Shown: positions 1 through 64,000 of the stretch, piece after piece
How the letters are laid out: each line of letters opens with the position of its first letter
Numbering within the stretch: position 1 is the first letter of the stretch
Origin: Gemmatimonadota bacterium
Lineage (GTDB): Bacteria; Gemmatimonadota; Gemmatimonadetes; Palauibacterales; Palauibacteraceae
Assembly (NCBI GenBank): GCA_958295535.1
Contig: OY282356.1
Span: forward strand, 1,945,614 to 2,009,613
Length of the DNA stretch: 64,000 bases
Direction: 5' to 3'
Made by a program: the position numbers and the translations under genes
The notes under the pieces: model-generated
What the model saw: the letters and a program-made list of their open reading frames with translations, nothing else
Databases searched by the model: none
Told to the model about the DNA's origin: nothing

Positions 1-2252
1 CGGTCGGACATGGCTATGTGAAAGAAGTCGAGGGTGACGCTGAACGGGCCCCGCTCGAACACCGTCCCCAGGCCGATATTGACGGAGCGCTCCGGCTCCA
101 GAGGCACTCCTCCCCGCAGCTTGGCTACCGCGGATGTGGACGGAATCGTGCCGTTATTGACCAAGTCCATGAGCTCCCGGTCGTACTCCGTGGAAATGTT
201 GAAGGCGTTCTGCTGTCCTGGCGTCGGCGCTCTGAGGCCGGTGCTCAGGCTGCCCCGGACCGCCAACGTTCCGGAGATGCCGTAGCGCGCGGCAAACTTC
301 CCGTTCAGGGTCGCGCCGAAGTCCGGGTAGTTCTCGAAACGCAGCGCGCCGCCCGCCATCCAGCGGCCGTTCTCGGGGTCCCCCATCTCGGCATCGGCAT
401 AGGCGGCGTAGTTGGAGCGGTGCCAACCGCCGGCCGCGATGGGGCTGAAGCCCGGAAAGCCGTTCGACCCCGCGCTGAAACCCTGCGCGGCGTAGGGTCC
501 GATCCGCCACGAAGTCTCCTCGCCCAAGCCGATCTTGTAGTACTCGTCCCGCCACTCGGCGCCGCCCGCGACATTCAACATGTCGCTGACGGCGTAGCTC
601 ATGTCCAGATTCAAGTTGACTTCGCGCTGGAGATTCAGGCCCGGATCGAACCTGGTCGGCGTGTCGAGCCCCAGCGAAGCATTGACGGTGTTGTAGATGT
701 AGTAGTCCACCCGGTTGAGGCCGACGGTGGCGCTGGCATCCCAGACGAAGCCGCCGCTGGTTTCTCCCGTGAATCCGGCGACCGCCGCGGCATCGGTGGC
801 GTCGCCGCCGAACTGCGGGGTGAAGCCGGCCGGGAACCTCTCCTGGAAGGTGAAACAGTTGGGATCCGCGAAGACCCGTGCCAGGGCATCTTGGTCCGGC
901 AGCCCGTCGACGACTCGCACTACGGGACAGCCCGCCGATCCGTCGACGACCCCGTCCTGGGCGTCGAGAGCATCTCCGATCAGGAGCGTCTGGCCGCCAT
1001 CGGCGCTGAACACCGCTGCCCGCGTGTTGGGATTGCGGAAGTAGAAGCCGCCCTCCACCGTCTCGCGGTTGTAGTTGGCGGTCGCGTAGAGCCGCGCGCT
1101 GCCGCCCAGGGCGTAGCCGAAGTTCCCCCAGAGCTTCAAGTCGCCGTCGACGGAGGGAGCGCCCCAGATCTGGACGGGGTCCGGCACCATCGTATTCCCC
1201 GCTGCCACCAGAATCTTGGCGTCGTTCCGCTGCACGCTTCGGCTGGAGGCGGCGGAGGCGCCGTACTCGGCGCTGAGATTCGCGAAGCCGGCGGCCCCCA
1301 GGGGCAGCCCGACATTGCCCGAGAAGGTGTAGCCGTCGCCGCCACCATCGGCGAAACGCCCTCCCCTCGCCTCGAAGGAGCCGCCGGAGCGGGCGTTCTT
1401 GAGCCGGAAGTTGATGACGCCCGCGATCGCATCGGAGCCGTACTGGGCCGAGGCCCCGTCCCGCAGAACCTCGACTTGGCGCAGCGCAATAGCCGGAATC
1501 GATGATATGTCCGCGCCCTGGGCGCCGTCCGACACGCCGTTGCCGATCCAGGTGATCACGGAGCCGCGGTGGCGACGCTTCCCGTTGATGAGCACCAGCG
1601 TGTGGTCGGGAGCGAGCCCGCGCATATTCGCCGGACGCACTATCCGGGCCGCATCGCCCGTGGCCTGCGGGTTGACATTGTAGGAAGGGATCACGGTGCG
1701 CAGGAGGTCGTTGAGATCGGTGTCGCCCTGATCGAGGAAGTCCGCCACCGGGATGGCGTCGATCGGCACCATCGACTCGGTGACCGTTCGCGACTGGCCG
1801 CGGCTCCCCACGGCGACCAAGCCCTCCAGCCGGATGCCCGTTCTAGAGACGAGAATGTCGAGCCGGGTGGTCTCGCCGCCGGCGATCGCGACTTCCCTGT
1901 ACTCCGCTTCGTATCCGATGAGCGTGACTTCCACCCGGTGGGTTCCCGCCGGGATGCCGTCTATCTCGTACGCGCCGCCGGGGCCGCTTGCGGCCACCAA
2001 GTCGGCGCCCTCGACCTCAAGACGGGCGTTGGCCACGCCCGCCCCGCTCGTCGCGTCGCGGACGACTCCTTCCAGCCGGCCGCCCTGGGCCTGAAGCGCT
2101 GGCGCTGCTGCGGCCGGTGCGATCGCTGCTGCGGCCAGCGGAGTGGCTGCGGCCAGCGGAGTCGCAACCGCCGGGGCCAACAGGGCGGTCAACCCGGCTA
2201 ACGCCGCCAAGCGCCCGACGCCCCGCGCAAGGAGGTTGGCGGCAAGGCGCAC
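1..2252 (-). CDS. TonB-dependent outer-membrane receptor with N-terminal carboxypeptidase-regulatory-like domain (partial; C-terminus runs off window start)
   Basis: The minus-strand frame is open from 2252 to 1; it is not in the ORF track because it runs off the edge. A GTG at 2252 opens a signal-like N-terminus (VRLAANLLARGVGRLAALAGLTALLAPAVA). Next comes a CarbopepD_reg-type segment (GRLEGVVRDATSGAGVANARLEVEG...GGAYEIDGIPAGTHRVEVTLIGYEAEYREVAIAGGETTRL). A TonB plug motif (PDHTLVLINGKRRHRGS) and barrel-like segments (ANYNRETVEGGFYFRNPNT; NIGLGTVFERGPFSVTLDFFHI) follow. The plus-strand ORFs 18..1505 and 1569..2201 are antisense artefacts of this gene. Confidence 0.8.
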   Translation of the reverse strand, partial: MRLAANLLARGVGRLAALAGLTALLAPAVATPLAAATPLAAAAIAPAAAAPALQAQGGRLEGVVRDATSGAGVANARLEVEGADLVAASGPGGAYEIDGIPAGTHRVEVTLIGYEAEYREVAIAGGETTRLDILVSRTGIRLEGLVAVGSRGQSRTVTESMVPIDAIPVADFLDQGDTDLNDLLRTVIPSYNVNPQATGDAARIVRPANMRGLAPDHTLVLINGKRRHRGSVITWIGNGVSDGAQGADISSIPAIALRQVEVLRDGASAQYGSDAIAGVINFRLKNARSGGSFEARGGRFADGGGDGYTFSGNVGLPLGAAGFANLSAEYGASAASSRSVQRNDAKILVAAGNTMVPDPVQIWGAPSVDGDLKLWGNFGYALGGSARLYATANYNRETVEGGFYFRNPNTRAAVFSADGGQTLLIGDALDAQDGVVDGSAGCPVVRVVDGLPDQDALARVFADPNCFTFQERFPAGFTPQFGGDATDAAAVAGFTGETSGGFVWDASATVGLNRVDYYIYNTVNASLGLDTPTRFDPGLNLQREVNLNLDMSYAVSDMLNVAGGAEWRDEYYKIGLGEETSWRIGPYAAQGFSAGSNGFPGFSPIAAGGWHRSNYAAYADAEMGDPENGRWMAGGALRFENYPDFGATLNGKFAARYGISGTLAVRGSLSTGLRAPTPGQQNAFNISTEYDRELMDLVNNGTIPSTSAVAKLRGGVPLEPERSVNIGLGTVFERGPFSVTLDFFHIAMSD

Positions 2253-2568
2253 AAAACCTATCGGTGATTCAGCGACACTTCGCAATTGCCTAACATTCCT
2301 TCCTGGACTACACCGACGGCTATCGCCATCCGTCCGGCGGCGAACCGGGCGCTGCGGCGGCGTCAAAGGCTGGCCGCTGACATGCAGGTGGCCCAATCAC
2401 CGGCCCCGGTCGGCCCCACGCCGCAGGTCACCCTCCCGCGCCAGGATCGAGGGGCCGCGCCCCGGACGGCCAGTGCGGCCAGCGGCAGGTTGAATCGGCT
2501 CGAACTTGCGTTGGCGGGACTGCGGGAAGCCATTATTGCCTTGGAGGTCGCGCACCTGGCCCCTCGTC

Positions 2569-4992
2569 CTACTCGTCGTCCTGCTCATCGATCCCGGCCT
2601 CGCCTTCCCACACCCGGCCGGCGCCCCGCACATACTGCCCGGTTCTGATTCGGCCGACAGCGTAAGCCGGAAGCCCGCGTACTGCAAGGCACTTTCCGCC
2701 AGCCCTGACGCCGTGAGTCTCGAACGCGAAATCGAGGTTCTGGAAACCGTGCCGCCTGCTCCAGTGGGGAAGGTCGCTCTCGCGGACCGGCACCACATGC
2801 AGGAAGAAGATCTTGTCGATATCGTCCGAGTCGCATGGCTCCTTCACGTAGATCAGCTCGTCGCCTCTATAATGCTCGTCGCCTCTGTAATAGACATCGA
2901 ACACCGAGCGAATCACCGGATCGCTCGTCTCCTCGATGCGCCGGGTGCGTCCCCCCTCGCGCTCGCTCTCCCAGACCGGGTTCAACTCGCTATCGTAGAT
3001 GTGCCACGACGACATGTGAGCGCCGGCATCCAGCTCCCGATACGGTCGCCCGTTCTGGAAGAGTTCAGCCACGCCGTGGGCAAATGCCATAAGCGGGTAG
3101 CCTTCGGTGAGTCTGGAACGTTTATCGGTACGCAGGACCGTATAGTATGTCCGCCCGGTTTCTTCAGGCGGGACCGTGTGCACCATGTACTCGCCACCGG
3201 AAACTCTGGGCAGAAAGTCGTGAAAATAGATAACTATATTAATCGCGCGTTCGTCACGGTCGGCGTTAATCACCCGGACATAGTGGCCGCGGTCTTGAAG
3301 GCGGGCGAGCTCGTCCAGGAGCTCCGCCTCCGTGTGACGGACGCTATGCTGGACAACGGTCTGGAGCAGGAAGTTGTAGTAGTTGCAGCACACGAAGAAC
3401 GCGACGAAGCCGACCACCGTCCATTTCGCCAGCGCGCCATGCCAAAGTCGCCCCCTTCTCCCGACGGCGAACTCCATTGCGAATTTGGCGGAGAACGCCA
3501 TCAGCGTGGTGAAGACGGGGACAAGGAAGTACCAGTAGCGCAGCGCATGTACCCAGGAAGTGCAAGCGATGAGATACAGGCTCGCGAACTGCCCCAGGAG
3601 GAACAGCACGAAAATGAGCTCGTCATCGAATTGGCGTCTGAGCGCTCTGGCAATGACGGACACTAGCAGCAGCACGGAGAGAATGGCGAAACCGGCGGCG
3701 ATGACAGGGGAAGTGTAAATCTGCAACAAACTTCCCGCAATCCATGCCGCATTGTACGCCAACAGCTCCGGGGTCAAGGGCTGCGTACCGTAACCGCCGA
3801 GTTCCCGGGCTGCGTTTACCCTGAACAGCGTGTGAAAGAAGACCAGGGCTAGCGGCAGGCCGCCCACCGCTTTCCACCGACTCGCTCCTTTCAAGGCGTG
3901 GACGATCCTCGTGAACGGACCGTCCTGCCTGCCGCTCCGGGGGCATTGCCGGCGCATCGCCCCTATCAGGAGCATGGCATAGTAGCTGACCAGCAGCCAG
4001 AGCGCGGCGGCAACGTTAACCTCCTTGGACCAGACAAGGCCGAAGAATCCCAGATAGAACAGGAGGCACGTCGGCAGCGTCGAGCGAAGCTCCCGCCGTC
4101 CGCCCCCATGCACGAGCATGCGCGCCATCATCCAGGTGCAAAGGCCGAGGAAGAAAACGGTATTGACTTCCTGGGGATACAATCGCGCGGCCGGCTGGTT
4201 GGGGAAGAATATCCAGCAGTACGCCAGCACGGACAGCGGCAGCAGACGGACGAGCCGCGATGTCGTGCCATGTTCCGCCTGCTCGTCTCGGGCGAAGCGG
4301 AGGAAGGCGGCCGCGAAGGCGAATACGGCGCCAAAGTGCACCAGCCACCGCATTAGGTGATAAAGCCAGGGAGTCGGCCCGAAGACTTCCCGAGCAAGCG
4401 AGTTGTAGAAGAGCCAGAAGGGCCGGTATCTCGAGCTGTCCTGACGACTATCAGCCCACGGACAGGTCGCTCTTATCGGGCCAATGGCGGGCGTCCGGAC
4501 CGCGTAACTGCCGCCGTCCTTCTCGTAGTGCGTGTAGGCGCGCAGGAACCTGCCCCGGTCGTGACCGGTCAAGGTGTACTTCGAGTCCGGAGCGCCCTCG
4601 ACTTCTGTCCAGGCGGCATCGTCGGGCGCGTCGGCATCGTCGGACTTGGCGCTGGCCCGCTGCCAACGCCAAGTCCGCGCCGGGGCGTCATCGACATCGT
4701 GGAGCCGGTCGTCGACCAAGTAGGCGACGATGGCTGCTTGCTCGTCCCCGGCTTCCCTGATGCCGGCCATGCCGAACCCAGGCGGCGACGCATCCGGTAC
4801 GACAGCGAAGGGACGGTCGAACGCGCAAGGCGCATCCCAGTCGACATTCCAGTCGCCGTAGTCGTCCACCAGGGCGAAGGGCGTGGTCAGAGAGTAGTAG
4901 AGCGCCGGCAGAAACAACACGACGGGGATCAACAGGAACAGGACTTTCGAGAGCGGGCCCCGGAGCGGGCCGCGCAAGGTCGGTTCACGCAT
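2569..4992 (-). CDS. Large polytopic membrane protein (807 aa) carrying both shared modules of this locus (WxW module plus conserved C-terminal domain); glycosyltransferase/polymerase-like, function unknown
   Basis: One N-terminal TM helix (VLFLLIPVVLFLPALYY) precedes a periplasmic segment with the W-x-W-Q-R-G module (ARTWRWQRASAKSDD...AAWTEVEGAPDSKYTLTGHDRGRFLRAYTHYEKDGG). About ten hydrophobic helices follow. The soluble C-terminal region ends in the shared CTD (SVFDVYY..LIYVKEPCDSDDIDKIFFLHVVPVRESDLPHWSRRHGFQNLDFAFETHG..KCLAVRGLPAYAVGRIRTGQY). Confidence 0.6.
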   Translation of the reverse strand: MREPTLRGPLRGPLSKVLFLLIPVVLFLPALYYSLTTPFALVDDYGDWNVDWDAPCAFDRPFAVVPDASPPGFGMAGIREAGDEQAAIVAYLVDDRLHDVDDAPARTWRWQRASAKSDDADAPDDAAWTEVEGAPDSKYTLTGHDRGRFLRAYTHYEKDGGSYAVRTPAIGPIRATCPWADSRQDSSRYRPFWLFYNSLAREVFGPTPWLYHLMRWLVHFGAVFAFAAAFLRFARDEQAEHGTTSRLVRLLPLSVLAYCWIFFPNQPAARLYPQEVNTVFFLGLCTWMMARMLVHGGGRRELRSTLPTCLLFYLGFFGLVWSKEVNVAAALWLLVSYYAMLLIGAMRRQCPRSGRQDGPFTRIVHALKGASRWKAVGGLPLALVFFHTLFRVNAARELGGYGTQPLTPELLAYNAAWIAGSLLQIYTSPVIAAGFAILSVLLLVSVIARALRRQFDDELIFVLFLLGQFASLYLIACTSWVHALRYWYFLVPVFTTLMAFSAKFAMEFAVGRRGRLWHGALAKWTVVGFVAFFVCCNYYNFLLQTVVQHSVRHTEAELLDELARLQDRGHYVRVINADRDERAINIVIYFHDFLPRVSGGEYMVHTVPPEETGRTYYTVLRTDKRSRLTEGYPLMAFAHGVAELFQNGRPYRELDAGAHMSSWHIYDSELNPVWESEREGGRTRRIEETSDPVIRSVFDVYYRGDEHYRGDELIYVKEPCDSDDIDKIFFLHVVPVRESDLPHWSRRHGFQNLDFAFETHGVRAGGKCLAVRGLPAYAVGRIRTGQYVRGAGRVWEGEAGIDEQDDE

Positions 4993-5424
4993 CTATGGCT
5001 GTCCTCCCGAGCGGTGAGCGGGACGAGAAAACCGGCTCCGCACCTGCCGACGATCTCTGTCCGCCGGGGATGCCGCCGCCGCGTCGGGCGGCGGCTTCCC
5101 GGAGGCATCCATATATTGTACAATGGGCTGCGCCGTTAGCCCCCGCCGCAACGGCAGGCCATGGAATCCGGCAGGCCTGCCGCCCCGATGGCGTGGCGCG
5201 CCGACGGTGGCACCTGATCCGATCGCCGAGCGCCATCCGGGACAGGCACGATAAGCTATGACAAAACGCACTGCCAACGGCGCACCGCTCGGCTGGCCGA
5301 TCGATCTCCACCGGCGCCGGTTCCGCATCCGCCGGGCCGATGGCGAACCGGCGCCGCCCCGCCCGGTCTAGCGCATGGACCTGGAGCCGGACTCGGCGCT
5401 TGATCCTGGACCAAGTCCGCGCCC

Positions 5425-6789
5425 TTGAAGTCGCTCCTGGCAAAGCTGCTCCCGGCATCCGCAAAGCTGCTCCCGGCATCCGACCGCCGCGCGGCCCGGC
5501 AGACCCTTTGGCTGGGCGCGATAACGGCGGTTCAGGCGCTGGCCGGCATAGTTCAACTGACGTTCTCGGCCCGGATTCTTGGGCCCGAAGGCTTCGGGAT
5601 CCTGGCCATCGTCATTGCCGCAGCCTCGCTCGTCTTCGGAATCGCCACGATGCCGGGCGAAGAGATCATCACGACCTACGTAACGCGAAGCGTAGCCCGA
5701 GGAAAACCGGAGGAGGCGGGAAGAGTGTTGCGGCTCGCCATGGGATCCGCGTTGGGCATGAGGCTGCTCTGCTACGGACTGATTGCGGCTGGAACGCACA
5801 TAGCCGCCGGACTCCTCGGCCTCGTCGACAACGTCTACGTGCTGCCAATGCTCCTTTACAGCGTCACGGGCGTTTTTACGTCCGTCTCCGGGGAAAGCGT
5901 CGCGGTGCTGAGACTAGCCGACCGGTTGCAGCTAGGCTTCGCGGTCATGGTGGCGAGCGCGCTGTCCGGGGCGGTGGTGCTCGTGTGGGCCTGGTCCGCC
6001 GGCGGCGGACTTCTCATGGTCATCATGTCGTCCGTCGCCAAGACCGCCGTGCTTGGAGCGGGGATGGCACTGTCCGTGGCGCTGTCGGCCGGGCGGGCGG
6101 GCGTGCCGGGATTTCTGCGCTCCCTGTCCGTCAAGGTTCCGCGAGACATCCGCAGATTTCAAATTGCGTCCTTCGGCAGGTCCTCCGTAGAGGCGCTGCA
6201 TGTCCACGCCGACGCGCTGCTGCTAGCAGGATTGACCGGCACGGTCCAAGTCGGGCTGTACCGTGCGGCCCGTTACATCATAGACGCCACGAAGTTGCCA
6301 TTCCTCGCTCTTGCCCAGGCGCTGCAGGTCGAATACAGCAGGCATTGGTTCGGGGCCGGCGGCGCAGGCGTCAGGAATCTGTCGCGTCGCTTCACGGCGC
6401 TGGCGGTGGCAGCGGGCGCAGCGGGATACGGACTGCTTCTTGCATTCCACCAACCCATCATTCGCATCCTGCTGGGCCCGGACTTCGCGGAGGCGGCTAG
6501 CCCTCTGCTGTTCATGCTTCCCGGCGCATTCATCTTTACCGGCATCGCGGCGCTATATGTCGTGCCTACGGCGACAGGCCGGGCCACTCCGCACTTGGTA
6601 GCCATGTCGGCCGCCGTGGCGGCGCAGGCTATCGTCATCGTATTGCTGGCGCCGAGCCACGGCGCAAACGGAGCTGCGTGGGCCGCCACTGCCCATTCCC
6701 TGGTCTTTGCCGCGACCATGATTCCGTTCGTAGTCCCGACACTCCGCCAAACCCGCAAGATCTCTCCTGCCACCGAGACATGTCGCTAA
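5425..6789 (+). CDS. Wzx-like polysaccharide flippase (MOP/polysaccharide biosynthesis protein family), copy 1
   Basis: 454-aa ORF that is multi-TM throughout. Its N-terminal region (SDRRAARQTLWLGAITAVQALAGIVQLTFSARILGPEGFGILAIVIAAASL) is paralogous to 22324..23637 (SDRLVVRQTSWMGAITAVRLLGGLAQLTIAARILGPEGFGVLAVIIAVAAL). This is the typical Wzx/RfbX-type architecture. The start is uncertain: the first 19 codons contain a 21-bp perfect tandem repeat, so the true start may be near 5480. Confidence 0.65.
   Translation: MKSLLAKLLPASAKLLPASDRRAARQTLWLGAITAVQALAGIVQLTFSARILGPEGFGILAIVIAAASLVFGIATMPGEEIITTYVTRSVARGKPEEAGRVLRLAMGSALGMRLLCYGLIAAGTHIAAGLLGLVDNVYVLPMLLYSVTGVFTSVSGESVAVLRLADRLQLGFAVMVASALSGAVVLVWAWSAGGGLLMVIMSSVAKTAVLGAGMALSVALSAGRAGVPGFLRSLSVKVPRDIRRFQIASFGRSSVEALHVHADALLLAGLTGTVQVGLYRAARYIIDATKLPFLALAQALQVEYSRHWFGAGGAGVRNLSRRFTALAVAAGAAGYGLLLAFHQPIIRILLGPDFAEAASPLLFMLPGAFIFTGIAALYVVPTATGRATPHLVAMSAAVAAQAIVIVLLAPSHGANGAAWAATAHSLVFAATMIPFVVPTLRQTRKISPATETCR
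5440..5481 (+). repeat. Perfect 21-bp tandem duplication (gcaaagctgctcccggcatcc x2) at the 5' end / leader of the Wzx-like gene
   Basis: Two identical adjacent 21-mers at 5440-5460 and 5461-5481. In the listed ORF frame they encode AKLLPAS AKLLPAS. Confidence 0.9.
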
Positions 6790-8627
6790 CGACGACTTCG
6801 CCACGCGGCACCTTTGTCCAGTCGATCCGGGAACGACTCGGCAAGACTAGGCTGGCGCCGTGGATGCTGTGCTACATCCTCCTGGCCGAAATCGCCTTTC
6901 AGTTCCTGCTGAAGACTTGGTCGGAAGTCCTCGAAATCGTTCTATTCGTAGGAATCCTGGCGGCCTTTCTCGTATCGAAGCTGGCAGTCGAAGGTCCCAG
7001 GGGCTTGATGCGCATATTGGTCGGCACATGGACCCAACGGCTCGCCGCGCTGTTCGTGCTGGCGCTGATGTCGTCGTTCCTGTGGGGCGACCATTCGAGC
7101 CGCTCGATCTTTGCGTTGCTAAGGCTTCCCACCTACCTCGTGATAATCGCCATAGTGGCGGATGCCGTCCGGGAAGAGAAAAGAATTCCGTCCTTTTCCT
7201 GGATCATACTTGGCGGCATCGCTTTCATATTCATGCTGACATTGGCCGAATACTACTTCGGCAGCGACTTGTTAGGGCTGAAATGCGCGGACGTAGAGAG
7301 ATGCATGACGTGGAAGGAAGAAGGCTGGCATTGGAACGGGCTGCTCGCAACTCAACAGATGCCGGACCCTTTTTACGGCCGGGAAAATCTGCGCGCGACC
7401 GTAATGGCCCAGGCCTATGGAATCAGCAGATTGGCGCTGTTCGCCATACTGGCCTACGCTTTGGGCCTCGGCCTTATGGTAGCCTCTCGACGATGGGCCT
7501 CCAAGCTGATCGCCGGGAGCCTGCTGACCATAATTGTTTTTGGCGTCTTTGCGAGCGGATCCCGCTCGGCCACCCTGGCCATTCCCATCGTGTTCGCATC
7601 TTTCATCACGTTGAGCGCGGTTTCGCTGCCCCGAGCGATGGTTCCATTGACGGTTTCAAACATAGCGGTGCTAGCGGGCGCTTTTCTAATGTTGCTGGTT
7701 CTGCCCACTGGCACGACGGCATTCGACCGCATCCTCGGCAGGCATCTGGACAGGTTCGAATGGGACTTTGCGGACTACGCCCCCATTGATGCGCCGCCTG
7801 GAGTGAAGATCGTCGGGGCCGGAATCAGGAACGAGGACATAGCCATCATCGCTTACCTGATCGATGACCGGCACCACCGGGATGACGACGATCCGGTCCA
7901 GGATTGGCAGTGGGAGCGGGGCCAAGCCCGATCCGACGATGCCGCCGGACCCGACTCGGACGATGCCGCCGGACCCGGCGACGATACCGAGTCCGTCTAC
8001 TATGCAAGGCCCGACAACGATACCTGGACCGAAGTCGAGGGCGCCCTGGACCGTAGATACGCCTTGACCGGCCACGACATCGGCAAGTTCCTGCGCGGCT
8101 ACACGTTCTACGAAAAGAACGGCGACACCTACTTGGCCGTTACGCCCGCGATTGGCCCGATACGAGGACTGTCCGGGCTCCTTCGTCTGGATGAATGGAG
8201 ATTCAGGAATTGGAAGCTGGCCCTGGAGCTGTTCGCGGACAACCCGTTGGGAGGCAGCGGATACAGGACTTTCCAGCCGGAAGCGCGTGCGAGATTCCCG
8301 GACACCAAGACAATCGGCGTCCACAGCGGCTACCTGAAGATACTGTCAGAATCGGGATTGCTGGGAGCGCTCCCGTTACTGGCGGTCCTGGCGTGCGCTG
8401 TATGGATGATGTGGCGGTTCGCGCCGGGCGCGTCTGCCGAGGCGACCCTGTGGCGGAACGCCTTTCTGAGCGCGTTCGCCATGATGCTGGCGGTAGACCT
8501 GATCGACACTCATTCCAGCGACCGCTACTACTGGATCGTATTGTCCTTTGCCGCGGTTGCCGAGATCTGGACGCGTCAAGATAGAGTCCGGACCGCGGGA
8601 GAGACGGCGACGAGCTGCAAGCCATGA
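6780..8627 (+). CDS. O-antigen ligase/polymerase family (Wzy_C domain) membrane protein with a large periplasmic loop carrying the WxW module
   Basis: ATG at 6780 (MSLTTTSPRGTF), just past the upstream gene stop at 6789; the listed ORF start at 6678 is an in-frame overlap. Polytopic membrane protein with a GSRSA motif and the Wzy_C signature ...IGVHSGYLKILSESGLLGALP. Its periplasmic loop contains IAIIAYLIDDRHH...DWQWERGQARSDD...TWTEVEGALDRRYALTGHDIGKFLRGYTFYEKNGDTYLAVTPAIGPI, which is homologous to the N-terminal module of 2569..4992. A partial paralog lies at 63324..64000. Confidence 0.7.
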   Translation: MSLTTTSPRGTFVQSIRERLGKTRLAPWMLCYILLAEIAFQFLLKTWSEVLEIVLFVGILAAFLVSKLAVEGPRGLMRILVGTWTQRLAALFVLALMSSFLWGDHSSRSIFALLRLPTYLVIIAIVADAVREEKRIPSFSWIILGGIAFIFMLTLAEYYFGSDLLGLKCADVERCMTWKEEGWHWNGLLATQQMPDPFYGRENLRATVMAQAYGISRLALFAILAYALGLGLMVASRRWASKLIAGSLLTIIVFGVFASGSRSATLAIPIVFASFITLSAVSLPRAMVPLTVSNIAVLAGAFLMLLVLPTGTTAFDRILGRHLDRFEWDFADYAPIDAPPGVKIVGAGIRNEDIAIIAYLIDDRHHRDDDDPVQDWQWERGQARSDDAAGPDSDDAAGPGDDTESVYYARPDNDTWTEVEGALDRRYALTGHDIGKFLRGYTFYEKNGDTYLAVTPAIGPIRGLSGLLRLDEWRFRNWKLALELFADNPLGGSGYRTFQPEARARFPDTKTIGVHSGYLKILSESGLLGALPLLAVLACAVWMMWRFAPGASAEATLWRNAFLSAFAMMLAVDLIDTHSSDRYYWIVLSFAAVAEIWTRQDRVRTAGETATSCKP

Positions 8628-9781
8628 GAATCGTAGTGGACTTGCTCTTCGTCGTCCCGGGACGGAACCGGGGTACCGAGGTCTATGTAAATAGCCTTCT
8701 ACCCGAATTGCATGGCATTTCGGGCCACGACATCGTCTGCCTGACGAACAAGTCGAATCATTCTCGCTACGAAGACGAATTGGGCTTTCAATGCCGGCTG
8801 ACTCCGGTCGGCGGATCCAACCGGACGTTCCGCGTGTCGTACCAGCAACTCTTCTCGAGCTCCGCCGCCAAAGAGCTTGGGGGGGATGTGCTGTTCTGCC
8901 CCGGATATCTTTCCCCCGTTCGCCCGGCGCTTCCTACAGTCGTAGTCATGCCCGACATGAATTTCCGCGATATTCCGAAAACAGTCTCGGCGGGAAGGCG
9001 CCTGCTGTACAATATCGCGATTCCACGCGCCTTCCGCTCGGCATCCGCGGTCATAGCGATCTCCCTGTTCGGAAAGGAGCGCATCGAGAATGCGCTAGGC
9101 CATGACGGCCATAAAGTCGTCGTGGTCCACGCGGGACCATTGGCGAACCGGGGGACGCGGGGAGACGACTGGTCCGACGTCAAGCGGAAACACGGCGTTC
9201 GTGGCGAATGCTTTCTGTCGATCTCCAGTGGAGAGGCGCACAAGAACATCGATCGGCTGGTCCGAGGCTTCGTCGAGGCGAAGCGAAGGTCGCCGGGCGG
9301 AGAGCAGCTGGTCCTCGTCGGCCACGACCTGGACGACGGACTCCGCTCCTACCTCGACCGGGAGGGTTTTCGCGATGCCGTGGTCGCCACCGGCTACGTT
9401 CCCGAGACGGAGAAGATTGCGTTTCTGAGGAACAGCATCGCATATTTCTTCCCCTCGTTGTACGAGGGGTTCGGCTTGCCTGCGCTGGAGGCGCAGTCCT
9501 GCGGGTTGCCGCTGGCTGCGTCGAGGTGCGGAAGCCTGCCGGAGGTGTGCGGCGCAGGAGCCATGTATTTCGATGCCAAGTCCGTTGAAGGTATCGCCGA
9601 CACCTTCCTGGAGATTCGCGAGGATGAGGAATTGCGCGCACGCCTGATTCGGGCCGGATACGATAACGTCGCCCGGTTTTCCTGGAAGCGCGCGGCCGAG
9701 GAAACGCTGGCGGTCCTGGAGGGCGCCGTCGCCCGCGACCGAGGCAAGCTGCCTCCGCAGACTTGGGGAACGAATAGGTGA
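8624..9781 (+). CDS. Glycosyltransferase family 4 (GT-B, group 1)
   Basis: ATGA start/stop overlap with the upstream gene. C-terminal GT4 signature FPSLYEGFGLPALEAQSCGLPLAASRCGSLPEVCG (E-x7-E). Confidence 0.8.
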   Translation: MRIVVDLLFVVPGRNRGTEVYVNSLLPELHGISGHDIVCLTNKSNHSRYEDELGFQCRLTPVGGSNRTFRVSYQQLFSSSAAKELGGDVLFCPGYLSPVRPALPTVVVMPDMNFRDIPKTVSAGRRLLYNIAIPRAFRSASAVIAISLFGKERIENALGHDGHKVVVVHAGPLANRGTRGDDWSDVKRKHGVRGECFLSISSGEAHKNIDRLVRGFVEAKRRSPGGEQLVLVGHDLDDGLRSYLDREGFRDAVVATGYVPETEKIAFLRNSIAYFFPSLYEGFGLPALEAQSCGLPLAASRCGSLPEVCGAGAMYFDAKSVEGIADTFLEIREDEELRARLIRAGYDNVARFSWKRAAEETLAVLEGAVARDRGKLPPQTWGTNR

Positions 9782-10554
9782 CATTACGAATTTCCATCGT
9801 GGTCCCGGTGTTCAACGATGTCCGGGTGGCCGACGCTCTCGAGTCCATCGTCTCTCAGCAGCACGGGCACGAAATGGAAATCATCGTAGTGGACGCCGGA
9901 TCCACCCACGAGACTTTGGAAGTCCTCGATCGATTCCGGCACAAGATTTCGACATTCATCAGCGGGCCGGACGAAGGCATCTACGACGGCATGAACAAGG
10001 GCATCCGCCGCGCCACCGGCGAGGTGGTGGGGATTCTGAACGCCGACGACCGCTACAGCGACCCGCTGGTGCTCCGGGATGTAGCCGACACCTTTGGCGA
10101 AGACAGGCATGTCGATGCCTGTTACGGCGACCAGGTCTACGTCAGCAAAGCGGGACGGGTGGTCCGGTACTGGAAGGCCGGAGAGGGCCGGAAAGCCAAC
10201 TGGCACTTGGGCTGGATGCCGCCGCATCCGACATTCTTCGTGCGGCGGCGCGTTTACGAACGCTACGGCTTATTCGACCTTCGGTATCCCATCGCGGCAG
10301 ACTACGAACTGATGCTGCGCTTGATGCTCAAGAACAAAATTGACGTGAAGTATTTGGGCAGAGTGGTGGTGAACATGGCGCCGGGGGGCAACTCCACCAA
10401 GAACATCAAGAGAATCATCAAGGCCAACATGGAGGTCGGCCGGGCCTGCCGGAACCACGGTCTGTGGAGCAGGCTCATAGTTCCCGTGGTAAAACCCGCC
10501 AGGAAGATAGCCCAGTTCATGGGTCGGCCCAAGATAGTGACCGACCCTGAATAA
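9778..10554 (+). CDS. Glycosyltransferase family 2 (GT-A)
   Basis: GTGA overlap with the upstream GT4. N-terminal ISIVVPVFNDVRVADALESIVSQQ...EIIVVDAGS...DEGIYDGMNKGI matches the GT2 DxD/nucleotide-binding region. Confidence 0.75.
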   Translation: MTLRISIVVPVFNDVRVADALESIVSQQHGHEMEIIVVDAGSTHETLEVLDRFRHKISTFISGPDEGIYDGMNKGIRRATGEVVGILNADDRYSDPLVLRDVADTFGEDRHVDACYGDQVYVSKAGRVVRYWKAGEGRKANWHLGWMPPHPTFFVRRRVYERYGLFDLRYPIAADYELMLRLMLKNKIDVKYLGRVVVNMAPGGNSTKNIKRIIKANMEVGRACRNHGLWSRLIVPVVKPARKIAQFMGRPKIVTDPE

Positions 10555-10566
10555 CAGGGACTCCCG

Positions 10567-11526
10567 CTGAACATCGTTGTCGCCGGGGCCGGCGGCTTCA
10601 TCGGACACCACCTCGTCAAGCGGCTGAAAGCCGAGGGACACTGGGTCCGGGGCGTGGACCTCAAACTGCCCGAGTTCGAGGATAGCGACGCGGACGAATT
10701 CATGATTGCCGACTTGCGCGACTTCGAGAGCTGCGTGCAAGCCTCCGACGGCATGGACGACGTCTACCAGTTGGCCGCCGACATGGGCGGCATCGGCTAC
10801 ATTACCGCCAACCACGCCATCTTGACCCGCAACAACACCCTCATCAACAGCCACATGCTGGAAGCGGCGCGGGTTTCGCGGGCAAGACGATACCTCTACA
10901 CCAGCTCCGCCTGCGTCTATCCCAGCTTTCTGCAGACCGACGGGGACATCGCCCCCCTCCGGGAAGACGAGGCCATCCCCGCGGACCCGGAGAAGGGCTA
11001 CGGCTGGGAGAAGCTGTTCGCGGAACAGTTGACCGCCTACTACAACGAAGAATGCGGCTTGGACGCGCGCATCGTCCGCTTCCACAACATCTACGGCCCC
11101 CTGGGGACATACGACGGCGGAAAGGAGAAGGCCCCCGCGGCGATTTGCCGCAAGGTGGCCCTGGCCGAGGATGGAGCCGGGATCGAGGTGTGGGGCGACG
11201 GCGAACAGACCCGCAGCTTCTGCTACATCGACGATTGCATCGAAGGACTGCGGCGCATCATGGAGTCGGGCTACGCCAAGCCGGTAAACCTGGGCTCCGA
11301 GGAGTTGGTCACCATCAACCAGTTGGTGGATGCCGTATGCGCCGCCGCCGGAAAACGACTGCTCCGCAACCATGACCTGACCAAGCCCCAGGGAGTGCGG
11401 GGCCGCAACAGCGACAATACGGTCCTGAACGAAGTCATCGGCTGGCAGCCGGAAACGGCCATCGCGGACGGCATCGAGCGCACCTACCACTGGATAGCCG
11501 GCGAACTTGCCAAGCAGAACCTCTAG
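10567..11526 (+). CDS. gme: GDP-mannose 3,5-epimerase (NAD-dependent epimerase/dehydratase superfamily)
   Basis: Long colinear match to plant and bacterial GME, from my recollection of those sequences. LAADMGGIGYITANHAILTRNNTLINSHMLEAARVS..YTSSACVYP matches LAADMGGMGFIQSNHSVIMYNNTMISFNMIEAARING..YASSACIYP. RFHNIYGPLGTYDGGKEKAPAAICRK matches RFHNIYGPFGTWKGGREKAPAAFCRK. GVRGRNSDNTVLNEVIGW matches GVRGRNSDNNLIKEKLGW. The Rossmann motif VVAGAGGFIGHHL begins only 4 codons after the upstream stop (10552-10554), and there is no ATG/GTG/TTG in frame before it. I therefore call the start at CTG 10567; the ORF track starts at GTG 10654, inside the fold. Confidence 0.8.
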   Translation: MNIVVAGAGGFIGHHLVKRLKAEGHWVRGVDLKLPEFEDSDADEFMIADLRDFESCVQASDGMDDVYQLAADMGGIGYITANHAILTRNNTLINSHMLEAARVSRARRYLYTSSACVYPSFLQTDGDIAPLREDEAIPADPEKGYGWEKLFAEQLTAYYNEECGLDARIVRFHNIYGPLGTYDGGKEKAPAAICRKVALAEDGAGIEVWGDGEQTRSFCYIDDCIEGLRRIMESGYAKPVNLGSEELVTINQLVDAVCAAAGKRLLRNHDLTKPQGVRGRNSDNTVLNEVIGWQPETAIADGIERTYHWIAGELAKQNL

Positions 11527-12424
11527 GCGGCGACCCCGCGCAAAGAGTCGCCCCCCGCGCAAAGAGTTGAGAATACTGAAAAGGCTAGTCCGCGATATCC
11601 TCCCGGCGCGGGCGCACGGCGCGCTCCGCCGGGCGGTGCGCGCCGTGCAGCTCGACCGAGCGCCTCCGATGGCGGTGGACGTTGCCCCGCTTCCGATGGC
11701 GGCGGAGATTTCATTCTCGGACTTGCTCTGCGGCAACGGCGCGGGCGCCGGATGGGAAGAGGCGAAATCTTCGATAGATGAAGTCTTCGAATACGCGCCG
11801 TGGGCCCACGCCACCGATCCCGAGAGCTGCCGGGCGATCTACCACCTGATTCGCCGTCTTCAACCGCGCTCCGTTCTGGAAATCGGCACCAACCGCGGCG
11901 CATCCACCTTATACTGCGCCATGGCGATGCGGGAGTATCGGAAGGCAGACCGCCCTCCTCCCCGTCTCGTCACCGTGGACTTGTTCGACGTCAACGACCT
12001 TGCCGCCGCCGAGGCCAAACGATACCGAATCTCCACTCGGCCACGGGATATGCTGGCCCGGCTGGACTGTGCCGACATGGTCGAGTTTTCCATCGCCCGG
12101 TCCACGGACTATCTTGGTGGCTGCGAGGCGGAGTTCGATTTCATTTTCCTGGATTACAGCCCCGTCGCGGATGTCGCCTACCGGGACATCGCGCTGGCAA
12201 CAAGGGCTCTGCGCCCGGGCGGACAGCTGTTGGTTCATTCCTACTTTCCGGACACGAAACCGCTGGGAACGGCCGAGCGCGTCAACTCCGACTCCTTCTT
12301 CGCCGTGCGCCGTCTGCGCCGGGAAGGCGCTCGCTTGGTCGCGTTGCCCCTGGGCGCGCTGCCCTGGCGGCGGGAGCAGGGCGGGTCGAACCTTACCAGT
12401 CTGGCCCTCCTGGCGAGGGAATGA
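11507..12424 (+). CDS. Class I SAM-dependent methyltransferase
   Basis: SAM-binding motif I (RSVLEIGTNRGASTLYCAMAM), an acidic loop (LVTVDLFD) and a post-II region (FDFIFLDYSP). The start is ambiguous: 11507 overlaps the gme end by 20 nt, and an alternative start is MAVDV near 11669. The stop overlaps the next gene start (ATGA). Confidence 0.6.
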   Translation: MPSRTSRRRPRAKSRPPRKELRILKRLVRDILPARAHGALRRAVRAVQLDRAPPMAVDVAPLPMAAEISFSDLLCGNGAGAGWEEAKSSIDEVFEYAPWAHATDPESCRAIYHLIRRLQPRSVLEIGTNRGASTLYCAMAMREYRKADRPPPRLVTVDLFDVNDLAAAEAKRYRISTRPRDMLARLDCADMVEFSIARSTDYLGGCEAEFDFIFLDYSPVADVAYRDIALATRALRPGGQLLVHSYFPDTKPLGTAERVNSDSFFAVRRLRREGARLVALPLGALPWRREQGGSNLTSLALLARE

Positions 12425-14043
12425 GCAACGGCGCACCGCCCTCGGGAACGCATGACATGGCCTACTTGACACGGGAGACTACGGAAATGCGGCAGTCCGA
12501 AGCGTCTCCCGCTCCCCTCCGCAAGCGGATCATGATAGTCGATCCGCCTTTCAAGCGTCTCTACCACGACAATGCCTCGCTGGTGAAGTTCCCCCTGGCG
12601 CTTGGCTATCTCTCGGGGGCGGTCCTGAAGTGGACGGATTGGGAGGTCCAGGCCTACAACGCCGACTTCAATCCGCATAGAAAAGCCATCTCGATCGACA
12701 ACGTGACCCGCATCAAGGAAGGAATGGACCGCTACCTGCGGACGCTGGAAGACTCGTCGGCGCCCATATGGGCAGAAATACGTTCGGCGATCACGGAGTT
12801 CGATCCGGGCATCGTCGGCATAAGCTCCAAGACGCAGAACTTTCCGTCCGCGATGAGGGTTGCGCGAATCGCCAAGGAGCATAATCCCGGCACGCTGGTC
12901 GTCTTGGGCGGCCCCCACGCCACCTTGTCCACTACGAGCGCGTTGGATTGCCCTGATATCGATGTGGCGGTGCTGGGCGAAGGCGAGATGACGCTGGTCG
13001 AGCTGATCGACGTCTGGGAAAAAGGGGCATCGCTGGGCGATGTGGCGGGACTGGCCTACCGCCAGGACGGTCGCAAGGCGTTCACGCCGCCGCGCGCCAA
13101 CATTCCCGATCTCGACGAACTGCCTTACCCGGCGGAAGCCGCGCCGCAAGTTCTTCGGGACTACGAAAGCTATCCGGCCAATGCCTTCGGATACGTCTTT
13201 TCGGCTCGCGGCTGCCCTTACAGTTGCACCTTCTGCGAGTCCAAAGCCATCTGGACGCAAAGAACCCGCTGGCGCTCGCCGGAAAACGTGGTGGGGGAAC
13301 TCAAGCTATTGATGGCGCGGGGCGTCCGGTACGTCTACTTCGACGATGACACCTTCGGCATCCACCCCCGCTACATCAAGGAACTGTGCGGTCTGATCGA
13401 AACCGAGTGCCGCGGACTCAAATGGGGTTGCGAGATAACCGTGGGCGTCGTCAAGGAGCGATCGGTCGAATACATGAGCCGTTCCCGCTGCGTGCGAGTC
13501 AATATCGGCATCGAGTCGGGCAACAACCGGATACTGCGGGCCGTCAAGAAGGGGCACACCATCGAGAAGGCGTATCCCGCCGTGGATCTTTGCCGACGGA
13601 AGGGTATTGAAGTCGGCGCCTTCTTCATGATCGGTTTCCCGTGGGAAACGGAAGATACGTTCCGAGACACGCTGACGGCCATCAAGAAGATTAACGCCGA
13701 CAACATCATGCTGAGCATTTTCACCCCCTATCCCGGCTCCGAGCTGTTCCAGGTGTGCAAGGAGCTAGGGGTGGTGGACGACGACTTCGACATCACGATT
13801 TACAATCACCAGAGTCCGGAGAACTGTTTCACCGCCTTTATCCTCCCGGAGCGTTTCAAGGAGCTGGTCCGGGAGGCGGCCTCTGTCGTCGGACGCAAGA
13901 ACAGCCGCGGCCGGCGGCGGCGGGTAGCCCGGATGCTGCGCCAGCGCGACTTCTATCGCACGGGGCAGATGGCAAGGCAGTTCCTCCTCACCCGCTTGGC
14001 GTGGTACTTGAACGGGCTGAAGCTGGTCTTCTCTAGGCGCTAG
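12421..14043 (+). CDS. B12-binding domain-containing radical SAM protein (class B radical SAM, methyltransferase-like)
   Basis: ATG at 12421 (MSNGAPPSG...); the listed ORF 11800..14043 includes an out-of-frame upstream extension. The N-terminal B12-binding-like domain (IMIVDPPF...GIVGISSKTQNFPSAMRVARIAKEHNPGTLVVLGGPHATL) is followed by a radical SAM CxxxCxxC motif (SARGCPYSCTFCES) and a TIM-barrel region. Confidence 0.8.
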   Translation: MSNGAPPSGTHDMAYLTRETTEMRQSEASPAPLRKRIMIVDPPFKRLYHDNASLVKFPLALGYLSGAVLKWTDWEVQAYNADFNPHRKAISIDNVTRIKEGMDRYLRTLEDSSAPIWAEIRSAITEFDPGIVGISSKTQNFPSAMRVARIAKEHNPGTLVVLGGPHATLSTTSALDCPDIDVAVLGEGEMTLVELIDVWEKGASLGDVAGLAYRQDGRKAFTPPRANIPDLDELPYPAEAAPQVLRDYESYPANAFGYVFSARGCPYSCTFCESKAIWTQRTRWRSPENVVGELKLLMARGVRYVYFDDDTFGIHPRYIKELCGLIETECRGLKWGCEITVGVVKERSVEYMSRSRCVRVNIGIESGNNRILRAVKKGHTIEKAYPAVDLCRRKGIEVGAFFMIGFPWETEDTFRDTLTAIKKINADNIMLSIFTPYPGSELFQVCKELGVVDDDFDITIYNHQSPENCFTAFILPERFKELVREAASVVGRKNSRGRRRRVARMLRQRDFYRTGQMARQFLLTRLAWYLNGLKLVFSRR

Positions 14044-14050
14044 CCCCTGC

Positions 14051-14950
14051 ATGGACATCTTGCGTTTTCCGACCCGCTATGCGCCCCGGCTGGTCAAGAA
14101 AGCGTACCGGCGCCTCTTCGGCGACGAGAAGTGGTTCCTGGTCGTGAACGCCGGCCGGCCCGTGGCCGATTCGGGAATCGACGGACGGGCGCCCGCGGCG
14201 CAGTTCAAAGTGCATCACGCTCCGCCCGGTCGTTTCTGGGCCGACCCCTTTCCCATAGTCGTCGACGGCCAGGTTTGGGTGTTCTTCGAGGATTACTCTT
14301 TTGCGTCGAAGAAGGCCGCTATCGCCTGCGCCCCGGTATCCGCCGACGGCGACCTGGGCGAAGTTGCCACCGCGTTGAAATGTTCGTATCATCTCTCCTA
14401 CCCGTTCGTCTTCGAGCGCCGGGGCCGGCTCTATCTGATTCCCGACACCTGGGACGAGAACCGCATCGACCTGTGGTGCTGCCGCCGATTCCCCGGCGAT
14501 TGGACCCGAGAACGGACGCTGCTGGACGGAGTGAGCATGAGCGACCCGACCCTGCACCGGCAGGACGGGAAGCTGTGGCTGTTCGGCACAGTGAGCGAAG
14601 CGAGGGCGAGGGCCAATGCCGAACTGCACATTTACATGGCCGATGCCCTGGACGGGGCGTGGCGGCCCCACCCGGCGAATCCGGTGGTGTCCGACCGCAG
14701 GCGGGCCCGTCCGGCGGGTCGGCTGTTCTTGCGGGACGGCCACCTGATTCGTCCGGGGCAGGATTGCAGCGGAGGCTACGGACGGGCGGTTGTCCTCAAC
14801 CGGGTCGACGCGCTGGACGAGCGCGCCTATGCCGAAACCCCCATCGGGCGCATTGACGGCTCCGGACTGCCCGGCAACCGGGGCACGCACACGATCAACT
14901 GCGCGGGCGGCCTCGAATTCCTCGACGGACGAGTCCTGCACCGGCATTGA
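14051..14950 (+). CDS. Hypothetical protein (299 aa), possibly a beta-propeller / glycoside-hydrolase-like fold; function unknown
   Basis: ORF with good coding character (WADPFPIVVDGQVWVFFEDY; LHIYMADALDGAWRPHPANPVV). Its last ~150 nt are duplicated at 17798..17945 as part of the 3-kb tandem repeat. Confidence 0.5.
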   Translation: MDILRFPTRYAPRLVKKAYRRLFGDEKWFLVVNAGRPVADSGIDGRAPAAQFKVHHAPPGRFWADPFPIVVDGQVWVFFEDYSFASKKAAIACAPVSADGDLGEVATALKCSYHLSYPFVFERRGRLYLIPDTWDENRIDLWCCRRFPGDWTRERTLLDGVSMSDPTLHRQDGKLWLFGTVSEARARANAELHIYMADALDGAWRPHPANPVVSDRRRARPAGRLFLRDGHLIRPGQDCSGGYGRAVVLNRVDALDERAYAETPIGRIDGSGLPGNRGTHTINCAGGLEFLDGRVLHRH

Positions 14951-16449
14951 GCACATTGAGACCTGACCGAAAGACGGCATTCAAGTTCGTCTTCGCGACA
15001 TTGCTCGTAGCGGCGGCCTTTTCCGCTACATATACGTCATCCGCGGCGGCCTTTTCCGAGTCGGACCTGAGAATCATTCTAAAACTCGGCGGAACGGTTA
15101 ACGCCGTCCTTTTGCTCGGCGCGCTGTTCTTCCTGCGCTCTGGAGTCATAGCGAACGCTGTCCTGTCGCTGATTGTGCTGGCCAGCGTTGCGACGGCGTA
15201 CATCATCCATACCGATCTCTATCTGACCGGAAACAGGGCCGTCCTCATTGCGCTATGCGCCGGATCCGGCGCAGGGCTGTTCGTCGCCTTCCGTGTCATC
15301 GACGAGCAGCGCTGGGGAGGCATTGCGCTCTCGGCGGCGGCGGCGCTCGGGCTTGGGATCATTGCCAGCGGGCACCGGAGGCCGACGATGTCCCCCGCAC
15401 CCGCAACGGTGGATACGACGTACATTCGGGACATCTCCTTCCGGGAGACGCCAAACCTGTATTTCGTTTCCTTCGATGCCCTGGCCCCACGCGCATTGCT
15501 CAAGAAATACCTTGGCTTGGAAACCACAAAATTTCATGATCTGTTCGATAATTACTTTCGCCGCTTCCCCAATTTCTTCGCCAACTCCGTCCCCACTATT
15601 GCTTCTCTCAACACTGTCTTGGCGCTGGACGTGGATGCGTATACCGCACAACGAAAGGAGTTGAATGCAGGGGGAGACAACTCTGAGCCGTCCTTGTTCT
15701 CTGGTCAATATCCGTCGAATCTCCTTGCAATCCTCCATGGAAACGGCTACGAGACAACATCAATCTATGTGGACAACTTTTTCGGGGACGAAAAGGGTCA
15801 ATATATCAACAACTACATCACGATCCAGAACAACACCGTCTGTAATAGACTGGACGCCAGCATATCGGATTTTGCTTTCTGGGGACATTGCCGGATCGGA
15901 AGAGGTGAGATGGATATGGTCGCCGAGCGGATCACCAGGGTGAACGCCAACGACAAGCCTCAATTCGTGATAGCTTACCTGTCCGTACCGACACATACTG
16001 GTAGCTCGTTCCGGTATGATGATGCGGAACAGCTCGAGGCATTCAGACGTGCCTACATCAACAATAGCGAACGAGCAGCTCGCTACCTGGATTTAGTCGT
16101 CCGGCACCTGGAAGAAAATGACCCTGGCGCCATCTTGCTCGTGTTCGGCGACCACGGCCCGTTCCTGTCTCGGGGGCTGCAGTTCGCGGACGATCCGGAG
16201 TTCGTCTTCCAGGACAATTACGGCATTCTGGGCGGCGTCTATCCCCGTGACACGTGCGCTCGGTGGTTCGACGAAGCATCGTCCCAGGATTACATGACGA
16301 TTCTGGACGCCGTTCACGCTCTGCTTCGCTGCCTGTCCGGCGGTGAAAGCCCACTCATCAAGCCGCACAGATATACGCGACCCGAGTACGGGCCTATCCC
16401 CCGGCACGATAGAGCTTACTACAGGGACTTTCTCTATGATTCTCGATGA
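14947..16449 (+). CDS. Membrane-anchored alkaline-phosphatase-superfamily (sulfatase-fold) phosphotransferase-like protein, copy 1
   Basis: TTG start overlapping the upstream stop. Four to five N-terminal TM helices precede a soluble domain with sulfatase/LTA-synthase-like motifs (FVSFDALAPRAL; LLVFGDHGPFLSRG). There is no Cys/Ser-x-Pro-x-Arg formylglycine motif, so it is more likely a phospho-substituent transferase/hydrolase than a true sulfatase. Confidence 0.7.
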   Translation: MSTLRPDRKTAFKFVFATLLVAAAFSATYTSSAAAFSESDLRIILKLGGTVNAVLLLGALFFLRSGVIANAVLSLIVLASVATAYIIHTDLYLTGNRAVLIALCAGSGAGLFVAFRVIDEQRWGGIALSAAAALGLGIIASGHRRPTMSPAPATVDTTYIRDISFRETPNLYFVSFDALAPRALLKKYLGLETTKFHDLFDNYFRRFPNFFANSVPTIASLNTVLALDVDAYTAQRKELNAGGDNSEPSLFSGQYPSNLLAILHGNGYETTSIYVDNFFGDEKGQYINNYITIQNNTVCNRLDASISDFAFWGHCRIGRGEMDMVAERITRVNANDKPQFVIAYLSVPTHTGSSFRYDDAEQLEAFRRAYINNSERAARYLDLVVRHLEENDPGAILLVFGDHGPFLSRGLQFADDPEFVFQDNYGILGGVYPRDTCARWFDEASSQDYMTILDAVHALLRCLSGGESPLIKPHRYTRPEYGPIPRHDRAYYRDFLYDSR

Positions 16450-16470
16450 TATGGACCAACACGGCACGAT

Positions 16471-16720
16471 ATGGCGATCGCCGCCACCGCATTTTGTCTT
16501 TGTGCCGACTGCGGCTCTCGCCTATGTCGATCCCGGCTCCGCCGGCTTCCTCATCACCAGTGTGCTGGGCTTTCTGGCGGCCTGTGGCTACATCATTCGG
16601 GGGGGCAGGGGCCGCTTGAAGCGCCGAATTCTTCATTCGGACAGGAAAGCGGCGGGCAGAGGCGGCGATGGTTCCGATTCCACGGACGCGCGTCCCAAGG
16701 ATGGAAGTGCTCAGGGCTGA
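16471..16720 (+). pseudogene. Small single-TM membrane protein, copy 1 (frameshifted relative to copy 2 at 19498..19740)
   Basis: Copy 2 reads MIAATAFVFVPTAAHAYVDPGSAGLVITSVLGALAAGGYIIRGYLGRLKRRILHSDRK. Copy 1 has a 1-nt insertion in a T-run (gcattttgtc vs gcgtttgtc). The MAIAATAF start is therefore out of frame with the conserved TM/basic-tail part, which lies in the frame of ORF 16343..16720. Confidence 0.3.
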
Positions 16721-17797
16721 CGGCGGGTCGTTCAAGGACCCGGCCGGACAAGTGTACCGGGTCATGCGGGACACCGGAGAGGCGAGCATCGTTCGCGGGT
16801 TGAATCCATCCGCCGCCAGAATAGTGGAGAACCTGCTTGCCGAGCCCTTTTTCCAGGACTTGGTCGATAACGGTCAGGTCGTGGCGACGCAGCTGCTCCA
16901 CCCGGAACTCCCCCACGCTCGGCACGTGATGAAGGAGGGCTGGAGCGCCGCCGTGGAGCATGAGGTGGTGGACTTCGTGACTTGGCCCTACGAGTGGCCG
17001 TTCTCGATGCTCAAGGACGCGGCGCTGCTGCGCAATTGCGGATACTGGAGACCGGAGCCAGAAACGGCTGGCTGCTCAAGGACGCGACGTCGTTCAACGT
17101 GCAATGGATGGGCGTACGCCCGGTATTCATCGACATACCGTCGTTCATCCCTTGGGAAGAGGGCGAATACTGGCGGGGGTATCGTCAATTCTGCGCGACC
17201 TTCCTGACACCGTTGCTGCTGACGGCGCATCTGGGCATCCCGTTCCACCCGCTGCTCCGCTCGCGCCTCGACGGCATCCCGCCAGAGGAAGCTAGTCGGT
17301 ACTTTCGTGGGCTGAGGCGTTTCAAGCGCGGAGTCCTGTCGCATGTCTGGCTTCCCGCCAAGGCCGAGCGCAGCGGCCCCCGATCGACGCGCCCACATCG
17401 ACGACAGCCGAAGACGATGCTGTTCGCGCTGTGGGACAGCCTGCGGCGGCTCATCGGCGGGTTGTCCAGTGGGCGGGCCCGTTCCACTTGGTCGCAATAC
17501 GCCAGGAATCATTCCTACGACGCAGCCGACTTCGAACGGAAGAAGGACTTCGTGCTACGGCACACCGCGGTGCGCGACCCTGGGCTGACTTGGGACCTGG
17601 GCGCGAATACCGGCGCGTTCGCGCGTATCGCCGCCGAGCACTCGGGGGTGGTCGCTGCCGTGGACGCGGATCACGATGCCGTCGATGATCTTTATCGCGA
17701 AGTGCGACAGAACGGACCGGAGAATGTCATTCCGCTGGTGATGGATCTGGCGAACCTCTCGCCGGGACAGGATTGGGCGGGTCGCGAGCGTCCGGAA
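16668..17797 (+). pseudogene. Two-domain methyltransferase-like gene, copy 1: frameshifted and 3'-truncated by the tandem-duplication junction
   Basis: Relative to the intact copy (19727..21130), copy 1 has a 2-bp insertion (ctgctgcgcaattgcgg vs ctgctgcaattgcgg, ~17027). This splits it into ORFs 16668..17207 and 16982..17854. It ends at the duplication junction (~17797) without its C-terminal third. Confidence 0.6.
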
Positions 17798-17958
17798 CCG
17801 GGTCGACGCGCTGGACGAGCGCGCCTACGCCGAAACCCCCATCGGGCGCATTGACGGCTCGGGACTGCCCGGCAACCGGGGCACGCACACGATCAACTGC
17901 GCGGGCGGCCTCGAATTCCTCGACGGACGAGTCCTGCACCGACGACAATAAACCGGCT

Positions 17959-19473
17959 TTGAGCGCATTGAGACCTGACCGAAAGACCGCATTCAAGTTC
18001 GTCTTCGCGACATTGCTCGTAGCGGTGGCCTTTGCCGCTACATATACGTCATCCGCAGCGGCCTTTTCCGAGTCGGACCTGAGAAGCATTCTAATGCTCG
18101 GCGGGACGGTTAACACCGTCCTTTTGCTCGGCGCGCTGTTCTTCCTGCGCTCTGGAGTCATAGCGAACGCTGTCCTGTCGCTGATTGTGCTGGCCAGCGT
18201 TGCGACGGCGTACATCATCCAGACCGATCTCTATCTGACCGGAAACGGGGCCGTCCTCATTGCGCTATGCGCCGGATCCGGCGCAGGGCTGTTCGTCGCC
18301 TTCCGTGTCATCGACGAGCAGCGCTGGGGAGGCATTGCGCTCTCGGCGGCGGCGTTGCTCGGGCTTGGGATTATTGCCAGCGGGCACCGGAGGCCGACGA
18401 TGTCCCCCGCACCCGCAACCGTGGATACGACGTACATTCGGGACATCTCCTTCCGGGAGACGCCAAACCTGTATTTCGTTTCCTTCGATGCCCTGGTCCC
18501 ACGCGCATTGCTCAAGAAATACCTTGGCTTGGAAACCACAAGATTTCATGATCTGTTCGATAATTACTTTCGCCGTTTCCCCAATTTCTTCGCCAACTCC
18601 GTCCCCACTATTGCTTCTCTCAACACTGTCTTGGCGCTGGACGTGGATGCGTATACCGCACAACGAAAGGAGTTGAATGCAGGGGGAGACAACCCTGAAC
18701 CGTCCTTATTCTCTGGTCAAGACCCGTCGAATCTCCTTGCAATCCTCCACGGAAACGGCTACGAGACAACATCAATCTATATGGACAACTTTTTCGGAGA
18801 CGAAAAGGGTCAATATATCAACAACTACATCACGATCCAGAACAACACCGTCTGTAATAGACTGGACGCCAGCATACGGGATTTTGCTTTCTGGGGATAT
18901 TGCCGGTTCGGAAGAACTGCGTGGTTCACTGCAATGGATATGGTCGCCGAGCGGATCACCAGGGTGAACGCCAACGACAAGCCTCAATTCGTGATAGCTT
19001 ACCTGTATGCACCGGGACATACTGATAACTCATTCCGGTATTATGATGCGGAAGAGCTCGAGGTATTCAGACGCGCCTACGTCAACAATAGCGAACGAGC
19101 AGCTCGCTACCTAGCTTTAGTCGTCCGGCACCTGCAAGAAAATGACCCTGGCGCCATCTTGCTCGTGTTCGGCGACCACGGCCCGTACCTGTCTCGGGGG
19201 CTGCAATTCGAGGACGATCCGGATTTCGTCTTCCAGGACAAGTACGGCATTCTGGGCGGCGTCTATCCCCGGGATGTGTGCGTTAGGTGGTTCGACGAAG
19301 CATCGTCCCAGGATTACATGACGATTCTGGACGCCGTTCACGCTCTGCTTCGCTGCCTGTCCGGCGGTGAAAGCCCGCTCATCAAGCCGCACAGATATAC
19401 GCGACCCGAGTACGGGCCGATCCCCCGGCACTATAGAGCTTACTACAGGGACTTTCTCTATGATTCTCGATGA
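17959..19473 (+). CDS. Membrane-anchored alkaline-phosphatase-superfamily (sulfatase-fold) phosphotransferase-like protein, copy 2
   Basis: TTG 17959 is equivalent to the copy-1 start (LSALRPDRKTAFKF...). Full-length paralog (LLVFGDHGPYLSRG). The listed ORF 17773..19473 includes read-through of the duplicated upstream fragment. Confidence 0.7.
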   Translation: MSALRPDRKTAFKFVFATLLVAVAFAATYTSSAAAFSESDLRSILMLGGTVNTVLLLGALFFLRSGVIANAVLSLIVLASVATAYIIQTDLYLTGNGAVLIALCAGSGAGLFVAFRVIDEQRWGGIALSAAALLGLGIIASGHRRPTMSPAPATVDTTYIRDISFRETPNLYFVSFDALVPRALLKKYLGLETTRFHDLFDNYFRRFPNFFANSVPTIASLNTVLALDVDAYTAQRKELNAGGDNPEPSLFSGQDPSNLLAILHGNGYETTSIYMDNFFGDEKGQYINNYITIQNNTVCNRLDASIRDFAFWGYCRFGRTAWFTAMDMVAERITRVNANDKPQFVIAYLYAPGHTDNSFRYYDAEELEVFRRAYVNNSERAARYLALVVRHLQENDPGAILLVFGDHGPYLSRGLQFEDDPDFVFQDKYGILGGVYPRDVCVRWFDEASSQDYMTILDAVHALLRCLSGGESPLIKPHRYTRPEYGPIPRHYRAYYRDFLYDSR

Positions 19474-19497
19474 TATAGACCAACACGGCGCGACCAG

Positions 19498-19740
19498 TTG
19501 ATCGCCGCCACCGCGTTTGTCTTTGTGCCGACCGCGGCTCACGCCTACGTCGACCCCGGCTCCGCCGGCTTGGTCATCACCAGTGTGCTGGGCGCTCTGG
19601 CAGCCGGTGGCTATATCATCCGGGGGTACTTGGGCCGCTTGAAGCGCCGGATTCTCCATTCGGACAGGAAAGCGGTGGCAGGCGGCGACGGTTCCGATTC
19701 CACAGACGCGCGTCCCGACGACGGAAATGCTCAGGGCTGA
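19498..19740 (+). CDS. Small membrane protein (80 aa; one TM helix plus basic tail), copy 2
   Basis: MIAATAFVFVPTAAHAYVDPGSAGLVITSVLGALAAGGYIIRGYLGRLKRRILHSDRKAVAGGDGSDSTDARPDDGNAQG. It is conserved in both repeat copies, lies between the sulfatase-fold gene and the methyltransferase-like gene, and its end overlaps the next gene start. Confidence 0.4.
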   Translation: MIAATAFVFVPTAAHAYVDPGSAGLVITSVLGALAAGGYIIRGYLGRLKRRILHSDRKAVAGGDGSDSTDARPDDGNAQG

Positions 19741-21130
19741 CGGCGGGTCTTTCAAGGACCCGGCCGGACAAGTGTACCGGGTCATGCGGGACACCGGAGA
19801 GGCGAGCATCGTTCGCGGGTTGAATCCATCCGCCGCCGGAATAGTGGAGAACCTGCTTGCCGAGCCCTTTTTCCAGGACTTGGTCGATGATGGTCAGGTC
19901 GTGGCGACGCAGCTGCTCCACCCGGAACTCCCCAACGCTCGGCACGTGATGAAGGAGGGCTGGAGCGCCGCCGTGGAGCATGAGGTGGTGGACTTCGTGA
20001 CTTGGCCCTACGAGTGGCCGTTCTCGATGCTCAAGGACGCGGCGCTGCTGCAATTGCGGATACTGGAGACCGGAGCCAGAAACGGCTGGCTGCTCAAGGA
20101 CGCGACGTCGTTCAACGTGCAATGGATGGGCGTACGCCCGGTATTCATCGACATACCGTCGTTCATCCCTTGGGAAGAGGGCGAATACTGGCGGGGGTAT
20201 CGTCAATTCTGCGCGACCTTCCTGACACCGTTGCTGCTGACGGCGCATCTGGGCATCCCGTTCCACCCGCTGCTCCGCTCGCGCCTCGACGGCATCCCGC
20301 CAGAGGAAGCAAGTCGGTACTTTCGTGGGCTGAGGCGTTTCAAGCGCGGCGTCCTGTCGCATGTCTGGTTTCCCGCCAAGGCCGAGCGCAGCGGCCCCCG
20401 ATCGACGCGCCCACATCGACGACAGCCGAAGACGATGCTGTTCGCGCTGTGGGACAGCCTGCGGCGGCTCATCGGCGGGTTGTCCAGCGGGCGGGCCCGT
20501 TCCACTTGGTCGCAATACGCCAGGAATCATTCCTACGACGCAGCCGACTTCGAACGGAAGAAGGACTTCGTGCTACGGCACACCGCGGTGCGCGACCCTG
20601 GGCTGACTTGGGACCTGGGCGCGAATACCGGCGCGTTCGCGCGTATCGCCGCCGAGCACTCGGGAGTGGTCGCTGCCGTGGACGCGGATCACGATGCCGT
20701 CGATGAGCTTTATCGCGAGGTGCGGCAGAGCGGACCGGAGAATGTCATTCCGCTGGTGATGGATCTGGCGAACCTCTCGCCGGGACAGGGTTGGGCGGGT
20801 CGCGAGCGCCCGGCGTTCGATGCGCGGCGAAGCCCCGACATGGTGCTTTGCCTAGCTTTGGTTCATCACCTGAGGGTCGTGGCGAACATCCCGTTGCGGC
20901 TGTTCATTGGCTGGTTGCGAAGCTTGGACGCGACCTGCATCCTGGAGTTCGTCGGGCGGAACGACGAGATGTTCCAAACCCTCCTGGAGAACAAGCGGGA
21001 GCACTATGCGGACTACACCGCCGAGAACTTCGAATCGGAAGTTCGCAGATGCTTCTCCGTTCGCGACCGGTTGAAATTGAAAGGCGGCTTGCGGGAACTG
21101 TTCTTGCTGGAGCCTGCTAACGGTCGGTAG
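19727..21130 (+). CDS. Two-domain protein: N-terminal domain of unknown function + C-terminal class I SAM-dependent methyltransferase (intact copy)
   Basis: 467 aa. The C-terminal half carries SAM motif I (TWDLGANTGAFARIAAEHSGVVAAVDAD), the acidic residue (VMDLAN) and a post-motif (MVLCLALVHHL). The N-terminal ~240 aa (SFNVQWMGVRPVFIDIPSF...) are unassigned. Confidence 0.65.
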   Translation: MLRADGGSFKDPAGQVYRVMRDTGEASIVRGLNPSAAGIVENLLAEPFFQDLVDDGQVVATQLLHPELPNARHVMKEGWSAAVEHEVVDFVTWPYEWPFSMLKDAALLQLRILETGARNGWLLKDATSFNVQWMGVRPVFIDIPSFIPWEEGEYWRGYRQFCATFLTPLLLTAHLGIPFHPLLRSRLDGIPPEEASRYFRGLRRFKRGVLSHVWFPAKAERSGPRSTRPHRRQPKTMLFALWDSLRRLIGGLSSGRARSTWSQYARNHSYDAADFERKKDFVLRHTAVRDPGLTWDLGANTGAFARIAAEHSGVVAAVDADHDAVDELYREVRQSGPENVIPLVMDLANLSPGQGWAGRERPAFDARRSPDMVLCLALVHHLRVVANIPLRLFIGWLRSLDATCILEFVGRNDEMFQTLLENKREHYADYTAENFESEVRRCFSVRDRLKLKGGLRELFLLEPANGR

Positions 21131-21243
21131 CGTTCTGTGTTTGGAGTAGAAGCAGGAGAGCCCGGATTGCGAGCATTGTGGGGGTGCCGCGCCAGCGCAA
21201 TTCGCGCGGGGAGAATGCCAAGGTGTCAGATCCTCCCCGCACG

Positions 21244-22323
21244 ATGAAGGTTCTGCTCCTGGGACCGCTGCCCGCCAAGCCGGCATCCCTTGCAGAACCC
21301 ATTGGCGGGGCCAGGGTGACTTTCGCGGAAGCGGTCCGAGAGTTGAACCTGCGGGGCTTCGATCTCGACATCATCGACACGGCCAGACCCAGGCCCAATC
21401 TGCCCCTTTGGAAGATTTGGGGTTACGAACTTCTCACCTTCGGGCGGGTGATCCGGAAAGTCCTGTGGAGGGCCCGGCGCTCCGATGTGGTGTTCCTTCA
21501 CATGTCGGCCTATCCGGCGCTGTTGGCGGCGTCCGCCATCCGGACGCTGTGCCGGGCACTGCGCCGTCCTCTGGCGCTGCGGTTTTTCGGGGACAGCCTC
21601 TACTTCACCTACCAGCGTTACGGGCCGGTTCGCCGCTGGCTGATGGACCGGACGTGTCTCCGGGCCTCGCTGGTGTACGAGGAAAGGCGGACGCTCCGGG
21701 AGTTCGGCAGACGGGACAACTTCCGCTGGCTGGCCAACACCAGGGACATCGCCCCCGTGGAAACCGGGCGAGACCGGGATAGAGTCCGCAGGCTGCTGTT
21801 CATGGGCCAGCTCAGGAAGGAGAAGGGGCTGGCCGAAGCGCTGGAGGCCTGCCGCGCACTGCCCGATGACTGCCATCTCCGAGTGTTTGGCCCCCGCATG
21901 CCCAATACCGACTTCTCCCTGTTCGACGGCCACCCCAGGGCGAGCTACGGCGGGGCGCTGGAACCGGAGGAGGTACCTCGCATCCTCTCCCAACACGACC
22001 TGCTGCTGTTCCTCAGCTACATGAGAAGCGAGGGCACTCCAGGAGTCATCATAGAAGCCTTCCAGTGCGGCGTGCCGGTCGTAGCGACCTCGATAGGCGG
22101 AATCCCCGAGCAGGTGGAACACGAGAAGAGCGGGCTGCTGGTGGAGCCACGCTCCGTCCCCGAGTTGAAGTCGGCGATCGAGCGGCTGATCGGCGACCCG
22201 GCTCTGTACCGGCGGCTCTGCGCCGGGGCTAGGCAGCGCGGCGAGTTCTTCCGCGGCGGGCGCCACTTCGACCGGTTGGCCGAGGAACTGCGGGGCTTGG
22301 TCCGCATTTACCGGCGGCCGTAG
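21244..22323 (+). CDS. Glycosyltransferase family 4 (GT-B), paralog of 47091..48245
   Basis: ATG 21244 (MKVLLLGPLPAKP). C-terminal GT4 region LLLFLSYMRSEGTPGVIIEAFQCGVPVVATSIGGIPEQVEHEKSGLLV. The paralog on the minus strand at 47091..48245 is colinear (..NFRWLANTRDIAP.. vs ..NFKWFPNTREIEAP..). Confidence 0.8.
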   Translation: MKVLLLGPLPAKPASLAEPIGGARVTFAEAVRELNLRGFDLDIIDTARPRPNLPLWKIWGYELLTFGRVIRKVLWRARRSDVVFLHMSAYPALLAASAIRTLCRALRRPLALRFFGDSLYFTYQRYGPVRRWLMDRTCLRASLVYEERRTLREFGRRDNFRWLANTRDIAPVETGRDRDRVRRLLFMGQLRKEKGLAEALEACRALPDDCHLRVFGPRMPNTDFSLFDGHPRASYGGALEPEEVPRILSQHDLLLFLSYMRSEGTPGVIIEAFQCGVPVVATSIGGIPEQVEHEKSGLLVEPRSVPELKSAIERLIGDPALYRRLCAGARQRGEFFRGGRHFDRLAEELRGLVRIYRRP

Positions 22324-23637
22324 ATGTCGGACCGGCTCGTCGTGCGGCAGACCTCCTGGATGGGCGCCATCACGGCGGTCCGGCTATTGGGCGGACTGGC
22401 CCAGCTGACCATCGCCGCGCGGATACTCGGACCTGAAGGCTTCGGCGTCCTGGCCGTCATCATCGCGGTGGCGGCGCTCATCCACGGTCTTCTGGCCGCA
22501 CCCGGCGGCGAAGCCGTCACAACTTTCGTAACGCGAGCCCTGGCGGAGGAAAGGACGCAGGAAGCGTCCCGGATAGTGCGTTTCACGATGGCCGCGTCTC
22601 TGGGGCTGTCGGTCCTCGCCTACGCCTTTATTGCCATCCTCGTCCTCGCGTCAAGCAGCCTGCTGGGGATCGATAACGCCTACCGGGACATAGCGCTCAT
22701 GTACGGCGTCGTGGGCATCTTCCTGGCTACCCAGACGGAAAGCCTGGCGGTCCTGCGGCTGTCCGACCGGGTATCTCTGGGTTTGATAATCGCTCTGGCG
22801 GGCGTTCTGATCCGAGTCGCCCTGCTCGGAATAGCGTTGTTGCAGGGAGGCGGGCTGTCCGAGGTGGTCTTGGCCCATATTGCCGGCGTCGTAGTGGGCG
22901 GGGGCGGGATGCTGGCTGCAGCGGCAGTATCGGCGCCACGGGCGGGGATACCCGGTCTCCTGAGCTCGTTATCGCTCAGAGCGCCGCCTGAAGTGGTGCG
23001 CTTCCAGGCCGGAGCATTCGGGAGATCCGCCTTCTCTGCGCTGGCCTGCAACTTGGACACTCTCTTGGTGGCCCAGTTTACCGGCGCCGCGGGCGCAGGA
23101 CTGTACCGGGCGGCGAGGCAGATTGCCGACACCGGACACTATCCGTTTCAGCCATTGAAGGATGGCGTGCAACTTCAATACAGCAGACAGTGGTACTCGG
23201 GCCAGGGCGGGATGCTGCGCCGCACCTCGCTGCGGTTCGGCTTGGCGTCGTTCGCTGCGGCGGTAGCGCTGTTCGGGCTGCTTGCCGTCTTCCATCAACC
23301 CTTGGCCCGGTTCTTCCTGGGCGAGGAGTTCGCAGGCGTCGCCCCGCTTCTGCTGATCATGACTCTCGGCGCCTTCGCCATCAACAGCATTTCCGCGCTT
23401 GCCGTGCTGCCGGCGGCTATTGGACGAGTCTGGCCGTCGTTGGCGGCGGAAATCGGCAGTCTGACAATTTTCGTCGCGCTCATCGCATGGCTGGTTCCGC
23501 TGCACGGCGCGGCGGGCGCGGCCTGGGCAAATGCCGCTTACTACAGTGTCATCGCCTTGATTATGGTCCCCTTCATAATCTCGGCCCTGCGGCAAAGCCG
23601 TCGTTTACGGCAGAACGTCACCCCGCGTAGGCCTTAA
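22324..23637 (+). CDS. Wzx-like polysaccharide flippase (MOP family), copy 2
   Basis: ATG directly after the upstream TAG. 437 aa, polytopic. The N-terminus is paralogous to 5425..6789. Confidence 0.7.
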   Translation: MSDRLVVRQTSWMGAITAVRLLGGLAQLTIAARILGPEGFGVLAVIIAVAALIHGLLAAPGGEAVTTFVTRALAEERTQEASRIVRFTMAASLGLSVLAYAFIAILVLASSSLLGIDNAYRDIALMYGVVGIFLATQTESLAVLRLSDRVSLGLIIALAGVLIRVALLGIALLQGGGLSEVVLAHIAGVVVGGGGMLAAAAVSAPRAGIPGLLSSLSLRAPPEVVRFQAGAFGRSAFSALACNLDTLLVAQFTGAAGAGLYRAARQIADTGHYPFQPLKDGVQLQYSRQWYSGQGGMLRRTSLRFGLASFAAAVALFGLLAVFHQPLARFFLGEEFAGVAPLLLIMTLGAFAINSISALAVLPAAIGRVWPSLAAEIGSLTIFVALIAWLVPLHGAAGAAWANAAYYSVIALIMVPFIISALRQSRRLRQNVTPRRP

Positions 23638-23640
23638 GGA

Positions 23641-23670
23641 CGCGTACCTCGCGGAGGCGCTTTTCGGGAC
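23641..23670 (+). terminator. Weak candidate intrinsic terminator after the Wzx-like gene (convergent gene junction)
   Basis: tacCTCGCGGAGGcgcTTTTCggg: a short GC stem (CCTC/GAGG around GCG) followed by a T4 run. It sits in the 240-bp convergent intergenic region between 23637 (+) and 23877 (-). Confidence 0.25.
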
Positions 23671-23876
23671 TGGCAGGCGCACTACCGGTTCGCCGGATAC
23701 GAGCGCAGCGTAGGCGGATTGACGGGTGCCGTCCTGTCGAAAACTGGATTCACTCTAGATGGGTGGCGAGAAGCGACGCATTTGGGAGAGATGTCGTTAC
23801 AGGTCGGATGCTCCGGACGGAGCAGCCGGAGACTACAAAATAGGGCGAGCGCGATAGGCAACAATGCGGCAAACGT

Positions 23877-25847
23877 TCATGGGCGGAACTCCACCTTCCA
23901 TATGTTATCCAAACCGCCGTCTGCGAGGACATACTGGCCGGTTGAGAGGACGGAGATACCGTATTCCGGAAGAGGGATTTTCGCTAGGCATTTGTCGTCG
24001 AATATCGCGCCCCAATCGTTGAAGTAGAAGTCCAGGTCGTCGAAGGCGTACTGCTTGCGATCATCGGGAAGGTCGTTCACGTCGACCGGGTAAAGGTGCA
24101 GAAAGAACACGGCCTCCGTGTCGGCGGAGGTGCACGGATCCTTAGCGTAGATCAGCGCGTCCTCGCGAAGATACAGGTCAAAGTCGGAGCGGACCGCCGG
24201 TTCGCCGGACAAGAGCGAGTCAACGGCGGACTGTCGCGCACCGGCACTGTCATAGGCATCGTTCACTCTGTAGATGGCACCATCGGCAAGTTCCGCCACC
24301 GGCTCCAACGGGAGCGGCGACTCCATCTGCAAGAGGTCGCAATTTATTTGGGAGCGTTCGCCCGCGCCGACCCATACGACGTACTCTTCGGGTTCCCCGT
24401 ACCGCCGGGATTCCAGGATGGCCCGCTCGAACCAGCGCTGGCAATCGTAGATGTTCCGCAGGTTCCGCCGCGGCACCGGAACCCAGGTCACCCGCGTTCC
24501 CGTAATCCCCGCGTTCCACCGGAGTACGTTGGGGTCGTTGCTGTAGTACCGGTACTGGCCGGAGGCGGGGTTCGCACGGACATATTCCACCAGCTCGGAA
24601 TCCTCCCAGTACGCCGTGTTGAAACTCTGGCCGATGTACCCCGATTCCAGGGCTTCGGCGGTCAATTGCAGATTCCGCTGCACCGAGACGCCGATATGCC
24701 AAGCACCGCCGATAAGCGCGAGAGCAATCAGCGCCCGCCGGACCACGGACATCCTCCCCGACGCCCTGCTGCTCAGGAGTCCATCCAGCCAGAACGCCGC
24801 GACGAACAGCAGCGGGACGTAGACCGGCACGAGGTACCGGCTATCTATGCCTTGCTGGGCCGTGAACGGCACCACCACGGCCATGATCGCAAGGTACGAC
24901 AGCGCGAAGCCCCCGAAGACGGAAGACGCCCGGCCCGGGCGAGGGGTGATGAGGAGAAGCGCCGCCAGCAGCAGAACCATACCGGCAATCAGCCACGGCG
25001 AGTGCTGCAACTGCCAGTGGATCGGGGACGACGGGTCGGCCCACCCGTGGAACACCTCGACGATCTGGCCAAGCGAATCGAACAGGGACTGTCCCGACGC
25101 TAAGGACCTGTCCCCGGCGAGAGTTTCGGAGACCAGTAGGTTGCGCGCCAGCACAGCCGCGAGCGGGAGCGAGGAGATGGCGCCGAAGGCCAGGGCATGC
25201 TTCAACCGCTCTCGTACCGGAGTATTGCGGCGCAAAAAGAGCATAAGGACTGCGGAGAAGATGAGCGCGACCCCTACGTACCTCGTCGTCGCGGCCAGCG
25301 CGGCGAATGCGGCGGAAAGCGCGAGGCCCCGCACGCCGCTGCGTCGGTTCAGGAACGACTCCAGCAGCATCAGGGCGAGGAAGGTGAACAAGACGAAGAG
25401 GGGTTCGCTCAGCAGGGTCGAAGCGGAATGCGCGAGGGGGAGAGACGCCATCACCGCCACTGCTGCGCCGAGCGCGAGCAGCCGCGACTCGAGACGCCGG
25501 CTCAGCCAGAGACCCGACACCAGAATGAGCAGGCCGAAGGCGGCCGCGTTCAGGAACCGGCCTCCGTCCACCGGCTCGATGCCGAACAGGCTCAGGAACG
25601 CCATCGCCATGGGGAGGAAAGGCGCAAAGAGCACCACTTGCCCGCCGCCGGGACTCAGCAGACCCTCTCCGGCGGCCAAGCTCTCGGCTGCCGCCAAGTA
25701 GTTGAAGGCATCGTTGCCGAGCGCCGCGCCGTAGGTGGACGTACGGATGAGGATATGCGCCGTGCCCAGAGCCGCGACGAGCGCGATGAGCGCGGGAAGG
25801 AAACGGCGCCCCCCATCCCCATGCGCCCATTTGAAAGCGTCGTTCAC
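23877..25847 (-). CDS. ArnT/PMT_2-like GT-C membrane glycosyltransferase, paralog 1, with shared C-terminal domain
   Basis: An N-terminal TM helix is followed by the first-loop motif GNDAFNYLAAAESLAAGEGLL (ArnT-like D-x-x-x-Y...A..L..G.G), then ~10 TM helices and a periplasmic C-terminal region. It ends in the CTD VRSDFDLYLREDALIYAKDPCTSADTEAVFFLHLYPVDVNDLPDDRKQYAFDDLDFYFNDWGAIFDDKCLAKIPLPEYGISVLSTGQYVL. Confidence 0.75.
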   Translation of the reverse strand: MNDAFKWAHGDGGRRFLPALIALVAALGTAHILIRTSTYGAALGNDAFNYLAAAESLAAGEGLLSPGGGQVVLFAPFLPMAMAFLSLFGIEPVDGGRFLNAAAFGLLILVSGLWLSRRLESRLLALGAAVAVMASLPLAHSASTLLSEPLFVLFTFLALMLLESFLNRRSGVRGLALSAAFAALAATTRYVGVALIFSAVLMLFLRRNTPVRERLKHALAFGAISSLPLAAVLARNLLVSETLAGDRSLASGQSLFDSLGQIVEVFHGWADPSSPIHWQLQHSPWLIAGMVLLLAALLLITPRPGRASSVFGGFALSYLAIMAVVVPFTAQQGIDSRYLVPVYVPLLFVAAFWLDGLLSSRASGRMSVVRRALIALALIGGAWHIGVSVQRNLQLTAEALESGYIGQSFNTAYWEDSELVEYVRANPASGQYRYYSNDPNVLRWNAGITGTRVTWVPVPRRNLRNIYDCQRWFERAILESRRYGEPEEYVVWVGAGERSQINCDLLQMESPLPLEPVAELADGAIYRVNDAYDSAGARQSAVDSLLSGEPAVRSDFDLYLREDALIYAKDPCTSADTEAVFFLHLYPVDVNDLPDDRKQYAFDDLDFYFNDWGAIFDDKCLAKIPLPEYGISVLSTGQYVLADGGLDNIWKVEFRP

Positions 25848-25854
25848 CTCTTCA

Positions 25855-26106
25855 TCAGCGGCGGAGCTCCCCGTCCAGGAGGTGGTGGAAATCGCCTTCC
25901 CAGAGTTGTGCGGTGGAGCCGTCCTCGTTGACGAGGAACTGGCCGGTTCTGATTTCGGAGATACCGTATTCCGGGAGAGGGACTTGCGCTAGGCACTTGC
26001 CGGCTAATCTCTTGCCGTGCGTCTCGAAATTAAACAACATCACTGCTACGGTCAAGACGCTGGCCGTGGCAGGCAGAACGCGGATGCTGAAGGCCGAGAC
26101 ATCCAT
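25855..26106 (-). pseudogene. Remnant of a GT-C paralog: TM-helix fragment fused to the last ~50 residues of the shared C-terminal domain (internal deletion)
   Basis: MDVSAFSIRVLPATASVLTVAVMLF matches the early TM region of GT-C 52882..54855 (VDVSAFSIRVLPAAASVLTVAALLF). It is fused directly to FETHGKRLAGKCLAQVPLPEYGISEIRTGQFLVNEDGSTAQLWEGDF, which is the CTD tail. It lies immediately upstream of paralog 1 on the minus strand. Confidence 0.6.
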
Positions 26107-26202
26107 TTTCTGGACCGCCCACAGTGCCAGGGGAGGGGATACAATATGGGACTGGAGTTGCCGTAACGGGAGCGAAGGCCATTCCTCGAAGAAACCGCCC
26201 AG

Positions 26203-27946
26203 CTACCTGCCGCCCTCGACGCGCACTGTCACGATGTCGATGTCGTGATATTGCTGGTGGCGCACGGACCCGGCGAAATGTCTGAGCAGGCGTAGGGAGA
26301 GATCGCCTTCGTTCAGTTCAGCCCGCTCGCCGAGCAACATGATCCGGTCCTCTATGTTCTCCTCGCCGACCGCCGCCGCGAACTCCAGTTCGGCCGTGCC
26401 CCGATTGCCGTGCGCCCTCACGCGCAGACATCGCTTTTCGCCCCCCTCCCCCCTTTCGTCCTCTGGAGGAAGGAGGATCAGGAGAGTTTCCTCGCCGACC
26501 GCGCGTAGCCGTTGGGTAGACGCGTCGTTCCAGCCAAGGCGCGCGGCGAACGTGCGCAGAAACGCGTCGACCTTCGGCAGGGCGGCTACGTCCAATTCAT
26601 CTTTGAACCGCCTGGGGCGCGGGTCGGCCAGCCCCGCGAACAGGGTCAGCGCGATCGCCAAGAGTCCGCCGGTCGCCATGCCGTTGCCGAGCAGAATGCG
26701 CCAACCGTCCCCGAGGAGGTCCGTGAAGATCAGGTCGTTCTGGAAACCCAGCCCGATCCAGAACGCGAGCCCCGCCACCATGGACTTGCGGTAGTCGAGA
26801 CCGTCCTGAACTACGAGCTTCATTCCCTGCACGAACAACAGCGCCATCAGTACCGTCCAATAGGCGGCGACGACGGGACCCGGAATGGCGAGCAGGGTCG
26901 CCGTCGCCTTGGGCAGGAACGCCAGTCCAGCGAGCATAATCCCCGCCCACACCCCGACGCTGCGCGCGCCGACGCCGGTCAGCTCGACGAGCGGCGTGCT
27001 TGACGAACAGGTCGTGTTCGGCATCGTGCCGGCGATGCCGGCGAGCAGGTTGCCGAGGCCGTTAGCCTTGATCGCTCCCTGCACCGCGCGGAAATCCACC
27101 GCGCGCGATGTGCGCCACGAGACCCCCTGAATGGCGACGGCATCCCCGGCGATCCTGATGGATCCGATCAGCGCGACGAACGCGAACGTCGGCAGGAGCA
27201 GCCAGAAGCGGGCGTCGAACTGCAGATCGAACCCCGGCCAGGAGTAGGCGGGAAGGCCGATCCAGGGCGCTTCGATCACCGGGCCGACATCGTACAGCCC
27301 GAACATCGCGGCGACCGCGCAGCCGGCGGCGATACCGATGACGGGCGCCCACAATCGCCAAGCGCCCGAGGCCCAGAGCCCGAGAGCGGCGATCAGCATC
27401 AGGCTCGTGACGGCGCTGGTCGCGGCGCCGGCCAGCGAAACGCCGTCGTCTACTGCCGTCAGCATGTCGAACACCAGGGGCATGATTGTGACGACTAGCA
27501 GCATCATCACGGTGCCCAGGACGACCGGCGTAAAGATGCGTCGCAGCAGCGAGAGCCGCGCGGCCAGCACGAAATCGAGAGGAACCACCACGACGATTAG
27601 CGTCGACAGCAGAGCCGGCCCGCCCTCGACGAGCGCCGTGACGCAGATCGCGATGAACGCCCCGGAGGTGTCCGTGAGAAGCATGTGCCCGGAGCCGAAA
27701 CGACCCAACCGCATGGTCTGAAACACTGTCGCGGCTCCCCTGACGGCGAGCGCCGTGAAGACCATCCAGGCCAGATGAGTTTCGCTTCCGCCCGCTGCCC
27801 GAACCACGATGACCAGTGGCAACACGATTCCGGCAAAGACCAGGACAGCGGCTTGCAGACCCAGGCCCGCGGCGAAGGTGCGCGGAGGATGTTCATCGGG
27901 TTGGTAACGGACATCGCGCGCCGTATCGCGTGCCACTTCCATCATC
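26203..27946 (-). CDS. NCS2-like (xanthine/uracil permease family) transporter with C-terminal cytoplasmic extension
   Basis: Probable start MMEVARD (ATG 27946); the upstream in-frame stretch in the listed ORF is R/G-rich junk. It has the N-terminal NCS2-like signature AAGLGLQAAVLVFAGIVLPLVIV (cf. GLQH..FAG..PLIV), ~12 TM helices and a ~130-aa soluble C-terminal tail. Confidence 0.5.
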
Positions 27947-28209
27947 TCGATCCGGGGCCTTGGCCTGCTCTTTTCAAGTGCATCGCGCGCGACGCATCTT
28001 TTTTCTCCAGCAACTCGTTCTCGACCGCGTCCGCCAGAGAGACATAGCTTGTCTGGGCGTAACATATAGGGGAATTGTCGGCGCTAGGGCAAGCGTACCG
28101 CGCCCTGCGGGTTATATTATGCTTGGAGAGTTGTCATCGGCATTACATCGCTCGTCAAATGCGCGGGCGGCAACGAAAAAATGCGCGGACGGTAACGAAA
28201 AGCGAACGA

Positions 28210-28632
28210 ATGGAAACCCACGAACGTCTGACCGAGGACGAACAGGTCGAGGGTGGGTCCGACCGCAGCTTCGGCATCGTCTTCGCATCCGCGTTCGTAG
28301 TCATCGGCCTGTTCCCGCTGCTTCACGGCGGGCCGCTCCGCAGCTGGGCGTTCGGCGTCGCGGGAGCGTTCCTGGCGGTGGCGCTCGGCAGGCCGGCGCT
28401 GCTGGCGCCGCTGAATCGGGCGTGGTTCAAGTTCGGGCTGCTGCTGCAGCGCGTGGTCAACCCAATCGTCATGACCGTGATCTACTTTGCCGTGGTGACC
28501 CCGACCGGCCTCGTCATGCGCGCCCTGGGGAAGGATCCGCTCCGCCTGCGACACGACCGCGATGCGGAGAGCTACTGGATCCACCGCGATCCGCCCGGCC
28601 CGGAGCGCGAATCGATGAAAAACCAGTTCTGA
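28210..28632 (+). CDS. Small 3-4-TM membrane protein, possibly SxtJ-family
   Basis: Start METHERLTEDEQ. SFGIVFASAFVVIGLFPLLHGGPLRSWAFGVAGAFLAVALGRPALLAPLNRAWFKFGLLLQRVVNPIVMTVIYFAVVTPTGLVMRALGKDPL resembles small SxtJ-like membrane proteins seen in glycan/carbamoyl clusters. This is from memory and not verified. Confidence 0.3.
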   Translation: METHERLTEDEQVEGGSDRSFGIVFASAFVVIGLFPLLHGGPLRSWAFGVAGAFLAVALGRPALLAPLNRAWFKFGLLLQRVVNPIVMTVIYFAVVTPTGLVMRALGKDPLRLRHDRDAESYWIHRDPPGPERESMKNQF

Positions 28633-28652
28633 ACCGGGCGAGGAGACCTCCA

Positions 28653-29873
28653 ATGTCCTTTCTGCGCGAGTTGCGGGGGCCTCGTTCGGCGAATTTGCTC
28701 GCAGCCGTCGCCGCAGCTTTGCTGGCGACTACCGTAGGCTGCACTGAAGCGAGGGACCAGAGACCGAGCGCCGCCTTTGCCATCGCAAAGTGGTTTGACA
28801 ACCACGCCGCGGCCATCTCTATCACGGCCGACGATTGGCCGGACGCGAACCGCCCGGTTGACGACTTCGTGCTGGACATGGGGCTGGTCCTGGACTACGA
28901 GATGGTCACTCAGGCATATGCCGACCAAGCGCCCGATTGGGTCGAACACGACTTGACGGACCTCATCCCTCACATCGTCCCCGGCGTGTCGCTAGACAAG
29001 TTCGAAGACCGACGGATCGAGTACGACTTGGCGCTCGCGGCCCGGGGTTCGGGCTTCTTCGGGCACGGGCATTGGCACGTCGACCACGACGCGCTCTCCT
29101 ATGCCCAGGCCTACGATTCGTTTCGGCTGAACTTCGAGGTCATGCGGGAACTGGGGTTGAAACCGGTGGCGTACGCGTACCCTCGAAGCGCTGGACACGA
29201 AGAGGAAACCAGGAGGGCGCTGGCCGACGCCGGATTTCTCTCGGGCCGCTTGGCAGGGCCGGGAGGCCAGTCGCCGTATATCGTCCCGGATTCCGACACG
29301 ACGCCGGATGACTGGTTCTTCCTGCCCGCCCTGACGATGGAGAGCCACGACTTTCAGCAGTGCGACGGCTGCATCAACGACACCGAGGAACTGACACCTA
29401 TCCTGGACGCCGCCATCGAGAAGACGGCCTGGATCATCCCGGTGTACCATGCCATCGGAATGAGCACGGGCTGGGGACCCTACAGATGGGAGGACTTTCA
29501 GGAAGACATGCGGGCCATCGCCGCTCGCGACTTCTGGGTCGCCCCCATGAACGACATCGTTCTCTATCTGCGGGAAAGGGAGAAGGCCGTCGTCGAGATG
29601 AACGCGATGGAACAGGATGGGGCGACGAAGCAGATCAAGATCACTCTTTCCGACGGGTTGGACAACGAGCGGTTCGACCAGCCGTTGACGCTGATTTTCT
29701 CGCCGCCGGCGGATTGGGCCGGACTGCCGGTGCGCATCACGCAGAACGAGCGGACAGTGGACTGGATTTTCTTGGACGCGGATACCGCGCAGGTTTCGCT
29801 CCGGCCCAACGAGGAGCCGTACGTGCTAGAGGCGTGGCATCCGCCGCGCAGCATCGAGGGGCGGCAACCCTAG
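28653..29873 (+). CDS. Lipoprotein, polysaccharide deacetylase (CE4/NodB-like) family candidate
   Basis: RBS aggaga 7 nt upstream of ATG 28653. Signal peptide plus lipobox (LLAAVAAALLATTVGC). NodB-like motifs ISITADDWPD (TFDD-like), FFGHGHWHVDH (His-rich metal site) and AYAYPRSAGH. The listed ORF 27816..29873 includes a long out-of-frame upstream extension. Confidence 0.55.
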   Translation: MSFLRELRGPRSANLLAAVAAALLATTVGCTEARDQRPSAAFAIAKWFDNHAAAISITADDWPDANRPVDDFVLDMGLVLDYEMVTQAYADQAPDWVEHDLTDLIPHIVPGVSLDKFEDRRIEYDLALAARGSGFFGHGHWHVDHDALSYAQAYDSFRLNFEVMRELGLKPVAYAYPRSAGHEEETRRALADAGFLSGRLAGPGGQSPYIVPDSDTTPDDWFFLPALTMESHDFQQCDGCINDTEELTPILDAAIEKTAWIIPVYHAIGMSTGWGPYRWEDFQEDMRAIAARDFWVAPMNDIVLYLREREKAVVEMNAMEQDGATKQIKITLSDGLDNERFDQPLTLIFSPPADWAGLPVRITQNERTVDWIFLDADTAQVSLRPNEEPYVLEAWHPPRSIEGRQP

Positions 29874-30098
29874 CAATACACTCCGGCCGCGCGGCCCCTG
29901 CAATCCGCCTCCGCAACATGCTGCAAGGCCGGCTCCAGCTCCATCCTGCGCTGCCTCGGCGCCATCGTCGGCGTGTTGCGCATTGCCGAGTTCACCGTGA
30001 ACGGGGCTCCAGCTACATTCCGCGCTGCCTCGGCGCCATCACCCGCCTGCAAGCGTTCGCCGACCCCTTCGCGCAACGTCAGATGGACTGCGGATTCT

Positions 30099-30845
30099 TC
30101 ACAAGCGGTTCATCCGCTTGAACAGGCGCTCCGGGACAGCGCGCAAGACGAACATGATCGGACGCCAGATCCGGCGCACGTAGATCACATCGCGGCGGCG
30201 GCGAATTGCCGCCACGACCGCGGCGGCTACCTCTTCCGGGGTCGCGGTCAGCCGCTCCGGCAGGTCCATGCCGTCGGTCATGCGCGTACGCACGAAGCCC
30301 GGCTTGACCGTCACCACATGGGCGCCGGAGGCGGCCAGCCGGCCGCGCAGACCGGAGAGGAAAGCGGTGAACCCCGCCTTGGCCGAACCGTAGACGTAGT
30401 TCGCGGCCCGTCCCCGCTCGCCGGCAACCGAGCTGACGCCGACCAGGACGCCGCCGCCGCGACGCTCGAAGCGCTCTGCCAGCGCCCCCATCAGCAGCGC
30501 GGGGCCGACATAGTTGGTGCGCATCACGCGCTCGGCGGCGGCACAGTCCCGCCGACTTTCCGCCTGGTCGCCGAGCAGCCCGACGACGCACACAGCCACA
30601 TCGGGCAGCGGATCGAGCGTGTCTAGCAGCGAGACGCCACCATCTTCATCGAGCACATCGCACCGATGCGCGGTCACGGCGACCCCCGCGCGCACTCGGA
30701 TGTCGCGCACCTCTCTCTCCAGCCGCGCCCCGTCGCGGGCCGCGAGCTGCAATGCGCAGCCGTCTTCCGCCAGCGTGCGCGCGATGGCGCGGCCGATACC
30801 CGACGTGGCGCCGATCACCAGCGCTGTCTCGACTCTGCCGTTCAC
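30099..30845 (-). CDS. dprE2: DprE2-family short-chain dehydrogenase/reductase (polyprenyl-phospho-2-keto-pentofuranose reductase homolog)
   Basis: 248 aa. VIGATSGIGRAI (TGxxxGxG), SSVAGERGRAANYVYGSAKAG (catalytic S/Y/K), KPGFVRTRM and a C-terminal IMFVLRAVPERLFKRM. It is colinear with mycobacterial DprE2 (Rv3791: LLGGTSEIGLAI / [21 protein letters not shown] / RPGQVRTRM / YVMMVLRHIPRSIFRKL; from memory). 4-bp overlap with the upstream GT-C. Confidence 0.8.
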   Translation of the reverse strand: MNGRVETALVIGATSGIGRAIARTLAEDGCALQLAARDGARLEREVRDIRVRAGVAVTAHRCDVLDEDGGVSLLDTLDPLPDVAVCVVGLLGDQAESRRDCAAAERVMRTNYVGPALLMGALAERFERRGGGVLVGVSSVAGERGRAANYVYGSAKAGFTAFLSGLRGRLAASGAHVVTVKPGFVRTRMTDGMDLPERLTATPEEVAAAVVAAIRRRRDVIYVRRIWRPIMFVLRAVPERLFKRMNRL

Positions 30846-33133
30846 GGTACGGCTTTCCCGCCATCCGCCGACTCGACAACATCGAAGCTGCCCTCCCAGA
30901 TCTTCTGGCCCTCGCCGGTGAACTGGCCGGTGCGGATCGCGGTGATGCCGTAGTCGGGCAGATCCAGCCGGGCTACGCAGACTCGTCCGTCGACAAGGTG
31001 GTTCCTCAAATCAAAGTCGAGATTGTCGAAGCCGTACTGCTTGCGATGGCCGGGGAGGTCGTTCCTGTCAACCGGGTCCAGATGCACGAAGAACATTGGT
31101 TCGGCATCCTCCGGACTGCATGAGTCCTTGGCGTAGATGAGGCCGTCTTCAACAAGATACACATCCCAGTCGGAGCGGATGGTCGGCGGGCCGTCTCCGG
31201 CCAGTCTTGCCATGTAATCGCCCATCGGCACTGTTTCGATCCTGACCGTCTGGAGCGCATTGCGGGGCAGCACGAGCGCGGCCACGCACAAGCCCGTTTG
31301 CGTTCGCGTCCAGGCTTTGGCGACCGTTTCCTCTCCCGGACCAACCCCTGACAACACTATCAACTCGTTCGGCGCACAATTCCTGACGAACGCCTGCGTC
31401 AGCCGGCCGTCCACGATCAATCCGATGCTATCCGACTGGCGGTCGAAGTGGGGTTCAATCCTCTCCCAAGTCCTGGCGACGGTATTTTCATCTGCCGGAT
31501 TTTCATCTGTCGGCAGCCCGATGGGCCGTAGTTGGAGTTCCACTCCATTCAGGATGCTTGGCAGTCTCTCAAAGTGCTTGATTAAGGCCAAATGAGTTAT
31601 TCCGGCGCTATCCGCGTTTCCCGTGTGGAAGTAGTCATAAGAGTTGACCAAGCCATCCAGGTTCACCACTGGAAAGCGCGAGAAATACCCGATGGTGCCG
31701 CCCATGTCCCGCGCCCCGAACACGCCGTCCTCGGGATGCACGCGATTCATAATCTGCGTACCCCCATAAACGGCTTCAGTCCATTCATTGTTAGAAACGG
31801 CCTTGATCCATTTGTCGTCAGTTCTGGTTGAGACGCTGATCGCTTCAGCACGCCGAAATGGCTCGGTGAAATCGGCCTTGGCAAACAGGGATACCGCGGC
31901 GGCAATTGCAATGCCCACGCTCAGAATGTTTGCCGCCCAAGGCGACCTCGGTCCGATGAAACGGCGGATGAAGTAAATGGCGACGTAACCTCGCACGGGA
32001 ACGATCAGCGTCATCAGCAGGTACGCCGGGACAAAATACCAAGGCCAAGGCCCCAAGGAAGGGTGAATCGTGAGAACAGTCTGCGCGAATTTGGCCAGAT
32101 GGCCGGCTGCCAAACTGAACACGCCCACCAGAAATGCCAGCTGCAGCCAGTCCTCCCGACTCCGGGAGCGGCGGGCGAACCACCAAACGAGCAGGACATA
32201 GAAGCAGACCTCCAGCGCGACCAACAGCTCGTAGTCGAAGGCGGGAAGATGAAGGATGTCCCGGAAGTTCTGAACGAAGCTGTACCCGCCTTCCCGCTCC
32301 CACCGCTGCTGCGACCACATCTGCTTGGTTGCGCCGCTCACGGGCGTCACGCCCCCGAAGACGGTACCGTTATATGCGAAGTACACGAGGATGCCGACGA
32401 CCGCGCCCAGTAGTGGTGCGACGTGTTCATCGCGAGCACGGAATGGCCAACCCCTCTCGGGGGTGCCGAGGCCCTCTCCATCTCCCTCGACAGGGGGGAG
32501 TGACTCACGCCTCGACCACTCGACGAAGCACAGCGCCGCGGTCGCCGCCAGCGATATGGCGATGTACTCCAGGCGCACCCAGGGCAGGACAAAGGCGACC
32601 GCGGCCAGCGTCCACTTCCACCGCGCCGGGTTTCGTGCAAAGAGACAGACGGCCAGAATGAACAGGCCCAGCATGAACAGCGCCGCCGCCGCTTCCATTC
32701 CTGCAGTCATGAAGGTGATGTGGTAGAGCATCGGCAGCGCGGCGAACATCAGATACCACGGCATGCGCGCCAGCCGGGCGGCCGCGGCGACGAGCGCCAC
32801 GCCGCCGGCCACGAGCATGATCTCGAACGCCTTGATGGCGAACAGCGCGGCTTCCTTGTCGAATGCCCAGTAGAACGGCGTGATCAGAAACATCCAGATC
32901 GGATGATATCCGTTGGTGCGCGTTATGCCGCCGTCGAAGGTCGAGAACTTCCCCTCGGCCAGGTTGCTGGCGATCTGGAAGTAGTAAAAGGCGTCATCGT
33001 GCGTGTTGGAGATAAGGCTGATGAGATCGAAGCGGCCGAGCATGTACCAGGCGAACCCGGCCCCGTACGCCAGGATGCCCGCGACGAACAGGACGAACAG
33101 CGCGTTGCTCAGCCGGGAAGACGAGGTCCTCAC
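30842..33133 (-). CDS. ArnT/PMT_2-like GT-C membrane glycosyltransferase, paralog 2, with shared C-terminal domain
   Basis: First-loop motif THDDAFYYFQIASNLAEGKF, ~12 TM helices and a large periplasmic domain. CTD: TIRSDWDVYLVEDGLIYAKDSCSPEDAEPMFFVHLDPVDRNDLPGHRKQYGFDNLDFDLRNHLVDGRVCVARLDLPDYGITAIRTGQF. It lies between dprE1 and dprE2 homologs with 4-bp overlaps on both sides. Confidence 0.75.
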   Translation of the reverse strand: MRTSSSRLSNALFVLFVAGILAYGAGFAWYMLGRFDLISLISNTHDDAFYYFQIASNLAEGKFSTFDGGITRTNGYHPIWMFLITPFYWAFDKEAALFAIKAFEIMLVAGGVALVAAAARLARMPWYLMFAALPMLYHITFMTAGMEAAAALFMLGLFILAVCLFARNPARWKWTLAAVAFVLPWVRLEYIAISLAATAALCFVEWSRRESLPPVEGDGEGLGTPERGWPFRARDEHVAPLLGAVVGILVYFAYNGTVFGGVTPVSGATKQMWSQQRWEREGGYSFVQNFRDILHLPAFDYELLVALEVCFYVLLVWWFARRSRSREDWLQLAFLVGVFSLAAGHLAKFAQTVLTIHPSLGPWPWYFVPAYLLMTLIVPVRGYVAIYFIRRFIGPRSPWAANILSVGIAIAAAVSLFAKADFTEPFRRAEAISVSTRTDDKWIKAVSNNEWTEAVYGGTQIMNRVHPEDGVFGARDMGGTIGYFSRFPVVNLDGLVNSYDYFHTGNADSAGITHLALIKHFERLPSILNGVELQLRPIGLPTDENPADENTVARTWERIEPHFDRQSDSIGLIVDGRLTQAFVRNCAPNELIVLSGVGPGEETVAKAWTRTQTGLCVAALVLPRNALQTVRIETVPMGDYMARLAGDGPPTIRSDWDVYLVEDGLIYAKDSCSPEDAEPMFFVHLDPVDRNDLPGHRKQYGFDNLDFDLRNHLVDGRVCVARLDLPDYGITAIRTGQFTGEGQKIWEGSFDVVESADGGKAVP

Positions 33134-34422
33134 AGCGCAAGCCTCCGCGACAGCTCGGAGGCGAATCTGGACGGCGCCCCGGGCGTCTCGGCCCGGATCC
33201 CCTCGAAGGCGTCAAAACGGGGGTAGCCTTCCCGCACCCGTTCCGTCGCACAGTGGGCATCTTTGGCAAAATAGACGCGCCCCCCGTACCGGTGGGTGAT
33301 CTCGTCGAGCCCGTCGAGCAGCGCCGCAGTGCCGGCGCGCAGCGGAAAGTCGAGCGCCAGCGTGTAGCCCTCCATGGGGAACGACATCAACCCGTCCCCG
33401 GCGGGGCCGAACAGCTTGAGCACCCCCAGGAACGAGCTTTGTCCCGATGCGGCGGCGCGCTCCAGAAGGGCGGCGATCCCGGCCGCGCTTTCGTCTTTGG
33501 GCAGCACGCACTGGTACTGAACGAACCCTCGCCGCCCGTAGAGGCGGTTCCACGCCTCTATCCGATCCAGGGGAAAGAAGAAGCGGTCGAAATGGACCGG
33601 CCGCGCCCCGAACCGTGCGCGTGCCCGCCCGTGCCGGTAGCAGAGCTCGTTGAAGAGGCCGACCGAGATCCTGTTGAGCAGCGCGGACGGCGCATCGGCG
33701 GGAATCCGGCATTTGACGCCGGGGGCCGGACGCAAGGGATCGGACGCCAGGCGCGGCGGCAGTGCGCTGCGCTCCATGAACGCGCCGCGCGTCATCACCG
33801 AGCGGCCCAGTCCCGCGCCCCGCGCCAGACAGTCGATCCAGGCCACGCTGTAGGGCCAGTCGCGGGACTCCTCGAACAAGGCCATCGTCTCGTCAAGGTC
33901 GCGCGCGGCCAGGGTCTCCACTGTCACGAACGCGGTATCGACGGGCCTCAAGCGGAAACGCGCAGATAGGATCACCCCGGTGAGACCCATCCCCCCCAGG
34001 GTGGCGCGGAAGAGATCGGCGTTCTCCTTGCGGCTGCATTCCCGTATCGTGCCGTCCCCGCTCGCCAGCGTCAGCGATTCCACATGTGCGCCGAAGGTCC
34101 CGTCGCGATGATGGTTTTTCCCGTGCACGTCAGCCGCGATCATGCCGCCGACGGTGACGAACTTGGTCCCCGGCGCCACCGGCGGGAACCAGCCGCGCGG
34201 CACGAACGTCGCCAGGATGTCCGCGAGCAGCGCGCCGGCCTCGCAGTCGAGCAGGCCCGTCCCGGCGTCGAACGCCCGCATCCGGTCCATCGCGAGCATC
34301 GACAGCGTCAGTTCCGGGTTGAGCGCCGCGTCGCCGTAGGACCGCCCGTTGCCGCGAGCGATCAGCGTCTTGCCGCGATGAAGCAGACCGGGCAGGTCCC
34401 CGCGCTGGCGCAAGCGCTCCAA
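33130..34422 (-). CDS. dprE1: DprE1-family FAD-dependent oxidase (polyprenyl-phospho-pentofuranose 2'-oxidase homolog)
   Basis: 430 aa. IARGNGRSYGD, GTKFVTVGGMIAADVHGKNHHRDGTFGAHV, GFVQYQCVLP, FLGVLKLFGP and GGRVYFAKDAHCATERVREGYPR. They are colinear with Rv3790 DprE1 (ARGLGRSYGD / [30 protein letters not shown] / GFLQYQFVIP / FLNVFKLFGP / [23 protein letters not shown]; from memory). Confidence 0.85.
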   Translation of the reverse strand: MERLRQRGDLPGLLHRGKTLIARGNGRSYGDAALNPELTLSMLAMDRMRAFDAGTGLLDCEAGALLADILATFVPRGWFPPVAPGTKFVTVGGMIAADVHGKNHHRDGTFGAHVESLTLASGDGTIRECSRKENADLFRATLGGMGLTGVILSARFRLRPVDTAFVTVETLAARDLDETMALFEESRDWPYSVAWIDCLARGAGLGRSVMTRGAFMERSALPPRLASDPLRPAPGVKCRIPADAPSALLNRISVGLFNELCYRHGRARARFGARPVHFDRFFFPLDRIEAWNRLYGRRGFVQYQCVLPKDESAAGIAALLERAAASGQSSFLGVLKLFGPAGDGLMSFPMEGYTLALDFPLRAGTAALLDGLDEITHRYGGRVYFAKDAHCATERVREGYPRFDAFEGIRAETPGAPSRFASELSRRLAL

Positions 34423-34531
34423 CCGGCAATCGACGGATGGATACCGACCCCAGCCCGAGAGGATTATGCGGCCCGCTCCCGGAACGCGAAGCGCGGACCA
34501 AGAAACGCGGGCGCCGCCGTGCCCGCGCGCG

Positions 34532-36103
34532 TCACAGCGCGGCCGCGAACGCGGCCAGGACGCCGATGCCGGTCAGCCAGCTCGCCCGGTCGCGTAGCGC
34601 AAAGATCAGGGGGTCCTCGTTATCCGGCATCCGTTTGGAGGTCTCCCCTCCCCCACGACCGATGAGGAGCGCGATGCGCCCCAGCCAGTAGAGCAGCAGC
34701 GGACAGATCATCCACAGAAACTCGGGGCGGGCGTAGCGCTCCCCCGTCTCCGGACTCTGGATGTAAAGAGTCAGAATCACCACCGAAGCGACGCCGGTCG
34801 CCGCGCCCAGCGCCGCCATTACCTGGAAGTCTTCGGCAAGATAGGCGCGGCCGCCGGAGGCGGACCGGCCGGATCCGCGCAGTTCGCCTTGGCGCTTGGC
34901 GATGGCCAGCGCGAGGAACAGGAACAGGAAGAAGGCGATCAGCCAGGGCGACAGCGGGACCGACACTGCCGCCGCGCCGGCCAGCACACGGAACGCGTAG
35001 AGCATGGCGAGGATGACCACATCGATGAAGGTCTTCCGCTTCAGCGACAGCGAGTAGGCGCAGGTCATGGCCAGATACAGAAGGACCCAAAGCCCGGCCA
35101 CGGCGGACAGCCAGAAAGCCAGAGCGAGACCGCCCGCCGCCAGCGCGGCGCCAATGCCGATCATCGGCAGCAGAGGCGCCCTCCCCGCCGCCATCGGGCG
35201 GTGGCGCTTGGCGGGGTGCCCGCGGTCGTGCGGAAGATCGAGCAGGTCGTTCAGCAGGTAGCCGCCCGATGCCACAGCCGCCAGGGCCGCAAACACCCCG
35301 GCGGCCACTAGGTACGGCCCCGCGTCGGTCTCGTGCACCGCGGCGAGGGGCACGAACACGAGCAGGTTCTTCACCCACTGGTGCGGCCGCAACGCCCGGA
35401 ACCAGTCGAGCGGGCGACCGCCGAGCCCGGGCAGGAGCCGAGCCTCGCCGTCAAGCGCCCGCACCTTGCGCGCCAGCTCCGGCGGCAAGCCGACCCCGGC
35501 GGCGCGCCGCGCCCGCTTCCAGACCGCCAAGTCGCGGCGCCCGCTGCCAATGTAATCGAAGCCGCGGTCGCCAAAGCGGGCGGCCAGAGCAACTGCCCTG
35601 GCCTCGCCCACAAAGTTGGTGCGGTCGTCCGAGGCGAGACAGCCCGCCGCCCCCACCATCTCGGCGAGCGGCGAGACCGCCTGCGCATCGGAGGCGGAGA
35701 CCAGCCACACCGAGCGTCCCGCGGCCTGCGCGGCGGCAATCTCCTCCAGCACGGCCGGGTTCAACGCCAGCGTGCCGGCTGGCAACGGAACCGCCTCCGC
35801 GATCCTGCGCCTCAGTCCGGCACGTCCCCTCGCCATGGCGGCGGCCAGCCAGAACGGCAGGGCGAACAGGCTGAGCGGCGAGACCGAGAGCAGCCGGGCG
35901 ATCCCCTCGGCCAGCAGATCCCCGCCGACCAGCAAGCCGTCGACATCGACGACCAACGGCGGCTCGGCAGCGCCTCGCAGGTTGTCCGGCACAGCCTCGG
36001 CCCGGCTTCCGCGGATCAGTTTTCCGGCCCCGTCATCCAGCGCCGTCATAAGCCTTCGCCACGGGTGCGGACGGCGCGGTAATCGCTCTGATCGTGTTGC
36101 CAT
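34532..36103 (-). CDS. Fusion protein: N-terminal HAD-superfamily phosphatase domain + C-terminal UbiA-family polyprenyl-phosphate phosphoribosyltransferase (DPPR-synthase-like)
   Basis: 523 aa. The N-terminal ~200 aa carry HAD motif I VVDVDGLLVGG and later SVWLVSASD. The C-terminal ~300 aa are polytopic, with the UbiA Asp-rich motif LLNDLLDLPHDRGHPAKRHRPMAAGR (NDxxDxxxD). The start may be an internal Met (e.g. MTALDD) because the listed start overlaps the upstream GT-C by 71 nt. Confidence 0.75.
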   Translation of the reverse strand: MATRSERLPRRPHPWRRLMTALDDGAGKLIRGSRAEAVPDNLRGAAEPPLVVDVDGLLVGGDLLAEGIARLLSVSPLSLFALPFWLAAAMARGRAGLRRRIAEAVPLPAGTLALNPAVLEEIAAAQAAGRSVWLVSASDAQAVSPLAEMVGAAGCLASDDRTNFVGEARAVALAARFGDRGFDYIGSGRRDLAVWKRARRAAGVGLPPELARKVRALDGEARLLPGLGGRPLDWFRALRPHQWVKNLLVFVPLAAVHETDAGPYLVAAGVFAALAAVASGGYLLNDLLDLPHDRGHPAKRHRPMAAGRAPLLPMIGIGAALAAGGLALAFWLSAVAGLWVLLYLAMTCAYSLSLKRKTFIDVVILAMLYAFRVLAGAAAVSVPLSPWLIAFFLFLFLALAIAKRQGELRGSGRSASGGRAYLAEDFQVMAALGAATGVASVVILTLYIQSPETGERYARPEFLWMICPLLLYWLGRIALLIGRGGGETSKRMPDNEDPLIFALRDRASWLTGIGVLAAFAAAL

Positions 36104-37931
36104 CTTTGTCCGTACAGTACGCGTAGGCCCTCAGGCGATGGCCAACGTCCGCGGCAGCCGGGGTGTATTGATAGGAGGCCCAGCGGGGCGCGACTTTGGT
36201 CCAACCGGTCGCATCGCTGCCCCGTTCCCATTGCCATGGTTGGAATCTGGCAGACCCGCATTCAAGCCGGGCCGACAATCTGACGCCGAACGGCTCGCCT
36301 GCCACCGGAGCGACAGCGCTGATGAAATAGGCGGGAGCGGGATCGGCGTCGCTGCGAGTTACGCGATAGATCGAACCGTCGGACAACTCGGCCACCAGCT
36401 CCAGTCCCAGCAATTCCCTCAACACGCCGATAGTGGCCGGATACTGCATCGAATCCATCCAAGCGACATAGTCGCCGGGCACAGCCAGTTCTATCTGCCC
36501 TCTCATCGTATCCAGATCGAAGGGAAGATAGTGAAGGTCCGCATGATTCGCGCGGAGGTATATGAAAGATGACACATTGCTGAATATACGGTTCGCCAAT
36601 AGATGCTCTTCAACATACCGCATGACATCCGAGCGGGCCAATACCGGCACCATTCCCATGCCTCGTCCCTCGTTGTTCAATACGATTTCACGCACGTTCA
36701 GCGCCGCCTGTACAGCCAGCCACAGGGAAAGGGCTGTCGCCAGGGTAGCCACCAGCAGGTTCGCCGTTCTGCCCTCTCCCCCGACGATTCTGTTTGAATC
36801 GCCGGCAACCCGCCGGAGGGTTCTCAGGACCTTTCTGGCCGGATCGAGCCCAAGGAACTTGTCCAGCGCAAACACTGCCGCGAACAGGAGCGGGAGATAC
36901 ATAGGAGACAGGTAGCGGCCGCCGAGGGGCGTGAGATCGAAGCCCGCTTGCGCGGCCGTGAGAAAGACGAGGTACACCAGGGCAAAGCCGCCAAACAAGT
37001 GGAAGGGCTCCATCCGGCGCCGTTTCCCCTGCCAGGCACGAACGAACGCGTGGCCGACGGACACCGCCAGCGCCAACAGGGCTACTCCGACCAGCGCCGC
37101 GGCGGCCACCCTGACGCTCCCGGACGGCAAGTAGAGGAATACCCACTGGGCCAGATCGCTCAGGAATTTGTCCAGAATCTCCTGCACCGTATGCGGCGAC
37201 GGGCCGATGCGCCCGCTGAGTCTTCCGTGGAACAGGACGTTCCGCAACAGCCACAGCGCCACCGGCAGCGCGGCGATCGACAGGTACAGGCCGATGCGCT
37301 TCGCTTTATCCAACGGCACGACGCCGCGCTGGAAGATCAGCAGGGGTAAAGTGGCCATGATCAAGGTGACGCCGCTATAGCGGGTCAGAAAGGCCAAGGA
37401 AGCGAACGCCGCCGCCCAAATCAGGTCCGAACGCTTGCCGGTATCCAGAGCCGTGGAAGTCCGAACCAGAGAGAGCGTCACGAACAGGATAAAGGGAGTC
37501 TCGGAAACTGCGTGAGACGCCATCCTGGTCAAGGGGATTGCCAGCATGATGGCGACACAGGCCCAAAGGACCAGGACATGGTGTCGGACATGCCGCCGCA
37601 AGTATTGACCGGCGACGAATAGAGTCAGTCCGAAGGCGGCGGCATTCAACGGCCCGGCGACATCGTAGGGGACAAACACAAAGAGACCGGCAGCGGCGAG
37701 CAGCATCGGATACAGCGGCGGCCAGTGCAAATAGGGCCAGCCGTGAACTTGAACGAAGCCCTCTCCCGCCGACAGACTCTGGGCCGCGGACAGGTAAGCG
37801 GCCCAATCCGCGCTCAGTCCCACTCCGTAAGTGACTTGTCGCGCCAGGATGAGTACCGTGCCCAGCGCTGCAAGGGCGGCAAGGAGCAGGGTGAAACGAT
37901 CGGGCCGCCTGTCTGGCGCCCGTCTACTCAT
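36033..37931 (-). CDS. ArnT/PMT_2-like GT-C membrane glycosyltransferase, paralog 3 (C-terminal WxW module instead of the shared CTD)
   Basis: First-loop motif ADWAAYLSAAQSLSAGEGFV, ~11 TM helices and a periplasmic C-terminal region. It ends FQPWQWERGSDATGWTKVAPRWASYQYTPAAADVGHRLRAYAYCTDKDGNTIRAITAPSAPV, the WxW module shared with 38528..41164. Confidence 0.7.
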   Translation of the reverse strand: MSRRAPDRRPDRFTLLLAALAALGTVLILARQVTYGVGLSADWAAYLSAAQSLSAGEGFVQVHGWPYLHWPPLYPMLLAAAGLFVFVPYDVAGPLNAAAFGLTLFVAGQYLRRHVRHHVLVLWACVAIMLAIPLTRMASHAVSETPFILFVTLSLVRTSTALDTGKRSDLIWAAAFASLAFLTRYSGVTLIMATLPLLIFQRGVVPLDKAKRIGLYLSIAALPVALWLLRNVLFHGRLSGRIGPSPHTVQEILDKFLSDLAQWVFLYLPSGSVRVAAAALVGVALLALAVSVGHAFVRAWQGKRRRMEPFHLFGGFALVYLVFLTAAQAGFDLTPLGGRYLSPMYLPLLFAAVFALDKFLGLDPARKVLRTLRRVAGDSNRIVGGEGRTANLLVATLATALSLWLAVQAALNVREIVLNNEGRGMGMVPVLARSDVMRYVEEHLLANRIFSNVSSFIYLRANHADLHYLPFDLDTMRGQIELAVPGDYVAWMDSMQYPATIGVLRELLGLELVAELSDGSIYRVTRSDADPAPAYFISAVAPVAGEPFGVRLSARLECGSARFQPWQWERGSDATGWTKVAPRWASYQYTPAAADVGHRLRAYAYCTDKDGNTIRAITAPSAPVAKAYDGAG

Positions 37932-38443
37932 CGAAGCGGACCTCGCCTTCTCATGATGGCGATGCCGGACACCAACGCGCCGACAATCACGCCAGGGTAG
38001 TCGCCACTATCCTCATAGACAATTTTGTCGTCGAACGGACTGACAAGGAATGGCAGCGTCGCTCTGGCGATGCGGTAGAACTGATTCTCCAGGAAGTTCC
38101 CCCATTCAATCGCGGAGTTGTCCTCATGGAACCCTAAGCTATACGTCATGGACTTCACCGTAGGCAGTTCAGCCAGCGGGACCTCGCCGTCCAATGCCCG
38201 GTATTCGCTGCCGAGGTTGAAAGATAGCGCCGCCATGCCGAAAAGCAGGGTGACGACGCCCAGCTTCAGGTAGCGGCCGAACGGAGGCGCGGTGACGCAG
38301 CGCTTGATTCGACTTGCCAAACTCGGAGGAGCGAGCCGACGCACCCGGTTCAGCTCCCTCGCCATGCCCAAGACGATAAACGGCAGCAGCAGCGCATAGA
38401 CGTGCCATCCCAACAGCAACGCCGCGCACGCCTTGACGAGCAA
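37928..38443 (-). CDS. Hypothetical small membrane protein (171 aa)
   Basis: ORF translationally coupled to the downstream GT-C (4-bp overlap). N- and C-terminal hydrophobic helices (LLLGWHVYALLLPFIVLGM; GVIVGALVSGIAIM) flank a ~100-aa segment. No family recognised. Confidence 0.35.
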   Translation of the reverse strand: MLVKACAALLLGWHVYALLLPFIVLGMARELNRVRRLAPPSLASRIKRCVTAPPFGRYLKLGVVTLLFGMAALSFNLGSEYRALDGEVPLAELPTVKSMTYSLGFHEDNSAIEWGNFLENQFYRIARATLPFLVSPFDDKIVYEDSGDYPGVIVGALVSGIAIMRRRGPLR

Positions 38444-38527
38444 CTGCCGGAAGCGGCCCTCCTGGACAAATGCGTTGTAGTGGGGTCACGGCATGGAAAT
38501 CTCTTGTCGCGCCGGTGCAAGTCTTCA

Positions 38528-41164
38528 TCATCGGCGGAATTCCGCTTCCCAGATATTGCTTGAACCGTCGACAACGAGCACGTACTGGCCGGTTCTGATT
38601 TTGGAGATGTCGTATTCCGGGAGAGGGACGTTCGCCAGACATTCGCCATCGAATCTGTCGCCGTGCCGGTCGAAATGGAAATCCAGGTTGTCGAAGCCGT
38701 TCCGCTTGCGATCGTCGGGGAGGTCCTCCGGGTCGATGGGGATGACGTGTAGAAAAAACATCGCTTCGGTGTCGGCTGGGGCGCACGGTCGCTTAGAGTA
38801 GGTCAGCGTGTTTTCGCGGATATGTATGTCGAAAGTGGAACGGGCCGCAGGCTCGCCTGAAGCCGCCCCCGAAAAATGGCTGTCAAACCACCGCCGTTTC
38901 TCCTCGAACCAGTGCTCCATTTCCCAAAGGAGGTTCCCATCGCGGTCAACCTGTCCGGCCCGGATGCCGAAGAGGTCCTTCGTCGGGAGCTGGCGCTCGG
39001 CGACGCAGGCGCCGTCGTTCTTCCAGAAACTATGGTGCCATTCAAAATCCAGGGTAGCGCGTTCCGGCATTCCACTCTCGGAATCCAACGAATAGACGCT
39101 CAACGGGAACCGCGACCGGTTTTCGTCTTCCCGGATGCAGCTCCGGTTCCTATAGATCAGCCTGTTTCCGTGGAGGTACACATCGTACCCGGAACGAATG
39201 CCGCGGTCCGCTTCGGAAGCGCCCGCCGCTCCCCTTCCGTCTTCGCTTCCAAGCGGCACCAACACTTTCAGGATGTCCGGCTGTACGGGCTCGGACGGCC
39301 TGGTAGTCGCTCCTACTCGGTTGCCGAGCTGGTCTTCGTAGTACACCGAAGCGCGCAGGCGATGCCCGACATCGGCAACCGTGGGGGTGTACACGTGGTT
39401 GGGCCGTTGAACCGGGAGGCTCGCCCAGCCACCCGCATCGCCGCCTTTCTCCCACCGCCACGGGTTCCCTCGCCGCTCTCCGTGGGAGCGGTTGACATAG
39501 ACATAGAACGGCTCCCCCTCCACCGGAGCATCGGAACTGAGGAACATGGCTGGCCGGGACTCCAGCCGGGACTCCAGGGAGTCGCGTTGCAAGCGATACA
39601 GCTTGCCGTCCGCCAGCTCCGCCACCGGCTCCAGCAAGCGCTCCCGAGACAAGGCGCTTCGGAGATCCTCGTCCTGCTGCCGAGAGCATCTTCCCCGCGA
39701 GTCGACGAAATCGAGGACATATGCCTCTCCGCCGTCAAGCGCTTTTGACCATGCGAACGGTAGATGATCCGGTTCGCACGGCAAGCTGTAATGGCGGCGC
39801 AGATTGTCGGCGTACAAAGCCGTGACGGGTCGGACATTGCTCCAGATCGTGCCTGTCAGAGCCGCCTCCCGAATGTACGACACGCTCTCCGAACGCCTCC
39901 ACCGCGGGTCGGCATACATGTCGTGTCGCGCACCGGCATTCCAGAGCGGTATCTCGCGGTAATGCAGCGCAACCAGCCAGGCCGCCTGGAGGACAAGCGC
40001 CAACATACAGGATGGCACGAGAGCCCCCCGCTGGAACTCGACTCGCCGCCGGCGCGGAACGACTCCCCGCGGCGCCCGCCGGCGCACATGCCGGAGGGCG
40101 CCATCCATCAGCAACAGCGCCGCGAACAGGAGCGGAATGTACACCGGAGCGAGATATCTCCACTGCAATCCACTCCAGGTGTTTCCCGACATCATCGCGG
40201 CGACGAGCAGCGTCAGGTACGCGAGCGCAAAACCGCCGAACACGCGCAACGGCCTCCAGGCAACACCCGAAGCAGCGGAAGCACCCATTTTCCGATCCGA
40301 GCGGCGCCAGAACGCATGGCAGGCAGTCATCACGAGCGTCAACAGAACCGGGGCGGTCAACCCGACGAGCCACCAGTCCAAAACCGCGATTCGCAAGACG
40401 TCGGCCACGATGTAGGGAAAGGAGTAGAAAACCCCAGCTACTCTGGAACCGACCGGATATCCGACAAGCAGATAGTTCCGCAGCATCCACAGACCCGTCG
40501 GCGCCGCCGCTATCAGCACATAGACGGCGATACGCTTCATCTTCTCCCGTGGCGCAACCCGCGCCGCAAGCAGCAACGGGACCACCGCCAGGATCGCGGA
40601 AGCGCCCATGTAGCGGGTTAGCCAAGCCAACGCGCTGTACGCCGCCGCCCGGATCAGGGCTGCGCGGCCGCCGCCGCCCAGGTGGGCATCGATCTGCGTC
40701 AGCGAGAGCGTCACGAACAGAATGAATGCCGGCTCGCTCATGGCCTCGGACGCGATCTCGGCGAGCGGAAGGGCCAGCGCGATCGAGAGACAGCCCCACA
40801 GCCACAGGAACCGGGAGTGAAGATGGCCCCGCATCCACCAACCAGCGACCAGAACGGTCAGCCCGAAGATTACGGCGTTGAGCGGCCCGGCGATGGCGTG
40901 GGGGTCGAGCCCGAACAGCCCCCCGCTTGCGAGCATCGCCGGATACAGCGGCGGATAGGTCACCAAAGAGCGACCCAACAAATCGACAAAGCCATCACCC
41001 GCCAGGAGATTGCGGGCCACCGTGATGTAGTTGACGGCATCCCAACCTATGCGTGGTCCGTGGCCCGCCTGCCGCAGGAGCACCAGACCCGCGCCCAGCG
41101 CGGCGGCCGCGACGAGGTGGAGTTGCCCCGGTTTCGTGAACAGTTTAGTGACTTGGGTTTTCAT
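38528..41164 (-). CDS. ArnT/PMT_2-like GT-C membrane glycosyltransferase, paralog 4, with WxW module and two copies (one degenerate) of the shared C-terminal domain
   Basis: Probable start MKTQVTKLF (ATG 41164); the listed ORF extends to 41266. First-loop motif GWDAVNYITVARNLLAGDGFV, then TM helices. The periplasmic region contains NPWRWEKGGDAGGWASLPVQRPNHVYTPTVADVGHRLRASVYYEDQLGNRV. Next is a degenerate CTD (IRSGYDVYLHGNRLIYRNRSC...LDFEWHH...GACVAERQLP...IRAGQ). A canonical terminal CTD follows (ARSTFDIHIRENTLTYSKRPCAPADTEAMFFLHVIPIDPEDLPDDRKRNGFDNLDFHFDRHGDRFDGECLANVPLPEYDISKIRTGQYVL). Confidence 0.7.
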   Translation of the reverse strand: MKTQVTKLFTKPGQLHLVAAAALGAGLVLLRQAGHGPRIGWDAVNYITVARNLLAGDGFVDLLGRSLVTYPPLYPAMLASGGLFGLDPHAIAGPLNAVIFGLTVLVAGWWMRGHLHSRFLWLWGCLSIALALPLAEIASEAMSEPAFILFVTLSLTQIDAHLGGGGRAALIRAAAYSALAWLTRYMGASAILAVVPLLLAARVAPREKMKRIAVYVLIAAAPTGLWMLRNYLLVGYPVGSRVAGVFYSFPYIVADVLRIAVLDWWLVGLTAPVLLTLVMTACHAFWRRSDRKMGASAASGVAWRPLRVFGGFALAYLTLLVAAMMSGNTWSGLQWRYLAPVYIPLLFAALLLMDGALRHVRRRAPRGVVPRRRRVEFQRGALVPSCMLALVLQAAWLVALHYREIPLWNAGARHDMYADPRWRRSESVSYIREAALTGTIWSNVRPVTALYADNLRRHYSLPCEPDHLPFAWSKALDGGEAYVLDFVDSRGRCSRQQDEDLRSALSRERLLEPVAELADGKLYRLQRDSLESRLESRPAMFLSSDAPVEGEPFYVYVNRSHGERRGNPWRWEKGGDAGGWASLPVQRPNHVYTPTVADVGHRLRASVYYEDQLGNRVGATTRPSEPVQPDILKVLVPLGSEDGRGAAGASEADRGIRSGYDVYLHGNRLIYRNRSCIREDENRSRFPLSVYSLDSESGMPERATLDFEWHHSFWKNDGACVAERQLPTKDLFGIRAGQVDRDGNLLWEMEHWFEEKRRWFDSHFSGAASGEPAARSTFDIHIRENTLTYSKRPCAPADTEAMFFLHVIPIDPEDLPDDRKRNGFDNLDFHFDRHGDRFDGECLANVPLPEYDISKIRTGQYVLVVDGSSNIWEAEFRR

Positions 41165-41305
41165 GCGGCTTCGCGGAGGCGAAGGAGGTATATTGGCAGC
41201 CCTGATCGGAGTGGTGGAGGAGCGAGTCCGGGCGGCGTTGCCGAACGGCCATGTCGAGGAAATCAAGCACGAGTTCGGCGCACTGTCGTCTGCGGAGCGG
41301 CTCTA

Positions 41306-42160
41306 TCACGGCGACGGCAGGGTGCGCAAGTATATCCCCTCTCGCACCTGCCGGGACGAATTCTCGACTATCCGACAGCACGCGACAGCCGAAGCGTCCA
41401 GTACCCCCAATGATTCCTCGGAGAGGCGGGGCCTTTCTTGCTCGTCGCCCAGGGGAACGAAGAACGCCTTGTTGACCGCCTCGCTATCCTTGATTCGCTG
41501 CAATAGATGCCTGAAACCAAGCTGGCGCAGAGCAAAGCCGCACCAGTGCCCAAAGGCCGAGAGCCACAAGGACCTGGCGGCAACCGCCTGGTTCGCGGCT
41601 TGTCGCGGGACACGGTCGAACTTCGGCGCTCGGCAGAGGGAAGACAAGACATCCAGCACAGCGCCCGTATCCTTGACAAGAGCAGAAAAAGAGAGCGTCA
41701 GGACATCGACTTGGGGCCGGAACACTTCTGCCAAGCGTTCGGAGGTCAGTCTATCGCGTACAACCGCCGCCTCCAGCCGCCGCGCGCCGAAGAGAGCCGA
41801 TGGCTCTGCCCGGCTTCTGCGGAATTGCATCATCGAAGTTGCGCGGTCCCGGTGGTCTCTGAGAAGCGCCACCAGCAATATTCTGAACCCCTCCTCCCTC
41901 AAGGCTTCCACGCTGCGAGACAACGTGGTATCGGCATAGGCCAAGTTAGCCACGTCGCACAGGACTTGGCCCCTCCCCAGCCGATCCAGCCGTTTCCGCG
42001 CCCGTCTGAACGTTCTTGGAGAGCGGTAGTAGTACCGCTCCTTGATTTCGAGGAAGCAGAAGCTGGGATGGCCTTCCAAAATCCGGTACAGGAATTCGCT
42101 CCCCGACCGCCCAGGCCCCACTACAAGTAGATAATCGTACACGTCCGGACCGCCTTCCAA
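41306..42160 (-). CDS. Sulfotransferase family protein (PAPS-dependent)
   Basis: 284 aa. N-terminal 5'-PSB P-loop-like motif YLLVVGPGRSGSEFLYRIL and later RDHRDRATSMMQFRRS (3'-PB-like). A degraded paralog fragment lies at 58161..58633. Confidence 0.7.
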   Translation of the reverse strand: MEGGPDVYDYLLVVGPGRSGSEFLYRILEGHPSFCFLEIKERYYYRSPRTFRRARKRLDRLGRGQVLCDVANLAYADTTLSRSVEALREEGFRILLVALLRDHRDRATSMMQFRRSRAEPSALFGARRLEAAVVRDRLTSERLAEVFRPQVDVLTLSFSALVKDTGAVLDVLSSLCRAPKFDRVPRQAANQAVAARSLWLSAFGHWCGFALRQLGFRHLLQRIKDSEAVNKAFFVPLGDEQERPRLSEESLGVLDASAVACCRIVENSSRQVREGIYLRTLPSP

Positions 42161-42445
42161 GGCGCTGGTGGACTTGCAGCGTCACCAGATTGTCGTCTGA
42201 TAGCTTCCGCGGTATCGCTGGCTGCCCAGGATTTCGGCGCAGTTCAATAGTGACTGGATCAAGAAGACCAAAGATAGCGAGTATAATGCCAATCTACTAA
42301 TGTCCGCTTCGTCAACCGGCGCCAGGGATGTCGGATTGTCGTCAGTCCGGTGGAATCTGTCGTCGACCAGATAGACGGCGATGAGCGCCCCATGTACGCG
42401 CGCGCGTTCGGCGAGTCCGCGCCGGGCGCGGCACCCGGCCGCTGA

Positions 42446-42468
42446 TTGCCTCCGTGGCGGGAATGCCG
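42446..42468 (+). promoter_or_regulatory. Candidate sigma70-type promoter for the gmhA-hddA-gmhB operon (TTGCCT-17 bp-TAGAAT)
   Basis: ttgcctccgtggcgggaatgccgtagaat lies ~100 bp upstream of gmhA in the 400-bp divergent intergenic region 42161..42568. That region is locally AT-richer; a TATAAT hexamer also occurs at 42282-42287. Pattern match only. Confidence 0.25.
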
Positions 42469-42568
42469 TAGAATATTCGGTCCATGAGCGCAGCTCTCGC
42501 CTTCGCAGCGCTCGCCTTCGACGACGATCAATTCATCGAGCACCTGACGGACAGCGGCTTCACGGAGA

Positions 42569-43207
42569 TTGGATGTGTCGCGCGCGGAGCGCCTGCTTGA
42601 CCGGAAAGATAATTCCGTGAGCCACCCTGGAAAAGAAGCTCTATCCTGGCTGCGAAGCCTCGCCAAGCTGCTCGACGAATCGACGTGCCGATACCAGGGA
42701 GACCCCATATCGTTGGACCGTGGTCTGAATGCCCTGCTACAGATCTGGTCGAGACAGATCGTTCGCGACCGTTCAGTTTTCTGGATCGGCAACGGCGGCA
42801 GTGCGGCGCTGGTTTCTCACCTGTCTCAGGATTTGATCAACCAATGCGGCGTCAGATCTCAGACTTTCAACGATCCTTCGCTGATCACGTGCATGTCGAA
42901 CGACTATGGATACGAGCAGGTCTTCAAGCGTCCCCTGCGGGCCCTCGCCCGTGAACGCGATGTCCTGATGGCGGTATCGAGCTCCGGAATGTCGGCGAAC
43001 ATCGTGGATGCCGCTCGAACCGCTCTCGAGATCGGGATGGACTTGGTGACATTCTCGGCATTCTCGGCCGACAACCGCTTGCACAAGCTGCAATCCACAC
43101 TTTCCTTCCATACGCCGACCGATATCTACGGACACGCCGAACTAGCCCATGCAGCGTTGATTCACGCTGCTGTCGACATATGTTCTCGATGGGAAGAGGA
43201 AAGATGA
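42569..43207 (+). CDS. gmhA: D-sedoheptulose-7-phosphate isomerase (SIS domain)
   Basis: SIS-domain phosphoheptose isomerase motifs: SVFWIGNGGSAALVSHLSQDL, VLMAVSSSGMSANIVDAARTALEIGMDLVTFSAF. ATGA overlap with hddA. Confidence 0.85.
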   Translation: MDVSRAERLLDRKDNSVSHPGKEALSWLRSLAKLLDESTCRYQGDPISLDRGLNALLQIWSRQIVRDRSVFWIGNGGSAALVSHLSQDLINQCGVRSQTFNDPSLITCMSNDYGYEQVFKRPLRALARERDVLMAVSSSGMSANIVDAARTALEIGMDLVTFSAFSADNRLHKLQSTLSFHTPTDIYGHAELAHAALIHAAVDICSRWEEER

Positions 43208-44199
43208 TTATCACTCGCACCCCTTATAGAGTCAGCTTGATGGGGGGTGGAACGGATTTCCCGGCTTTTTTTCGCGAACGTGGCGGCTTGGTAATAAATG
43301 CTGCGCTCAACAAGTATTTCTATGTCAGCATGACTCGTCGTTTTGACGACAGCATATGCTTGTCCTACTCCAAGACGGAGACAGTTCGAACTTCGAAAGA
43401 CTTAGAGCATGACATAGTGCGTACGATCCTTGCGCGGTACGATCTTCATTCCAGATTGGAGATCGGAATGGTTGGCGAGATCCCCGGGGGCACCGGCTTG
43501 GGATCCAGCAGCGCCGTCACCGTTGGGTTGCTGCATGCGGTTCGAGTCTCCTTCGGCTTGGAGTGCGGCGCGGATACGCTGGCAAAAGAAGCGGTGATTA
43601 TCGAAACTGAACTGTTGAAAAAACCCATTGGATGGCAAGATCAATACGGTGTAGCTTTCCCCGCATTGAAGAAGATACTGTTCAATCGAGATGATAGCGT
43701 GCGAGTGGAGCCGATAGCGCTGGCGCCCGAGAACCGAACGGCCTTGGAAGCTCACTCCCTGCTCGTGCATACGGGCGGGACGAGAAAAGCGGAGACGGTG
43801 TTGTCGGGCCAGTCATCGAATATGGATGCCAATCAATCCGGGCTCGATGCTATCCGCGGTATTGCCCACGATATGATGACGGCCCTTCAAGGCAGTCCGC
43901 TCGACTTGCAGTTGATCGGATCGATGCTCAGCGAGAGCTGGATGATCAAGCGTACGCTTGCCGCCAACGTCGCCAATCCGGAAATCGATGAACTGTACCA
44001 ATCAGGGATCGCATCGGGAGCGTGGGGCGGGAAACTGCTTGGCGCCGGCGGTTGCGGTTTCATGCTCTTCCTGGTGCCGGCAGAACGGCAGGCGGCCATG
44101 CTCTCACGCATGGGAAACCCGCCGGCATTCCCGTTGGCGCTGGATTCGACCGGCTCGCGGCTCGTATATGAAAGCGGGAGCCGCCGGAGCGGTTTCTGA
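43204..44199 (+). CDS. hddA: D-glycero-D-manno-heptose 7-phosphate kinase (GHMP kinase family)
   Basis: ATG 43204 with GGAAGAGGAAAG upstream. GHMP motifs: PYRVSLMGGGTDFP, EIPGGTGLGSSSAVTVGLL, GAWGGKLLGAGGCGFMLF. It is positioned between gmhA and gmhB, as in GDP-heptose loci. Confidence 0.8.
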   Translation: MIITRTPYRVSLMGGGTDFPAFFRERGGLVINAALNKYFYVSMTRRFDDSICLSYSKTETVRTSKDLEHDIVRTILARYDLHSRLEIGMVGEIPGGTGLGSSSAVTVGLLHAVRVSFGLECGADTLAKEAVIIETELLKKPIGWQDQYGVAFPALKKILFNRDDSVRVEPIALAPENRTALEAHSLLVHTGGTRKAETVLSGQSSNMDANQSGLDAIRGIAHDMMTALQGSPLDLQLIGSMLSESWMIKRTLAANVANPEIDELYQSGIASGAWGGKLLGAGGCGFMLFLVPAERQAAMLSRMGNPPAFPLALDSTGSRLVYESGSRRSGF

Positions 44200-44210
44200 T
44201 ACAGGGCGAT

Positions 44211-44825
44211 ATGACGAGAGCGTTTCGGAAGTCGCGGTGCGCGGTGTTCCTGGACCGGGACGGTACAATTAACCAAGAGGTTCATCATCTTTGTCGACCG
44301 GAGCAACTGCAGTTGTTGCCGGGGGCGTCCGAGGGGCTTCGGAGCCTTCACGAAGCCGGTCACTTGCTGATCGTCGTGACCAATCAGTCTGTGGTCGGGC
44401 GCGGTTGGCTGAACAGAGATCGGCTTGACGAAATTCACCGGCGCCTGAGCGGCATGCTAAATGCCGAAGGAGTGAACATCACTGCCTGGTACGACTGCCC
44501 ACACCATCCGGATGACGGATGTTCGTGCCGCAAACCAGCCATCGGTCTGTTCGAGCGGGGACGTCGAGAGCTCGGGATCTCCCTGGCTCAAGCGTGGATG
44601 GTGGGGGACCGGCTAAGCGATCTGCAAGCCGGTCGCGCGGTTGGTGCACGAACCATTCTGGTCGCAACCGGATATGGGCGCCGGGAGTATCGGCTTCCGC
44701 AGCGTAAAGAGTACGCCGACTACTACGCCGAATCCCTCATAGAGGCCGCTCAAATAATCATGCGACCCGATATCTTGACCGCGGGTCAATGCAAAGGGGC
44801 AGCGGTCTCGGTCGAACCGCCCTGA
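44211..44825 (+). CDS. gmhB: D,D-heptose 1,7-bisphosphate phosphatase (HAD-IIIA)
   Basis: AVFLDRDGTIN (HAD motif I), VVTNQS, and the GmhB Zn-finger-like CPHHPDDGCSCRKP and MVGDRLSDLQAG. Its 3' end overlaps the convergent GT2 gene by 40 nt. Confidence 0.85.
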   Translation: MTRAFRKSRCAVFLDRDGTINQEVHHLCRPEQLQLLPGASEGLRSLHEAGHLLIVVTNQSVVGRGWLNRDRLDEIHRRLSGMLNAEGVNITAWYDCPHHPDDGCSCRKPAIGLFERGRRELGISLAQAWMVGDRLSDLQAGRAVGARTILVATGYGRREYRLPQRKEYADYYAESLIEAAQIIMRPDILTAGQCKGAAVSVEPP

Positions 44826-46861
44826 ACCGGGGTGAAGAAACCGAGTCCCCAGCTCAGGTGCATGGTTACGAGGGCCAGCGGGAGCACGAGCGCGGCGTAC
44901 GAGCGGCGGCGGATGCCGACCGCCAGAGAGCCGAGCAGCAGGACGAGGACATACGCGAGCGGCAGTATCGCTGCCACCCACACCGTGTTGGCCACGGCCA
45001 GGACCGGCGAGACGGACAATGCCAGCAGCAACAGCGGGCTGGCGACATGCCGGGGGAGCAGGGAGACCGGATGTCGTAGCGCCACTACCCGCTTCCACCG
45101 GCCGTAATCGAAATATTGCCGGGCGAGGTCCCGCAAGGTGCCGCGGGGCCGGTAGACGACCACGAGTTGGGGATCGAACCACACCGTTTCCCCGCGCGCC
45201 CGCAGCCGCCAGTTGAGTTCGTAGTCCTGATTTCGAAAGAAGGCGGCGTCGATGCCGCCCACGGCCTCCAGCGCATCGCGCCGGAACGCGCCCAGGAAGA
45301 CGGTGTCGGCGGGACCCTCGGGACCGCCCAGCCGGTAGCGGGCGCCGCCAGCCCCCAGAGGAGTGGTCATCGCCAACCCCACCGCTCGTCCGAAGAACGT
45401 GGTACCGACCGGCTGTTGCCGGCCGCCGACATTGGCCGCACCCGTTCTTTGCAGCGTGCTCACCGCGCGGCGCAGGTATCCGGCCGGCAACACCGTATGG
45501 GCGTCGCACCGCACGATGACCTCTCCGTCCGACACCCGCTGCGCCGCGCGCAATCCGAAGCCGGCGGTCCGTTCCGGATTGGGAACCAGCATCACCGCCG
45601 GATACAGCCGCCGGACCAGATCGGATGTGGCCGACGTGTCGGATCCGTCGGCGACGATCACCTCTACCGAACCCTCGTAGTCCTGAGACAACACCGAATC
45701 GATCGCCCCACCGATGGTCGCCTCGGCGTTCCGAGCCGGGATGAGAACCGACACCCGCGGCAAGGCGCCACCGCCGAGGCGCCGCCCCGGGCGCATCGTC
45801 AGCTCCCTCCTGATCCGCACTGGGGTAAAGAAACCGATTCCCCAACTCAGGTGCATGGTCGCGAGGGCCAGCGGGAGCAGGAGCGCGGCGTACGAACGGC
45901 GACGGATGCCGACCGCCAGAGAGCCGAGCGCCAGGGTGAGCACGTACGCGAGCGGCGCTGCCGCTGCCGCCCAGTAGACGCCGGCCACGGCCAAGACCGT
46001 CGAGGCGGCCAATCCCAACAGCAACAGCGGGCCGGCAAGATGCCGGGGCAGCAGGGATAATCGATGTCGTAGCGCCACTACCCGCTTCCATCGGCCATAA
46101 TTGAAATATTGCCAAGCGAGACCCCGCAAGGTGCTGCGGGGCCGGTAGTCGACCACGAGCTCGGGATCGAACCACACCGTTTCCCCGCGCGCCCGAAGCC
46201 GCCAGTTGAGTTCGTAGTCCTCGCCCCCCCCTAGGGTAGGGTCGACGCCGCCCACCGCCTCCAACGCATCGCGCCGGAACGCGCCCAGGAAGACGGTGTC
46301 GGCGGGCCCCCCGGGACCGCCCATCCGGTAGCGGGCGCCGCCAGCCCCCAGGGGAGTGGTCATCGCTATCGCCACCGCGCGCCCGAAGAACGTGACGCCG
46401 ACCGGCCGTTGCCGGCCGCCGACGTTGGCCGCCCCCGTCCTTTGCAACGTGCTCACCGCGCGACGCAGGTATCCGGCCGGCAACACCGTATGGGCGTCGC
46501 ACCGCACGATGACCTCTCCGTCCGCCGCCCGGTACGCCGCGTGGATTCCGTGCGTGATGACCTGCTCCAGATTGGGAACCAGCGTCACTGTCGGGTACAG
46601 CCGCCGAACCAAGTCGGATGTGGCCGACGTGTCGGATCCGTCGGCGACGATTACCTCTACCGAACCCTCGTAGTCCTGAGACAACACCGAGTCGATCGCC
46701 GCCCCGATGGTCGCCTCGGCGTTCCTAGCCGGGATGAGAACCGACACCGGCGGCAGTCGAGTCGCAACGGCCGGCTGCGGGACGACAATGGAATTCTCCT
46801 TCATGTCCCATGACTGCAATGGTGTCGAACCGGATGCCACCGGCAAGCGTTCAGTTTTCAC
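44786..46861 (-). CDS. Tandem GT2 glycosyltransferase fusion: two complete GT2 + C-terminal TM modules in one 691-aa ORF (module 1 45797..46861 lacks a stop; module 2 starts at ATG 45796 with its own RBS)
   Basis: Module 1 (MKTERLPVASGS...VSVLIPARNAEATIGAAIDSVLSQDYEGSVEVIVADGSD...DAH..., three TM helices, ...HLSWGIGFFTPV) runs without a stop through RIRRELT into module 2 (MRPGRRLGGGALPRVSVLIPARN...HLSWGLGFFTPVQGGSTETAAPLH*). atcAGGAGGGAgctgacgATG lies at the junction. The modules are ~90% identical. A third, frameshifted copy is at 48453..49557. Confidence 0.6.
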   Translation of the reverse strand: MKTERLPVASGSTPLQSWDMKENSIVVPQPAVATRLPPVSVLIPARNAEATIGAAIDSVLSQDYEGSVEVIVADGSDTSATSDLVRRLYPTVTLVPNLEQVITHGIHAAYRAADGEVIVRCDAHTVLPAGYLRRAVSTLQRTGAANVGGRQRPVGVTFFGRAVAIAMTTPLGAGGARYRMGGPGGPADTVFLGAFRRDALEAVGGVDPTLGGGEDYELNWRLRARGETVWFDPELVVDYRPRSTLRGLAWQYFNYGRWKRVVALRHRLSLLPRHLAGPLLLLGLAASTVLAVAGVYWAAAAAPLAYVLTLALGSLAVGIRRRSYAALLLPLALATMHLSWGIGFFTPVRIRRELTMRPGRRLGGGALPRVSVLIPARNAEATIGGAIDSVLSQDYEGSVEVIVADGSDTSATSDLVRRLYPAVMLVPNPERTAGFGLRAAQRVSDGEVIVRCDAHTVLPAGYLRRAVSTLQRTGAANVGGRQQPVGTTFFGRAVGLAMTTPLGAGGARYRLGGPEGPADTVFLGAFRRDALEAVGGIDAAFFRNQDYELNWRLRARGETVWFDPQLVVVYRPRGTLRDLARQYFDYGRWKRVVALRHPVSLLPRHVASPLLLLALSVSPVLAVANTVWVAAILPLAYVLVLLLGSLAVGIRRRSYAALVLPLALVTMHLSWGLGFFTPVQGGSTETAAPLH

Positions 46862-47090
46862 AAGACGCCACGGCCGGCGCGGTTCCCTTTGCCGCCGCCA
46901 AGCAGGACCCTGGAACCAACCGACCGCCGCTCGGTTCGAAGCGGTTCGCCGGAGACACGCACCATTTCAGAGCATGAGGACATTGCATGACTTGAAGAAT
47001 ATCTCACGCGCGTTCGAATATCAATCTATCGCGACAACCGCCCTGTCTCCTCCAGAATGGGATAAGCTGCTACATACGCCTATCTTCGAG
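46862..47090 (-). repeat. ~230-bp non-coding leader upstream of the GT2 genes, duplicated at 49558..49760
   Basis: 46862..47090 and 49558..49760 are about 95% identical and colinear with the downstream GT2 starts. The segment is locally AT-richer (gttgtcgcgatagattgatattcgaacgcgcgtgagatattcttcaagtcatgcaatgtcc on the minus strand) and contains short palindromes (TTCGAA, TCGCGA). Confidence 0.4.
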
Positions 47091-48245
47091 TCATGACCGC
47101 TTGGCCGCCCGCCCGCGCGGAGTCCGTTTCCGGCACAGGCCGCGCAGTTCGGCGGCGACGCGATCGTACCAATCGGCGCTCCGAAAGTGGTCCCCTCGCC
47201 GTCTTGCTCCCTCGCAGAGCCGCCTGTACAACCCAGGATCGTCCAGCAGCCGCTTGATCGCGGACTCGACCTCCGCTGCGGAACGGGGTTCCACCAGCAG
47301 CCCGCTCTTCTCGTGCTCGACCAGTTCGGACACGCCGCCCCACTTGGCGGCGACGACGGGCAGGCCGCACTGGAAGGCTTCGAGGATAGCCCCGGGGTAG
47401 CCCTCGCTCCTGTAGTAGCTGGGATACACCAGCAGGTCGTGTTCGCCGAGGACCCGTGGTATCTCCGCCGGGTCCAGGACGCCGCCGTAGGTCGCCCTGG
47501 GATGGCCCTCGAACAGAGAGAAATCCGTGTCGGACATGCCGGGGCCGAAGACGTTGAGATGACAACTCTCCGGCAGGCGGCGGCACGCCTCGAGGGCTTC
47601 GGCCAGCCCCTTGTCCATGACCAGACGAGCAACGAAAACCAGCTTTTCCACTCTGTCCCGCCCGGTCCGGGCGGGGGCCTCTATCTCCCTCGTGTTCGGG
47701 AACCACTTGAAGTTGTCCCTGTTGTCGAAGCTGCGGTGCAGGTACCGCGTCTCCACGTACACTACCGAAGAACGCATATAGGTCCGGTCGGCCAGCCAGC
47801 GCGCGAACGCGCCATATTCCAGATAATCCGCCATTATGTCGCCCCCCGGGATACGCAGAGCCAGGGGCCTGCGCACGATCTTGCAGACGGCCCACAGGAG
47901 CGATGCCGAGCAGAGCGCCGAAGAGGGCCCGATGATGAGGAACACGATGTCGGAGCGCCATATCTTCCTTGCGGCCCCCCAGGCTACTTTCAGAAACCTC
48001 GCCAAGCGATTGGCCCTGATTTTCCAGGCGGGCAGATTCGTCACGCCCCCCGACGTGTCGATGACGTCCACCTCGAAGCCACGCGCGCCCAATTCCCGCA
48101 CCTGCTCATCGGTCATCACCTTGTTGCCACCGACTACGTTGGTATCGGACGCCCCGGTCTTCTGTATCGGAGCGATGAGCAGGATGCTGGGCGCTCGGCT
48201 CTCGTTCCCGGTCAACGTGTTCCTCCTCTTGCTCGAGTTGAGCAC
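47091..48245 (-). CDS. Glycosyltransferase family 4 (GT-B), paralog of 21244..22323
   Basis: 384 aa. LLVYPSYYRSEGYPGAILEAFQCGLPVVAAKWGGVSELVEHEKSGLLV. It is colinear with 21244..22323 over its full length. Confidence 0.8.
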   Translation of the reverse strand: MLNSSKRRNTLTGNESRAPSILLIAPIQKTGASDTNVVGGNKVMTDEQVRELGARGFEVDVIDTSGGVTNLPAWKIRANRLARFLKVAWGAARKIWRSDIVFLIIGPSSALCSASLLWAVCKIVRRPLALRIPGGDIMADYLEYGAFARWLADRTYMRSSVVYVETRYLHRSFDNRDNFKWFPNTREIEAPARTGRDRVEKLVFVARLVMDKGLAEALEACRRLPESCHLNVFGPGMSDTDFSLFEGHPRATYGGVLDPAEIPRVLGEHDLLVYPSYYRSEGYPGAILEAFQCGLPVVAAKWGGVSELVEHEKSGLLVEPRSAAEVESAIKRLLDDPGLYRRLCEGARRRGDHFRSADWYDRVAAELRGLCRKRTPRGRAAKRS

Positions 48246-48359
48246 GGGCGGCAGCTCTCCCCCTGATCGCGCCGGGCAGCGCGGACCGGCCCGCGGCCCA
48301 CGGGAAGCTCGCGTCGCCGAGCCGCGACAGCCAGACCGCCGACAGACCTTTTAGGAGAA

Positions 48360-48482
48360 GTTGCGAGCGGGGATGTCGAGAGCTTGGGATCTCCCCGGCT
48401 CAAGCATGGATGGTGGGGGACCGGCTAGGCGACCCGATATCTTGACCGCGGGTCAATGCAAAGGGGCAGCGGTCTCGGTCGA
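48360..48482 (+). pseudogene. Remnant of the gmhB 3' end (duplicate of 44560..44830 with internal deletion), carried along with the GT2 duplication
   Basis: gtcgagagcttgggatctccccggctcaagcatggatggtgggggaccggctaggcgacccgatatcttgaccgcgggtcaatgcaaaggggcagcggtctcggtcgaaccgccctgaa matches gmhB 44565..44618 joined to 44760..44825. Confidence 0.6.
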
Positions 48483-49557
48483 ACCGCCCTGAACCGGGGT
48501 GAAGAAACCGATTCCCCAGCTACCGATTCCCCAGCTCAGGTGCATGGTCGCTAGGGCCAGCGGGAGCAGGAGCGCGGCGTACGAACGGCGACGGATGCCG
48601 ACCGCCAGAGAGCCGAGCGCCAGGGTGAGCACGTACGCTAGCGGCACTGCCGCTGCCGCCCAGGAGGCGCCGGCCACGGCCAAGACCGACGAAGCGGCCA
48701 ATCCCAGCAGCAACAGCGGGCTGCCGAGATGCCGGGGCAGCAGGGATAATCGATGTCGTAGCGCCACGACCCGCTTCCATCGGCCGTAATCGAAATATTG
48801 CCAAGCGAGACCCCGCAAAGTATTGCGGGGATGGTAGTCGACCACGAGCTCGGGATCGAACCACACCGTTTCCCCGTTCCCCGCGCGCCCGAAGCCGCCA
48901 GTTGAGTTCGTAGTCCTCGGCTCGCACAAGGGTAGGGTCGACGCCGGCCACCGCCTCCAACGCATCGCGCCGGAACGCGCCCAGGAAGACGGTGCGAGCA
49001 GGCCCCTCCGCGCCGCCCAGCCGGTAGCGGGCGCAGCCGGCCCCCAGGGGAGTGGTCATCGCCATCGCCACCGCGCGCCCGAAGAACGTGACGCCGACCG
49101 GCCGTTGCCGGCCGCCGACGTTCGCCGCCCCCGTCCTTTGCAACGTGCTCACCGCGCGGCGCACGTATCCGGCCGGCAACACCGTATGGGCGTCGCACCG
49201 CACGATGACCTCTCCGTCCGCCGCCCGGTACGCCGCGTGGATTCCGTGCGTGATGACCTGCTCCAGATTGGGAACCAGCGTCACTGTCGGGTACAGCCGC
49301 CGAACCAAGTCGGATGTGGCCGACGTGTCGGATCCGTCGGCGACGATTACCTCTACCGAACCCTCGTAGTCCTGAGACAACACCGAGTCGATCGCCGCCC
49401 CGATGGTCGCCTCGGCGTTCCGAGCCGGGATGAGAACCGACACCGGCGGCAGTCGAGTCGCAGCGGCCGGCTGCGGGACGACAATGGAATTCTCCTTCAT
49501 GTCCCATGACTGCAATGGTGTCGAACCGGACGCCACCGGCAAGCGTTCAGTTTTCAC
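48453..49557 (-). pseudogene. GT2 glycosyltransferase, third copy, frameshifted (split into ORFs 48520..49557 and 48453..48965)
   Basis: The N-terminal 228 aa are ~95% identical to module 1 of 44786..46861. The frame is lost after RLRARGE, and the conserved continuation (TVWFDPELVVDY...GFFTPVQGGSTETAAPLH*) appears in another frame. Small local duplications are present (WGIGSWGIG; ccgattccccagct x2). Confidence 0.65.
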
Positions 49558-49760
49558 AAGACGCCACGGCCGGCGCGGTTCCCTTTGCCGCCGCCAAGCA
49601 GGACCCTGGAACCAACCGACCGACGCTCGGTTCGAAGCGGTTCGCCGGAGACACGCACCATTTCAGAGCGGGAGGACATTGCATGACCTGAGAATATCTC
49701 ACGCGCGTTCGAATATCAATCTATCGTGCCACAACCGCCCTGTCTCCTCCAGAGGCAAGC
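49558..49760 (-). repeat. Second copy of the ~230-bp GT2 leader region
   Basis: See 46862..47090. Confidence 0.4.
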
Positions 49761-49765
49761 CGGAT

Positions 49766-50170
49766 CTACTCGACCAGGGGGATGAACCTGCGCCACGGAT
49801 GCCACTCCGTTTCCCACTCCGCGCGCAGCCGGAACTCGTGGGCGGCACCGCATACCTCCGGCCCCGGCGCATCCCAGCGCAGCTCGAGGATGGAGGGCCG
49901 GGACTGCGGCGACGATTTCGCTGTATGCCACGTCGCCGTCCGCCCCGCGCGTACGGAGGTGCACGGAGTATTTCCGTACGGGCAAGGTACGTGCGATCCA
50001 GTGGACGAGGCTCCGGTCCCCGCGCCCGTCCGCTCTTCGGCGCCGACGCGGAGATCCTCGATAGCGGAGGGGCCGCCACCGATGAGTCCCACGATCTGTC
50101 GGGCTTCCTCCGCGGTGACCGCCGTCCAGAGGCCGCGCCATACCGATTTGCTTGCGACTGACGCCCAAGC
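49766..50170 (-). pseudogene. Remnant of a PQQ-dehydrogenase/cytochrome-c paralog: signal-peptide region fused to the C-terminal tail
   Basis: ccataccgatttgcttgcgactg (also at 63240..63262, the 5' end of 61389..63284) is joined to a ~80%-identical copy of the last ~130 codons of that gene (GLIGGGPSAIEDLRVGAEERT...HEFRLRAEWETEWHPWRRFIPL vs GLIGADADAIDNLRVGAKERT...HEFRLRADGKREWGPWRRFIPL), with frame disruption. Confidence 0.55.
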
Positions 50171-50209
50171 GTAATCCCCCGCAGCGGTCTCGCTAGCTTT
50201 GTCTCTCCG

Positions 50210-51367
50210 CTATCTTGGGCGATGGTCACCCGCATTTTGCTGCCGCCGGTTCGTGGAGGTGGCCACCGGCTTCATCCCGTAGCAACTGCGGCAATAGTGC
50301 GGAATGTCGTTGTCGGCAATTCGTCGGCGCAGTTCCCTGTATTTGTCGTTGTTCCAAACATCGGCGAATGGCTCACTAAAAACGTTGCCCATTTTTACGA
50401 CGCTGGAATCGGCTATTTGACAGCAGGGGACGACGTCGCCGTTGGCGGCAATGTAGGAACTCTGCCAAGGCCAGGGACAGCGGTTCGCCCTGGAATACCT
50501 TTGACCATGCTCGACGCTGAGCGGCATCCCGATCTCGGCGGCGACTTCTCTCGACTTCCGGATAGTCCGGTCCACCCGGGCATCTTCCCTGGAAACGTCT
50601 ATCGACGCAATTGACTCCTCCATCTCCTCTTTTCCCCAGTCGGTCAGCAAGGTCGTTATAGTCAATTTGTCCACGCCGAGGCGTTTCGCCAGCCGCACCA
50701 AGTCCGGCAGTTCGTGGGCATTCCGGAGCGTAACGACCGACCGCAGTTCGATCCCGGGCCAGACGCTGCGGCCGCGGCGGCGGACTAGGTCGGCGACATT
50801 GTCGACCACCTTCTGAAAGTTGCCGTTGACCCGGATTGCCTCGAACGTCTCTGCCGTCGCGCCGTCCATGCTGATGATAATCGTCGTTCCCCGCAGGCAG
50901 CTAAGCTGCTTGGCGATATTCTCGGTATAAACCGAACCATTGGTTACGATGGAGATGGCCCTCCCCCCAATCTCTCCCTCTTCCAGCATCTCGATCAGAT
51001 GCCGGTTCAGCAGGGGTTCTCCCATTCCCTGGAGCTTGATCTGACGAAGCATCGGCAACTGACGGAGAATCGAAATGAACCGCTCGGTGGTCAACCGGGT
51101 CGTCTTCCGCGCCCAGTGCGTCACTTGGCAATGGTCGCAGGCAAAGTTGCACGTATCGATCGGCTCGACGTCAACGCTGGTGGGCAGGAAAGGAGTCCTT
51201 TTCAGCCCGAGAAGCTTGGCTGCCCGCCCGCCGACGGTGTGATAGAACTTTCGAGGACTACCCATTCCTGCCCGGCGCCATAGTCGAAAGAGACTTCGGA
51301 AACTATGATTCATTTCCAAGCGAACTCCACATAGCCTGATTTTTTGTCCCCGCCTACCGTCACGCAT
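50210..51367 (-). CDS. Radical SAM protein with C-terminal SPASM-like Cys-rich domain
   Basis: CxxxCxxC motif (IDTCNFACDHCQV), a radical SAM core (LQGMGEPLLN) and a C-terminal Cys cluster (CPWPWQSSYIAANGDVVPCCQ...YCRSCYG). The start is uncertain (MNHSF at 51313 or MGSPRKF at 51265). A 3' fragment copy lies at 58456..58700. Confidence 0.75.
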   Translation of the reverse strand: MRDGRRGQKIRLCGVRLEMNHSFRSLFRLWRRAGMGSPRKFYHTVGGRAAKLLGLKRTPFLPTSVDVEPIDTCNFACDHCQVTHWARKTTRLTTERFISILRQLPMLRQIKLQGMGEPLLNRHLIEMLEEGEIGGRAISIVTNGSVYTENIAKQLSCLRGTTIIISMDGATAETFEAIRVNGNFQKVVDNVADLVRRRGRSVWPGIELRSVVTLRNAHELPDLVRLAKRLGVDKLTITTLLTDWGKEEMEESIASIDVSREDARVDRTIRKSREVAAEIGMPLSVEHGQRYSRANRCPWPWQSSYIAANGDVVPCCQIADSSVVKMGNVFSEPFADVWNNDKYRELRRRIADNDIPHYCRSCYGMKPVATSTNRRQQNAGDHRPR

Positions 51368-51415
51368 CAGTCGGGCCTCTCCGCTTCTGAACGAGGAACG
51401 CCGCCGTGGCGCAGG

Positions 51416-51675
51416 CTAGGCCGATAACGAAATTGTAGGCCCCATGGTGAGCAGATGATTAAACGTCATGCCGTACATGGCCATCACGACAACCCATCCG
51501 ACGACTGAATCTCTGCCCAGTGGCTTCGGCACAGTCCAAAGCAACCGCATCAAGAATAACAGAGACAGCAAGCACAATGCCAATGGAATAATACCCGCTT
51601 CGCCAGCCAGTATCAGGTACACGTTGTGGACTCCAGTCGGTTCCCCCCGGTTTCCGATGGGGGCGCCAACGCCAC
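51416..51675 (-). pseudogene. Fragment of a Wzy_C (O-antigen ligase/polymerase) paralog C-terminus
   Basis: GAPIGNRGEPTGVHNVYLILAGEAGIIPLALCLLSLLFLMRLLWTVPKPLGRDSVVGWVVVMAMYGMTFNHLLTMG is ~85% identical to the C-terminus of 63324..64000. It is fused at ~51675 to the 3' end of the FAD-oxidoreductase pseudogene. Confidence 0.5.
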
Positions 51676-52892
51676 CGCGACGGTCCGAGCAACCTCCCGG
51701 CCCTGCCGGATCGCATAGTTCGTGCCCCGGTCTTCCAGATAGATCTGGGCCATGGTCGCCAGAAACAGGTTCGTCACAGGCATGCGCGTAGGGGGAATCA
51801 GCCGGCGGTAGCCGCGCTCCACGACGGGCTGCGCGTAGCGCGCGCGCCAGACGTGGGCAGCCAGTATCCGGTCGTCCGTCAGGTCGGGAAACATCCGCCG
51901 CAGGTGTTCGAGCGTGAACGCGACCGCTTCCTCGTCCGGCATCCCCCACAGCGCGTCGCTCTCGGGCAGATAGCGGGACAGATACACGATGTGCCGCCCG
52001 GCGTAGGTCGAGGCAGGCTCGAAGTTGGTGTGCTCGATGACTCCCACGAAGGGGAAGCCGGGGTCGTTGACGTTCAGCCAGTAGATGTCCGACAGGCTGC
52101 AGTCGAGCTCGAGCACGACGCACACATTGGCCAGATAGCGGATGCGCCGCAGGCCGTCCACGTAATCGCCCGGCGCGTACCCGCAAGCCCGTGACCGGAG
52201 CTCCGGTGCGGATTTCTCCACCTTGGTCTCGGATGGCCCGGGCCAGCGCGTCGGCGAGGGCTGCGAAGCCGCCGCGGTAATAGGCCAGCCGTTCCCTGCC
52301 GCCTCTGCCGCGGCTGCCGCCCCTGAGCTTGAGCTTGTTCCAGAACCACACCGCCGCCACCTCTTCCGCCAAGTCGCCGAACTTGCCCCGCAGGAGCGGC
52401 GCCCACACCACCCGGTAGACCCGCTCGCCACCCATGTCCCGCAGCCAGTCGGCCGCGGTGCGGTCTTCAAGGCCGCTCCACTCCTTCACCCGGCGCACGC
52501 GCAATGCCAGCAGCCCCAGCCGGATGCGGTCGAAGAACGGAAGGGGCGAGAAGCGCAGGAGGTCGAGGGGCGTCGAGAGCTTGAAGAAGTCGTGGGCGTA
52601 GTACGTGCTGGTCCGGGTAGGACGCAGCACCACCTCGGCCGACCGGCCCAACTCCGCGATGAGATTCATCACATGGACGTCGCTGGTGAACCAGTGGTGG
52701 TAGAACTTCTCGAGCCGCACCGGCGGCGGGAAAGCTGCCGGCGAGGCCGCCGACTTCGGCGTCCCGCTCCAGCACCGTGGCGCGTAGGCCGCGCCGGCCC
52801 AACTCGTAGGCCGCGGCTAGCCCGCAGAAGCCGCCGCCGATCACCGCGACATGGGGCCGGGCAGACGCCGGCCGTCGTGGGCTACTTGTCAA
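51676..52892 (-). pseudogene. FAD/NAD(P)-binding oxidoreductase (amine-oxidase/phytoene-desaturase-like fold), copy A; frameshifted by a 107-bp deletion and 3'-replaced
   Basis: Colinear with the intact copy 54852..56201 (HVAVIGGGFCGLAAAYELGRRG...). It lacks the 107-bp segment present at 55378..55484, which is bounded by a cgcgt direct repeat, and this causes a frameshift (ORFs 51613..52470, 51416..52720 etc.). Its 3' end is joined to the Wzy_C fragment. Confidence 0.6.
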
Positions 52893-54855
52893 AACGAATT
52901 TCCCCTTCCCAGAGGTGTGCGGTGGAGCCGTCCTCGCGGACGAGGAACTGGCCGGTGCGGACGCGGGCGATGGCGTAGTCGGGAAGCTCGCGCAGAGCGA
53001 CGCACCGCTCGGCTGACCGAAACCAACGGCCACCACGGTCGTTGACGCGGAAGTCGAGGTTGTCGAAGCCGTACTGCTTTCTGTGATCAGGAAGGTCGTT
53101 CTCGTCCGCCGGGACAACATGCAGGAAGAAGGTTTCCTGCGCGTCCTCTGCACCGCACGACTCCTTGACATAGATCAACATGTCCTCGGTGAGATGGACA
53201 TCGAAGGTGGAGCGGATTGACGGCTTACGAGTCAAGATTGCCTCCAAATCTCTCACCGCATCAGTAGCGTGACGGTTTATCAAGGCTGCCGCATCTTCAA
53301 TCAGATAGACGTCATGGGGTCCAAACACGACCTGCTCAACCGAAAGCCCGGACATATCCGGTAGCCAGGGACCGACAAACCAGATTCTTCCGTCCACGAT
53401 GCCGGACCAGTGGGCCAAATCAGCCATCTCGCGGAGACACGACTTGGAGGAGCGCCAGCACCAACCGGAGTTTCCATAGTGGTAATTGGCCGGTCTTTCT
53501 TCATTTCCTCGATAGAACCGCATGGCCGGGACCGCCCCCCAGTCTGCGTAGACCATGTCCTCTTCCCGCACCCGTTCTTTCAGTACGGCGAGAACGGATT
53601 CGATGTTTACGGCAAGAGCGGGATCGATGTTTTCACGTGTCTGGTACGGACTGTCCTGCCGCATGGCGCCCACCCCGGCAAGCACCATCGCGCCGGCCAT
53701 CGCAACGAGCAAGGCCGGCGTCGTCCACCCCCGGCGCGTGAGCGAGGACAAACGACCGGCGGTCCAATGAAACGCCAAGCCGACCGCCAGGAAGACAATC
53801 GGACCCAGATAGATGGTCTGGCGAATGCCCCCAAGCGGATATATTCGCAGCACGGCAGCACCGACCAGAACTGCAAGGGAAAGCGAAAATAAAACTGCGA
53901 TGGCACCGTCAATGGGGTTTCCTCGAAACTTTCCGAGGAGTGCTGTGGCGAGGAGGATCGCGAATGCGGCAAGCGCCGCTATCGCAACGACATCCGGCAA
54001 ATGATACGTCAATAGACTCCAGATCCCGTCAATCGAAAACTCGAAGACCTCGAGGATCGAGTGCGGGTAGAATTTTCCCTGATAGTAATACGGTCGCAGA
54101 TAGCCGGTCGGGGCGAAGTCCGGTGCACCCAACTGATAGCGCGCAGTCATCAAGTAGCTTGTGGCACCTCCCGCCAGAAAGCACGCCGCTGGCGCGAGCA
54201 GGGCGATGCGCTGCCTGAGCCAATGAGGAATCCGGCTCAGGTACGAGTTCCATTCCGATGCCCCTAAAGTCGGGGGGGGGGGCAGAACCACAGCGGCGCC
54301 AATGACGGCGACGCCGAACAGAACCAAGCCGTACTGGAGCAAGGGCGCGAGGAACAGCGCAACGCAGAGCAGGGCCTTCCGGCCGTGCCGCAGATACCAC
54401 AGCAGTCCCGCTATCATCAGCGTGGCCAGCAGCGCGTCGATGGAGTATTCGCGCGCATCCTGGGCGTGATATATCGCGGCAACCGAAAGAGTCGCCAGCA
54501 GCGCCGCCAGAAACGCGGCCCACCGGCTCGCTCCGGCGCGGGGAAGCAGAAAGAGCAGGGCCGCCACGGTCAGAACGCTGGCCGCCGCCGGCAGAACGCG
54601 GATGCTGAAGGCGGATACATCCACTTTCTGCACCGCCCACAGCGCCAGAGGGTACAGTATAGGCGAGGAGTTCCCGTAGCGGGTATTGGGGACTACTTCC
54701 GAGAGAGCGCCACTCGAATTATTGGCCGCTGCCGCTTCGTCATGCCGTAGAGACTTCTCCGGCAGGTCATGGAAGCGCAGCCCTGCCGCGGCGACAAGCA
54801 GGCAAACACAGGCCGCGTAGAACAGATGCGTTTTGCGGTCCCAGCTGAATGTCAT
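52882..54855 (-). CDS. ArnT/PMT_2-like GT-C membrane glycosyltransferase, paralog A, with shared C-terminal domain; contains a C11 homopolymer
   Basis: ATG 54855 (MTFSWDRKTHLFYAACVCLLVAAAGLRFHDL...); the listed 943-aa ORF adds an out-of-frame overlap with the upstream gene. First-loop motif LRHDEAAAANNS (ArnT-like DE), ~12 TM helices. CTD: SIRSTFDVHLTEDMLIYVKESCGAEDAQETFFLHVVPADENDLPDHRKQYGFDNLDFRVNDRGGRWFRSAERCVALRELPDYAIARVRTGQF. About 85-90% identical to paralog B. Confidence 0.75.
   Translation of the reverse strand: MTFSWDRKTHLFYAACVCLLVAAAGLRFHDLPEKSLRHDEAAAANNSSGALSEVVPNTRYGNSSPILYPLALWAVQKVDVSAFSIRVLPAAASVLTVAALLFLLPRAGASRWAAFLAALLATLSVAAIYHAQDAREYSIDALLATLMIAGLLWYLRHGRKALLCVALFLAPLLQYGLVLFGVAVIGAAVVLPPPPTLGASEWNSYLSRIPHWLRQRIALLAPAACFLAGGATSYLMTARYQLGAPDFAPTGYLRPYYYQGKFYPHSILEVFEFSIDGIWSLLTYHLPDVVAIAALAAFAILLATALLGKFRGNPIDGAIAVLFSLSLAVLVGAAVLRIYPLGGIRQTIYLGPIVFLAVGLAFHWTAGRLSSLTRRGWTTPALLVAMAGAMVLAGVGAMRQDSPYQTRENIDPALAVNIESVLAVLKERVREEDMVYADWGAVPAMRFYRGNEERPANYHYGNSGWCWRSSKSCLREMADLAHWSGIVDGRIWFVGPWLPDMSGLSVEQVVFGPHDVYLIEDAAALINRHATDAVRDLEAILTRKPSIRSTFDVHLTEDMLIYVKESCGAEDAQETFFLHVVPADENDLPDHRKQYGFDNLDFRVNDRGGRWFRSAERCVALRELPDYAIARVRTGQFLVREDGSTAHLWEGEIRFDK
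54272..54282 (-). repeat. Homopolymeric tract G11 (C11 on the coding strand) inside GT-C paralog A, encoding Pro-Pro-Pro-Pro
   Basis: cccctaaagtcGGGGGGGGGGGcagaacc on the plus strand; on the coding strand gtt ctg ccc ccc ccc ccg act tta gives VLPPPPTLG. Paralog B has no tract at the equivalent position (..LVAPRVSGQARW..). Confidence 0.9.
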
Positions 54856-56201
54856 CCTGCACCTTCCGACGCCGCCGCGACGGTCCGGGCAACCTCCCGG
54901 CCCTGCCGGATCGCATAGTTCGTGCCCCGGTCTTCCGGATAGATCTGGGCCATCGTCGCCAGAAACAGGTTCGTCACAGGCATGCGCGTAGGGGGGATCA
55001 GCAGCCGGTAGCCGCGCTCCACGACGGGCTGCGCGTAGCGCGCGCGCCAGACGTGGGCAGCCAGTATCCGGTCGTCCGTCAGGTCGGGAAACATCCGCCG
55101 CAGGTGTTCGAGCGTGAACGCGACCGCTTCCTCGTCCGGCATCCCCCACAGCGCGTCGCTCTCGGGCAGATAGCGGGACAGATACACGATGTGCCGCCCG
55201 GCGTAGGTCGAGGCAGGCTCGAAGTTGGTGTGCTCGATGACTCCCACGAAGGGGAAGCTTGGGTCGTTGACGTTCAGCCAGTAGATGTCCGACAGGCTGC
55301 GGTCGAGCTCGAGCACGACGCACACATTGGCCAGATAGCGGATGCGCCGCAGGCCGTCCACGTAATCGCCCGGCGCGTGAGGCGCCACGAGGTCGGCGAC
55401 GATGGGCAGCGCCGGCGTCGCGATCACGGCGTCGGCGGCCAGCGTCGCCTCCGGCGTGACCACGCCGGTCCCCCGCCCGTCGCGTACCCGCAAGCCCGTG
55501 ACCGGAGCTCCGGTGCGGATTTCTCCACCTTGGTCTCGGATGGCCAGGGCCAGCGCGTCGGCGAGGGCTGCGAAGCCGCCGCGGTAATAGGCCAGCCGTT
55601 CCCTGCCGCCTCTGCCGCGGCTGCCGCCCCTGAGCTTGAGCTTGTTCCAGAACCACACCGCCGCCACCTCTTCCGCCAAGTCGCCGAACTTGCCCCGCAG
55701 GAGCGGCGCCCACACCACCCGGTAGACCCGCTCGCCACCCATGTCCCGCAGCCAGTCGGCCGCGGTGCGGTCTTCAAGGCCGCTCCACTCCTTCACCCGG
55801 CGCACGCGCAATGCCAGCAGCCCCAGCCGGATGCGGTCGAAGAACGGAAGGGGCGAGAAGCGCAGGAGGTCGAGGGGCGTCGAGAGCTTGAAGAAGTCGT
55901 GGGCGTAGTACGTGCCGGTCCGGGTAGGACGCAGCACCACCTCGGCCGACCGGCCTAACTCCGCGATGAGATTCATCACATGAACATCGTTGGTGAACCA
56001 GTGGTGGTAGAACTTCTCGAGCCGCGCACCGCCGGCGGGAAAGCTGCCGGCGAGGCCGCCGACTTCGGCGTCCCGCTCCAGCACCGTGGCGCGTACGCCG
56101 CGCCGGCCCAACTCGTAGGCCGCGGCTAGCCCGCAGAAGCCGCCGCCGATCACCGCGACATGGGGCCGGGCAGACGCCGGCCGTCGTGGGCTACTTGTCA
56201 A
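54852..56201 (-). CDS. FAD/NAD(P)-binding oxidoreductase (amine-oxidase/phytoene-desaturase-like fold), intact copy B
   Basis: Rossmann dinucleotide motif RPHVAVIGGGFCGLAAAYELGRRGVRATVLERDAEVGGLAGSF, then ~400 aa (..YYRGGFAALADALA..; ..GVVTPEATLAADAVIATPALPIVADLV..). The start is ambiguous: TTG 56201 overlaps the upstream GT-C stop; GTG 56153 is the alternative. The upstream part of the listed 542-aa ORF is out-of-frame overlap with GT-C B. Confidence 0.7.
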   Translation of the reverse strand: MTSSPRRPASARPHVAVIGGGFCGLAAAYELGRRGVRATVLERDAEVGGLAGSFPAGGARLEKFYHHWFTNDVHVMNLIAELGRSAEVVLRPTRTGTYYAHDFFKLSTPLDLLRFSPLPFFDRIRLGLLALRVRRVKEWSGLEDRTAADWLRDMGGERVYRVVWAPLLRGKFGDLAEEVAAVWFWNKLKLRGGSRGRGGRERLAYYRGGFAALADALALAIRDQGGEIRTGAPVTGLRVRDGRGTGVVTPEATLAADAVIATPALPIVADLVAPHAPGDYVDGLRRIRYLANVCVVLELDRSLSDIYWLNVNDPSFPFVGVIEHTNFEPASTYAGRHIVYLSRYLPESDALWGMPDEEAVAFTLEHLRRMFPDLTDDRILAAHVWRARYAQPVVERGYRLLIPPTRMPVTNLFLATMAQIYPEDRGTNYAIRQGREVARTVAAASEGAG

Positions 56202-58173
56202 AACGAATTTCCCCTTCCCAGAGGTGTGCGGTGGAGCCGTCCTCGCGGACGAGGAACTGGCCGGTGCGGACGCGGGTGATGGGGTAATCGGGAAGCTTGC
56301 GCAGAGCGACGCACCGCTCGGCTGACCGAAACCAACGGCCACCACGGTCGTTGACGCGGAAGTCGAGGTTGTCGAAGCCGTACTGCTTTCTGTGATCAGG
56401 AAGGTCGTTCTCGTCCGCCGGGACAACATGCAGGAAGAAGGTTTCCTGCGCGTCCTCTGCACCGCACGACTCCTTGACATAGATCAACATGTCCTCGGTG
56501 AGATGGACATCGAAGGTGGAGCGGATTGACGGCTTACGAGTCAAGATTGCCTCCAAATCTCTCACCGCATCAGTAGCGTGACGGTTTATCAAGGCTGCCG
56601 TATCTTCAATCAGATAAACGTCATGGGGTCCAAACACGACCTGCTCAACCGAAAGCCCGGACATATCCGGTAGCCAGGGACCGACAAACCAGATTCTTCC
56701 GTTTGCGATGCCGAGCCAGTAGGCCAAGTCAGCCATCTCACGGAGACACGAATTGGAGGAGTTCCCGCACCAACCGGAGGTCCCATAGTGGTAATTGGCC
56801 GGTCTTTCTTCATTTCGTTGATAGAACTGCAAGATCGGGACTGCCCCCCAGCCTGCGTAGACCATGTCCTCTTTCCGCATCCGTTCTTTCAGTACGGCGA
56901 GAACGGATTTGATGTTGTTACGTATCTGGTACGGACTGTCCTGCCGAATGGCGCCCACCCCGGCAAGCACTGTCGCGCCGGCCATCGCAACGAGCAAGGC
57001 CGGCGTCGTCCACCCCCGGCGGGTGAGCGAGGACAAACGACCGGCGGTCCAATGAAACGCCAAGCCGACCGCCAGGAAGACAATCGGACCCAGATAGATG
57101 ACTTGGCGGGTGCCTCCAAGCGGATATATTCCCAGCACGGCGGCACCGACAGAAACCGCAAGGGAAAGCGAAAATAGAACTGCGATGGCGCCGTCATGGG
57201 GCTTTCCTCGAAACTTTCCGAGGAATGCTGCGACCAGGAGGATCGCGAATGCGGCAAGTGCCGCTATCGCAACGACATCCGGCAAATGATATGTCAATAG
57301 ACTCCAGATCCCGTCAATCGAAAACTCGAAGACCTCGAAGATCGAGTGCGGGTAGAATGTTCCCTGATAGTAATACTGTCGCAGATAGCCGGTCGGGGCG
57401 AAGTCCGGTTGACCCCACTGATGGCGTACAGTCACCAAGTAGCTGACGGTACTCCCCGCCAGGAAGAACCCACAGGGCGCGACCAAGTCCAGGCGTCGTT
57501 TCAACCAGCCACCGATCCGGCCAGGATAGGCACTCCACCTTGCCTGTCCGGAGACGCGTGGAGCGACGAGGGCGGCGCCAATGACGGCGGCGCCGAACAG
57601 GACCAAACCGTACTGGAGCAACGGCGCAAGGAACAGCGAAACGCAAAGCAGGGCCTTCCGGCCGTCCCGCAGATGTCGCAGCAGCCCCGCCATCATCAGC
57701 ACGGTAAGCAGTGCGTCGATAGAGTATTCCCGCACATCCTGGGCGTGCCAGATTGCTTCAACGGAAAGCGTGGCGAGCAGGGCCGCCAGAAACGCGGCGC
57801 CCCGAGCGACGCCGAGACGCGGCAGCAAGAAGAGCATCAAGGCGATGGTCAGAACGCTGGCCGTCGCCGGCACGATTCGAACGCTGAAGGGCGTGCTCTC
57901 GACTTTCTGGACCGCGTACAGGACCAGGGGGTACAGGATTGGAGAGGAGTTAGCGTAACGGGTACCGGGGATGACTTCCGAGAGCGCACCTCTCGAAATA
58001 TTGGCCGCTGCCGCTTCGTCATGCCGTAGAGACTTCTCCGAAAGGTCATGGAAGCGCAGCCCCGCCGCGGCGACAAGCAGGCAGACACAGGCGGCGTAGT
58101 ACAGACGCGTTTTGCGGTCGCGGCCGAAATCAGCGATGCGCCGGGTCATGGCGCGCATCCCTATCGCTCGCAT
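56191..58173 (-). CDS. ArnT/PMT_2-like GT-C membrane glycosyltransferase, paralog B, with shared C-terminal domain
   Basis: 660 aa. LRHDEAAAANISRGALSEV first-loop motif, ~12 TM helices, CTD identical in motif to paralog A (...FFLHVVPADENDLPDHRKQYGFDNLDFRVNDRGGRWFRSAERCVALRKLPDYPITRVRTGQF). Confidence 0.75.
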   Translation of the reverse strand: MRAIGMRAMTRRIADFGRDRKTRLYYAACVCLLVAAAGLRFHDLSEKSLRHDEAAAANISRGALSEVIPGTRYANSSPILYPLVLYAVQKVESTPFSVRIVPATASVLTIALMLFLLPRLGVARGAAFLAALLATLSVEAIWHAQDVREYSIDALLTVLMMAGLLRHLRDGRKALLCVSLFLAPLLQYGLVLFGAAVIGAALVAPRVSGQARWSAYPGRIGGWLKRRLDLVAPCGFFLAGSTVSYLVTVRHQWGQPDFAPTGYLRQYYYQGTFYPHSIFEVFEFSIDGIWSLLTYHLPDVVAIAALAAFAILLVAAFLGKFRGKPHDGAIAVLFSLSLAVSVGAAVLGIYPLGGTRQVIYLGPIVFLAVGLAFHWTAGRLSSLTRRGWTTPALLVAMAGATVLAGVGAIRQDSPYQIRNNIKSVLAVLKERMRKEDMVYAGWGAVPILQFYQRNEERPANYHYGTSGWCGNSSNSCLREMADLAYWLGIANGRIWFVGPWLPDMSGLSVEQVVFGPHDVYLIEDTAALINRHATDAVRDLEAILTRKPSIRSTFDVHLTEDMLIYVKESCGAEDAQETFFLHVVPADENDLPDHRKQYGFDNLDFRVNDRGGRWFRSAERCVALRKLPDYPITRVRTGQFLVREDGSTAHLWEGEIRFDK

Positions 58174-58633
58174 CGGGCCTCCCCCGCGGCGTCCGGCCGG
58201 ATCGCTCCGAAGACGGCGGCATTCAACGGCCCGGCGACACGCAAAACAGCCGAAGCGTCCAGTATCTTCAAGGATTGCTCAGAGACGCGGGGGCCCTTGT
58301 GCATTGTCGGCCAAGGGAACGAAGAACGCTTTGTTGGCCACCTTGTCCTCCTTGATTCGCTGTAACAGACGCCTGAAGCCAAGATGGCGCAGAGCAAAAG
58401 CCGCACCAGTGCCCAAAGGCCGAGAGCCACAAAGACCTGGCACCCACCGCCAAGTTCACGGCTCGTCGCGGCGTGCGGTCGAACTTCGGCGCTCCGCAGA
58501 GGGAAGGCAAGATTGCGGCCGCGGGTCCGTGGAGGCGGCTACCCGCTTCATCCCGTAGCAACCGCGGCAATAGTGCGGAATGTCGCCGCTGGCAATTCGC
58601 CGACGCAGCTCCCGGTATTTGTCGTTGTTCCAA
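58161..58633 (-). pseudogene. Degraded sulfotransferase paralog fragment
   Basis: LCGAPKFDRTPRRAVNLAVGARSLWLSAFGHWCGF and SEQSLKILDASAV match the C-terminal region of 41306..42160 (LCRAPKFDRVPRQAANQAVAARSLWLSAFGHWCGF; SEESLGVLDASAV). There is no N-terminal PAPS-binding part and the frame is broken. Confidence 0.5.
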
Positions 58634-58700
58634 ACATCGGCTTGTCCACCGAGGCGGATCAAGAGTTCGGATTTTCTGATAATCTCATCTATCTGCGGCG
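58456..58700 (-). pseudogene. 3' fragment of a radical-SAM/SPASM paralog
   Basis: ADVWNNDKYRELRRRIASGDIPHYCRGCYGMKRVAAST matches the C-terminus of 50210..51367 (ADVWNNDKYRELRRRIADNDIPHYCRSCYGMKPVATST). The nucleotide match begins ~58530. Confidence 0.5.
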
Positions 58701-58787
58701 AATGGTCTTCCTGGCGGTAGAGAAAAATATGTCTATCGCGGTCGCGACGGAAACGGACGATGCGTCGGGCTATGGCGCGCGCATCCC

Positions 58788-60138
58788 TTATCGCTCGCAT
58801 CGGGCCTCCACCTCGACTCCCGTCCAGATCGTTGTAGCTGCGCGGTTGTTTGGAGGTCTCCTCCGAATCAAGGGCCATGCGATGTACCGAGAACCCGTCA
58901 TCGCGCACCGTCCGACGCCGCCGCGACGGTCCGGGCAACCTCCCGGCCCTGCCGGATCGCATAGTTCGTGCCCCGGTCTTCCGGATAGATCTGGGCCATC
59001 GTCGCCAGAAACAGGTTCGTCACAGGCATGCGCGTAGCGGGGATCAGCAGGCGGTAGCCGCGCTCCACGACGGGTTGCGCGTAGCGCGTGCGCCAGACGT
59101 GGGCAGCCAGTATCCGGTCGTCCGTCAGGTCGGGAAACATCCGCCGCAGGTGTTCGAGCGTGAACGCGACCGCTTCCTCGTCCGGCATCCCCCACAGCGC
59201 GTCGCTCTCGGGCAGATAGCGGGACAGATACACGATGTGCCGCCCGGCGTAGATCGAGGCAGGCTCGAAGTTGGTGTGCTCGATGACTCCCACGAAGGGG
59301 AAGCTTGGGTCGTTGACGTTCAGCCAGTAGATGTCCGACAGGCTGCGGTCGAGCTCGAGCACGACGCACACATTGGCCAGATAGCGGATGCGCCGCAGGC
59401 CGTCCACGTAATCGCCCGTCGCGTACCCGCAAGCCCGTGACCGGAGCTCCGGTGCGGATTTCTCCACCTTGGTCTCGGATGGCCAGGGCCAGCGCGTCGG
59501 CGAGGGCTGCGAAGCCGCCGCGGTAATAGGCCAGCCGTTCCCTGCCGCCTCTGCCGCGGCTGCCGCCCCTGAGCTTGAGCTTGTTCCAGAACCACACCGC
59601 CGCCACCTCTTCCGCCAAGTCGCCGAACTTGCCCCGCAGGAGCGGCGCCCACACCACCCGGTAGACCCGCTCGCCACCCATGTCCCGCAGCCAGTCGGCC
59701 GTGATGCGGTCTTCGAGGCCGCTCCACTCCTTCACCCGGCGCACGCGCAATGCCAGCAGCCCCAGCCGGATGCGGTCGAAGAACGGAAGGGGCGAGAAGC
59801 GCAGGAGGTCGAGGGGCGTCGAGAGCTTGAAGAAGTCGTGGGCGTAGTACGTGCCGGTCCGGGTAGGACGCAGCACCACCTCGGCCGACCGGCCCAACTC
59901 CGCGATGAGATTCATCACATGAACATCGTTGGTGAACCAGTGGTGGTAGAACTTCTCGAGCCGCACCGGCGGCGGGAAAGCTGCCGGCGAGGCCGCCGAC
60001 TTCGGCGTCCCGCTCCAGCACCGTGGCGCGTACGCCGCGCCGGCCCAACTCGTAGGCCGCGGCTAGCCCGCAGAAGCCGCCGCCGATCACCGCGACATGG
60101 GGCCGGGCAGACGCCGGCCGTCGTGGGCTACTTGTCAA
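58788..60138 (-). pseudogene. FAD/NAD(P)-binding oxidoreductase, copy C; carries the same 107-bp frameshifting deletion as copy A
   Basis: Colinear with copy B. It is split over ORFs 58788..59966, 58898..59677 and 59320..60303. The deletion point (...atcgcccgtcgcgtacccgcaagcc...) is the same as in copy A. Confidence 0.6.
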
Positions 60139-61002
60139 AACGAATTTCCCCTTCCCAGAGGCGTGCGGCGGAGCCGTCCTCGCGGACGAGGTACTGGCCG
60201 GTTCTGATTTCGGAGATGCCGTATTCCGGGATAGGGACCGTTGCCAGGCACTTGTCATCGAATCTGTCGCCGTGCCGGTCGAAATAGAAGTCCAGGTTGT
60301 CAAAGCCGTTCCGCTTGCGATCGTCTGGCAGGTCTGCCACCTCGACGGGATACAGGTGCAGAAAGAACGCCGCCTCCGTGTCGGCGCGGGCGCACGGGTC
60401 CTTGGCGAAGATCAGACTTCCCTCGCCAAGATAGACGTCGAACACACTGCGAACCGCTGGCTCGCCGACAGTCGCCGACGACAAGTGGGCGTCTAGCCAC
60501 CGCCGTTTCTCCTTGAACCAGCGCTCCACTTCCCAAAGGAGATTCCAATCGCGGTCAACCTGTCCGGTTCGGTAGCCGCTTTCACATAGTTGCCGAACTG
60601 CCACCAACTCTAGCAAGGGGTCCCGAGACAAGGCGCTTCGGGGGTCGTCGGCCTGCTGCCGAGAGCACTCTAACCCCTGGTCACGGAAATGGAAATAGAG
60701 GACGTGCACCTCTCCGCCGCCAAGTGTGGTCGACCATGCGGACCGTAGATGATCCGGTTCGCATGGCAGGGCGTAATGGCGTCGCGGACTGTCGGCGTAC
60801 AATGCCATGACGGAGACGGCATTGCTCCGGATCGCGCCTGTCAGAGCCGCCTCCCGAATGTACTGGACGCTCTCCGAATTCCTCTACCGCGGGGTGGCAA
60901 ACGCATGTTGCGCACCGGCATTCCAGCGCGGCATCTCGCGGGCATTCAGCACAACCAGCCAAACCGCCTGCAGGGACAGCGCCAACATCAGGACGGCCGC
61001 GA
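60128..61002 (-). pseudogene. Deletion derivative of a GT-C paralog related to 38528..41164: mid-region fragments + intact shared C-terminal domain only
   Basis: ORF 60128..60808 contains HYALPCEPDHL...SRQQADDPRSALSRDPLLE and GQVDRDWNLLWEVERWFKEKRRW, which match internal segments of paralog 4. It ends with a full CTD (VRSVFDVYLGEGSLIFAKDPCARADTEAAFFLHLYPVEVADLPDDRKRNGFDNLDFYFDRHGDRFDDKCLATVPIPEYGISEIRTGQYLV...). No TM/GT-C core. 60700..61000 matches 39750..40050 in another frame. Confidence 0.6.
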
Positions 61003-61366
61003 GGGCCCTCGCCCGTGAACGCGATGTCCTGATGGCGGTGTCGAGCTCCGGAACGTCGGCGAACATCGTGGATGCCGCTCGAACCGCTCTCGAGATCGGG
61101 ATGGACTTGGTGACATTCTCGGCATTCTCGGCCGACAACCGCTTGCACAAGCTGCAATCCACACTTTCCTTCCATACGCCGACCGATATCTACGGACACG
61201 CCGAACTAGCCCATGCAGCGTTGATTCACGCCGCTGTCGACATATGTTCTCGATGGGAAGAGGAAAGATGACTATCACTCGCACCCCTTATAGCGGCATA
61301 TGCTTGTCCTACTCCAAGACGGAGACAGTTCGAACTTCGAAAGACTTGGAGCATGACATAGTGCGT
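61003..61366 (+). pseudogene. Duplicate fragment of the gmhA 3' end and hddA 5' end (with internal deletion)
   Basis: 61003..61270 is ~97% identical to 42943..43207 (ARERDVLMAVSSSGTSANIVDAARTALEIGMDLVTFSAF...SRWEEER*). It is followed by an hddA start (MTITRTPY) with ~120 bp deleted, and homology ends at ~61366. Confidence 0.65.
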
Positions 61367-61388
61367 GCGAACCGACTCCGGGGCACTG

Positions 61389-63284
61389 TCAGTCCCTATT
61401 GCTCGTCGCCCCTCCGTCATGCCTAGCCTGCGTCGACAGGGGAATGAACCTGCGCCAGGGACCCCACTCCCTTTTCCCGTCCGCCCGCAGCCGGAACTCG
61501 TGAGTGGCGCATGCCTCCGGCGCCGGCGCCTGCGCGTCCCAGCGCAGCACGAAGCCGCCGTCGCGGTCCGGGACCGCGGCGACGACCTCGCTGTATGCCG
61601 CTTTGCCGTTCGTGGTCCGCGTACGCAGTTGCGCGGCGTATTTCAATCCGTGCGTGATCCCTGCTATCCGATGGGCGAGGGTCCGGCCCCCGCGTCTGTC
61701 CGTCCGCTCTTTGGCGCCGACGCGGAGATTGTCGATGGCGTCGGCGTCAGCGCCGATGAGTCCCACGATCTGCCGGGCCTCCTCCGCGGTGAGCGCCGGG
61801 CCGGTCATAGTGGTTCCGGGAGCGAACCCCTGCGGGTCCACGAGGTAGCGCTCCATGTCACCGGGCGTCCAGGCCTGGTCCAGAGACCGCAGGGCGTCAG
61901 AGAACCCGGCGAAACCCTCCACTGCGCCCGCGCGCCTGCCGAGCGCGCCCACGAGATGGGGCCCGGCGCGATGGGTTTTCTCGCTCAGGGAGTGGCACTC
62001 GGCGCAGCGCAGAGCGAACAGACGCGAGGCGGCGCAGTTCAGCATGGCGGTGCGTTCCTCGTCGATGCGGCGCAACAGTTTGACCCGGCCCGAATCGATC
62101 AGGAGAGCCAGACGACCGTCCGGCAGGAAGGTCAGGTCGCGGATCGGCCCGCCGCCGACCAATATCCTCTCAACATACTGGATGACCCGGCCGCGGCGGC
62201 GCACCCGGAAGATCGAGTGGCCGCCGGGGATGCCTTCGAGGTAAGAGGTTCCGCTCAGCGAGGCGATCAGCAGATCGTCGTCCCACAAGGGAAATGCCCG
62301 GCGGTCGTTCACCGTCAGAGCGGAGACTCCCGGCGACGGCGCCCAGGCGAAAACGGGCCGCGTGAAGCCGTCGTGCCGACCCTCCATTCCATACTGCCGA
62401 GAGGTCGCGTCCCCATACGGAAGACCGTAGCTGACCTGCGGAAAGCCATAGTGCCGGCCGGGTTCGAGCAGGTTGAGTTCGTCGCCGCCGCGCGGCCCGT
62501 GTTCGGCGGCCCACAGGTCGCCCGCCGCGTCGCGCGCCAGCCCTTGCGGATTGCGATGCCCGCGCGTCAGCGTTTCGGCGGCGCCGGTCCCGATCTCGAT
62601 GCGGAGGAGTTTGCCCAGATCGAGTTCGTCATCCAGAAGTTCATCATCGCTCGCGTCGTGATGCCCCACCAAGACCAGGAGGTGGTCCGGGCCATCCATC
62701 AACATGCGTCCCCCGGCTTGAAGCCCGGCGAGGAGGAAGCAGGGCCGGGCATCGAAAACCGTCCTCCAGGCGTCTGACAACTCCACGTCCCGCTCGTCTC
62801 GAAGCAACGTCGTGGCTGACACCCGGAACAGGAAACACTCCCCGGTGAAGTAGTGGTGGGAGACGAACAGCTCGAAGCGACCGGGCGAATGCTCCTTCAG
62901 CAGAATGTCCGACACCCAGGCGCGGTGTAAGGGGATTTCGATTCCCGCCTCCCCGCCCATCGGAACCCGGCCGTCGAGATACCGAAACGCGCCGTCCGGG
63001 GTCATGAGGGCGAGTCGGCCTCGCGGCGTGGCGATGAGCAGGTCGTCGCCCAGAACCTCTATCGCGCCCCCAACTCCGGCGAACGGCTCAAGCGAGTAGG
63101 TCTCGGTCTCCAGCGCATATAGATGGGTCCGCAGGACCGCCTCTTCCGCCCCGGCTCCGACCCCCCTCCCCCCAAGCTGGTCGGAGCAAGCGGCTGTCGC
63201 GACCCAAAACGCGGTGACCGCCGCCGTCCATAAGCCGCGCCATACCGATTTGCTTGCGACTGGCGCCCAAGGGCATTCGTTCAT
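61389..63284 (-). CDS. PQQ-dependent soluble sugar (aldose) dehydrogenase-like beta-propeller fused to a C-terminal cytochrome c domain
   Basis: Signal peptide with Cys (GLWTAAVTAFWVATAAC). Soluble glucose/sorbosone dehydrogenase signatures: GHRNPQGLARDAAGDLWAAEHGPRGGDELNLLEPGRHYGFP. C-terminal heme-binding CAECH motif (NCAASRLFALRCAECHS) followed by a ~150-aa tail. Confidence 0.7.
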   Translation of the reverse strand: MNECPWAPVASKSVWRGLWTAAVTAFWVATAACSDQLGGRGVGAGAEEAVLRTHLYALETETYSLEPFAGVGGAIEVLGDDLLIATPRGRLALMTPDGAFRYLDGRVPMGGEAGIEIPLHRAWVSDILLKEHSPGRFELFVSHHYFTGECFLFRVSATTLLRDERDVELSDAWRTVFDARPCFLLAGLQAGGRMLMDGPDHLLVLVGHHDASDDELLDDELDLGKLLRIEIGTGAAETLTRGHRNPQGLARDAAGDLWAAEHGPRGGDELNLLEPGRHYGFPQVSYGLPYGDATSRQYGMEGRHDGFTRPVFAWAPSPGVSALTVNDRRAFPLWDDDLLIASLSGTSYLEGIPGGHSIFRVRRRGRVIQYVERILVGGGPIRDLTFLPDGRLALLIDSGRVKLLRRIDEERTAMLNCAASRLFALRCAECHSLSEKTHRAGPHLVGALGRRAGAVEGFAGFSDALRSLDQAWTPGDMERYLVDPQGFAPGTTMTGPALTAEEARQIVGLIGADADAIDNLRVGAKERTDRRGGRTLAHRIAGITHGLKYAAQLRTRTTNGKAAYSEVVAAVPDRDGGFVLRWDAQAPAPEACATHEFRLRADGKREWGPWRRFIPLSTQARHDGGATSNRD

Positions 63285-63323
63285 GATAGTCCGTATTAGT
63301 TAGCGCGCATGCCCCCGCCGCCG

Positions 63324-64000
63324 TCATGCCGCAGTTGGGTCGCTTTGCCTCTGAACGAGGAACGCCGCCGTGGCGCAGGCTAGGCCGATAAAGAAATTGT
63401 AGGCCCCCATGGTGAGTAGATGATTGAACATTAGGCCGTACAGGGCCATCACGACAACCCATCCCACGACCAAGTCTCTGCCCAAGGACTTCGGCACAGT
63501 CCAAAGCAACCGCGTCAAGAAGAACAGAGACAGCAAGTATAATGCCAGTGGAATAATGCCCGCTTCGCCAGACAGCATTAAGTAGACGTTGTGGACTCCA
63601 GTCGGTTTCCCCTGGTTTCCGATGGGAGCGCCCTCCATATAGTGGAGCTGATACAAGCCGTGACCTGCAATGGGCGATTCCAGGACCTTATTGAAACCCA
63701 TCTCCCACAATAGCATTCGTCTCGATAGCGCTCTCCCGCTACCGACGTTGGAATCGTCTTTGCCTCTGAAAGCCTCCACGGTATTGCCCGGCTCCTTCAG
63801 TAGCCGACCCAACACGCCGGCATCCGTCGCGGCAGCTGCGGATGCCGCCATGATCGGGCCTATGGCCTTCGTCTGAACCCGGTGCATCGTGCCATTCTTC
63901 TCGTAGGACACCCAGGCGCGCAAGAACTTGCCCTCGTCTTCGCCCGCCGGGACGTATTTGGGCGAGAGCGCGCCTTCGATGTCGGTCCAAGCGGCGTCGT
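63324..64000 (-). CDS. Wzy_C (O-antigen ligase/polymerase) family protein with WxW module, partial (N-terminal part beyond window end)
   Basis: The frame is open to position 64000. It reads ...DAAWTDIEGALSPKYVPAGEDEGKFLRAWVSYEKNGTMHRVQTKAIGPIMAA (the module shared with 6780..8627) then ...AGHGLYQLHYMEGAPIGNQGKPTGVHNVYLMLSGEAGIIPLALYLL (Wzy_C motif). Confidence 0.6.
   Translation of the reverse strand, partial: DAAWTDIEGALSPKYVPAGEDEGKFLRAWVSYEKNGTMHRVQTKAIGPIMAASAAAATDAGVLGRLLKEPGNTVEAFRGKDDSNVGSGRALSRRMLLWEMGFNKVLESPIAGHGLYQLHYMEGAPIGNQGKPTGVHNVYLMLSGEAGIIPLALYLLSLFFLTRLLWTVPKSLGRDLVVGWVVVMALYGLMFNHLLTMGAYNFFIGLACATAAFLVQRQSDPTAA

Follow-up and report, generated by a model that had tools for sequence, protein, structure and literature searches.

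The 64,000-nucleotide stretch of DNA analyzed here (the window) raises the question of why one short module should recur in different membrane proteins of a single locus, where its copies came from, and what it does there. A sequence-only reading of the window had quoted five peptides of a ~70–90-aa module in five scaffolds, and translation confirmed that all five are encoded where that reading had placed them. An HMM of the five copies, run against all six frames of the window, matched exactly five places (E 1e-24 to 1e-36), the best non-module match having an E-value of 0.16. The hosts are the 807-aa protein p807, the Wzy-like protein wzy1, a Wzy-like gene truncated at the window end, and two GT-C-like proteins (Table 1). 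The recurrence of the module was upheld, whereas its length had been underestimated: the unit is ~110 aa when the conserved upstream segment 'G-x-A-G-I-R...K-R-V-G-E' is included. There are five hosts but only three scaffold classes, since the GT-C-like pair is paralogous and both Wzy-like proteins are Wzy_C proteins.

Table 1. Module copies, their host genes, and neighboring genes in the window.
Feature	Position	Strand	Remarks
p807, polytopic membrane protein, unnamed family	2569..4992	(-)	hosts module
Ig-like module, subtype A, in p807	core 4468..4734, extended 4462..4809	(-)	HMM match, translation
Wzx-like flippase gene	5425..6789		immediately upstream of wzy1
wzy1, Wzy_C (O-antigen ligase/polymerase-like) membrane protein	6780..8627	(+)	Pfam Wzy_C
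Ig-like module, subtype A, in wzy1	core 7839..8168, extended 7764..8174	(+)	HMM match, translation
HAD-UbiA fusion	34532..36103		adjoins gtc632; its end is overlapped by the gtc632 gene
gtc632, GT-C-like (PMT_2-like) candidate glycosyltransferase, membrane	36033..37931	(-)
Ig-like module, subtype B, gtc632 C-terminus	36054..36293 (residues ~547-626)	(-)	HMM, hhalign
gtc878, paralog of gtc632 with C-terminal extension	38528..41164	(-)	start possibly upstream, to 41266
Ig-like module, subtype B, in gtc878	39281..39511	(-)	HMM match, translation
GT-C-like paralog without module	52885..~54830		clean ~118-aa indel
GT-C-like paralog without module	56191..58173	(-)	clean ~118-aa indel
Second Wzy_C protein, WzyP type	63324..>64000	(-)	Pfam Wzy_C; runs off window
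Subtype A module, C-terminal half, in the partial Wzy	63846..63998	(-)	HMM match

The copies fall into two subtypes, group A comprising those of p807 and both Wzy-like proteins, and group B those of gtc632 and gtc878. The partial Wzy copy consists of the C-terminal half alone because the window ends there. The p807 and wzy1 sequences are 46% identical over 165 aa (E 5e-28). Compared pairwise, the GT-C copies match those of Wzy/p807 only weakly (E 7e-4 to 0.016), and leave-group-out HMMs gave E-values of 3e-4 and 2e-3; the groups are tied together by intermediates, the gtc632 module matching those of P0001 and P0007 at E 6e-10 and 6e-11, respectively. Direct alignment of the subtype A and B profiles with hhalign gave 98.3% and E 1.6e-14. 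On these alignments the homology of the two subtypes is solid, and the proposal of a single homologous domain carried by distinct polytopic membrane scaffolds holds.

Chance, or a compositional effect of linkers rich in D/A/G where the genome is high in GC, would be an alternative, as acidic low-complexity stretches are present in the p807 and wzy1 copies and the pairwise E-values between subtypes A and B are marginal. However, the acidic stretches HRADDDP and DDA..PDD are conserved across 24 copies and are parts of subtype A rather than linkers; the wzy1 copy carries an additional acidic stretch of its own between the W-x-W and W-T-E-V strands. That conservation, the five-copy HMM and the hhalign comparison rule out a low-complexity artefact in favor of a module with conserved W-x-W and LRAY anchors, and a confident fold model and thousands of homologs also stand against chance, to which we assign a negligible probability.

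An AF2 model of the p807 copy, which represents subtype A, has a pLDDT of 83.7 and forms an Ig-like β-sandwich, closest to a solved member of the Ig-like A9/SCAB-Ig group. The four full module peptides of the window matched no Pfam family at E <= 10, except for a faint match of the gtc878 copy to PDE12-like_N (E 0.13), and PDB sequence searches with phmmer and with a profile gave only sub-threshold matches (PDE12, E 0.23; an MHC chimera, E 5). The assignment is transitive: homologs retrieved with the module profile pass Pfam thresholds, P0029 matching IG_AIR9 with 133.8 bits (cut-off 27.5) and P0007, a Wzy-borne subtype A copy, matching SCAB-Ig with 34.0 bits (cut-off 27.6). The signature W...W..., Y-x-P/T, D-x-G-x-x-L-R is common to the module, AIR9 A9 (PF23197), SCAB-Ig (PF16709; PDB 4DIX) and the PDE12 N-terminal domain (PF21171; PDB 4ZKF). 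Descriptions of those families come from cytoskeletal or mitochondrial proteins of eukaryotes, whereas the module here is bacterial, and subtype A departs from them by additional conserved acidic segments, by a strand upstream, and by ending in YEKDG...AIGPI. We hold the identity of the module as an Ig-like β-sandwich of the AIR9-A9/SCAB-Ig type, its fold, and its behavior as an indel to be highly probable.

The module is not specific to this locus and belongs to a family whose profile matched 3047 representative proteins in an exhaustive search, many of them with tandem arrays. Queried with the subtype A region, a word-indexed homolog search returned just one protein and, by comparison, strongly under-reports the family. 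Ig-like domains of the A9/SCAB-Ig type are very common as tandem repeats in bacteria. Generic repeats of giant surface proteins are 35-44% identical to the GT-C copies, the gtc632 module among them (E ~1e-10); those proteins are soluble or secreted and carry 5 to 57 head-to-tail copies, in contrast to the single copies within enzymes here. Our literature searches returned nothing relevant on bacterial A9 domains.

Both Wzy-like proteins pass the Pfam Wzy_C (PF04932) cut-off of 31.7 bits (wzy1, 33.9; the truncated gene, 36.2), and in wzy1 the profile is interrupted by the module at about position 80 and resumes at 81 after the insert. The top Foldseek match of the wzy1 model is WaaL (7TPG; probability 1.00, TM-score 0.52 normalized to the target), and wzy1 is predicted to have a WaaL-like polytopic fold with a conserved Arg and His in a large outward loop. 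R474, H515 and E524 do not vary among 39 members of the wzy1 family, and the insert ends ~10 residues before the invariant Arg and ~50 before the invariant His. The full-length AF2 model (mean pLDDT 70) places β strands at residues 342-454, the position of the insert being of low confidence, with linkers below pLDDT 50. Thus, wzy1 shares with WaaL a threshold-passing profile and the invariant Arg/His/Glu after the insert, but differs from that family in having the profile split by an Ig-like domain, of which relatives have up to seven. wzy1 is a candidate polymerase, ligase or O-oligosaccharyltransferase, with the Wzx-like flippase gene directly upstream as gene context. No Wzz-type chain-length regulator was found among the scanned window ORFs.

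The GT-C-like hosts gtc632 and gtc878 are full-length paralogs (39% identity over 628 aa, E 9e-108). gtc632 scores just under the PMT_2 cut-off (24.9 versus 26.1 bits), gtc878 has no PMT_2 match, and gtc632 matches the NCBIfam LA_3751/3752 family at E 4.5e-11, with NCBIfam subfamily scores far under their cut-offs. In gtc878 the module follows the membrane domain and is itself followed by two 'FFLH' domains at the C-terminus. Close to gtc632 and the HAD-UbiA fusion are genes for an FAD_binding_4 protein (DprE1-like) and an SDR.

The third host, p807, has an invariant YYSLTTPFALVDDY motif after TM1, the module in its first extracytoplasmic loop (core, residues 87-175; extended unit, residues 62-177), and an 'FFLH' domain at its C-terminus. 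It matched nothing in Pfam, NCBIfam or PDB sequences, and its family profile returned only noise from the PDB. These searches gave no assignment for the p807 scaffold, and the 'DD' motif after TM1 is GT-C-like in resemblance only. The p807-like family comprises 204 matches at E <= 0.001; homologs of ~690 aa have a gap exactly at the module position, and among the matches listed the module is confined to the cluster of p807 itself.

Presence and absence vary in the other scaffolds as well. In the wzy1 family, 17 clusters have the module in the catalytic loop, others have a weak fn3-like insert there, and ~20 clusters of 483-531-aa proteins have no insert; across relatives, the Wzy_C loop holds 0 to 7 copies. 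Orthologous GT-C-like proteins likewise have the module in some cases and lack it in others: the window protein at 56191..58173 is without one where the 62-65% identical L005, L009, L012 and P0111 carry one. Orthologs function without the module, with a single copy, with as many as seven, or with an fn3-like domain in its place; the module is therefore accessory and not catalytic machinery. These indels support a mobile, optional insert in several membrane enzymes, and the mobility implied by the sequence-only reading stands to that extent. Every group A locus recovered came from an uncultured Dehalococcoidia MAG.

A separate question is whether a single cassette moved recently between all five genes inside the locus, the literal sense of the same reading. 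The p807 and wzy1 genes are ~1.8 kb apart, their modules are 79% identical in nucleotides over 159 nt and have an 'APPG..GAGIR' linker in common, and 66% of bootstraps pair p807 with the window wzy1 as sisters. However, gtc632 and gtc878 owe their copies to whole-gene paralogy, and those copies are of the other subtype and branch outside the Wzy/p807 clade; across genomes, copies mostly cluster by scaffold type and not by genome; and the partial Wzy copy shares 80% identity with the module of P0115, a Wzy_C protein of 580 aa, but only ~55% with that of p807. The p807 copy is about as close to Wzy1 orthologs of other genomes (77-78.5% nucleotide identity) as to the neighboring wzy1 (79%), and the transfer is therefore old. 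The clustering by scaffold and the p807 nucleotide identities speak against recent within-locus duplication as a general explanation; for all but one of the five copies the single-cassette reading is largely refuted, and we consider it improbable for the set; the sequences support shuffling at the level of the lineage. The p807 copy is, judging from its alignments, derived from a Wzy1-type gene and placed in loop 1: bootstrap support for its grouping with Wzy1-type copies is 90% on the extended 116-column alignment (57% only on the 89-column core), and its four best DNA matches, the self-match to the sister genome set aside, are all Wzy1-type.

What the module contributes to these enzymes has to be judged largely by analogy. 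AftD provides a precedent, in which a CBM-type β-sandwich of a GT-C enzyme holds substrate near the active site. The Ig-like C-terminal CBM of ORF12 (GT136, Citrobacter youngae) binds the acceptor O-polysaccharide and is dispensable for activity (PMC11127046), and EmbC's C-terminal domain binds acceptor arabinan (PMC3044687). The GT-C copies resemble all three as extracytoplasmic β-sandwiches after a GT-C membrane domain, the likeness being one of position and predicted fold, and the dispensability of the ORF12 domain for catalysis parallels the presence or absence of the module here. The locus also carries putative polyprenyl-phospho-pentose donor genes (HAD-UbiA, DprE1-like and SDR). The three-component extracytoplasmic pentofuranosylation system of ORF12 comprises a polyprenyl-phospho-pentose synthase, a flippase and a GT-C with an optional C-terminal CBM (PMC11127046); no MATE flippase was identified in the window. 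Unlike the CBMs of ORF12 and EmbC, described only at GT-C C-termini (PMC11127046, PMC3044687), the module also interrupts Wzy_C loops and occupies loop 1 of the unrelated p807 scaffold.

The explanation we favor, and hold to be somewhat probable as a whole, is that the module is a recruited accessory Ig-like domain of lipid-linked-glycan enzymes. It would have been taken up as an optional extracytoplasmic domain by a lineage with sequenced relatives that carry the label uncultured Dehalococcoidia, in the large outward-facing loop of Wzy_C proteins, after the membrane domain of GT-C-like proteins, and in loop 1 of p807 by copying from a Wzy1-type gene. An extracytoplasmic location is likely. 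In surface-polysaccharide enzymes the module is probably a dispensable substrate-binding or docking add-on, and might keep a polysaccharide (the growing one or the acceptor) or its carrier beside the active site; its occurrence in several enzymes of one locus would then mirror a shared polymer. By analogy with the GT-C enzymes, glycan or carrier recognition, the role first suggested for the module, is plausible, and binding of glycan or acceptor in particular is a tentative proposal; by sequence the module matched no CBM family in Pfam.

The same domain could instead serve protein-protein docking or spacing without binding sugar, with Ig-Ig or partner contacts joining the Wzy-like, GT-C-like and p807 proteins in one extracytoplasmic complex or tying them to a layer of the envelope, or with tandem copies acting as a stalk or ruler. 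The family-wide conserved residues (W, Y, D-x-G and L-R) look structural, the AF2 strand pattern suggesting Ig core and turn positions and not a sugar-binding face, and the conserved acidic segments of subtype A could be a metal or partner site. Arrays of up to 57 copies in giant soluble proteins, one to seven copies in Wzy loops, replacement by an fn3-like domain at the same site, and the lack of a Wzz-type regulator among the scanned ORFs also favor this possibility; the arrays of up to seven and the fn3 replacement fit it at least as well as they fit glycan binding. Against it, no partner was found, a lone inserted Ig domain makes a poor spacer, and GT-C enzymes with a β-sandwich in that position bind acceptor glycan (PMC11127046, PMC3044687), and we regard docking or spacing as rather unlikely. 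A bolder version, which we think has little chance of being correct, would make subtype A a lineage-specific, possibly metal-dependent 'assembly code' adaptor joining Wzy-like, GT-C-like and p807-type proteins on one nascent polymer, with the copy number in the Wzy loop (0 to 7) setting chain length or reach in place of a Wzz-type co-polymerase.

β-Sandwich accessory domains on GT-C enzymes are already known. The Ig-like insert in the Wzy_C catalytic loop, in zero to seven copies, its exchange for an fn3-like domain, and its presence also in GT-C-like and other scaffolds of one locus appear to be undescribed; full-text literature searches found no paper on a Wzy or WaaL protein with an Ig-like insert. 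If the module of wzy1 and its relatives binds the nascent polymer, it would help to explain how substrates are held by Wzy-type enzymes, and natural pairs with and without the module exist for experiments. The distribution of the module also flags a large unnamed family of p807-like membrane proteins and the unnamed 'FFLH' domain as candidate components of this glycan machinery in a lineage that has been little studied.

Translation of the window showed that the module peptides quoted in the sequence-only reading are all encoded where it had placed them. A profile HMM of the five copies, run against all stop-to-stop segments in six frames, recovered exactly the five that it had listed (E 1e-24 to 1e-36; next-best match E 0.16). 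All-against-all BLASTP divides them into subtype A, found in the 807-aa membrane protein p807, the Wzy-like protein wzy1 and a truncated Wzy-like gene that runs past the window end, and subtype B, found in the GT-C-like proteins gtc632 and gtc878. The p807 and wzy1 copies share 46% identity over 165 aa (E 5e-28). The link between subtypes is marginal both in pairwise BLASTP (E 7e-4 to 0.016) and with HMMs from which one group was left out (E 3e-4 and 2e-3). The gtc632 module matches Wzy-borne modules from other genomes with E 6e-11 and 6e-10, and the two subtype profiles align with an hhalign probability of 98.3% (E 1.6e-14, 63 columns); through these intermediates and the profile-profile comparison, the assignment of both subtypes to one family is secure. 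Once aligned, the copies do not reduce to low-complexity linkers: the acidic segments HRADDDP and RAD.R.DDA..PDD.TW are kept across 24 subtype A copies, and the unit reaches ~25 residues further upstream (G-x-A-G-I-R...K-R-V-G-E). The window wzy1 copy has a private acidic stretch (…GPDSDDAAGPGDDTESVYYARPDN…; ~7930..8010(+)) between the W-x-W and W-T-E-V strands, which is missing from every other aligned copy.

A six-sequence profile, run exhaustively with HMMER against 1.84 billion representative proteins, matched 3047 of them at E ≤ 1e-3, of which 80 reach E ≤ 1e-30; the majority of the 3047 are giant and repeat the domain many times in tandem (at most 57 copies). None of the window copies reaches any Pfam family threshold directly, and a PDB sequence search with the module gave only a weak hint (4Z0V). 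Sampled homologous repeats exceed the Pfam thresholds for IG_AIR9 (PF23197; 133.8 bits for P0029) and SCAB-Ig (PF16709); against the latter, a subtype A copy carried by the Wzy_C protein P0007 scores 34 bits. The AlphaFold2 model of the p807 module (55-sequence alignment, mean pLDDT 83.7) is chiefly β-strand with one short helix and has two Foldseek structural neighbours at probability 0.99-1.00; the same two are the best matches of the inserted part of an independent full-length wzy1 model. Because of the scores of the relatives, the Foldseek neighbours, and the weak PDE12-like_N (Pfam) and 4Z0V sequence hints, which agree with an Ig-like assignment, the module is identified as an Ig-like β-sandwich of the A9/SCAB type, as modelled on the p807 and wzy1 (subtype A) copies. 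It joins the AIR9-A9/SCAB-Ig/PDE12-N fold family by fold and a transitive sequence link rather than by a direct Pfam score.

A scan for the subtype A motif in one genome per GTDB species found 20 loci, all in MAGs titled 'uncultured Dehalococcoidia bacterium' and often several per genome; a p807 counterpart with 99% identity lies on a 3.05-Mb ENA contig. The host proteins form four classes. A single copy is present in wzy1 orthologues, one to four in the orthologues of the truncated Wzy-like gene, and one to seven in tandem in a third Wzy_C type (P0003/L010); in the fourth class, GT-C-like proteins, the module comes after the membrane domain and before 'FFLH' domains at the C-terminus. The wzy1-type hosts belong to the Wzy_C family, and the gtc-type hosts are borderline by score for the GT-C family.

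Across all host classes examined, the module is optional. The scaffold of p807 matches no Pfam or NCBIfam family. The p807 family comprises 204 matches at E ≤ 0.001, those listed being mostly ~690 aa; the insert is absent from all eight aligned relatives, and among listed relatives full-length query coverage occurs only in p807's own cluster of at least 90% identity. Two genes of the window, 56191..58173 and 52885..~54830, share 62-68% identity with module-bearing GT-C-like proteins and lack the module by a clean indel of ~118 aa. Among the clusters of the wzy1 family, the module is present in 17; ~20 (483-531 aa) are without the insert and have an unbroken Wzy_C match, and others match fn3 weakly in this loop. 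The module is dispensable for the host fold. In P0310-P0315 and P0322 (~47-50% identical to wzy1) a weak fn3-like (PF00041) segment replaces the A9-type module, and P0297-P0309 combine the module with a Pro/Glu-rich extension of 120-200 aa. The wzy1 orthologue of locus L001 (ENA ERZ19489001 contig_12, 9009..10813) consists of two ORFs of 327 aa and 270 aa, the reading frame changing precisely at the N-terminal edge of the Ig module; either the gene is truly split where the domains meet, or the assembly is wrong.

The wzy1 protein exceeds the Pfam Wzy_C threshold, and its model (mean pLDDT 70.4) best matches the WaaL O-antigen ligase 7TPG. An insert-free orthologue has a contiguous Wzy_C match (positions 3-149); in wzy1 the profile picks up again at position 81, after the insert, which ends ~10 residues upstream of R474. 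R474, H515 and E524 are invariant among 39 family members. The large loop of WaaL-type proteins faces the periplasm, so the wzy1 module should, by analogy, point outward, beside the active site. The p807 module lies after TM1, a segment with an Arg/Lys-rich N-terminal flank, and that of the GT-C-like proteins after the last predicted TM; topology rules suggest an outward placement in both.

The proposal that the module was shuffled among scaffolds holds for p807 and is unnecessary for gtc632 and gtc878, because these are whole-length paralogues (39% over 628 aa) with the module at the matching place. In an NJ tree, module copies group mainly by scaffold type and not by genome; the gtc632 and gtc878 copies branch outside subtype A, which is monophyletic in 85% of bootstraps. 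With an extended 116-column alignment, the nearest partners of the p807 copy are Wzy1-type copies in 180/200 bootstraps, window wzy1 being its sister in 132/200; bootstrap for its origin is weak in the core-only alignment. The 'APPG..GAGIR' linker of p807 is otherwise seen only in Wzy1-type proteins, and, with the self-hit to the sister genome set aside, all four of the best DNA matches of the p807 copy are Wzy1-type, at 79% over 159 nt for the neighbouring wzy1 and, for orthologues from other genomes, 77% over 263 nt and 78.5% over 200 nt. The bootstraps, linker and DNA matches therefore indicate that a Wzy1-type gene, plausibly wzy1 at a distance of ~1.8 kb, was the source of the p807 insert, and that the copying was not recent.

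As a tentative reading, the module could bind the acceptor or growing polysaccharide, or the carrier, and so keep the substrate near the active site. The Ig-like C-terminal CBM of the GT-C protein ORF12 binds unmodified O-polysaccharide and is non-essential for activity (PMC11127046), and EmbC's C-terminal domain binds arabinan acceptors, mutants making a shorter product (PMC3044687); the analogy with the CBMs of GT-C enzymes is one of function. The main rival, which we consider somewhat less likely, is a docking or spacer domain. It would fit the tandem arrays in Wzy loops, the presence of fn3 instead of the module at this site and the structural look of the residues conserved family-wide; the conserved acidic patch of subtype A could bind a metal or a partner. 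Accessory β-sandwich domains on glycan-assembly enzymes are known, and the identity of the module is ordinary; a literature search found no description of an Ig-like insert in any Wzy or WaaL protein. What is new is the architecture and distribution, with an unusually clear natural series of gain, loss and copy number that is experimentally tractable.

The window makes up a large locus for surface polysaccharide, with two Wzx-like flippases, GT2 and GT4 enzymes, several GT-C-like proteins, and radical-SAM and sulfatase-like genes. The HAD-UbiA, FAD_binding_4 and SDR genes look like a DprE1/E2-type pathway for a polyprenyl-phospho-pentofuranose donor, resembling that described for 'three-component' systems and mycobacterial arabinan (PMC11127046); no MATE flippase was seen.

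Features of the locus (window coordinates)
Feature	Position	Strand	Remark
TonB-dependent-receptor-like ORF	3..2396	-	~800 aa; CarboxypepD_reg, Plug, TonB-dependent-receptor barrel; runs off window start
p807	2569..4992	-	
'FFLH' domain	2569..3100	-	p807 C-terminus
wzy1	6780..8627	+	
B12-binding radical-SAM protein and two sulfatase-fold membrane proteins	11800..14043, 14947..16449, 17773..19473	+	
SDR	30099..30845	-	near GT-C-like genes
FAD_binding_4 protein	33130..34422	-	near GT-C-like genes
HAD-UbiA fusion	34532..36103	-	adjoins gtc632
gtc632	36033..37931	-	
gtc878	38528..41164	-	
'FFLH' domain, two copies	38528..39200	-	gtc878
'FFLH' domain	C-termini of 23877..25847, 30842..33133, 56191..58173, 52885..~54830	-	
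'FFLH' domain	60128..60808	-	
Truncated Wzy-like gene	63324..>64000	-	
Module of truncated Wzy-like gene	63846..63998	-	C-terminal half only

A second shared domain of ~110 aa, 'FFLH' (FDVY..L.Y.KEPC...FFLH..PVD..DLP..R..HGFDNLDF.F...G....G.C.A..LP.Y.I..I.TGQY), presumably the first shared module of the sequence-only reading, occurs on at least seven locus proteins and in one to three repeats in p807 homologues; it has no match in Pfam. The window begins within a TonB-dependent-receptor-like ORF, which would be surprising were the genome indeed one of Dehalococcoidia, a group usually regarded as being without an outer membrane; that taxon label derives solely from the titles of related MAGs. 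ORFs 52882..56480(-) and 51416..52720(-) are composites of mechanical ORF calling: a 943-aa ORF overlaps the well-supported amine-oxidase gene 54852..56480, the real GT-C-like gene beginning near 54830, and the second composite joins 188 N-terminal aa matching an oxidase-like NCBIfam model to a Wzy-like C-terminus (residues 387-459). The two sulfatase-fold membrane proteins are possibly LtaS-like.

Follow-up and report, generated by a model that had tools for sequence, protein, structure and literature searches.

The closest described relatives of the locus analysed here are conserved gene units that combine a kinase-methyltransferase with a small membrane protein and an alkaline-phosphatase-fold protein. 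This unit and its kinase motifs have been described for Lani_1193-Lani_1194-Lani_1195 of Legionella anisa and for NoeA-NoeB (Krysinska et al. 2022, PMC9758233). In Sinorhizobium, noeA and noeB have a host-range phenotype (Ardourel et al. 1995, cited by PMC4053727 and PMC9048898). We identified a three-gene cassette that belongs to this NoeA/NoeB (Lani_1193-1195) type on the forward strand of the window, the whole 64,000-nucleotide stretch of Gemmatimonadota DNA under analysis. Its genes are referred to here as SULF, SMALL, and KinMT. The reading that we favor, with a probability of roughly 60%, is that such a cassette was duplicated in situ, that its three products act together to decorate a glycoconjugate, either secreted or of the envelope, with phospho-substituents, and that the extra SULF has been retained.

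The intact KinMT (19727-21130) encodes 467 amino acids and is homologous over its full length to Sinorhizobium NoeA (34% identity, E 5e-84); it is also a homologue of Lani_1194. The initial annotation had called it a methyltransferase with an extra N-terminal domain; the two domains stand, but the N-terminal one is atypical protein-kinase-like, with Foldseek structural matches to RioK1, Rio2, PknG, and Csk (E 2-5e-5). The protein is cytoplasmic and joins this atypical kinase to a class I methyltransferase. It shares with NoeA the C-terminal methyltransferase as well as the kinase motifs, namely Arg replacing the catalytic Lys, D-x4-N, and the DFG-equivalent Asp. The SMALL protein small2 (19498-19740) is an 80-residue, N-out, single-pass membrane protein, conserved across phyla, with an AHA-YVDPGSAG motif, a transmembrane helix, and a basic stretch. 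It matches the 71-residue ORF upstream of S. meliloti noeA (BLASTP, E 1e-10), and the NoeA unit likewise has a membrane protein of 70-90 residues that carries an AHA-Y-x-D-P-G motif and overlaps the kinase-methyltransferase start. The other neighbor, here as in the NoeA/Lani unit, is a membrane-anchored alkaline-phosphatase-fold protein, present in the window as sulf1 (14947-16449; 500 residues) and its intact paralogue sulf2 (17962-19473; 503 residues from a TTG start, although the public annotation, P0001, begins at an internal ATG and gives 459 residues).

Local alignment of the direct tandem copies, 14792-17795 and 17790-20813, gave 95.97% identity over 3026 aligned nt with 122 mismatches, and a repeat search returned six colinear direct-repeat blocks (D1-D6) with spacings of 2998-3024 nt. 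Self-comparison of the region thus recovers the direct tandem duplication of about 3.0 kb and 95% identity that had been proposed from hand comparison, and the event is confirmed as real and, as also proposed, somewhat aged. Identity between the copies is very uneven: the small-ORF region shows 86-91%, the sulfatase-fold gene 89-98%, and the methyltransferase part 97-100%. Copy 2 has 14 additional nt at 17938-17951, which separate a duplicated gene tail from the start of sulf2, and 12 (4 codons) at 18916-18929, while copy 1 has one additional nt at 16491, three at 16656-16658, and two at 17030-17031. The duplicated tail derives from a GINT1_N-like gene (14051-14950; 299 residues; Pfam PF24793, E 1.8e-38), the final ~155 nt of which fall within the duplicated segment and the stop codon of which, on inspection of the sequence, overlaps the TTG start of sulf1. 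Together with the 14-nt indel, this 3' fragment occupies 17796-17951; tblastn matched residues 246-298 there at 96% identity, ending in their own TAA stop, in agreement with the ~150-bp tail noted earlier.

Comparison of 17775-17812, 20795-20830, and 14780-14810 places the junction at 17795-17796, where the methyltransferase interior is fused to the 3' end of the GINT1_N-like gene, as the initial annotation had it. Its further claim of a ccgg microhomology junction did not hold: the sequence runs from GAGCGTCCGG directly into AACCGGGTCGAC, with a true overlap of only 0-1 nt, and because both CCGG motifs remain, separated by AA, there is no strict microhomology junction. The two window SULFs are mutual nearest relatives (93% identical, versus at most 81% to any other SULF), and since the tail of the flanking gene was duplicated alongside them, an origin in situ is indicated. 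The duplicated segment begins within the GINT1_N-like gene, 155 nt short of its 3' end, and extends to about codon 362 of KinMT, which by construction yielded one extra complete SULF, one extra SMALL, and one 3'-truncated KinMT. The truncated KinMT then acquired its frameshift, and both SULF genes remained open with all conserved catalytic residues kept.

The first copy had been described as decaying, which is true of its kinase-methyltransferase, MT1 (16707-17795), the only gene of that copy that is clearly dead. This pseudogene, recognized as such earlier, carries a GC dinucleotide duplication at 17030-17031 (GCTGCTGC[GC]AATTG) and breaks off at the junction, at codon ~362; tblastn recovers it in two pieces in different frames (residues 1-109 and 105-362). 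The description does not extend to the remainder, as sulf1 and sulf2 are about equally diverged from the family consensus, small1 is open, and MT1 was born truncated by the duplication. Relative to cassettes of other genomes, both copies share an 11-nt insertion at the SULF stop and small-ORF start, because of which the copy 2 small ORF starts at TTG. The single-nucleotide insertion thought to have broken small1 (16436-16720) does exist, but it puts the ORF back in frame with the canonical ATG at 16436, so that 94 codons stay open, and the public annotation calls this ORF as a gene (P0269). Its AYVDPGSAGF-TM-RxxxRLKRR core is retained, while the 11-nt and 1-nt insertions scramble its N-terminus in the signal-peptide region; with 16 substitutions unique to copy 1 in 253 nt, small1 may be non-functional. 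Both SULF ORFs are intact, as had been stated, and differ at 42 alignment columns, among them those of the 4-codon indel. The evolutionary rate of SULF far exceeds that of KinMT: its dN/dS is 0.35-0.57 when genomes are compared and 0.27-1.8 for paralogues or copies within the same genome, against 0.15-0.38 for KinMT. For the window pair the value is 0.61, which relaxed constraint fits as well as diversification, and about 1.06 in residues 290-420.

Beyond the window, the cassette (17961-21137) is shared with other genomes at the nucleotide level as a sharply bounded unit of ~3.17 kb. In blastn comparisons and boundary alignments with 49 other loci, homology starts at 17955-17993 and ends at 21114-21137, that is, it runs from the SULF start codon to ~20 nt past the KinMT stop. 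The order SULF-SMALL-KinMT is kept in 46 of the 49, in MAGs of more than 10 phyla with 60-94% protein identity, and the flanking genes are unrelated between loci. The GC content of the cassette mostly falls below that of the flanks (0.51-0.73), with usual values of 0.58-0.62 and a range of 0.56-0.70, and dS is just 0.17-0.27 between cassettes of MAGs titled Latescibacteria and Gammaproteobacteria. In the window, the cassette lies directly downstream of the GINT1_N-like gene, within a polysaccharide cluster of the Wzx/Wzy type, and the triad had been read as part of that cluster; most cassette loci, however, lie outside glycan clusters. The cassette is horizontally spread and not native to the glycan cluster, and its link to the window's own polysaccharide may be coincidental. 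Moreover, 12 of the 49 loci hold 2-7 SULF copies and KinMT remnants with a single intact KinMT. Same-locus SULF paralogues are nearest neighbors in L010, L019, L020, L037, and L049, and in some multi-copy loci their identity falls to ~45-75%, far older than the window pair. Several SULFs beside a single intact KinMT have thus arisen independently in other lineages.

Whether the extra SULF matters depends on the nature of the duplication. It may be neutral and transient, with the second copy redundant, all of copy 1 heading for loss, and the open sulf1 reflecting only how young the event is, an account that we regard as possible but unlikely. It would fit the dN/dS of the window pair, the dead MT1, the scrambled and much-substituted small1, and four departures of sulf1 from the family at conserved sites (L132A, R306S, Y313H, and G352T). 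Yet sulf2 departs at five such sites, including the otherwise invariant H87, both proteins retain all catalytic residues and disulfide cysteines, and MT1 became frameshifted within 1.1 kb while sulf1 stayed open over 1.5 kb. Intact extra SULFs beside degraded KinMTs also recur in the 12 other loci, some of them far older. It is very improbable that the repeat is an assembly artefact, with haplotypes of a single locus from two strains placed head-to-tail, even though the window apparently comes from a metagenome-assembled chromosome, its relatives are all MAGs, and 4% divergence lies within the range of strain variation. The junction joins non-homologous sequences with no overlap usable by an assembler, the adjoining copy has the frameshift expected of a real redundant pseudogene, and divergence is uneven along the repeat. 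The same architecture also occurs in many independent long-read assemblies, and the public protein set of the 3.07-Mb source contig includes both paralogues (P0001/P0282 and P0241/P0269).

The phosphotransfer reading would likewise fail if the SULFs were true sulfatases or non-enzymatic lipid sensors. The Pfam match is indeed Sulfatase (PF00884; 35.7 bits for sulf1, cut-off 25), and the best structural match is PbgA/YejM, which is viewed as a sensor of LPS and not as an enzyme. The C/S-x-P-x-R formylglycine signature is nevertheless absent (across 62 copies, position 213 is S in 31, 215 is variable, and 217 is R in 16), and T/S216 is invariant (62/62) and sits at the N-terminus of a helix, like its counterpart in LtaS/EptA. 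Five transmembrane helices anchor the extracytoplasmic domain, as is typical of LtaS/EptA/OpgB-type transferases, and the near-invariance of the metal ligands D/E176 (60/62) and D405-H406 (62/62) and of H353 (61/62), next to four invariant cysteines, argues for catalysis; sulf1 keeps D176, T216, H353, D405-H406, and all four Cys. We therefore find the sulfatase or sensor interpretation improbable, and SULF is best predicted to be an LtaS/EptA/PbgA-like enzyme with a Thr/Ser nucleophile, resembling NoeB by fold. Horizontal spread across phyla, variable copy number, IS elements adjoining several copies, and a weak PADLOC match of the methyltransferase domain to mad2 (E 6e-9) could instead suggest anti-phage defence or another selfish mobile system, which we consider very unlikely. 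That match is confined to the generic SAM-binding region, PADLOC returned nothing for SULF or SMALL, the cassette has no nuclease, ATPase, or recombinase, no relatives were found in IMG/VR contigs, and the relatives that have been characterised are genes for nodulation host range.

Our best guess for the function of the cassette remains phospho-decoration of a glycoconjugate that is secreted or part of the envelope. KinMT might phosphorylate and/or methylate a lipid-linked or membrane-proximal substrate at the cytoplasmic face, as WbdD suggests, and SMALL might tether or couple it to the membrane enzyme, as BcsF may do in BcsEFG. Outside the membrane, SULF would form a Thr-phosphoenzyme intermediate like LtaS/EptA and transfer a phospho-substituent to a glycan that is exported, or to another molecule that is secreted or lies at the surface. 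An extra SULF could then provide broader or altered acceptor specificity, or higher dosage, with one KinMT serving both. A methylated phosphoethanolamine or phosphocholine as the specific chemistry, as suggested initially, is speculation. By analogy with the genetics of noeA and noeB in Sinorhizobium, the cassette probably influences host perception of the bacterium.

Among better-known systems, WbdD is both a kinase and a methyltransferase and adds a methyl-phosphate cap to the O9a O-antigen of E. coli. Its order is methyltransferase, kinase, coiled coil, whereas KinMT is reversed and lacks the coiled coil; the two have no detectable sequence homology, and WbdD has no alkaline-phosphatase-fold partner. 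In the BcsE-BcsF-BcsG system of phosphoethanolamine cellulose, BcsE is a c-di-GMP-binding regulator and, unlike KinMT, not a kinase-methyltransferase. SULF is just 10-14% identical to LtaS, EptA (MCR-1, EptC), OpgB, GacH, BcsG, and PbgA/YejM, had no match among NCBIfam and PDB sequences, and differs from these proteins in being always paired with a kinase-methyltransferase. NoeB also matches PF00884, and its pairwise comparison with SULF gave no significant similarity beyond the GDHG motif (E 0.03-0.1), so their kinship would be one of fold. Gene order is also permuted relative to noeA-noeB: here it is SULF-SMALL-KinMT, while the NoeA/Lani unit, like units on Novosphingobium and Singulisphaera plasmids, has SMALL-KinMT-APfold. 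The window cassette has no nod box or nodL, and members of its subfamily share 60-94% identity in MAGs from many phyla. Finally, it differs from the unit as described in PMC9758233 by repeated amplification of the alkaline-phosphatase-fold gene, which that paper does not report.

Self-alignment of the window bears out the claim of a direct tandem duplication at about 95% identity. The repeat search yielded six blocks of direct repeats, colinear and spaced 2998-3024 nt from start to start, and gapped local alignment of copy 1 (14792-17795) with copy 2 (17790-20813) gave 95.97% identity over 3026 aligned positions, with 122 mismatches. The copies also differ by indels: copy 2 carries an additional 14 nt at 17938-17951 and 12 nt (four codons, 'TAWF') at 18916-18929, while copy 1 has one extra nucleotide at 16491, three at 16656-16658, and a GC dinucleotide at 17030-17031. 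At the junction between 17795 and 17796, which reads ...GAGCGTCCGG on its left side and AACCGGGTCGAC... on its right, the left side matches 20797-20813 in the interior of the intact methyltransferase gene and the right side matches 14798 onward, in the interior of the gene at 14051-14950. The methyltransferase interior is thus joined to the 3' end of that upstream gene, as originally described, and the duplicated gene tail, first put at ~150 bp, was found as 156 nt (17796-17951, + strand). The ccgg microhomology ascribed to this junction does not hold, because both CCGG motifs survive there, separated by AA. The two copies show the marks of a tandem segmental duplication: they are adjacent and colinear, meet at a new junction, and are mutually closest relatives. 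The observation in the initial annotation is thereby confirmed, and its overall interpretation was partly right.

With a G+C content of 63.5%, the window contains many long spurious ORFs; gene calls in the repeat region were based on homology. On the + strand, a B12-binding radical SAM gene (11800-14043) and a GINT1_N-like gene (14051-14950; PF24793, E 1.8e-38) precede the first copy of a sulfatase-fold membrane protein, hereafter SULF (sulf1, 14947-16449, 500 aa, PF00884). This is followed by a copy-1 small ORF (94 codons from the ATG at 16436) for a tiny single-pass membrane protein, SMALL, and by MT1, a broken methyltransferase-like gene recovered as tblastn pieces and ending at the junction. 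Beyond the duplicated gene tail lie sulf2 (17962-19473, 503 aa, PF00884), small2 (19498-19740, 80 aa), and the intact two-domain kinase-methyltransferase KinMT (19727-21130, 467 aa), and then a GT4 gene and a Wzx-like flippase. Both SULF genes apparently start at TTG (14947 and 17962); the public annotation begins sulf2 at an internal ATG (protein P0001, 459 aa), which would remove the first predicted TM helix. In the corrected annotation of the window, the two SULF genes begin at TTG, one copy of KinMT is a pseudogene, the N-termini of the two small ORFs are altered, and a gene-tail fragment is added.

Wzy_C, GT4, GT2, and epimerase genes lie upstream of the repeat, so that the setting is a Wzx/Wzy-type polysaccharide cluster. 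The two Wzx-like flippases (5425-6789 and 22324-23637, the latter flanking the cassette) are 46% identical to each other, and the two GT4 genes (21178-22323, flanking the cassette, and 47091-48245 on the - strand) are 54% identical; the second flippase and second GT4 thus represent paralogous glycan-assembly genes within the window. At 33130-36103 (- strand), an FAD_binding_4 protein adjoins a UbiA-family prenyltransferase, a pair that resembles the DprE1 and phosphoribosyltransferase genes of decaprenyl-phospho-arabinose pathways, and several 600-940-aa ORFs nearby have no Pfam match. In the 747-aa radical SAM protein, an N-terminal stretch of ~320 residues matches no Pfam family, and the protein's best NCBIfam similarities are to HpnJ and BchE, with weaker ones to P-methyltransferases (PhpK family), all far below cut-offs. 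NCBIfam gave no match for SULF, SMALL, KinMT, or the GINT1_N-like protein, and a metagenome scan with the GINT1_N-like protein found no pre-duplication relative of the locus.

The sulfatase fold named in the initial annotation was recovered by HMM assignment, with the SULF copies matching PF00884 at 35.7 and 37.5 bits (cut-off 25) and carrying LtaS/EptA-like motifs. The AlphaFold model comprises five N-terminal helices and a confident alpha/beta domain, which fits the LtaS/EptA-type plan of a multi-TM N-terminal anchor and a predicted extracytoplasmic AP-fold domain. Across 62 SULF copies, T/S216 and D405-H406 are present in all, H353 in 61, and D/E176 in 60, and four Cys are essentially invariant; sulf1 and sulf2 both keep the full set of D/E176, T/S216, H353, and D405-H406. 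Judging from its position at a helix N-terminus in the model, T/S216 would be equivalent to LtaS T300 and EptA T280. Were SULF a true sulfatase, the formylglycine C/S-x-P-x-R signature would be expected, but it is absent from the 62 copies (S stands at position 213 in 31/62 and R at position 217 in 16/62, and position 215 varies). The motif analysis disfavours both a true sulfatase and a PbgA-like sensor, and the motifs support the prediction of an outward-facing Thr-nucleophile phosphotransferase or phosphodiesterase. A role for the cassette in anti-phage defence likewise has no support: PADLOC matched KinMT to mad2 (E 6e-9) in the generic MTase region only and returned nothing for SULF or SMALL, and an alignment scan of IMG/VR with KinMT found no relatives.

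KinMT was initially described as a SAM methyltransferase with an extra N-domain. The C-terminal class I SAM methyltransferase domain is indeed present, and the N-domain can now be described as atypical protein-kinase-like. Foldseek matched KinMT to RioK1, Rio2, PknG, Csk, and DMPK at E 2-5e-5, as well as to methyltransferases, and R30, D125, N130, and D142, invariant in 32 relatives and aligned with NoeA, correspond to an Arg replacing the catalytic Lys and to PKA D166, N171, and D184, respectively. The kinase domain has no Pfam or PDB sequence match, the isolated N-domain and SMALL have no Pfam match at E<=10, and PDB searches with single proteins and profiles gave nothing significant; the N-domain alone matched about 3300 representative clusters. 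Similarity to NoeA extends over the whole length of KinMT (BLASTP, residues 6-462, 34% identity, E 5e-84), and in a tblastn search of plasmids the gene matched in 57 Sinorhizobium pSymA records was the one annotated noeA. A 71-aa ORF upstream of noeA (AHAYLDPGTGS...) is 35% identical to small2 (E 1e-10), and noeB, downstream, encodes a 553-aa PF00884 protein. Plasmids of Novosphingobium, where the genes sit beside mannose-nucleotide, glycosyltransferase, and export genes, and of Singulisphaera both have the order SMALL, KinMT, AP-fold protein. SULF, a candidate homologue of NoeB/Lani_1195, agrees with NoeB in fold and architecture, with PF00884 in both and a YejM/EptA-like character as reported for Lani_1195/NoeB proteins (PMC9758233 supplement); pairwise E-values of 0.03-0.6 between SULF and NoeB, the Novosphingobium protein, and the Singulisphaera protein are non-significant. 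Compared by sequence, the AP-fold partners across the NoeA/Lani_1194 family are strongly divergent from one another.

Protein searches returned 347 relatives of SULF and 2750 of the methyltransferase protein, with several SULF paralogues often sharing a contig. A scan of one genome per species found 49 loci with relatives 60-94% identical to KinMT, plus one at 32%, in MAGs titled Gammaproteobacteria/Pseudomonadales, Latescibacteria, Chloroflexota/Dehalococcoidia/Caldilineaceae, Candidatus Entotheonella, Vicinamibacterales, Binatia, Nitrospirales, Longimicrobiales, Pedosphaera, Spirochaetia, Acidimicrobiales, and Azotimanducaceae. At 46/49 loci the gene order is SULF-SMALL-KinMT. The stretch that resembles the window in nucleotide sequence opens at 17955-17993, at the SULF start codon, and closes at 21114-21137, about 20 nt beyond the final stop. 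The GINT1_N gene of the window is absent from all 49 loci, the radical SAM, GT4, and flippase genes of the window have no relatives there at 35% identity or above, and the genes called around the cassette are IS elements and metabolic genes without relation to it. As a rule the cassette has a G+C of 0.58-0.62 (range 0.56-0.70), below that of the flanks (0.51-0.73) in most loci, and synonymous divergence between cassettes titled Latescibacteria and Gammaproteobacteria is just 0.17-0.27. The boundaries, foreign contexts, G+C, and low synonymous divergence together indicate recent horizontal spread of a three-gene unit. Five annotated contexts have IS/transposase genes (DDE_Tnp_1_4, IS1595, ISRm1, IS4, IS21) a few kb or less from the cassette or its NoeA-type relatives (loci L001, 13220-13882; L053, 6318-7010; L055, 9159-10378; L056, 3735-5078; L057, 9093-11322), which hints at a route by which the unit moves. 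From taxon names (Entotheonella, Caldilineaceae, Dehalococcoidia, Binatia, Latescibacteria, and others), the relatives appear to resemble a high-microbial-abundance sponge microbiome, and a literature search placed their MAG accession prefixes in Wellcome Sanger submission ranges.

The fates of the duplicated genes differ. The 2-bp insertion reported in the copy-1 methyltransferase is the GC at 17030-17031, so that tblastn recovers MT1 as residues 1-109 in one frame and 105-362 in another; since MT1 also ends at the junction, it was born without its C-terminal ~105 methyltransferase residues and frameshifted later. Elsewhere the small ORF encodes 89 aa, with an ATG overlapping the SULF stop and a textbook signal peptide (MSRPIRRDLLIGATVFVFVPTAAHA followed by YVDPGS...). 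Relative to cassettes in five other genomes, both copies carry an 11-nt insertion (TTCTCGATGAT) at the SULF stop and small-ORF start (16425-16500 and 19449-19520), through which SULF is two residues longer and the canonical ATG and signal-peptide n-region of the small protein are lost; its presence in both copies means that it is older than the duplication. The conserved part of copy 2 has TTG as its only possible start (LIAATAFVFVPTAAHA followed by YVDPG...) and the basic n-region is gone. With its extra nucleotide at 16491, copy 1 brings the insertion to 11+1 = 12 nt and the conserved part into frame with the original ATG at 16436, yielding 94 codons with a scrambled N-terminus (MILDDMDQHGTIWRSPPPHFVFVPTAALA followed by YVDPG...). 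The 1-nt insertion once read as a frameshift is real, but to call the small ORF frameshifted is too simple, because this nucleotide restores the frame and both ORFs figure as genes in the source contig's public annotation (P0241, 80 aa; P0269, 94 aa).

Divergence between the copies is uneven. Identity in 150-nt bins is 86% in the small ORF, 89-98% in SULF, and 97-100% in the methyltransferase part, so that the dead MT1 is the least diverged part of the repeat. The SULF genes, intact as first described and separated by the 4-codon indel, differ by dS 0.064 and dN 0.039 (dN/dS 0.61, and about 1.06 for residues 290-420), and MT1 and its intact counterpart by dS 0.034 (dN/dS 0.29). Polarised against six outgroup cassettes, sulf1 and sulf2 changed about equally, departing from four and five well-conserved positions, respectively, of a 31-member family alignment. 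The hot spot of divergence (16450-16706 vs 19474-19726) has 13% mismatch, with 16/33 differences unique to copy 1, and adjoins an MT1 fragment that is 1.6% diverged; substitutions unique to copy 1 number 16 in 253 nt (6.3%) in the small-ORF region vs 0.8% in MT1. Gene conversion between the methyltransferase parts, an imported patch, or local selection are possible causes. At 35-45% of mismatched sites both alleles are present in other cassettes, which is suggestive of imported alleles, and recurrent mutation at weakly constrained sites would fit too.

Two to about seven SULF genes lie near a single intact KinMT at 12 of the 49 loci. KinMT remnants kept at several of them have internal deletions (residues 207-356 at L045/L001 and 81-353 at L005) or persist as fragments (323-403 at L010, 2-45 at L024, and 1-53 at L019). 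Same-locus SULF paralogues are mutual nearest relatives in the window and at L010, L019, L020, L037, and L049, which makes these duplications independent events; paralogues at the other loci are older. Between genomes, SULF dN/dS is 0.35-0.57, whereas paralogous or same-genome copies span 0.27 to 1.8 (0.75-1.8 in the L019 array, with one pair at 1.79); KinMT values are 0.15-0.38. Arrays around one KinMT in Acidimicrobiales and Caldilineaceae MAGs include ~7 SULF genes at L039 (113-14705) and ~4 each at L019 (2910-9892) and L037 (4586-13037). From the recurrent amplification and the dN/dS pattern, the event in the window is one case of a general tendency whereby SULF copies are retained and diversify and surplus KinMT copies are lost.

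This recurrence bears on both alternative accounts of the repeat. An assembly mis-join could in principle have produced two adjacent copies, but we consider it unlikely, given a junction without homology, a pseudogene on the junction side, the same duplication pattern at other loci, and a public protein set that holds both paralogues. Neutral decay of all of copy 1 agrees with the MT1 pseudogene, and to that extent the first copy is decaying, as the initial annotation had it; it is nevertheless disfavoured, though possible, because sulf1 is intact, the SULF copies have changed symmetrically with both active sites preserved, and SULF copies are repeatedly retained elsewhere. We put a probability of about 0.9 on both the reality of the duplication and the assignment of the cassette to the NoeA/NoeB-type family. 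The duplication per se is an ordinary evolutionary event; the family-level pattern that it exposes is of moderate interest.

The domain composition and the conserved catalytic residues are established; the specific mechanism that we advance beyond them is tentative and, in our view, less likely than not to be right in full. A basic N-terminus and five helices would place the SULF domain outside the membrane, SMALL would have its YVDPG motif outside and its basic stretch inside, and KinMT, with neither signal peptide nor TM helix, would be cytoplasmic. By analogy with WbdD, which the proposed product recalls, KinMT may act, on the cytoplasmic side, on a substrate that is lipid-linked or close to the membrane, and might thereby yield a (methyl)phosphorylated group. 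SMALL may then link KinMT to the membrane enzyme, in an architecture reminiscent of BcsE-BcsF-BcsG, and SULF would move the phospho-substituent onto an acceptor outside the membrane. The cassette in the window has the same orientation as the polysaccharide operon and is translationally abutted, so that the window glycan is a plausible acceptor; it is not a required one, because the cassette occurs in unrelated contexts elsewhere. One kinase-methyltransferase would be enough for several membrane enzymes; taken with the movement of the bounded cassette between phyla and the fast evolution and repeated amplification of the membrane enzyme, this points to a division of labour between conserved cytoplasmic chemistry and variable outward-facing specificity, and the natural series of 2-7 paralogues offers material for tests of acceptor specificity.

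Comparable units have been surveyed before, with about 2000 homologues of the NoeA/NoeB type. Krysinska et al. 2022 described in the Lani_1194 family a class I methyltransferase joined to an atypical kinase, in which Arg takes the place of the catalytic Lys and the counterparts of D166, N171, and D184 are conserved, and found the small neighbour Lani_1193 in 65% and the YejM/EptA-like Lani_1195/NoeB in 38% of 816 neighbourhoods, with function reported as unknown (PMC9758233). The genes noeA and noeB are nodulation genes that affect host range (Ardourel et al. 1995, cited in PMC4053727 and PMC9048898), with a phenotype known for S. meliloti only. The unit is thus widespread and genetically tied to host range in a model symbiosis. 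What the present analysis contributes is that a tightly bounded three-gene version crosses phyla and that the membrane enzyme is its fast-evolving, repeatedly amplified part. It is possible, though less likely than not, that the cassette is a horizontally exchanged host-interaction determinant of multi-phylum, probably sponge-associated symbionts, in which SULF duplication and fast evolution diversify the phospho-decoration of the cell surface or of a secreted signal; this would parallel the tuning of rhizobial host range by nod/noe genes, with the duplication in the window as a recent, still-readable instance.

The cassette resembles the NoeA/NoeB unit in that KinMT is homologous to NoeA over its full length and SMALL lies upstream, overlapping the KinMT start by 14 nt. 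It differs in that SULF lies upstream of KinMT, whereas NoeB is encoded downstream of NoeA, and in its cross-phylum spread and SULF amplification. It is therefore a known but uncharacterised type of unit, present here with a permuted gene order, spread across phyla, and an amplified membrane enzyme.

Follow-up and report, generated by a model that had tools for sequence, protein, structure and literature searches.

A beta-sandwich domain at the C-termini of unrelated, putatively glycan-acting envelope proteins, with probable exchange between paralogs and phyla

Results

Genes and remnants at the locus

The window, a 64-kb stretch of DNA analysed over its whole length, carries the polytopic membrane proteins A to G together with a set of remnants and neighbouring genes. 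All open reading frames given in a preliminary description of this DNA are present. The longest open reading frames of D and E extend further upstream than the starts proposed there, and the internal ATG codons that had been chosen (41164 for D and 54855 for E) look right judging by the translations. Among the cores sampled, that of G is a singleton (fam11). The features are as follows.

2569..4992, minus strand: G, 807-aa polytopic membrane protein with the domain (by HMM) and no Pfam family
4474-4680, minus strand: WxWxR-type beta domain in an N-terminal loop of G
23877..25847, minus strand: A, 656-aa polytopic protein, PMT_2-like (sub-threshold), core family 1
25855..26195, minus strand: r1, remnant with E/F-type core fragments joined to the second half of a domain
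30099..30845, minus strand: short-chain dehydrogenase, DprE2-like, downstream of B
30842..33133, minus strand: B, 763-aa polytopic protein, core family 0, HDDAFYYF motif
33130-34422, minus strand: FAD_binding_4 protein, DprE1-like, upstream of B
34532-36103, minus strand: HAD+UbiA prenyl-phosphate phosphoribosyltransferase-like protein, upstream of B
36033..37931, minus strand: C, 632-aa paralog of A and D (39% to D) without the domain
36060-36311, minus strand: WxWxR beta domain forming the C-terminal end of C
37928..38443, minus strand: remnant of polytopic core family fam9, 55% identical to residues 214-417 of the 733-aa core
38528..41164, minus strand: D, 878 aa, core family 1; core, WxWxR domain, degenerate domain copy, terminal domain
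39284-39529, minus strand: WxWxR domain of D
52882..54855, minus strand: E, 657 aa, core family 2, HDEAAAA motif
56191..58173, minus strand: F, 660 aa, duplicate of E
60128..60808, minus strand: r2, remnant of a D-type gene; core end, trace of the degenerate copy, linker, full domain

To locate the domain, the seven full C-terminal copies were combined into an HMM, with which the six-frame translation of the window was searched. Nine copies were found, seven full, one half and one degenerate, which is far above chance. The full copies, about 105 aa long, form the ends of A, B, D, E, F, G, and r2 with an i-E of 1e-45 to 1e-55 each; after the nine copies, the next match in the window had E > 1.

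2584-2913, minus strand: full domain of G
23883-24194, minus strand: full domain of A
25885-26052, minus strand: half copy in r1 (2e-20)
30875-31180, minus strand: full domain of B
38534-38842, minus strand: full terminal domain of D
38912-39199, minus strand: degenerate internal second copy in D (7.5e-12)
52885-53217, minus strand: full domain of E
56194-56526, minus strand: full domain of F
60131-60454, minus strand: full domain of r2

The search agrees with the preliminary description in finding no domain in C (36033-37931). The domain had also been described as always C-terminal, which applies to the window except for the internal copy in D. Elsewhere, nearly all of the 210 copies in 76 related loci stop 0-10 residues before the stop codon, the exceptions being tandem arrays and occasional internal copies. 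The internal copy of D was absent from the earlier list of copies.

The domain is a conserved beta-sandwich outside Pfam-A and NCBIfam

An alignment of 74 domain sequences was used to assess conservation. Two cysteines had been called invariant; the pair is conserved, but only the first is invariant, the second occurring in at least 90% of the sequences. Conservation extends to aromatic and polar residues (F, Y, W, H, R, D, N, Q, and T) and to a long acidic loop, P-x-D-x-x-D-L-P-x-x-R-x-x-x-G-F-D-N-L-D-F. In line with the preliminary description, in which the domain was not recognised as a known one, searches of Pfam-A, NCBIfam, and PDB sequences gave no match. With 2,496 representative clusters, it very likely constitutes a large domain family outside the coverage of Pfam-A and NCBIfam, as judged from these sequence searches.

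The AlphaFold2 model of the domain is an all-beta, seven-strand beta-sandwich with a pLDDT of 94.4. Its nearest folds, which are generic neighbours only, are Ig-like domains of GH2 enzymes, FN3, CBM9, and CBM56, and most of the fold neighbours are protein-binding FN3 and cytokine-receptor domains. Together with the Pfam-identified partners described below, the model presents a beta-sandwich appended to carbohydrate-active enzymes, as in carbohydrate-binding modules (CBMs), although the domain falls into no defined CBM family by sequence or close structure. We regard it as highly probable that the domain is real, modular, independently folding, and extracytoplasmic, and as equally probable that it has spread across phyla and undergone recombination.

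Cores are unrelated between groups and only partly assignable to GT-C

Domains of the window paralogs are 40-59% identical, whereas no significant BLAST match was detected between the core groups {A,C,D}, {B}, {E,F}, and {G}; the shared domain is therefore not a by-product of whole-gene duplication, an explanation that the preliminary description had left to be checked. E and F are the sole recent duplicate pair in the window (core 79%, domain 97%). The earlier statement that the domain is conserved while the cores diverge is correct between paralogs, but not between orthologues: there, the domain shows no greater conservation than the core, and the two often differ in history.

Six of the proteins had been taken for intact GT-C glycosyltransferases, which is only partly supported. 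By crude hydropathy analysis, A-G have 9-11 TM segments within their first ~400-530 residues and a soluble stretch of 220-480 residues after these, consistent with the GT-C layout of 8-13 TM helices and then a soluble extracytoplasmic domain. However, every Pfam PMT_2 or PMT match in the window lies below the gathering score: PMT_2 scored 24.9 bits in C and 21.3 bits in A against a cut-off of 26.1, PMT scored 17.7 in E against 22.7, and B, D, F, and G had no match to either. A PMT_2 match at E < 0.01 was found in 12 of 25 members of the A/C/D-type family (best, 3.3e-7), and fam8, another domain-bearing core, scored 38.5 bits. Candidates for the acidic motif (DD/DE/DxD) that GT-C proteins have in their first extracytoplasmic loop were read in B (HDDAFYYF), E/F (HDEAAAA), A (GNDAFNY), and D (GWDAVNY), and those of B and A line up in hhalign, in which the B family matched the A family at 82.7% (E 9.5e-6) and E/F matched it at 55%. 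Profiles made for the B family, the A/C/D family, and the E/F family had no match among PDB sequences, and AF2 modelling of full-length B gave a structure too poor to use (pLDDT 52.8).

B sits within an operon reminiscent of the decaprenyl-phospho-arabinose (DPA) pathway, and its DprE1-like and HAD+UbiA-like neighbours are kept beside B-type genes in five other loci. Linkage to DprE1/DprE2, whose co-occurrence had been proposed as a check, holds for the B-type core but for none of the other cores.

The domain is carried by diverse enzymes outside the cytoplasm

Beyond the window, the domain was found on at least 12 cores that are distinct by BLAST, many of them without any Pfam match. Partners identified by Pfam comprise GSDH+Cytochrom_C, Arylsulfotrans, Lipase_GDSL_2 (GDSL/SGNH), PMT_2, Wzy_C, and Polysacc_deac_1; all of these are envelope enzymes that act on glycans, or are related to such enzymes. 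Arrays contain 2-10 copies. The domain had been suggested to be specific to GT-C proteins or to the glycan system of this locus, and this is contradicted by the unrelated cores, including GSDH+cytochrome c, arylsulfotransferase, and polysaccharide deacetylase; their range and the arrays of up to 10 point instead to a general extracytoplasmic module. Likewise, a lipid-carrier-binding role is unlikely because soluble periplasmic enzymes also bear the domain. c-type cytochromes are extracytoplasmic. Since the domain directly follows a cytochrome c domain in some proteins and soluble enzymes bearing a signal or anchor in others, and 12 of the 14 GSDH-type members begin with a hydrophobic signal or anchor, it lies outside the cytoplasm, as had been predicted.

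The fold class, the glycan-acting partners, the tandem repetition, which would provide avidity, and the conserved aromatic and polar residues together suggest glycan binding, a tentative reading that we prefer while giving it slightly less than an even chance. A beta-sandwich of ~100 aa at the extreme C-terminus of many differing proteins per genome could also be a sorting signal resembling the CTDs of type IX secretion, marking its carriers for a secretion or anchoring apparatus. We find this hardly credible: the carriers include polytopic inner-membrane proteins, which are not exportable, internal copies and tandem arrays exist, and Chloroflexota and Gammaproteobacteria are among the carriers. 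The NCBIfam scan had no match in the domain region and hence none to the T9SS models TIGR04183 and TIGR04131. Assignment to the T9SS CTDs is thus disfavoured.

Domains probably recombine between paralogs

Remnants make up 15% of copies, and mosaic domains were observed. In r2, a breakpoint lies near 60193, with the 5' 252 nt being 75% identical to D and the 3' 62 nt 95% identical to E/F; the domain fragment of r1 is D/r2-like at its 5' end and E/F-like at its 3' end. The dS of domains is unlike that of their own cores, and clean breakpoints fall at the invariant T-G-Q codons. Domains attached to different core families are 63% alike within a genome and 56% between genomes. From these sequence patterns, recombination of domains between paralogs appears very probable, at the same confidence as the other descriptive claims. 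dN/dS is 0.35-0.67, and in the domain 0.24-0.59, that is, below 1.

Two alternatives to glycan binding bear on these data. The domain may dock proteins or oligomerise, joining different envelope enzymes to a common scaffold or to one another in a periplasmic glycan-assembly complex, in the manner of dockerins on cellulosomal enzymes. A single module on many enzymes plausibly of one pathway, the mostly protein-binding nearest folds, and the greater likeness within genomes, which co-evolution with a genome-specific partner would produce, are all compatible with this proposal. That likeness is already accounted for by recombination, however, arrays of up to 10 suit polymer avidity better, and a non-systematic look at the window and the loci revealed no conserved candidate partner gene adjoining; we therefore judge docking unlikely. 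Alternatively, the domain might be an inert spacer or stabilising Ig-like domain, with its DNA serving chiefly as a 3' recombination handle for core-tail shuffling. The T-G-Q breakpoints, the discordant histories of core and domain, and the plentiful truncated copies as possible donors would fit such a role, but surface-type residues are strongly conserved over about 2,500 clusters with dN/dS below 1, a pure spacer or handle would lose the invariant F, Y, T, Q, H, R, D, and W, and most copies, at 56% amino acid identity, have drifted too far apart to recombine homologously. This explanation is very improbable.

Whole genes are shared across phylum labels

Whole genes are 80-90% identical at the nucleotide level to loci in closed MAG chromosomes carrying at least six phylum-level labels, used here as given in the MAG records: Latescibacteria, Gammaproteobacteria, Entotheonella, Binatia, Acidobacteria, and Chloroflexota. 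Across these labels, core dS is 0.31-0.65 and amino acid identity reaches 88%. Such nucleotide identity with a dS of about 0.3 indicates recent inter-phylum transfer of whole genes, cores and domains together, and points to a surface-glycan toolkit traded horizontally. This spread and cross-phylum identity, which the preliminary description did not include, are the most striking aspect of the family. Judging by the set of taxa and the record names, the carriers are probably sponge symbionts; the domain hardly ever appears in 241 million JGI metagenome records and does not occur in the plasmid, phage, and IMG/VR collections searched.

Habitat restriction and fast evolution would also be explained by a surface module facing the host or phage, acting in recognition by the sponge (discrimination of self from food, or matrix adhesion) or as a phage decoy. 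The limitation of carriers to taxa typical of sponge microbiomes, the near absence from JGI records and absence from the plasmid, phage, and IMG/VR collections, and the high dN/dS (0.35-0.67) agree with it, and laterally transferred FN3/cadherin attachment proteins are known from sponge symbionts (PMC8163846). Nevertheless, a domain tethered to the inner membrane is periplasmic and unexposed in diderms (Gammaproteobacteria, Latescibacteria, and Acidobacteria), it is joined to enzymes rather than adhesin stalks, and its own dN/dS is below 1, so we consider this role improbable.

Discussion

The domain is very probably a promiscuous C-terminal module, single or arrayed up to 10. Its carriers are enzymes for the assembly or modification of envelope glycans on the outward-facing side of the cytoplasmic membrane: PMT_2/GT-C-like transferases, Wzy-like ligases or polymerases, polysaccharide deacetylase, GDSL/SGNH hydrolases, arylsulfotransferase, and sugar dehydrogenase with cytochrome c. 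Under the preferred reading, the domain would bind or target carbohydrate and may keep these differing enzymes on one growing surface polysaccharide, a part played by CBMs in glycoside hydrolases and by the periplasmic C-terminal domains of Emb/AftD in arabinosyltransferases. The genes evolve fast through duplication, decay, and recombination, with the domain-coding DNA itself as a recombination site between paralogs, and have very probably spread horizontally in recent time among at least six labelled phyla, probably within a shared sponge host.

EmbA/B/C and AftD are mycobacterial GT-C arabinosyltransferases with periplasmic C-terminal carbohydrate-binding domains. The present proteins resemble them in the soluble beta-rich domain after the last TM helix of a putative polyprenyl-phosphate-sugar-dependent transferase, and the DprE1-, DprE2-, and UbiA-like genes of the B operon recall the DPA pathway. 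In contrast, profile searches against PDB gave no sequence similarity, and the domain here is much smaller (about 105 aa), occurs in long arrays, and is also carried by soluble non-transferase enzymes. CBM9, CBM56, and the GH2 Ig-like domains, accessories of carbohydrate-active enzymes, are likewise among the closest known systems.

Dockerins of cellulosomal enzymes offer a parallel as one conserved, mostly C-terminal module common to unrelated enzymes of a single system; they consist of helical EF-hand-like repeats of ~70 aa that bind Ca, and their partner, cohesin, is known, whereas the domain here is an all-beta sandwich with no partner known. Type IX secretion CTDs (TIGR04183/TIGR04131) are similarly ~80-100-aa beta-sandwiches ending diverse proteins, but they occur on signal-peptide cargo of Bacteroidota and are cleaved after secretion. 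The present domain, by contrast, is carried by polytopic membrane proteins, forms arrays, occurs in other phyla, and matches neither model.

In sponge microbiomes, Robbins et al. 2021 (PMC8163846) described laterally transferred, sponge-enriched families comprising eukaryote-like repeats, FN3, cadherins, and RM/CRISPR. The terms glycosyltransferase, glycosyl transferase, and mannosyltransferase are absent from that paper, and the present family has no annotation by which it could have been picked up; it shares with them probable cross-phylum lateral transfer in the sponge microbiome and the use of beta-sandwich modules outside the cytoplasm.

Proteins with unrelated cores share a terminal domain

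An HMM built from seven full copies of the terminal domain (~105 aa) was run against the six-frame translation of the window. The ORFs previously listed were all present, and their translations finished with the sequence described. Full copies gave i-E values of 1e-45 to 1e-55; no further copy was found in the window, where all other HMM matches had E > 1. Protein C (36033-37931, minus strand) carries no terminal domain in this search, as originally reported.

Copies of the terminal domain in the window (genes A, B and D to G on the minus strand)
2584-2913: full copy, membrane protein G (2569-4992)
23883-24194: full copy, protein A (23877-25847)
25885-26052: half copy, gene remnant r1 (25855-26195), i-E 2e-20
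30875-31180: full copy, protein B (30842-33133)
38534-38842: full copy, protein D (38528-41164)
38912-39199: second, degenerate copy inside D, i-E 7.5e-12, missed in the preliminary description
52885-53217: full copy, protein E (52882-54855)
56194-56526: full copy, protein F (56191-58173)
60131-60454: full copy within gene remnant r2 (60128-60808)

The two cysteines described as invariant are conserved among 74 family members, the first in all of them and the second in no fewer than 90%. In BLASTP, terminal domains of the window proteins share 40-59% identity whichever two are paired. The cores, meaning the parts N-terminal to the domain, form four unrelated groups: A, C and D (30-39% identity), E and F (79%), B, and G. 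Whole-gene duplication, with cores as similar as domains, was rejected as the origin of the domain similarity, since cores of different families share no BLAST similarity; the E/F pair is the exception.

The assignment of the cores to the GT-C class found only partial support. Matches of the window proteins to PMT_2 or PMT were below the gathering score or absent. In the A/C/D family, 12 of 25 members match PMT_2 (best E 3.3e-7), and hhalign aligns the B family with the A family over 318 columns that take in the DDAFYYF/NDAFNY motif (82.7% probability, E 9.5e-6). For E/F against the A family the probability was only 55%, and no link of the G core to the A/C/D, B or E/F families was found. Profiles of the B, A/C/D and E/F core families matched no solved structure in the PDB. 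For full-length B, AF2 gave an unusable model (pLDDT 52.8), a failure probably due to an alignment in which none of the 70 homologues falls below 64% identity.

A new sequence family with an ordinary predicted fold

The domain region matched neither Pfam-A nor NCBIfam, and a 74-sequence domain profile matched no PDB sequence. The motif strings were absent from 8 million papers, and no published description of the family was found in the literature searched. The AlphaFold2 model from the 74-sequence alignment (pLDDT 94.4, pTM 0.85) has seven strands and short helical turns. The domain had been called unrecognised and not Ig-like: at the sequence level it is indeed a new family, but its predicted fold is an ordinary beta-sandwich of the Ig/FN3/CBM type.

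Architectures and extracytoplasmic placement

When 1.84 billion representative proteins were searched exhaustively with the profile, 2,496 domain-bearing clusters were returned at E <= 1e-3, 2,011 of them at E <= 1e-10. Many family proteins contain tandem arrays of 2-10 copies, among them a Wzy_C-type protein with ten, a TM-anchored protein composed of seven and a GT-C-like protein with polysaccharide-deacetylase modules. In a word-indexed search with the short profile of the domain, no listed protein exceeded 200 aa and most were fragments, although thousands of long carriers exist; its length distributions are no guide to architecture. Short domain "proteins" of 95-200 aa were rejected as a stand-alone family: most are gene-calling fragments of truncated or longer genes and lack signal peptides.

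One genome per GTDB species was scanned, which gave 207 relatives, and the best 80 of these 207 yielded 76 loci. Nearly all of their 210 domain copies finish 0-10 residues before the stop of ORFs of 450-980 aa. A C-terminal sorting signal resembling that of the T9SS was considered and rejected as extremely improbable. The regions N-terminal to the domain clustered into no fewer than 12 core families that BLAST separates. Most of these families consist of polytopic membrane proteins with no Pfam match, and one scores above the PMT_2 threshold. Three are non-polytopic: a glucose/sorbosone dehydrogenase with cytochrome c, an arylsulfotransferase and a GDSL/SGNH hydrolase. These fusions refute the proposal that the domain is specific to GT-C enzymes and make a lipid-carrier-binding role unlikely.

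An N-terminal hydrophobic signal or anchor precedes each of the three non-polytopic core types (in 12 of 14 proteins of the dehydrogenase type). A canonical lipobox occurs in only 2 of 14 soluble-enzyme fusions, so our claim is limited to a hydrophobic signal or anchor. Bacterial c-type cytochromes are extracytoplasmic, and the domain is fused directly behind one; it is therefore extracytoplasmic too. This placement, which bears out the location first proposed, rests on the fusion partners, as hydropathy and the positive-inside rule are too crude for orientation. Docking or oligomerisation of these diverse partners would be another use for such a module; we consider it rather unlikely.

Distribution and probable transfer across phylum labels

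The 76 loci come from 32 genomes, mostly closed MAG chromosomes, labelled Dehalococcoidia, Caldilineaceae, Latescibacteria, Candidatus Entotheonella, Gammaproteobacteria/Pseudomonadales/Arenicellales, Bryobacterales/Terriglobia and Binatia. Such a set of taxa is typical of the consortia in high-microbial-abundance sponges. In their accession series and isolate names, the records resemble those of the Aquatic Symbiosis Genomics sponge projects, for which data notes exist; a literature search for the carrier accession numbers as proof of sponge origin gave no match. Two ENA domain matches lie in records named PANK22-1_SAMN..., presumably the sponge metagenomes of Pankey et al. 2022. Elsewhere the domain is nearly missing: among 241 million JGI metagenome records, one weak match was found. 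The domain appears restricted to one host-associated community. A mobile vector was also sought, and no copy was found in 72,556 plasmids, 50,697 phage records or IMG/VR. The 32 genomes hold at least 174 distinct domain ORFs, up to 14 per genome, and short remnants make up 15%.

Whole window genes match loci under other phylum labels at 80-90% nucleotide identity across 2-3.4 kb, and core amino acid identity across phylum labels reaches 80-88%. In 15 window-versus-other pairs (Nei-Gojobori), core dS was 0.31-0.65, which even at this GC3 is well short of saturation, and dN/dS was 0.35-0.67. Values of this kind cannot arise by vertical inheritance since the phyla last shared an ancestor. Assembly chimeras were ruled out because the copies are 10-20% diverged. 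Provided that the MAG labels are correct, the data are most simply read as recent transfer between phyla, accompanied by fast protein evolution. Sponge symbionts are documented to exchange genes laterally (PMC8163846); the words glycosyltransferase and mannosyltransferase are absent from that paper.

The uniformly high dN/dS extends across whole membrane proteins of 600-900 aa in recently separated copies, which suggests that selection on the toolkit as a whole is relaxed or diversifying. Window genes lacking the domain are likewise 80-90% identical to loci under other phylum labels, and the entire glycan island, beyond single genes, appears to have been traded.

Examples of genes lacking the domain
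44828-46828: GT2 gene, 88% nt identity to a Gammaproteobacteria locus
41328-42223: sulfotransferase-like gene, 86-87% nt identity to loci under other phylum labels
21665-23615: GT4 gene and flippase, 81% nt identity to a Dehalococcoidia locus

Recombination and decay

Conservation of the domain against diverging cores had been proposed; this is true between window paralogs, but in orthologues the domain is no better conserved than the core. The synonymous distance of a domain often differs from that of its own core in orthologue pairs, and across all loci the core family has little bearing on domain identity. The nearest relative of 49 of 153 domains sits on another core family.

Domain and core divergence
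A versus Latescibacteria orthologue: core dS 0.32, domain dS 0.83
D versus Pseudomonadales orthologue: core dS 0.375, domain dS 0.87
Same core family, same genome: domain identity 78%
Different core family, same genome: 63%
Same core family, different genome: 58%
Different core family, different genome: 56%

The remnants record such exchange. Over its first 252 nt, the r2 domain shares 75% identity with D and 58% with E; over its last 62 nt, it shares 95% with E/F and 57% with D. The changeover lies near 60193, at the codons for the invariant Thr-Gly-Gln. The r1 domain shows the same mosaic pattern. An E/F-type gene that underwent an internal deletion accounts for r1, the tail of a D-type gene accounts for r2, and ORF 37928-38443 is a fragment of another core family. 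The region evolves through duplication, decay and tail exchange. That the domain is a mere spacer whose DNA serves as a recombination handle is very unlikely in our estimate.

Gene content of the glycan region

The window is a surface-polysaccharide region encoding Wzx-like flippases, Wzy_C proteins, GT2 and GT4 transferases, an epimerase, radical-SAM enzymes, sulfatase-fold proteins and a sulfotransferase-like protein. The last three types hint at a polysaccharide that is unusually modified, possibly sulfated or methylated.

Candidate modification genes
11800-14043, plus strand: B12-binding radical-SAM enzyme
50210-51367, minus strand: SPASM radical-SAM enzyme
14947-16449 and 17773-19473, plus strand: two membrane proteins with a sulfatase fold
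41306-42160, minus strand: sulfotransferase-like protein

B is flanked by a DprE2-like SDR, a DprE1-like FAD protein and a HAD+UbiA protein. Outside the window, DprE/UbiA-type genes adjoin B-type cores only, in 5 of 31 loci; the suggested co-occurrence with DprE1/DprE2 is thus present beside B-type cores but no other core type. This context supports a polyprenyl-phosphate-sugar donor for B. At 30099-36103 (minus strand), HAD+UbiA, DprE1-like, B and DprE2-like genes make up a complete-looking decaprenyl-phospho-arabinose-type operon outside Actinobacteria. Loci labelled Terriglobia, Pseudomonadales, Gammaproteobacteria and Entotheonella contain DprE1-like and DprE2-like genes with 80-87% amino acid identity to those of the window.

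At 51416-60808 (minus strand), a unit of two genes, for an E/F-type membrane protein and an FAD-dependent oxidoreductase, lies in tandem triplicate; in the third copy, r2 replaces the membrane gene. Entotheonella and Latescibacteria loci have the same oxidoreductase (87% aa) next to their E/F-type genes. Next to r2 lies a GSDH-type dehydrogenase that lacks the terminal domain and is 49% identical to domain-bearing GSDH+cytochrome c cores of other genomes. A second unannotated domain of ~80 aa (W-x-W-x-R ... W ... Y-T-x-x-x-x-D-x-G-x-x-L-R ... Y-x-D/E), with no Pfam match, recurs in the window and in a core of family fam9 from a Dehalococcoidia locus.

Tandem unit, its neighbour and the WxWxR domain
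about 51416-52720, 54852-56150 and 58788-59966, minus strand: FAD-dependent oxidoreductase copies, 96-100% identical in parts
61389-63284, minus strand: GSDH-type dehydrogenase
36060-36311: WxWxR domain, C-terminus of C
39284-39529: WxWxR domain of D, between core and terminal domains
4474-4680: WxWxR domain, N-terminal loop of G
about 7900-8150: WxWxR domain in a Wzy_C-type protein (ORF 6678-8627, plus strand)

Proposed function and significance

We conclude that the domain is an autonomous, modular, repeatable extracytoplasmic beta-sandwich on envelope-glycan enzymes. It may bind carbohydrate and target its enzymes to a common polymer, a possibility to which we give slightly less than an even chance. 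This proposal draws on the fold class, on the partners (every identified one is a glycan-acting envelope enzyme or a relative, many cores having no Pfam match), on the tandem arrays, which suggest avidity for a repetitive ligand, and on the conserved aromatic or polar residues (F, Y, W, H, R, D, N, Q, T). Emb/AftD arabinosyltransferases have periplasmic C-terminal domains, which offer a precedent. The conserved acidic loop G-F-D-N-L-D-F could hold Ca2+.

Beyond glycan binding, the domain could mark a surface-glycan toolkit that sponge symbionts share horizontally and that is specific to their habitat. Chloroflexota, Latescibacterota, Tectomicrobia, Acidobacteriota, Binatota and Gammaproteobacteria would swap the same envelope-glycan enzymes, and one glycan-recognition module would tag them all, so that a common surface polysaccharide is built or edited. 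The sponge might use this polysaccharide to distinguish residents from food, or it might protect against shared phages; truncated domain copies would act as donor cassettes, with recombination continually diversifying the system. As a whole, this scheme is unlikely. That the domain itself faces host or phage is quite unlikely.

If these results are upheld, about 2,500 clusters gain a defined domain beyond Pfam-A and NCBIfam, with a confident structural model, and a whole class of envelope-glycan enzymes moves across phyla inside one host-associated community. Synonymous divergence of only ~0.3 would make this concrete, datable inter-phylum gene flow. The domain would also provide a molecular handle for sponge symbiosis, in which very different bacteria persist in a phagocytic filter feeder, and glycobiology would gain a new class of accessory module on biosynthetic rather than degradative membrane enzymes.

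Accessory beta-sandwich modules on carbohydrate-active enzymes are of a kind already known. New are the unannotated family itself, with its roughly 2,500 clusters, its attachment to many unrelated types of biosynthetic membrane enzymes, its apparent confinement to a single host-associated community, and the recent spread across phyla of complete genes that recombine at the domain.
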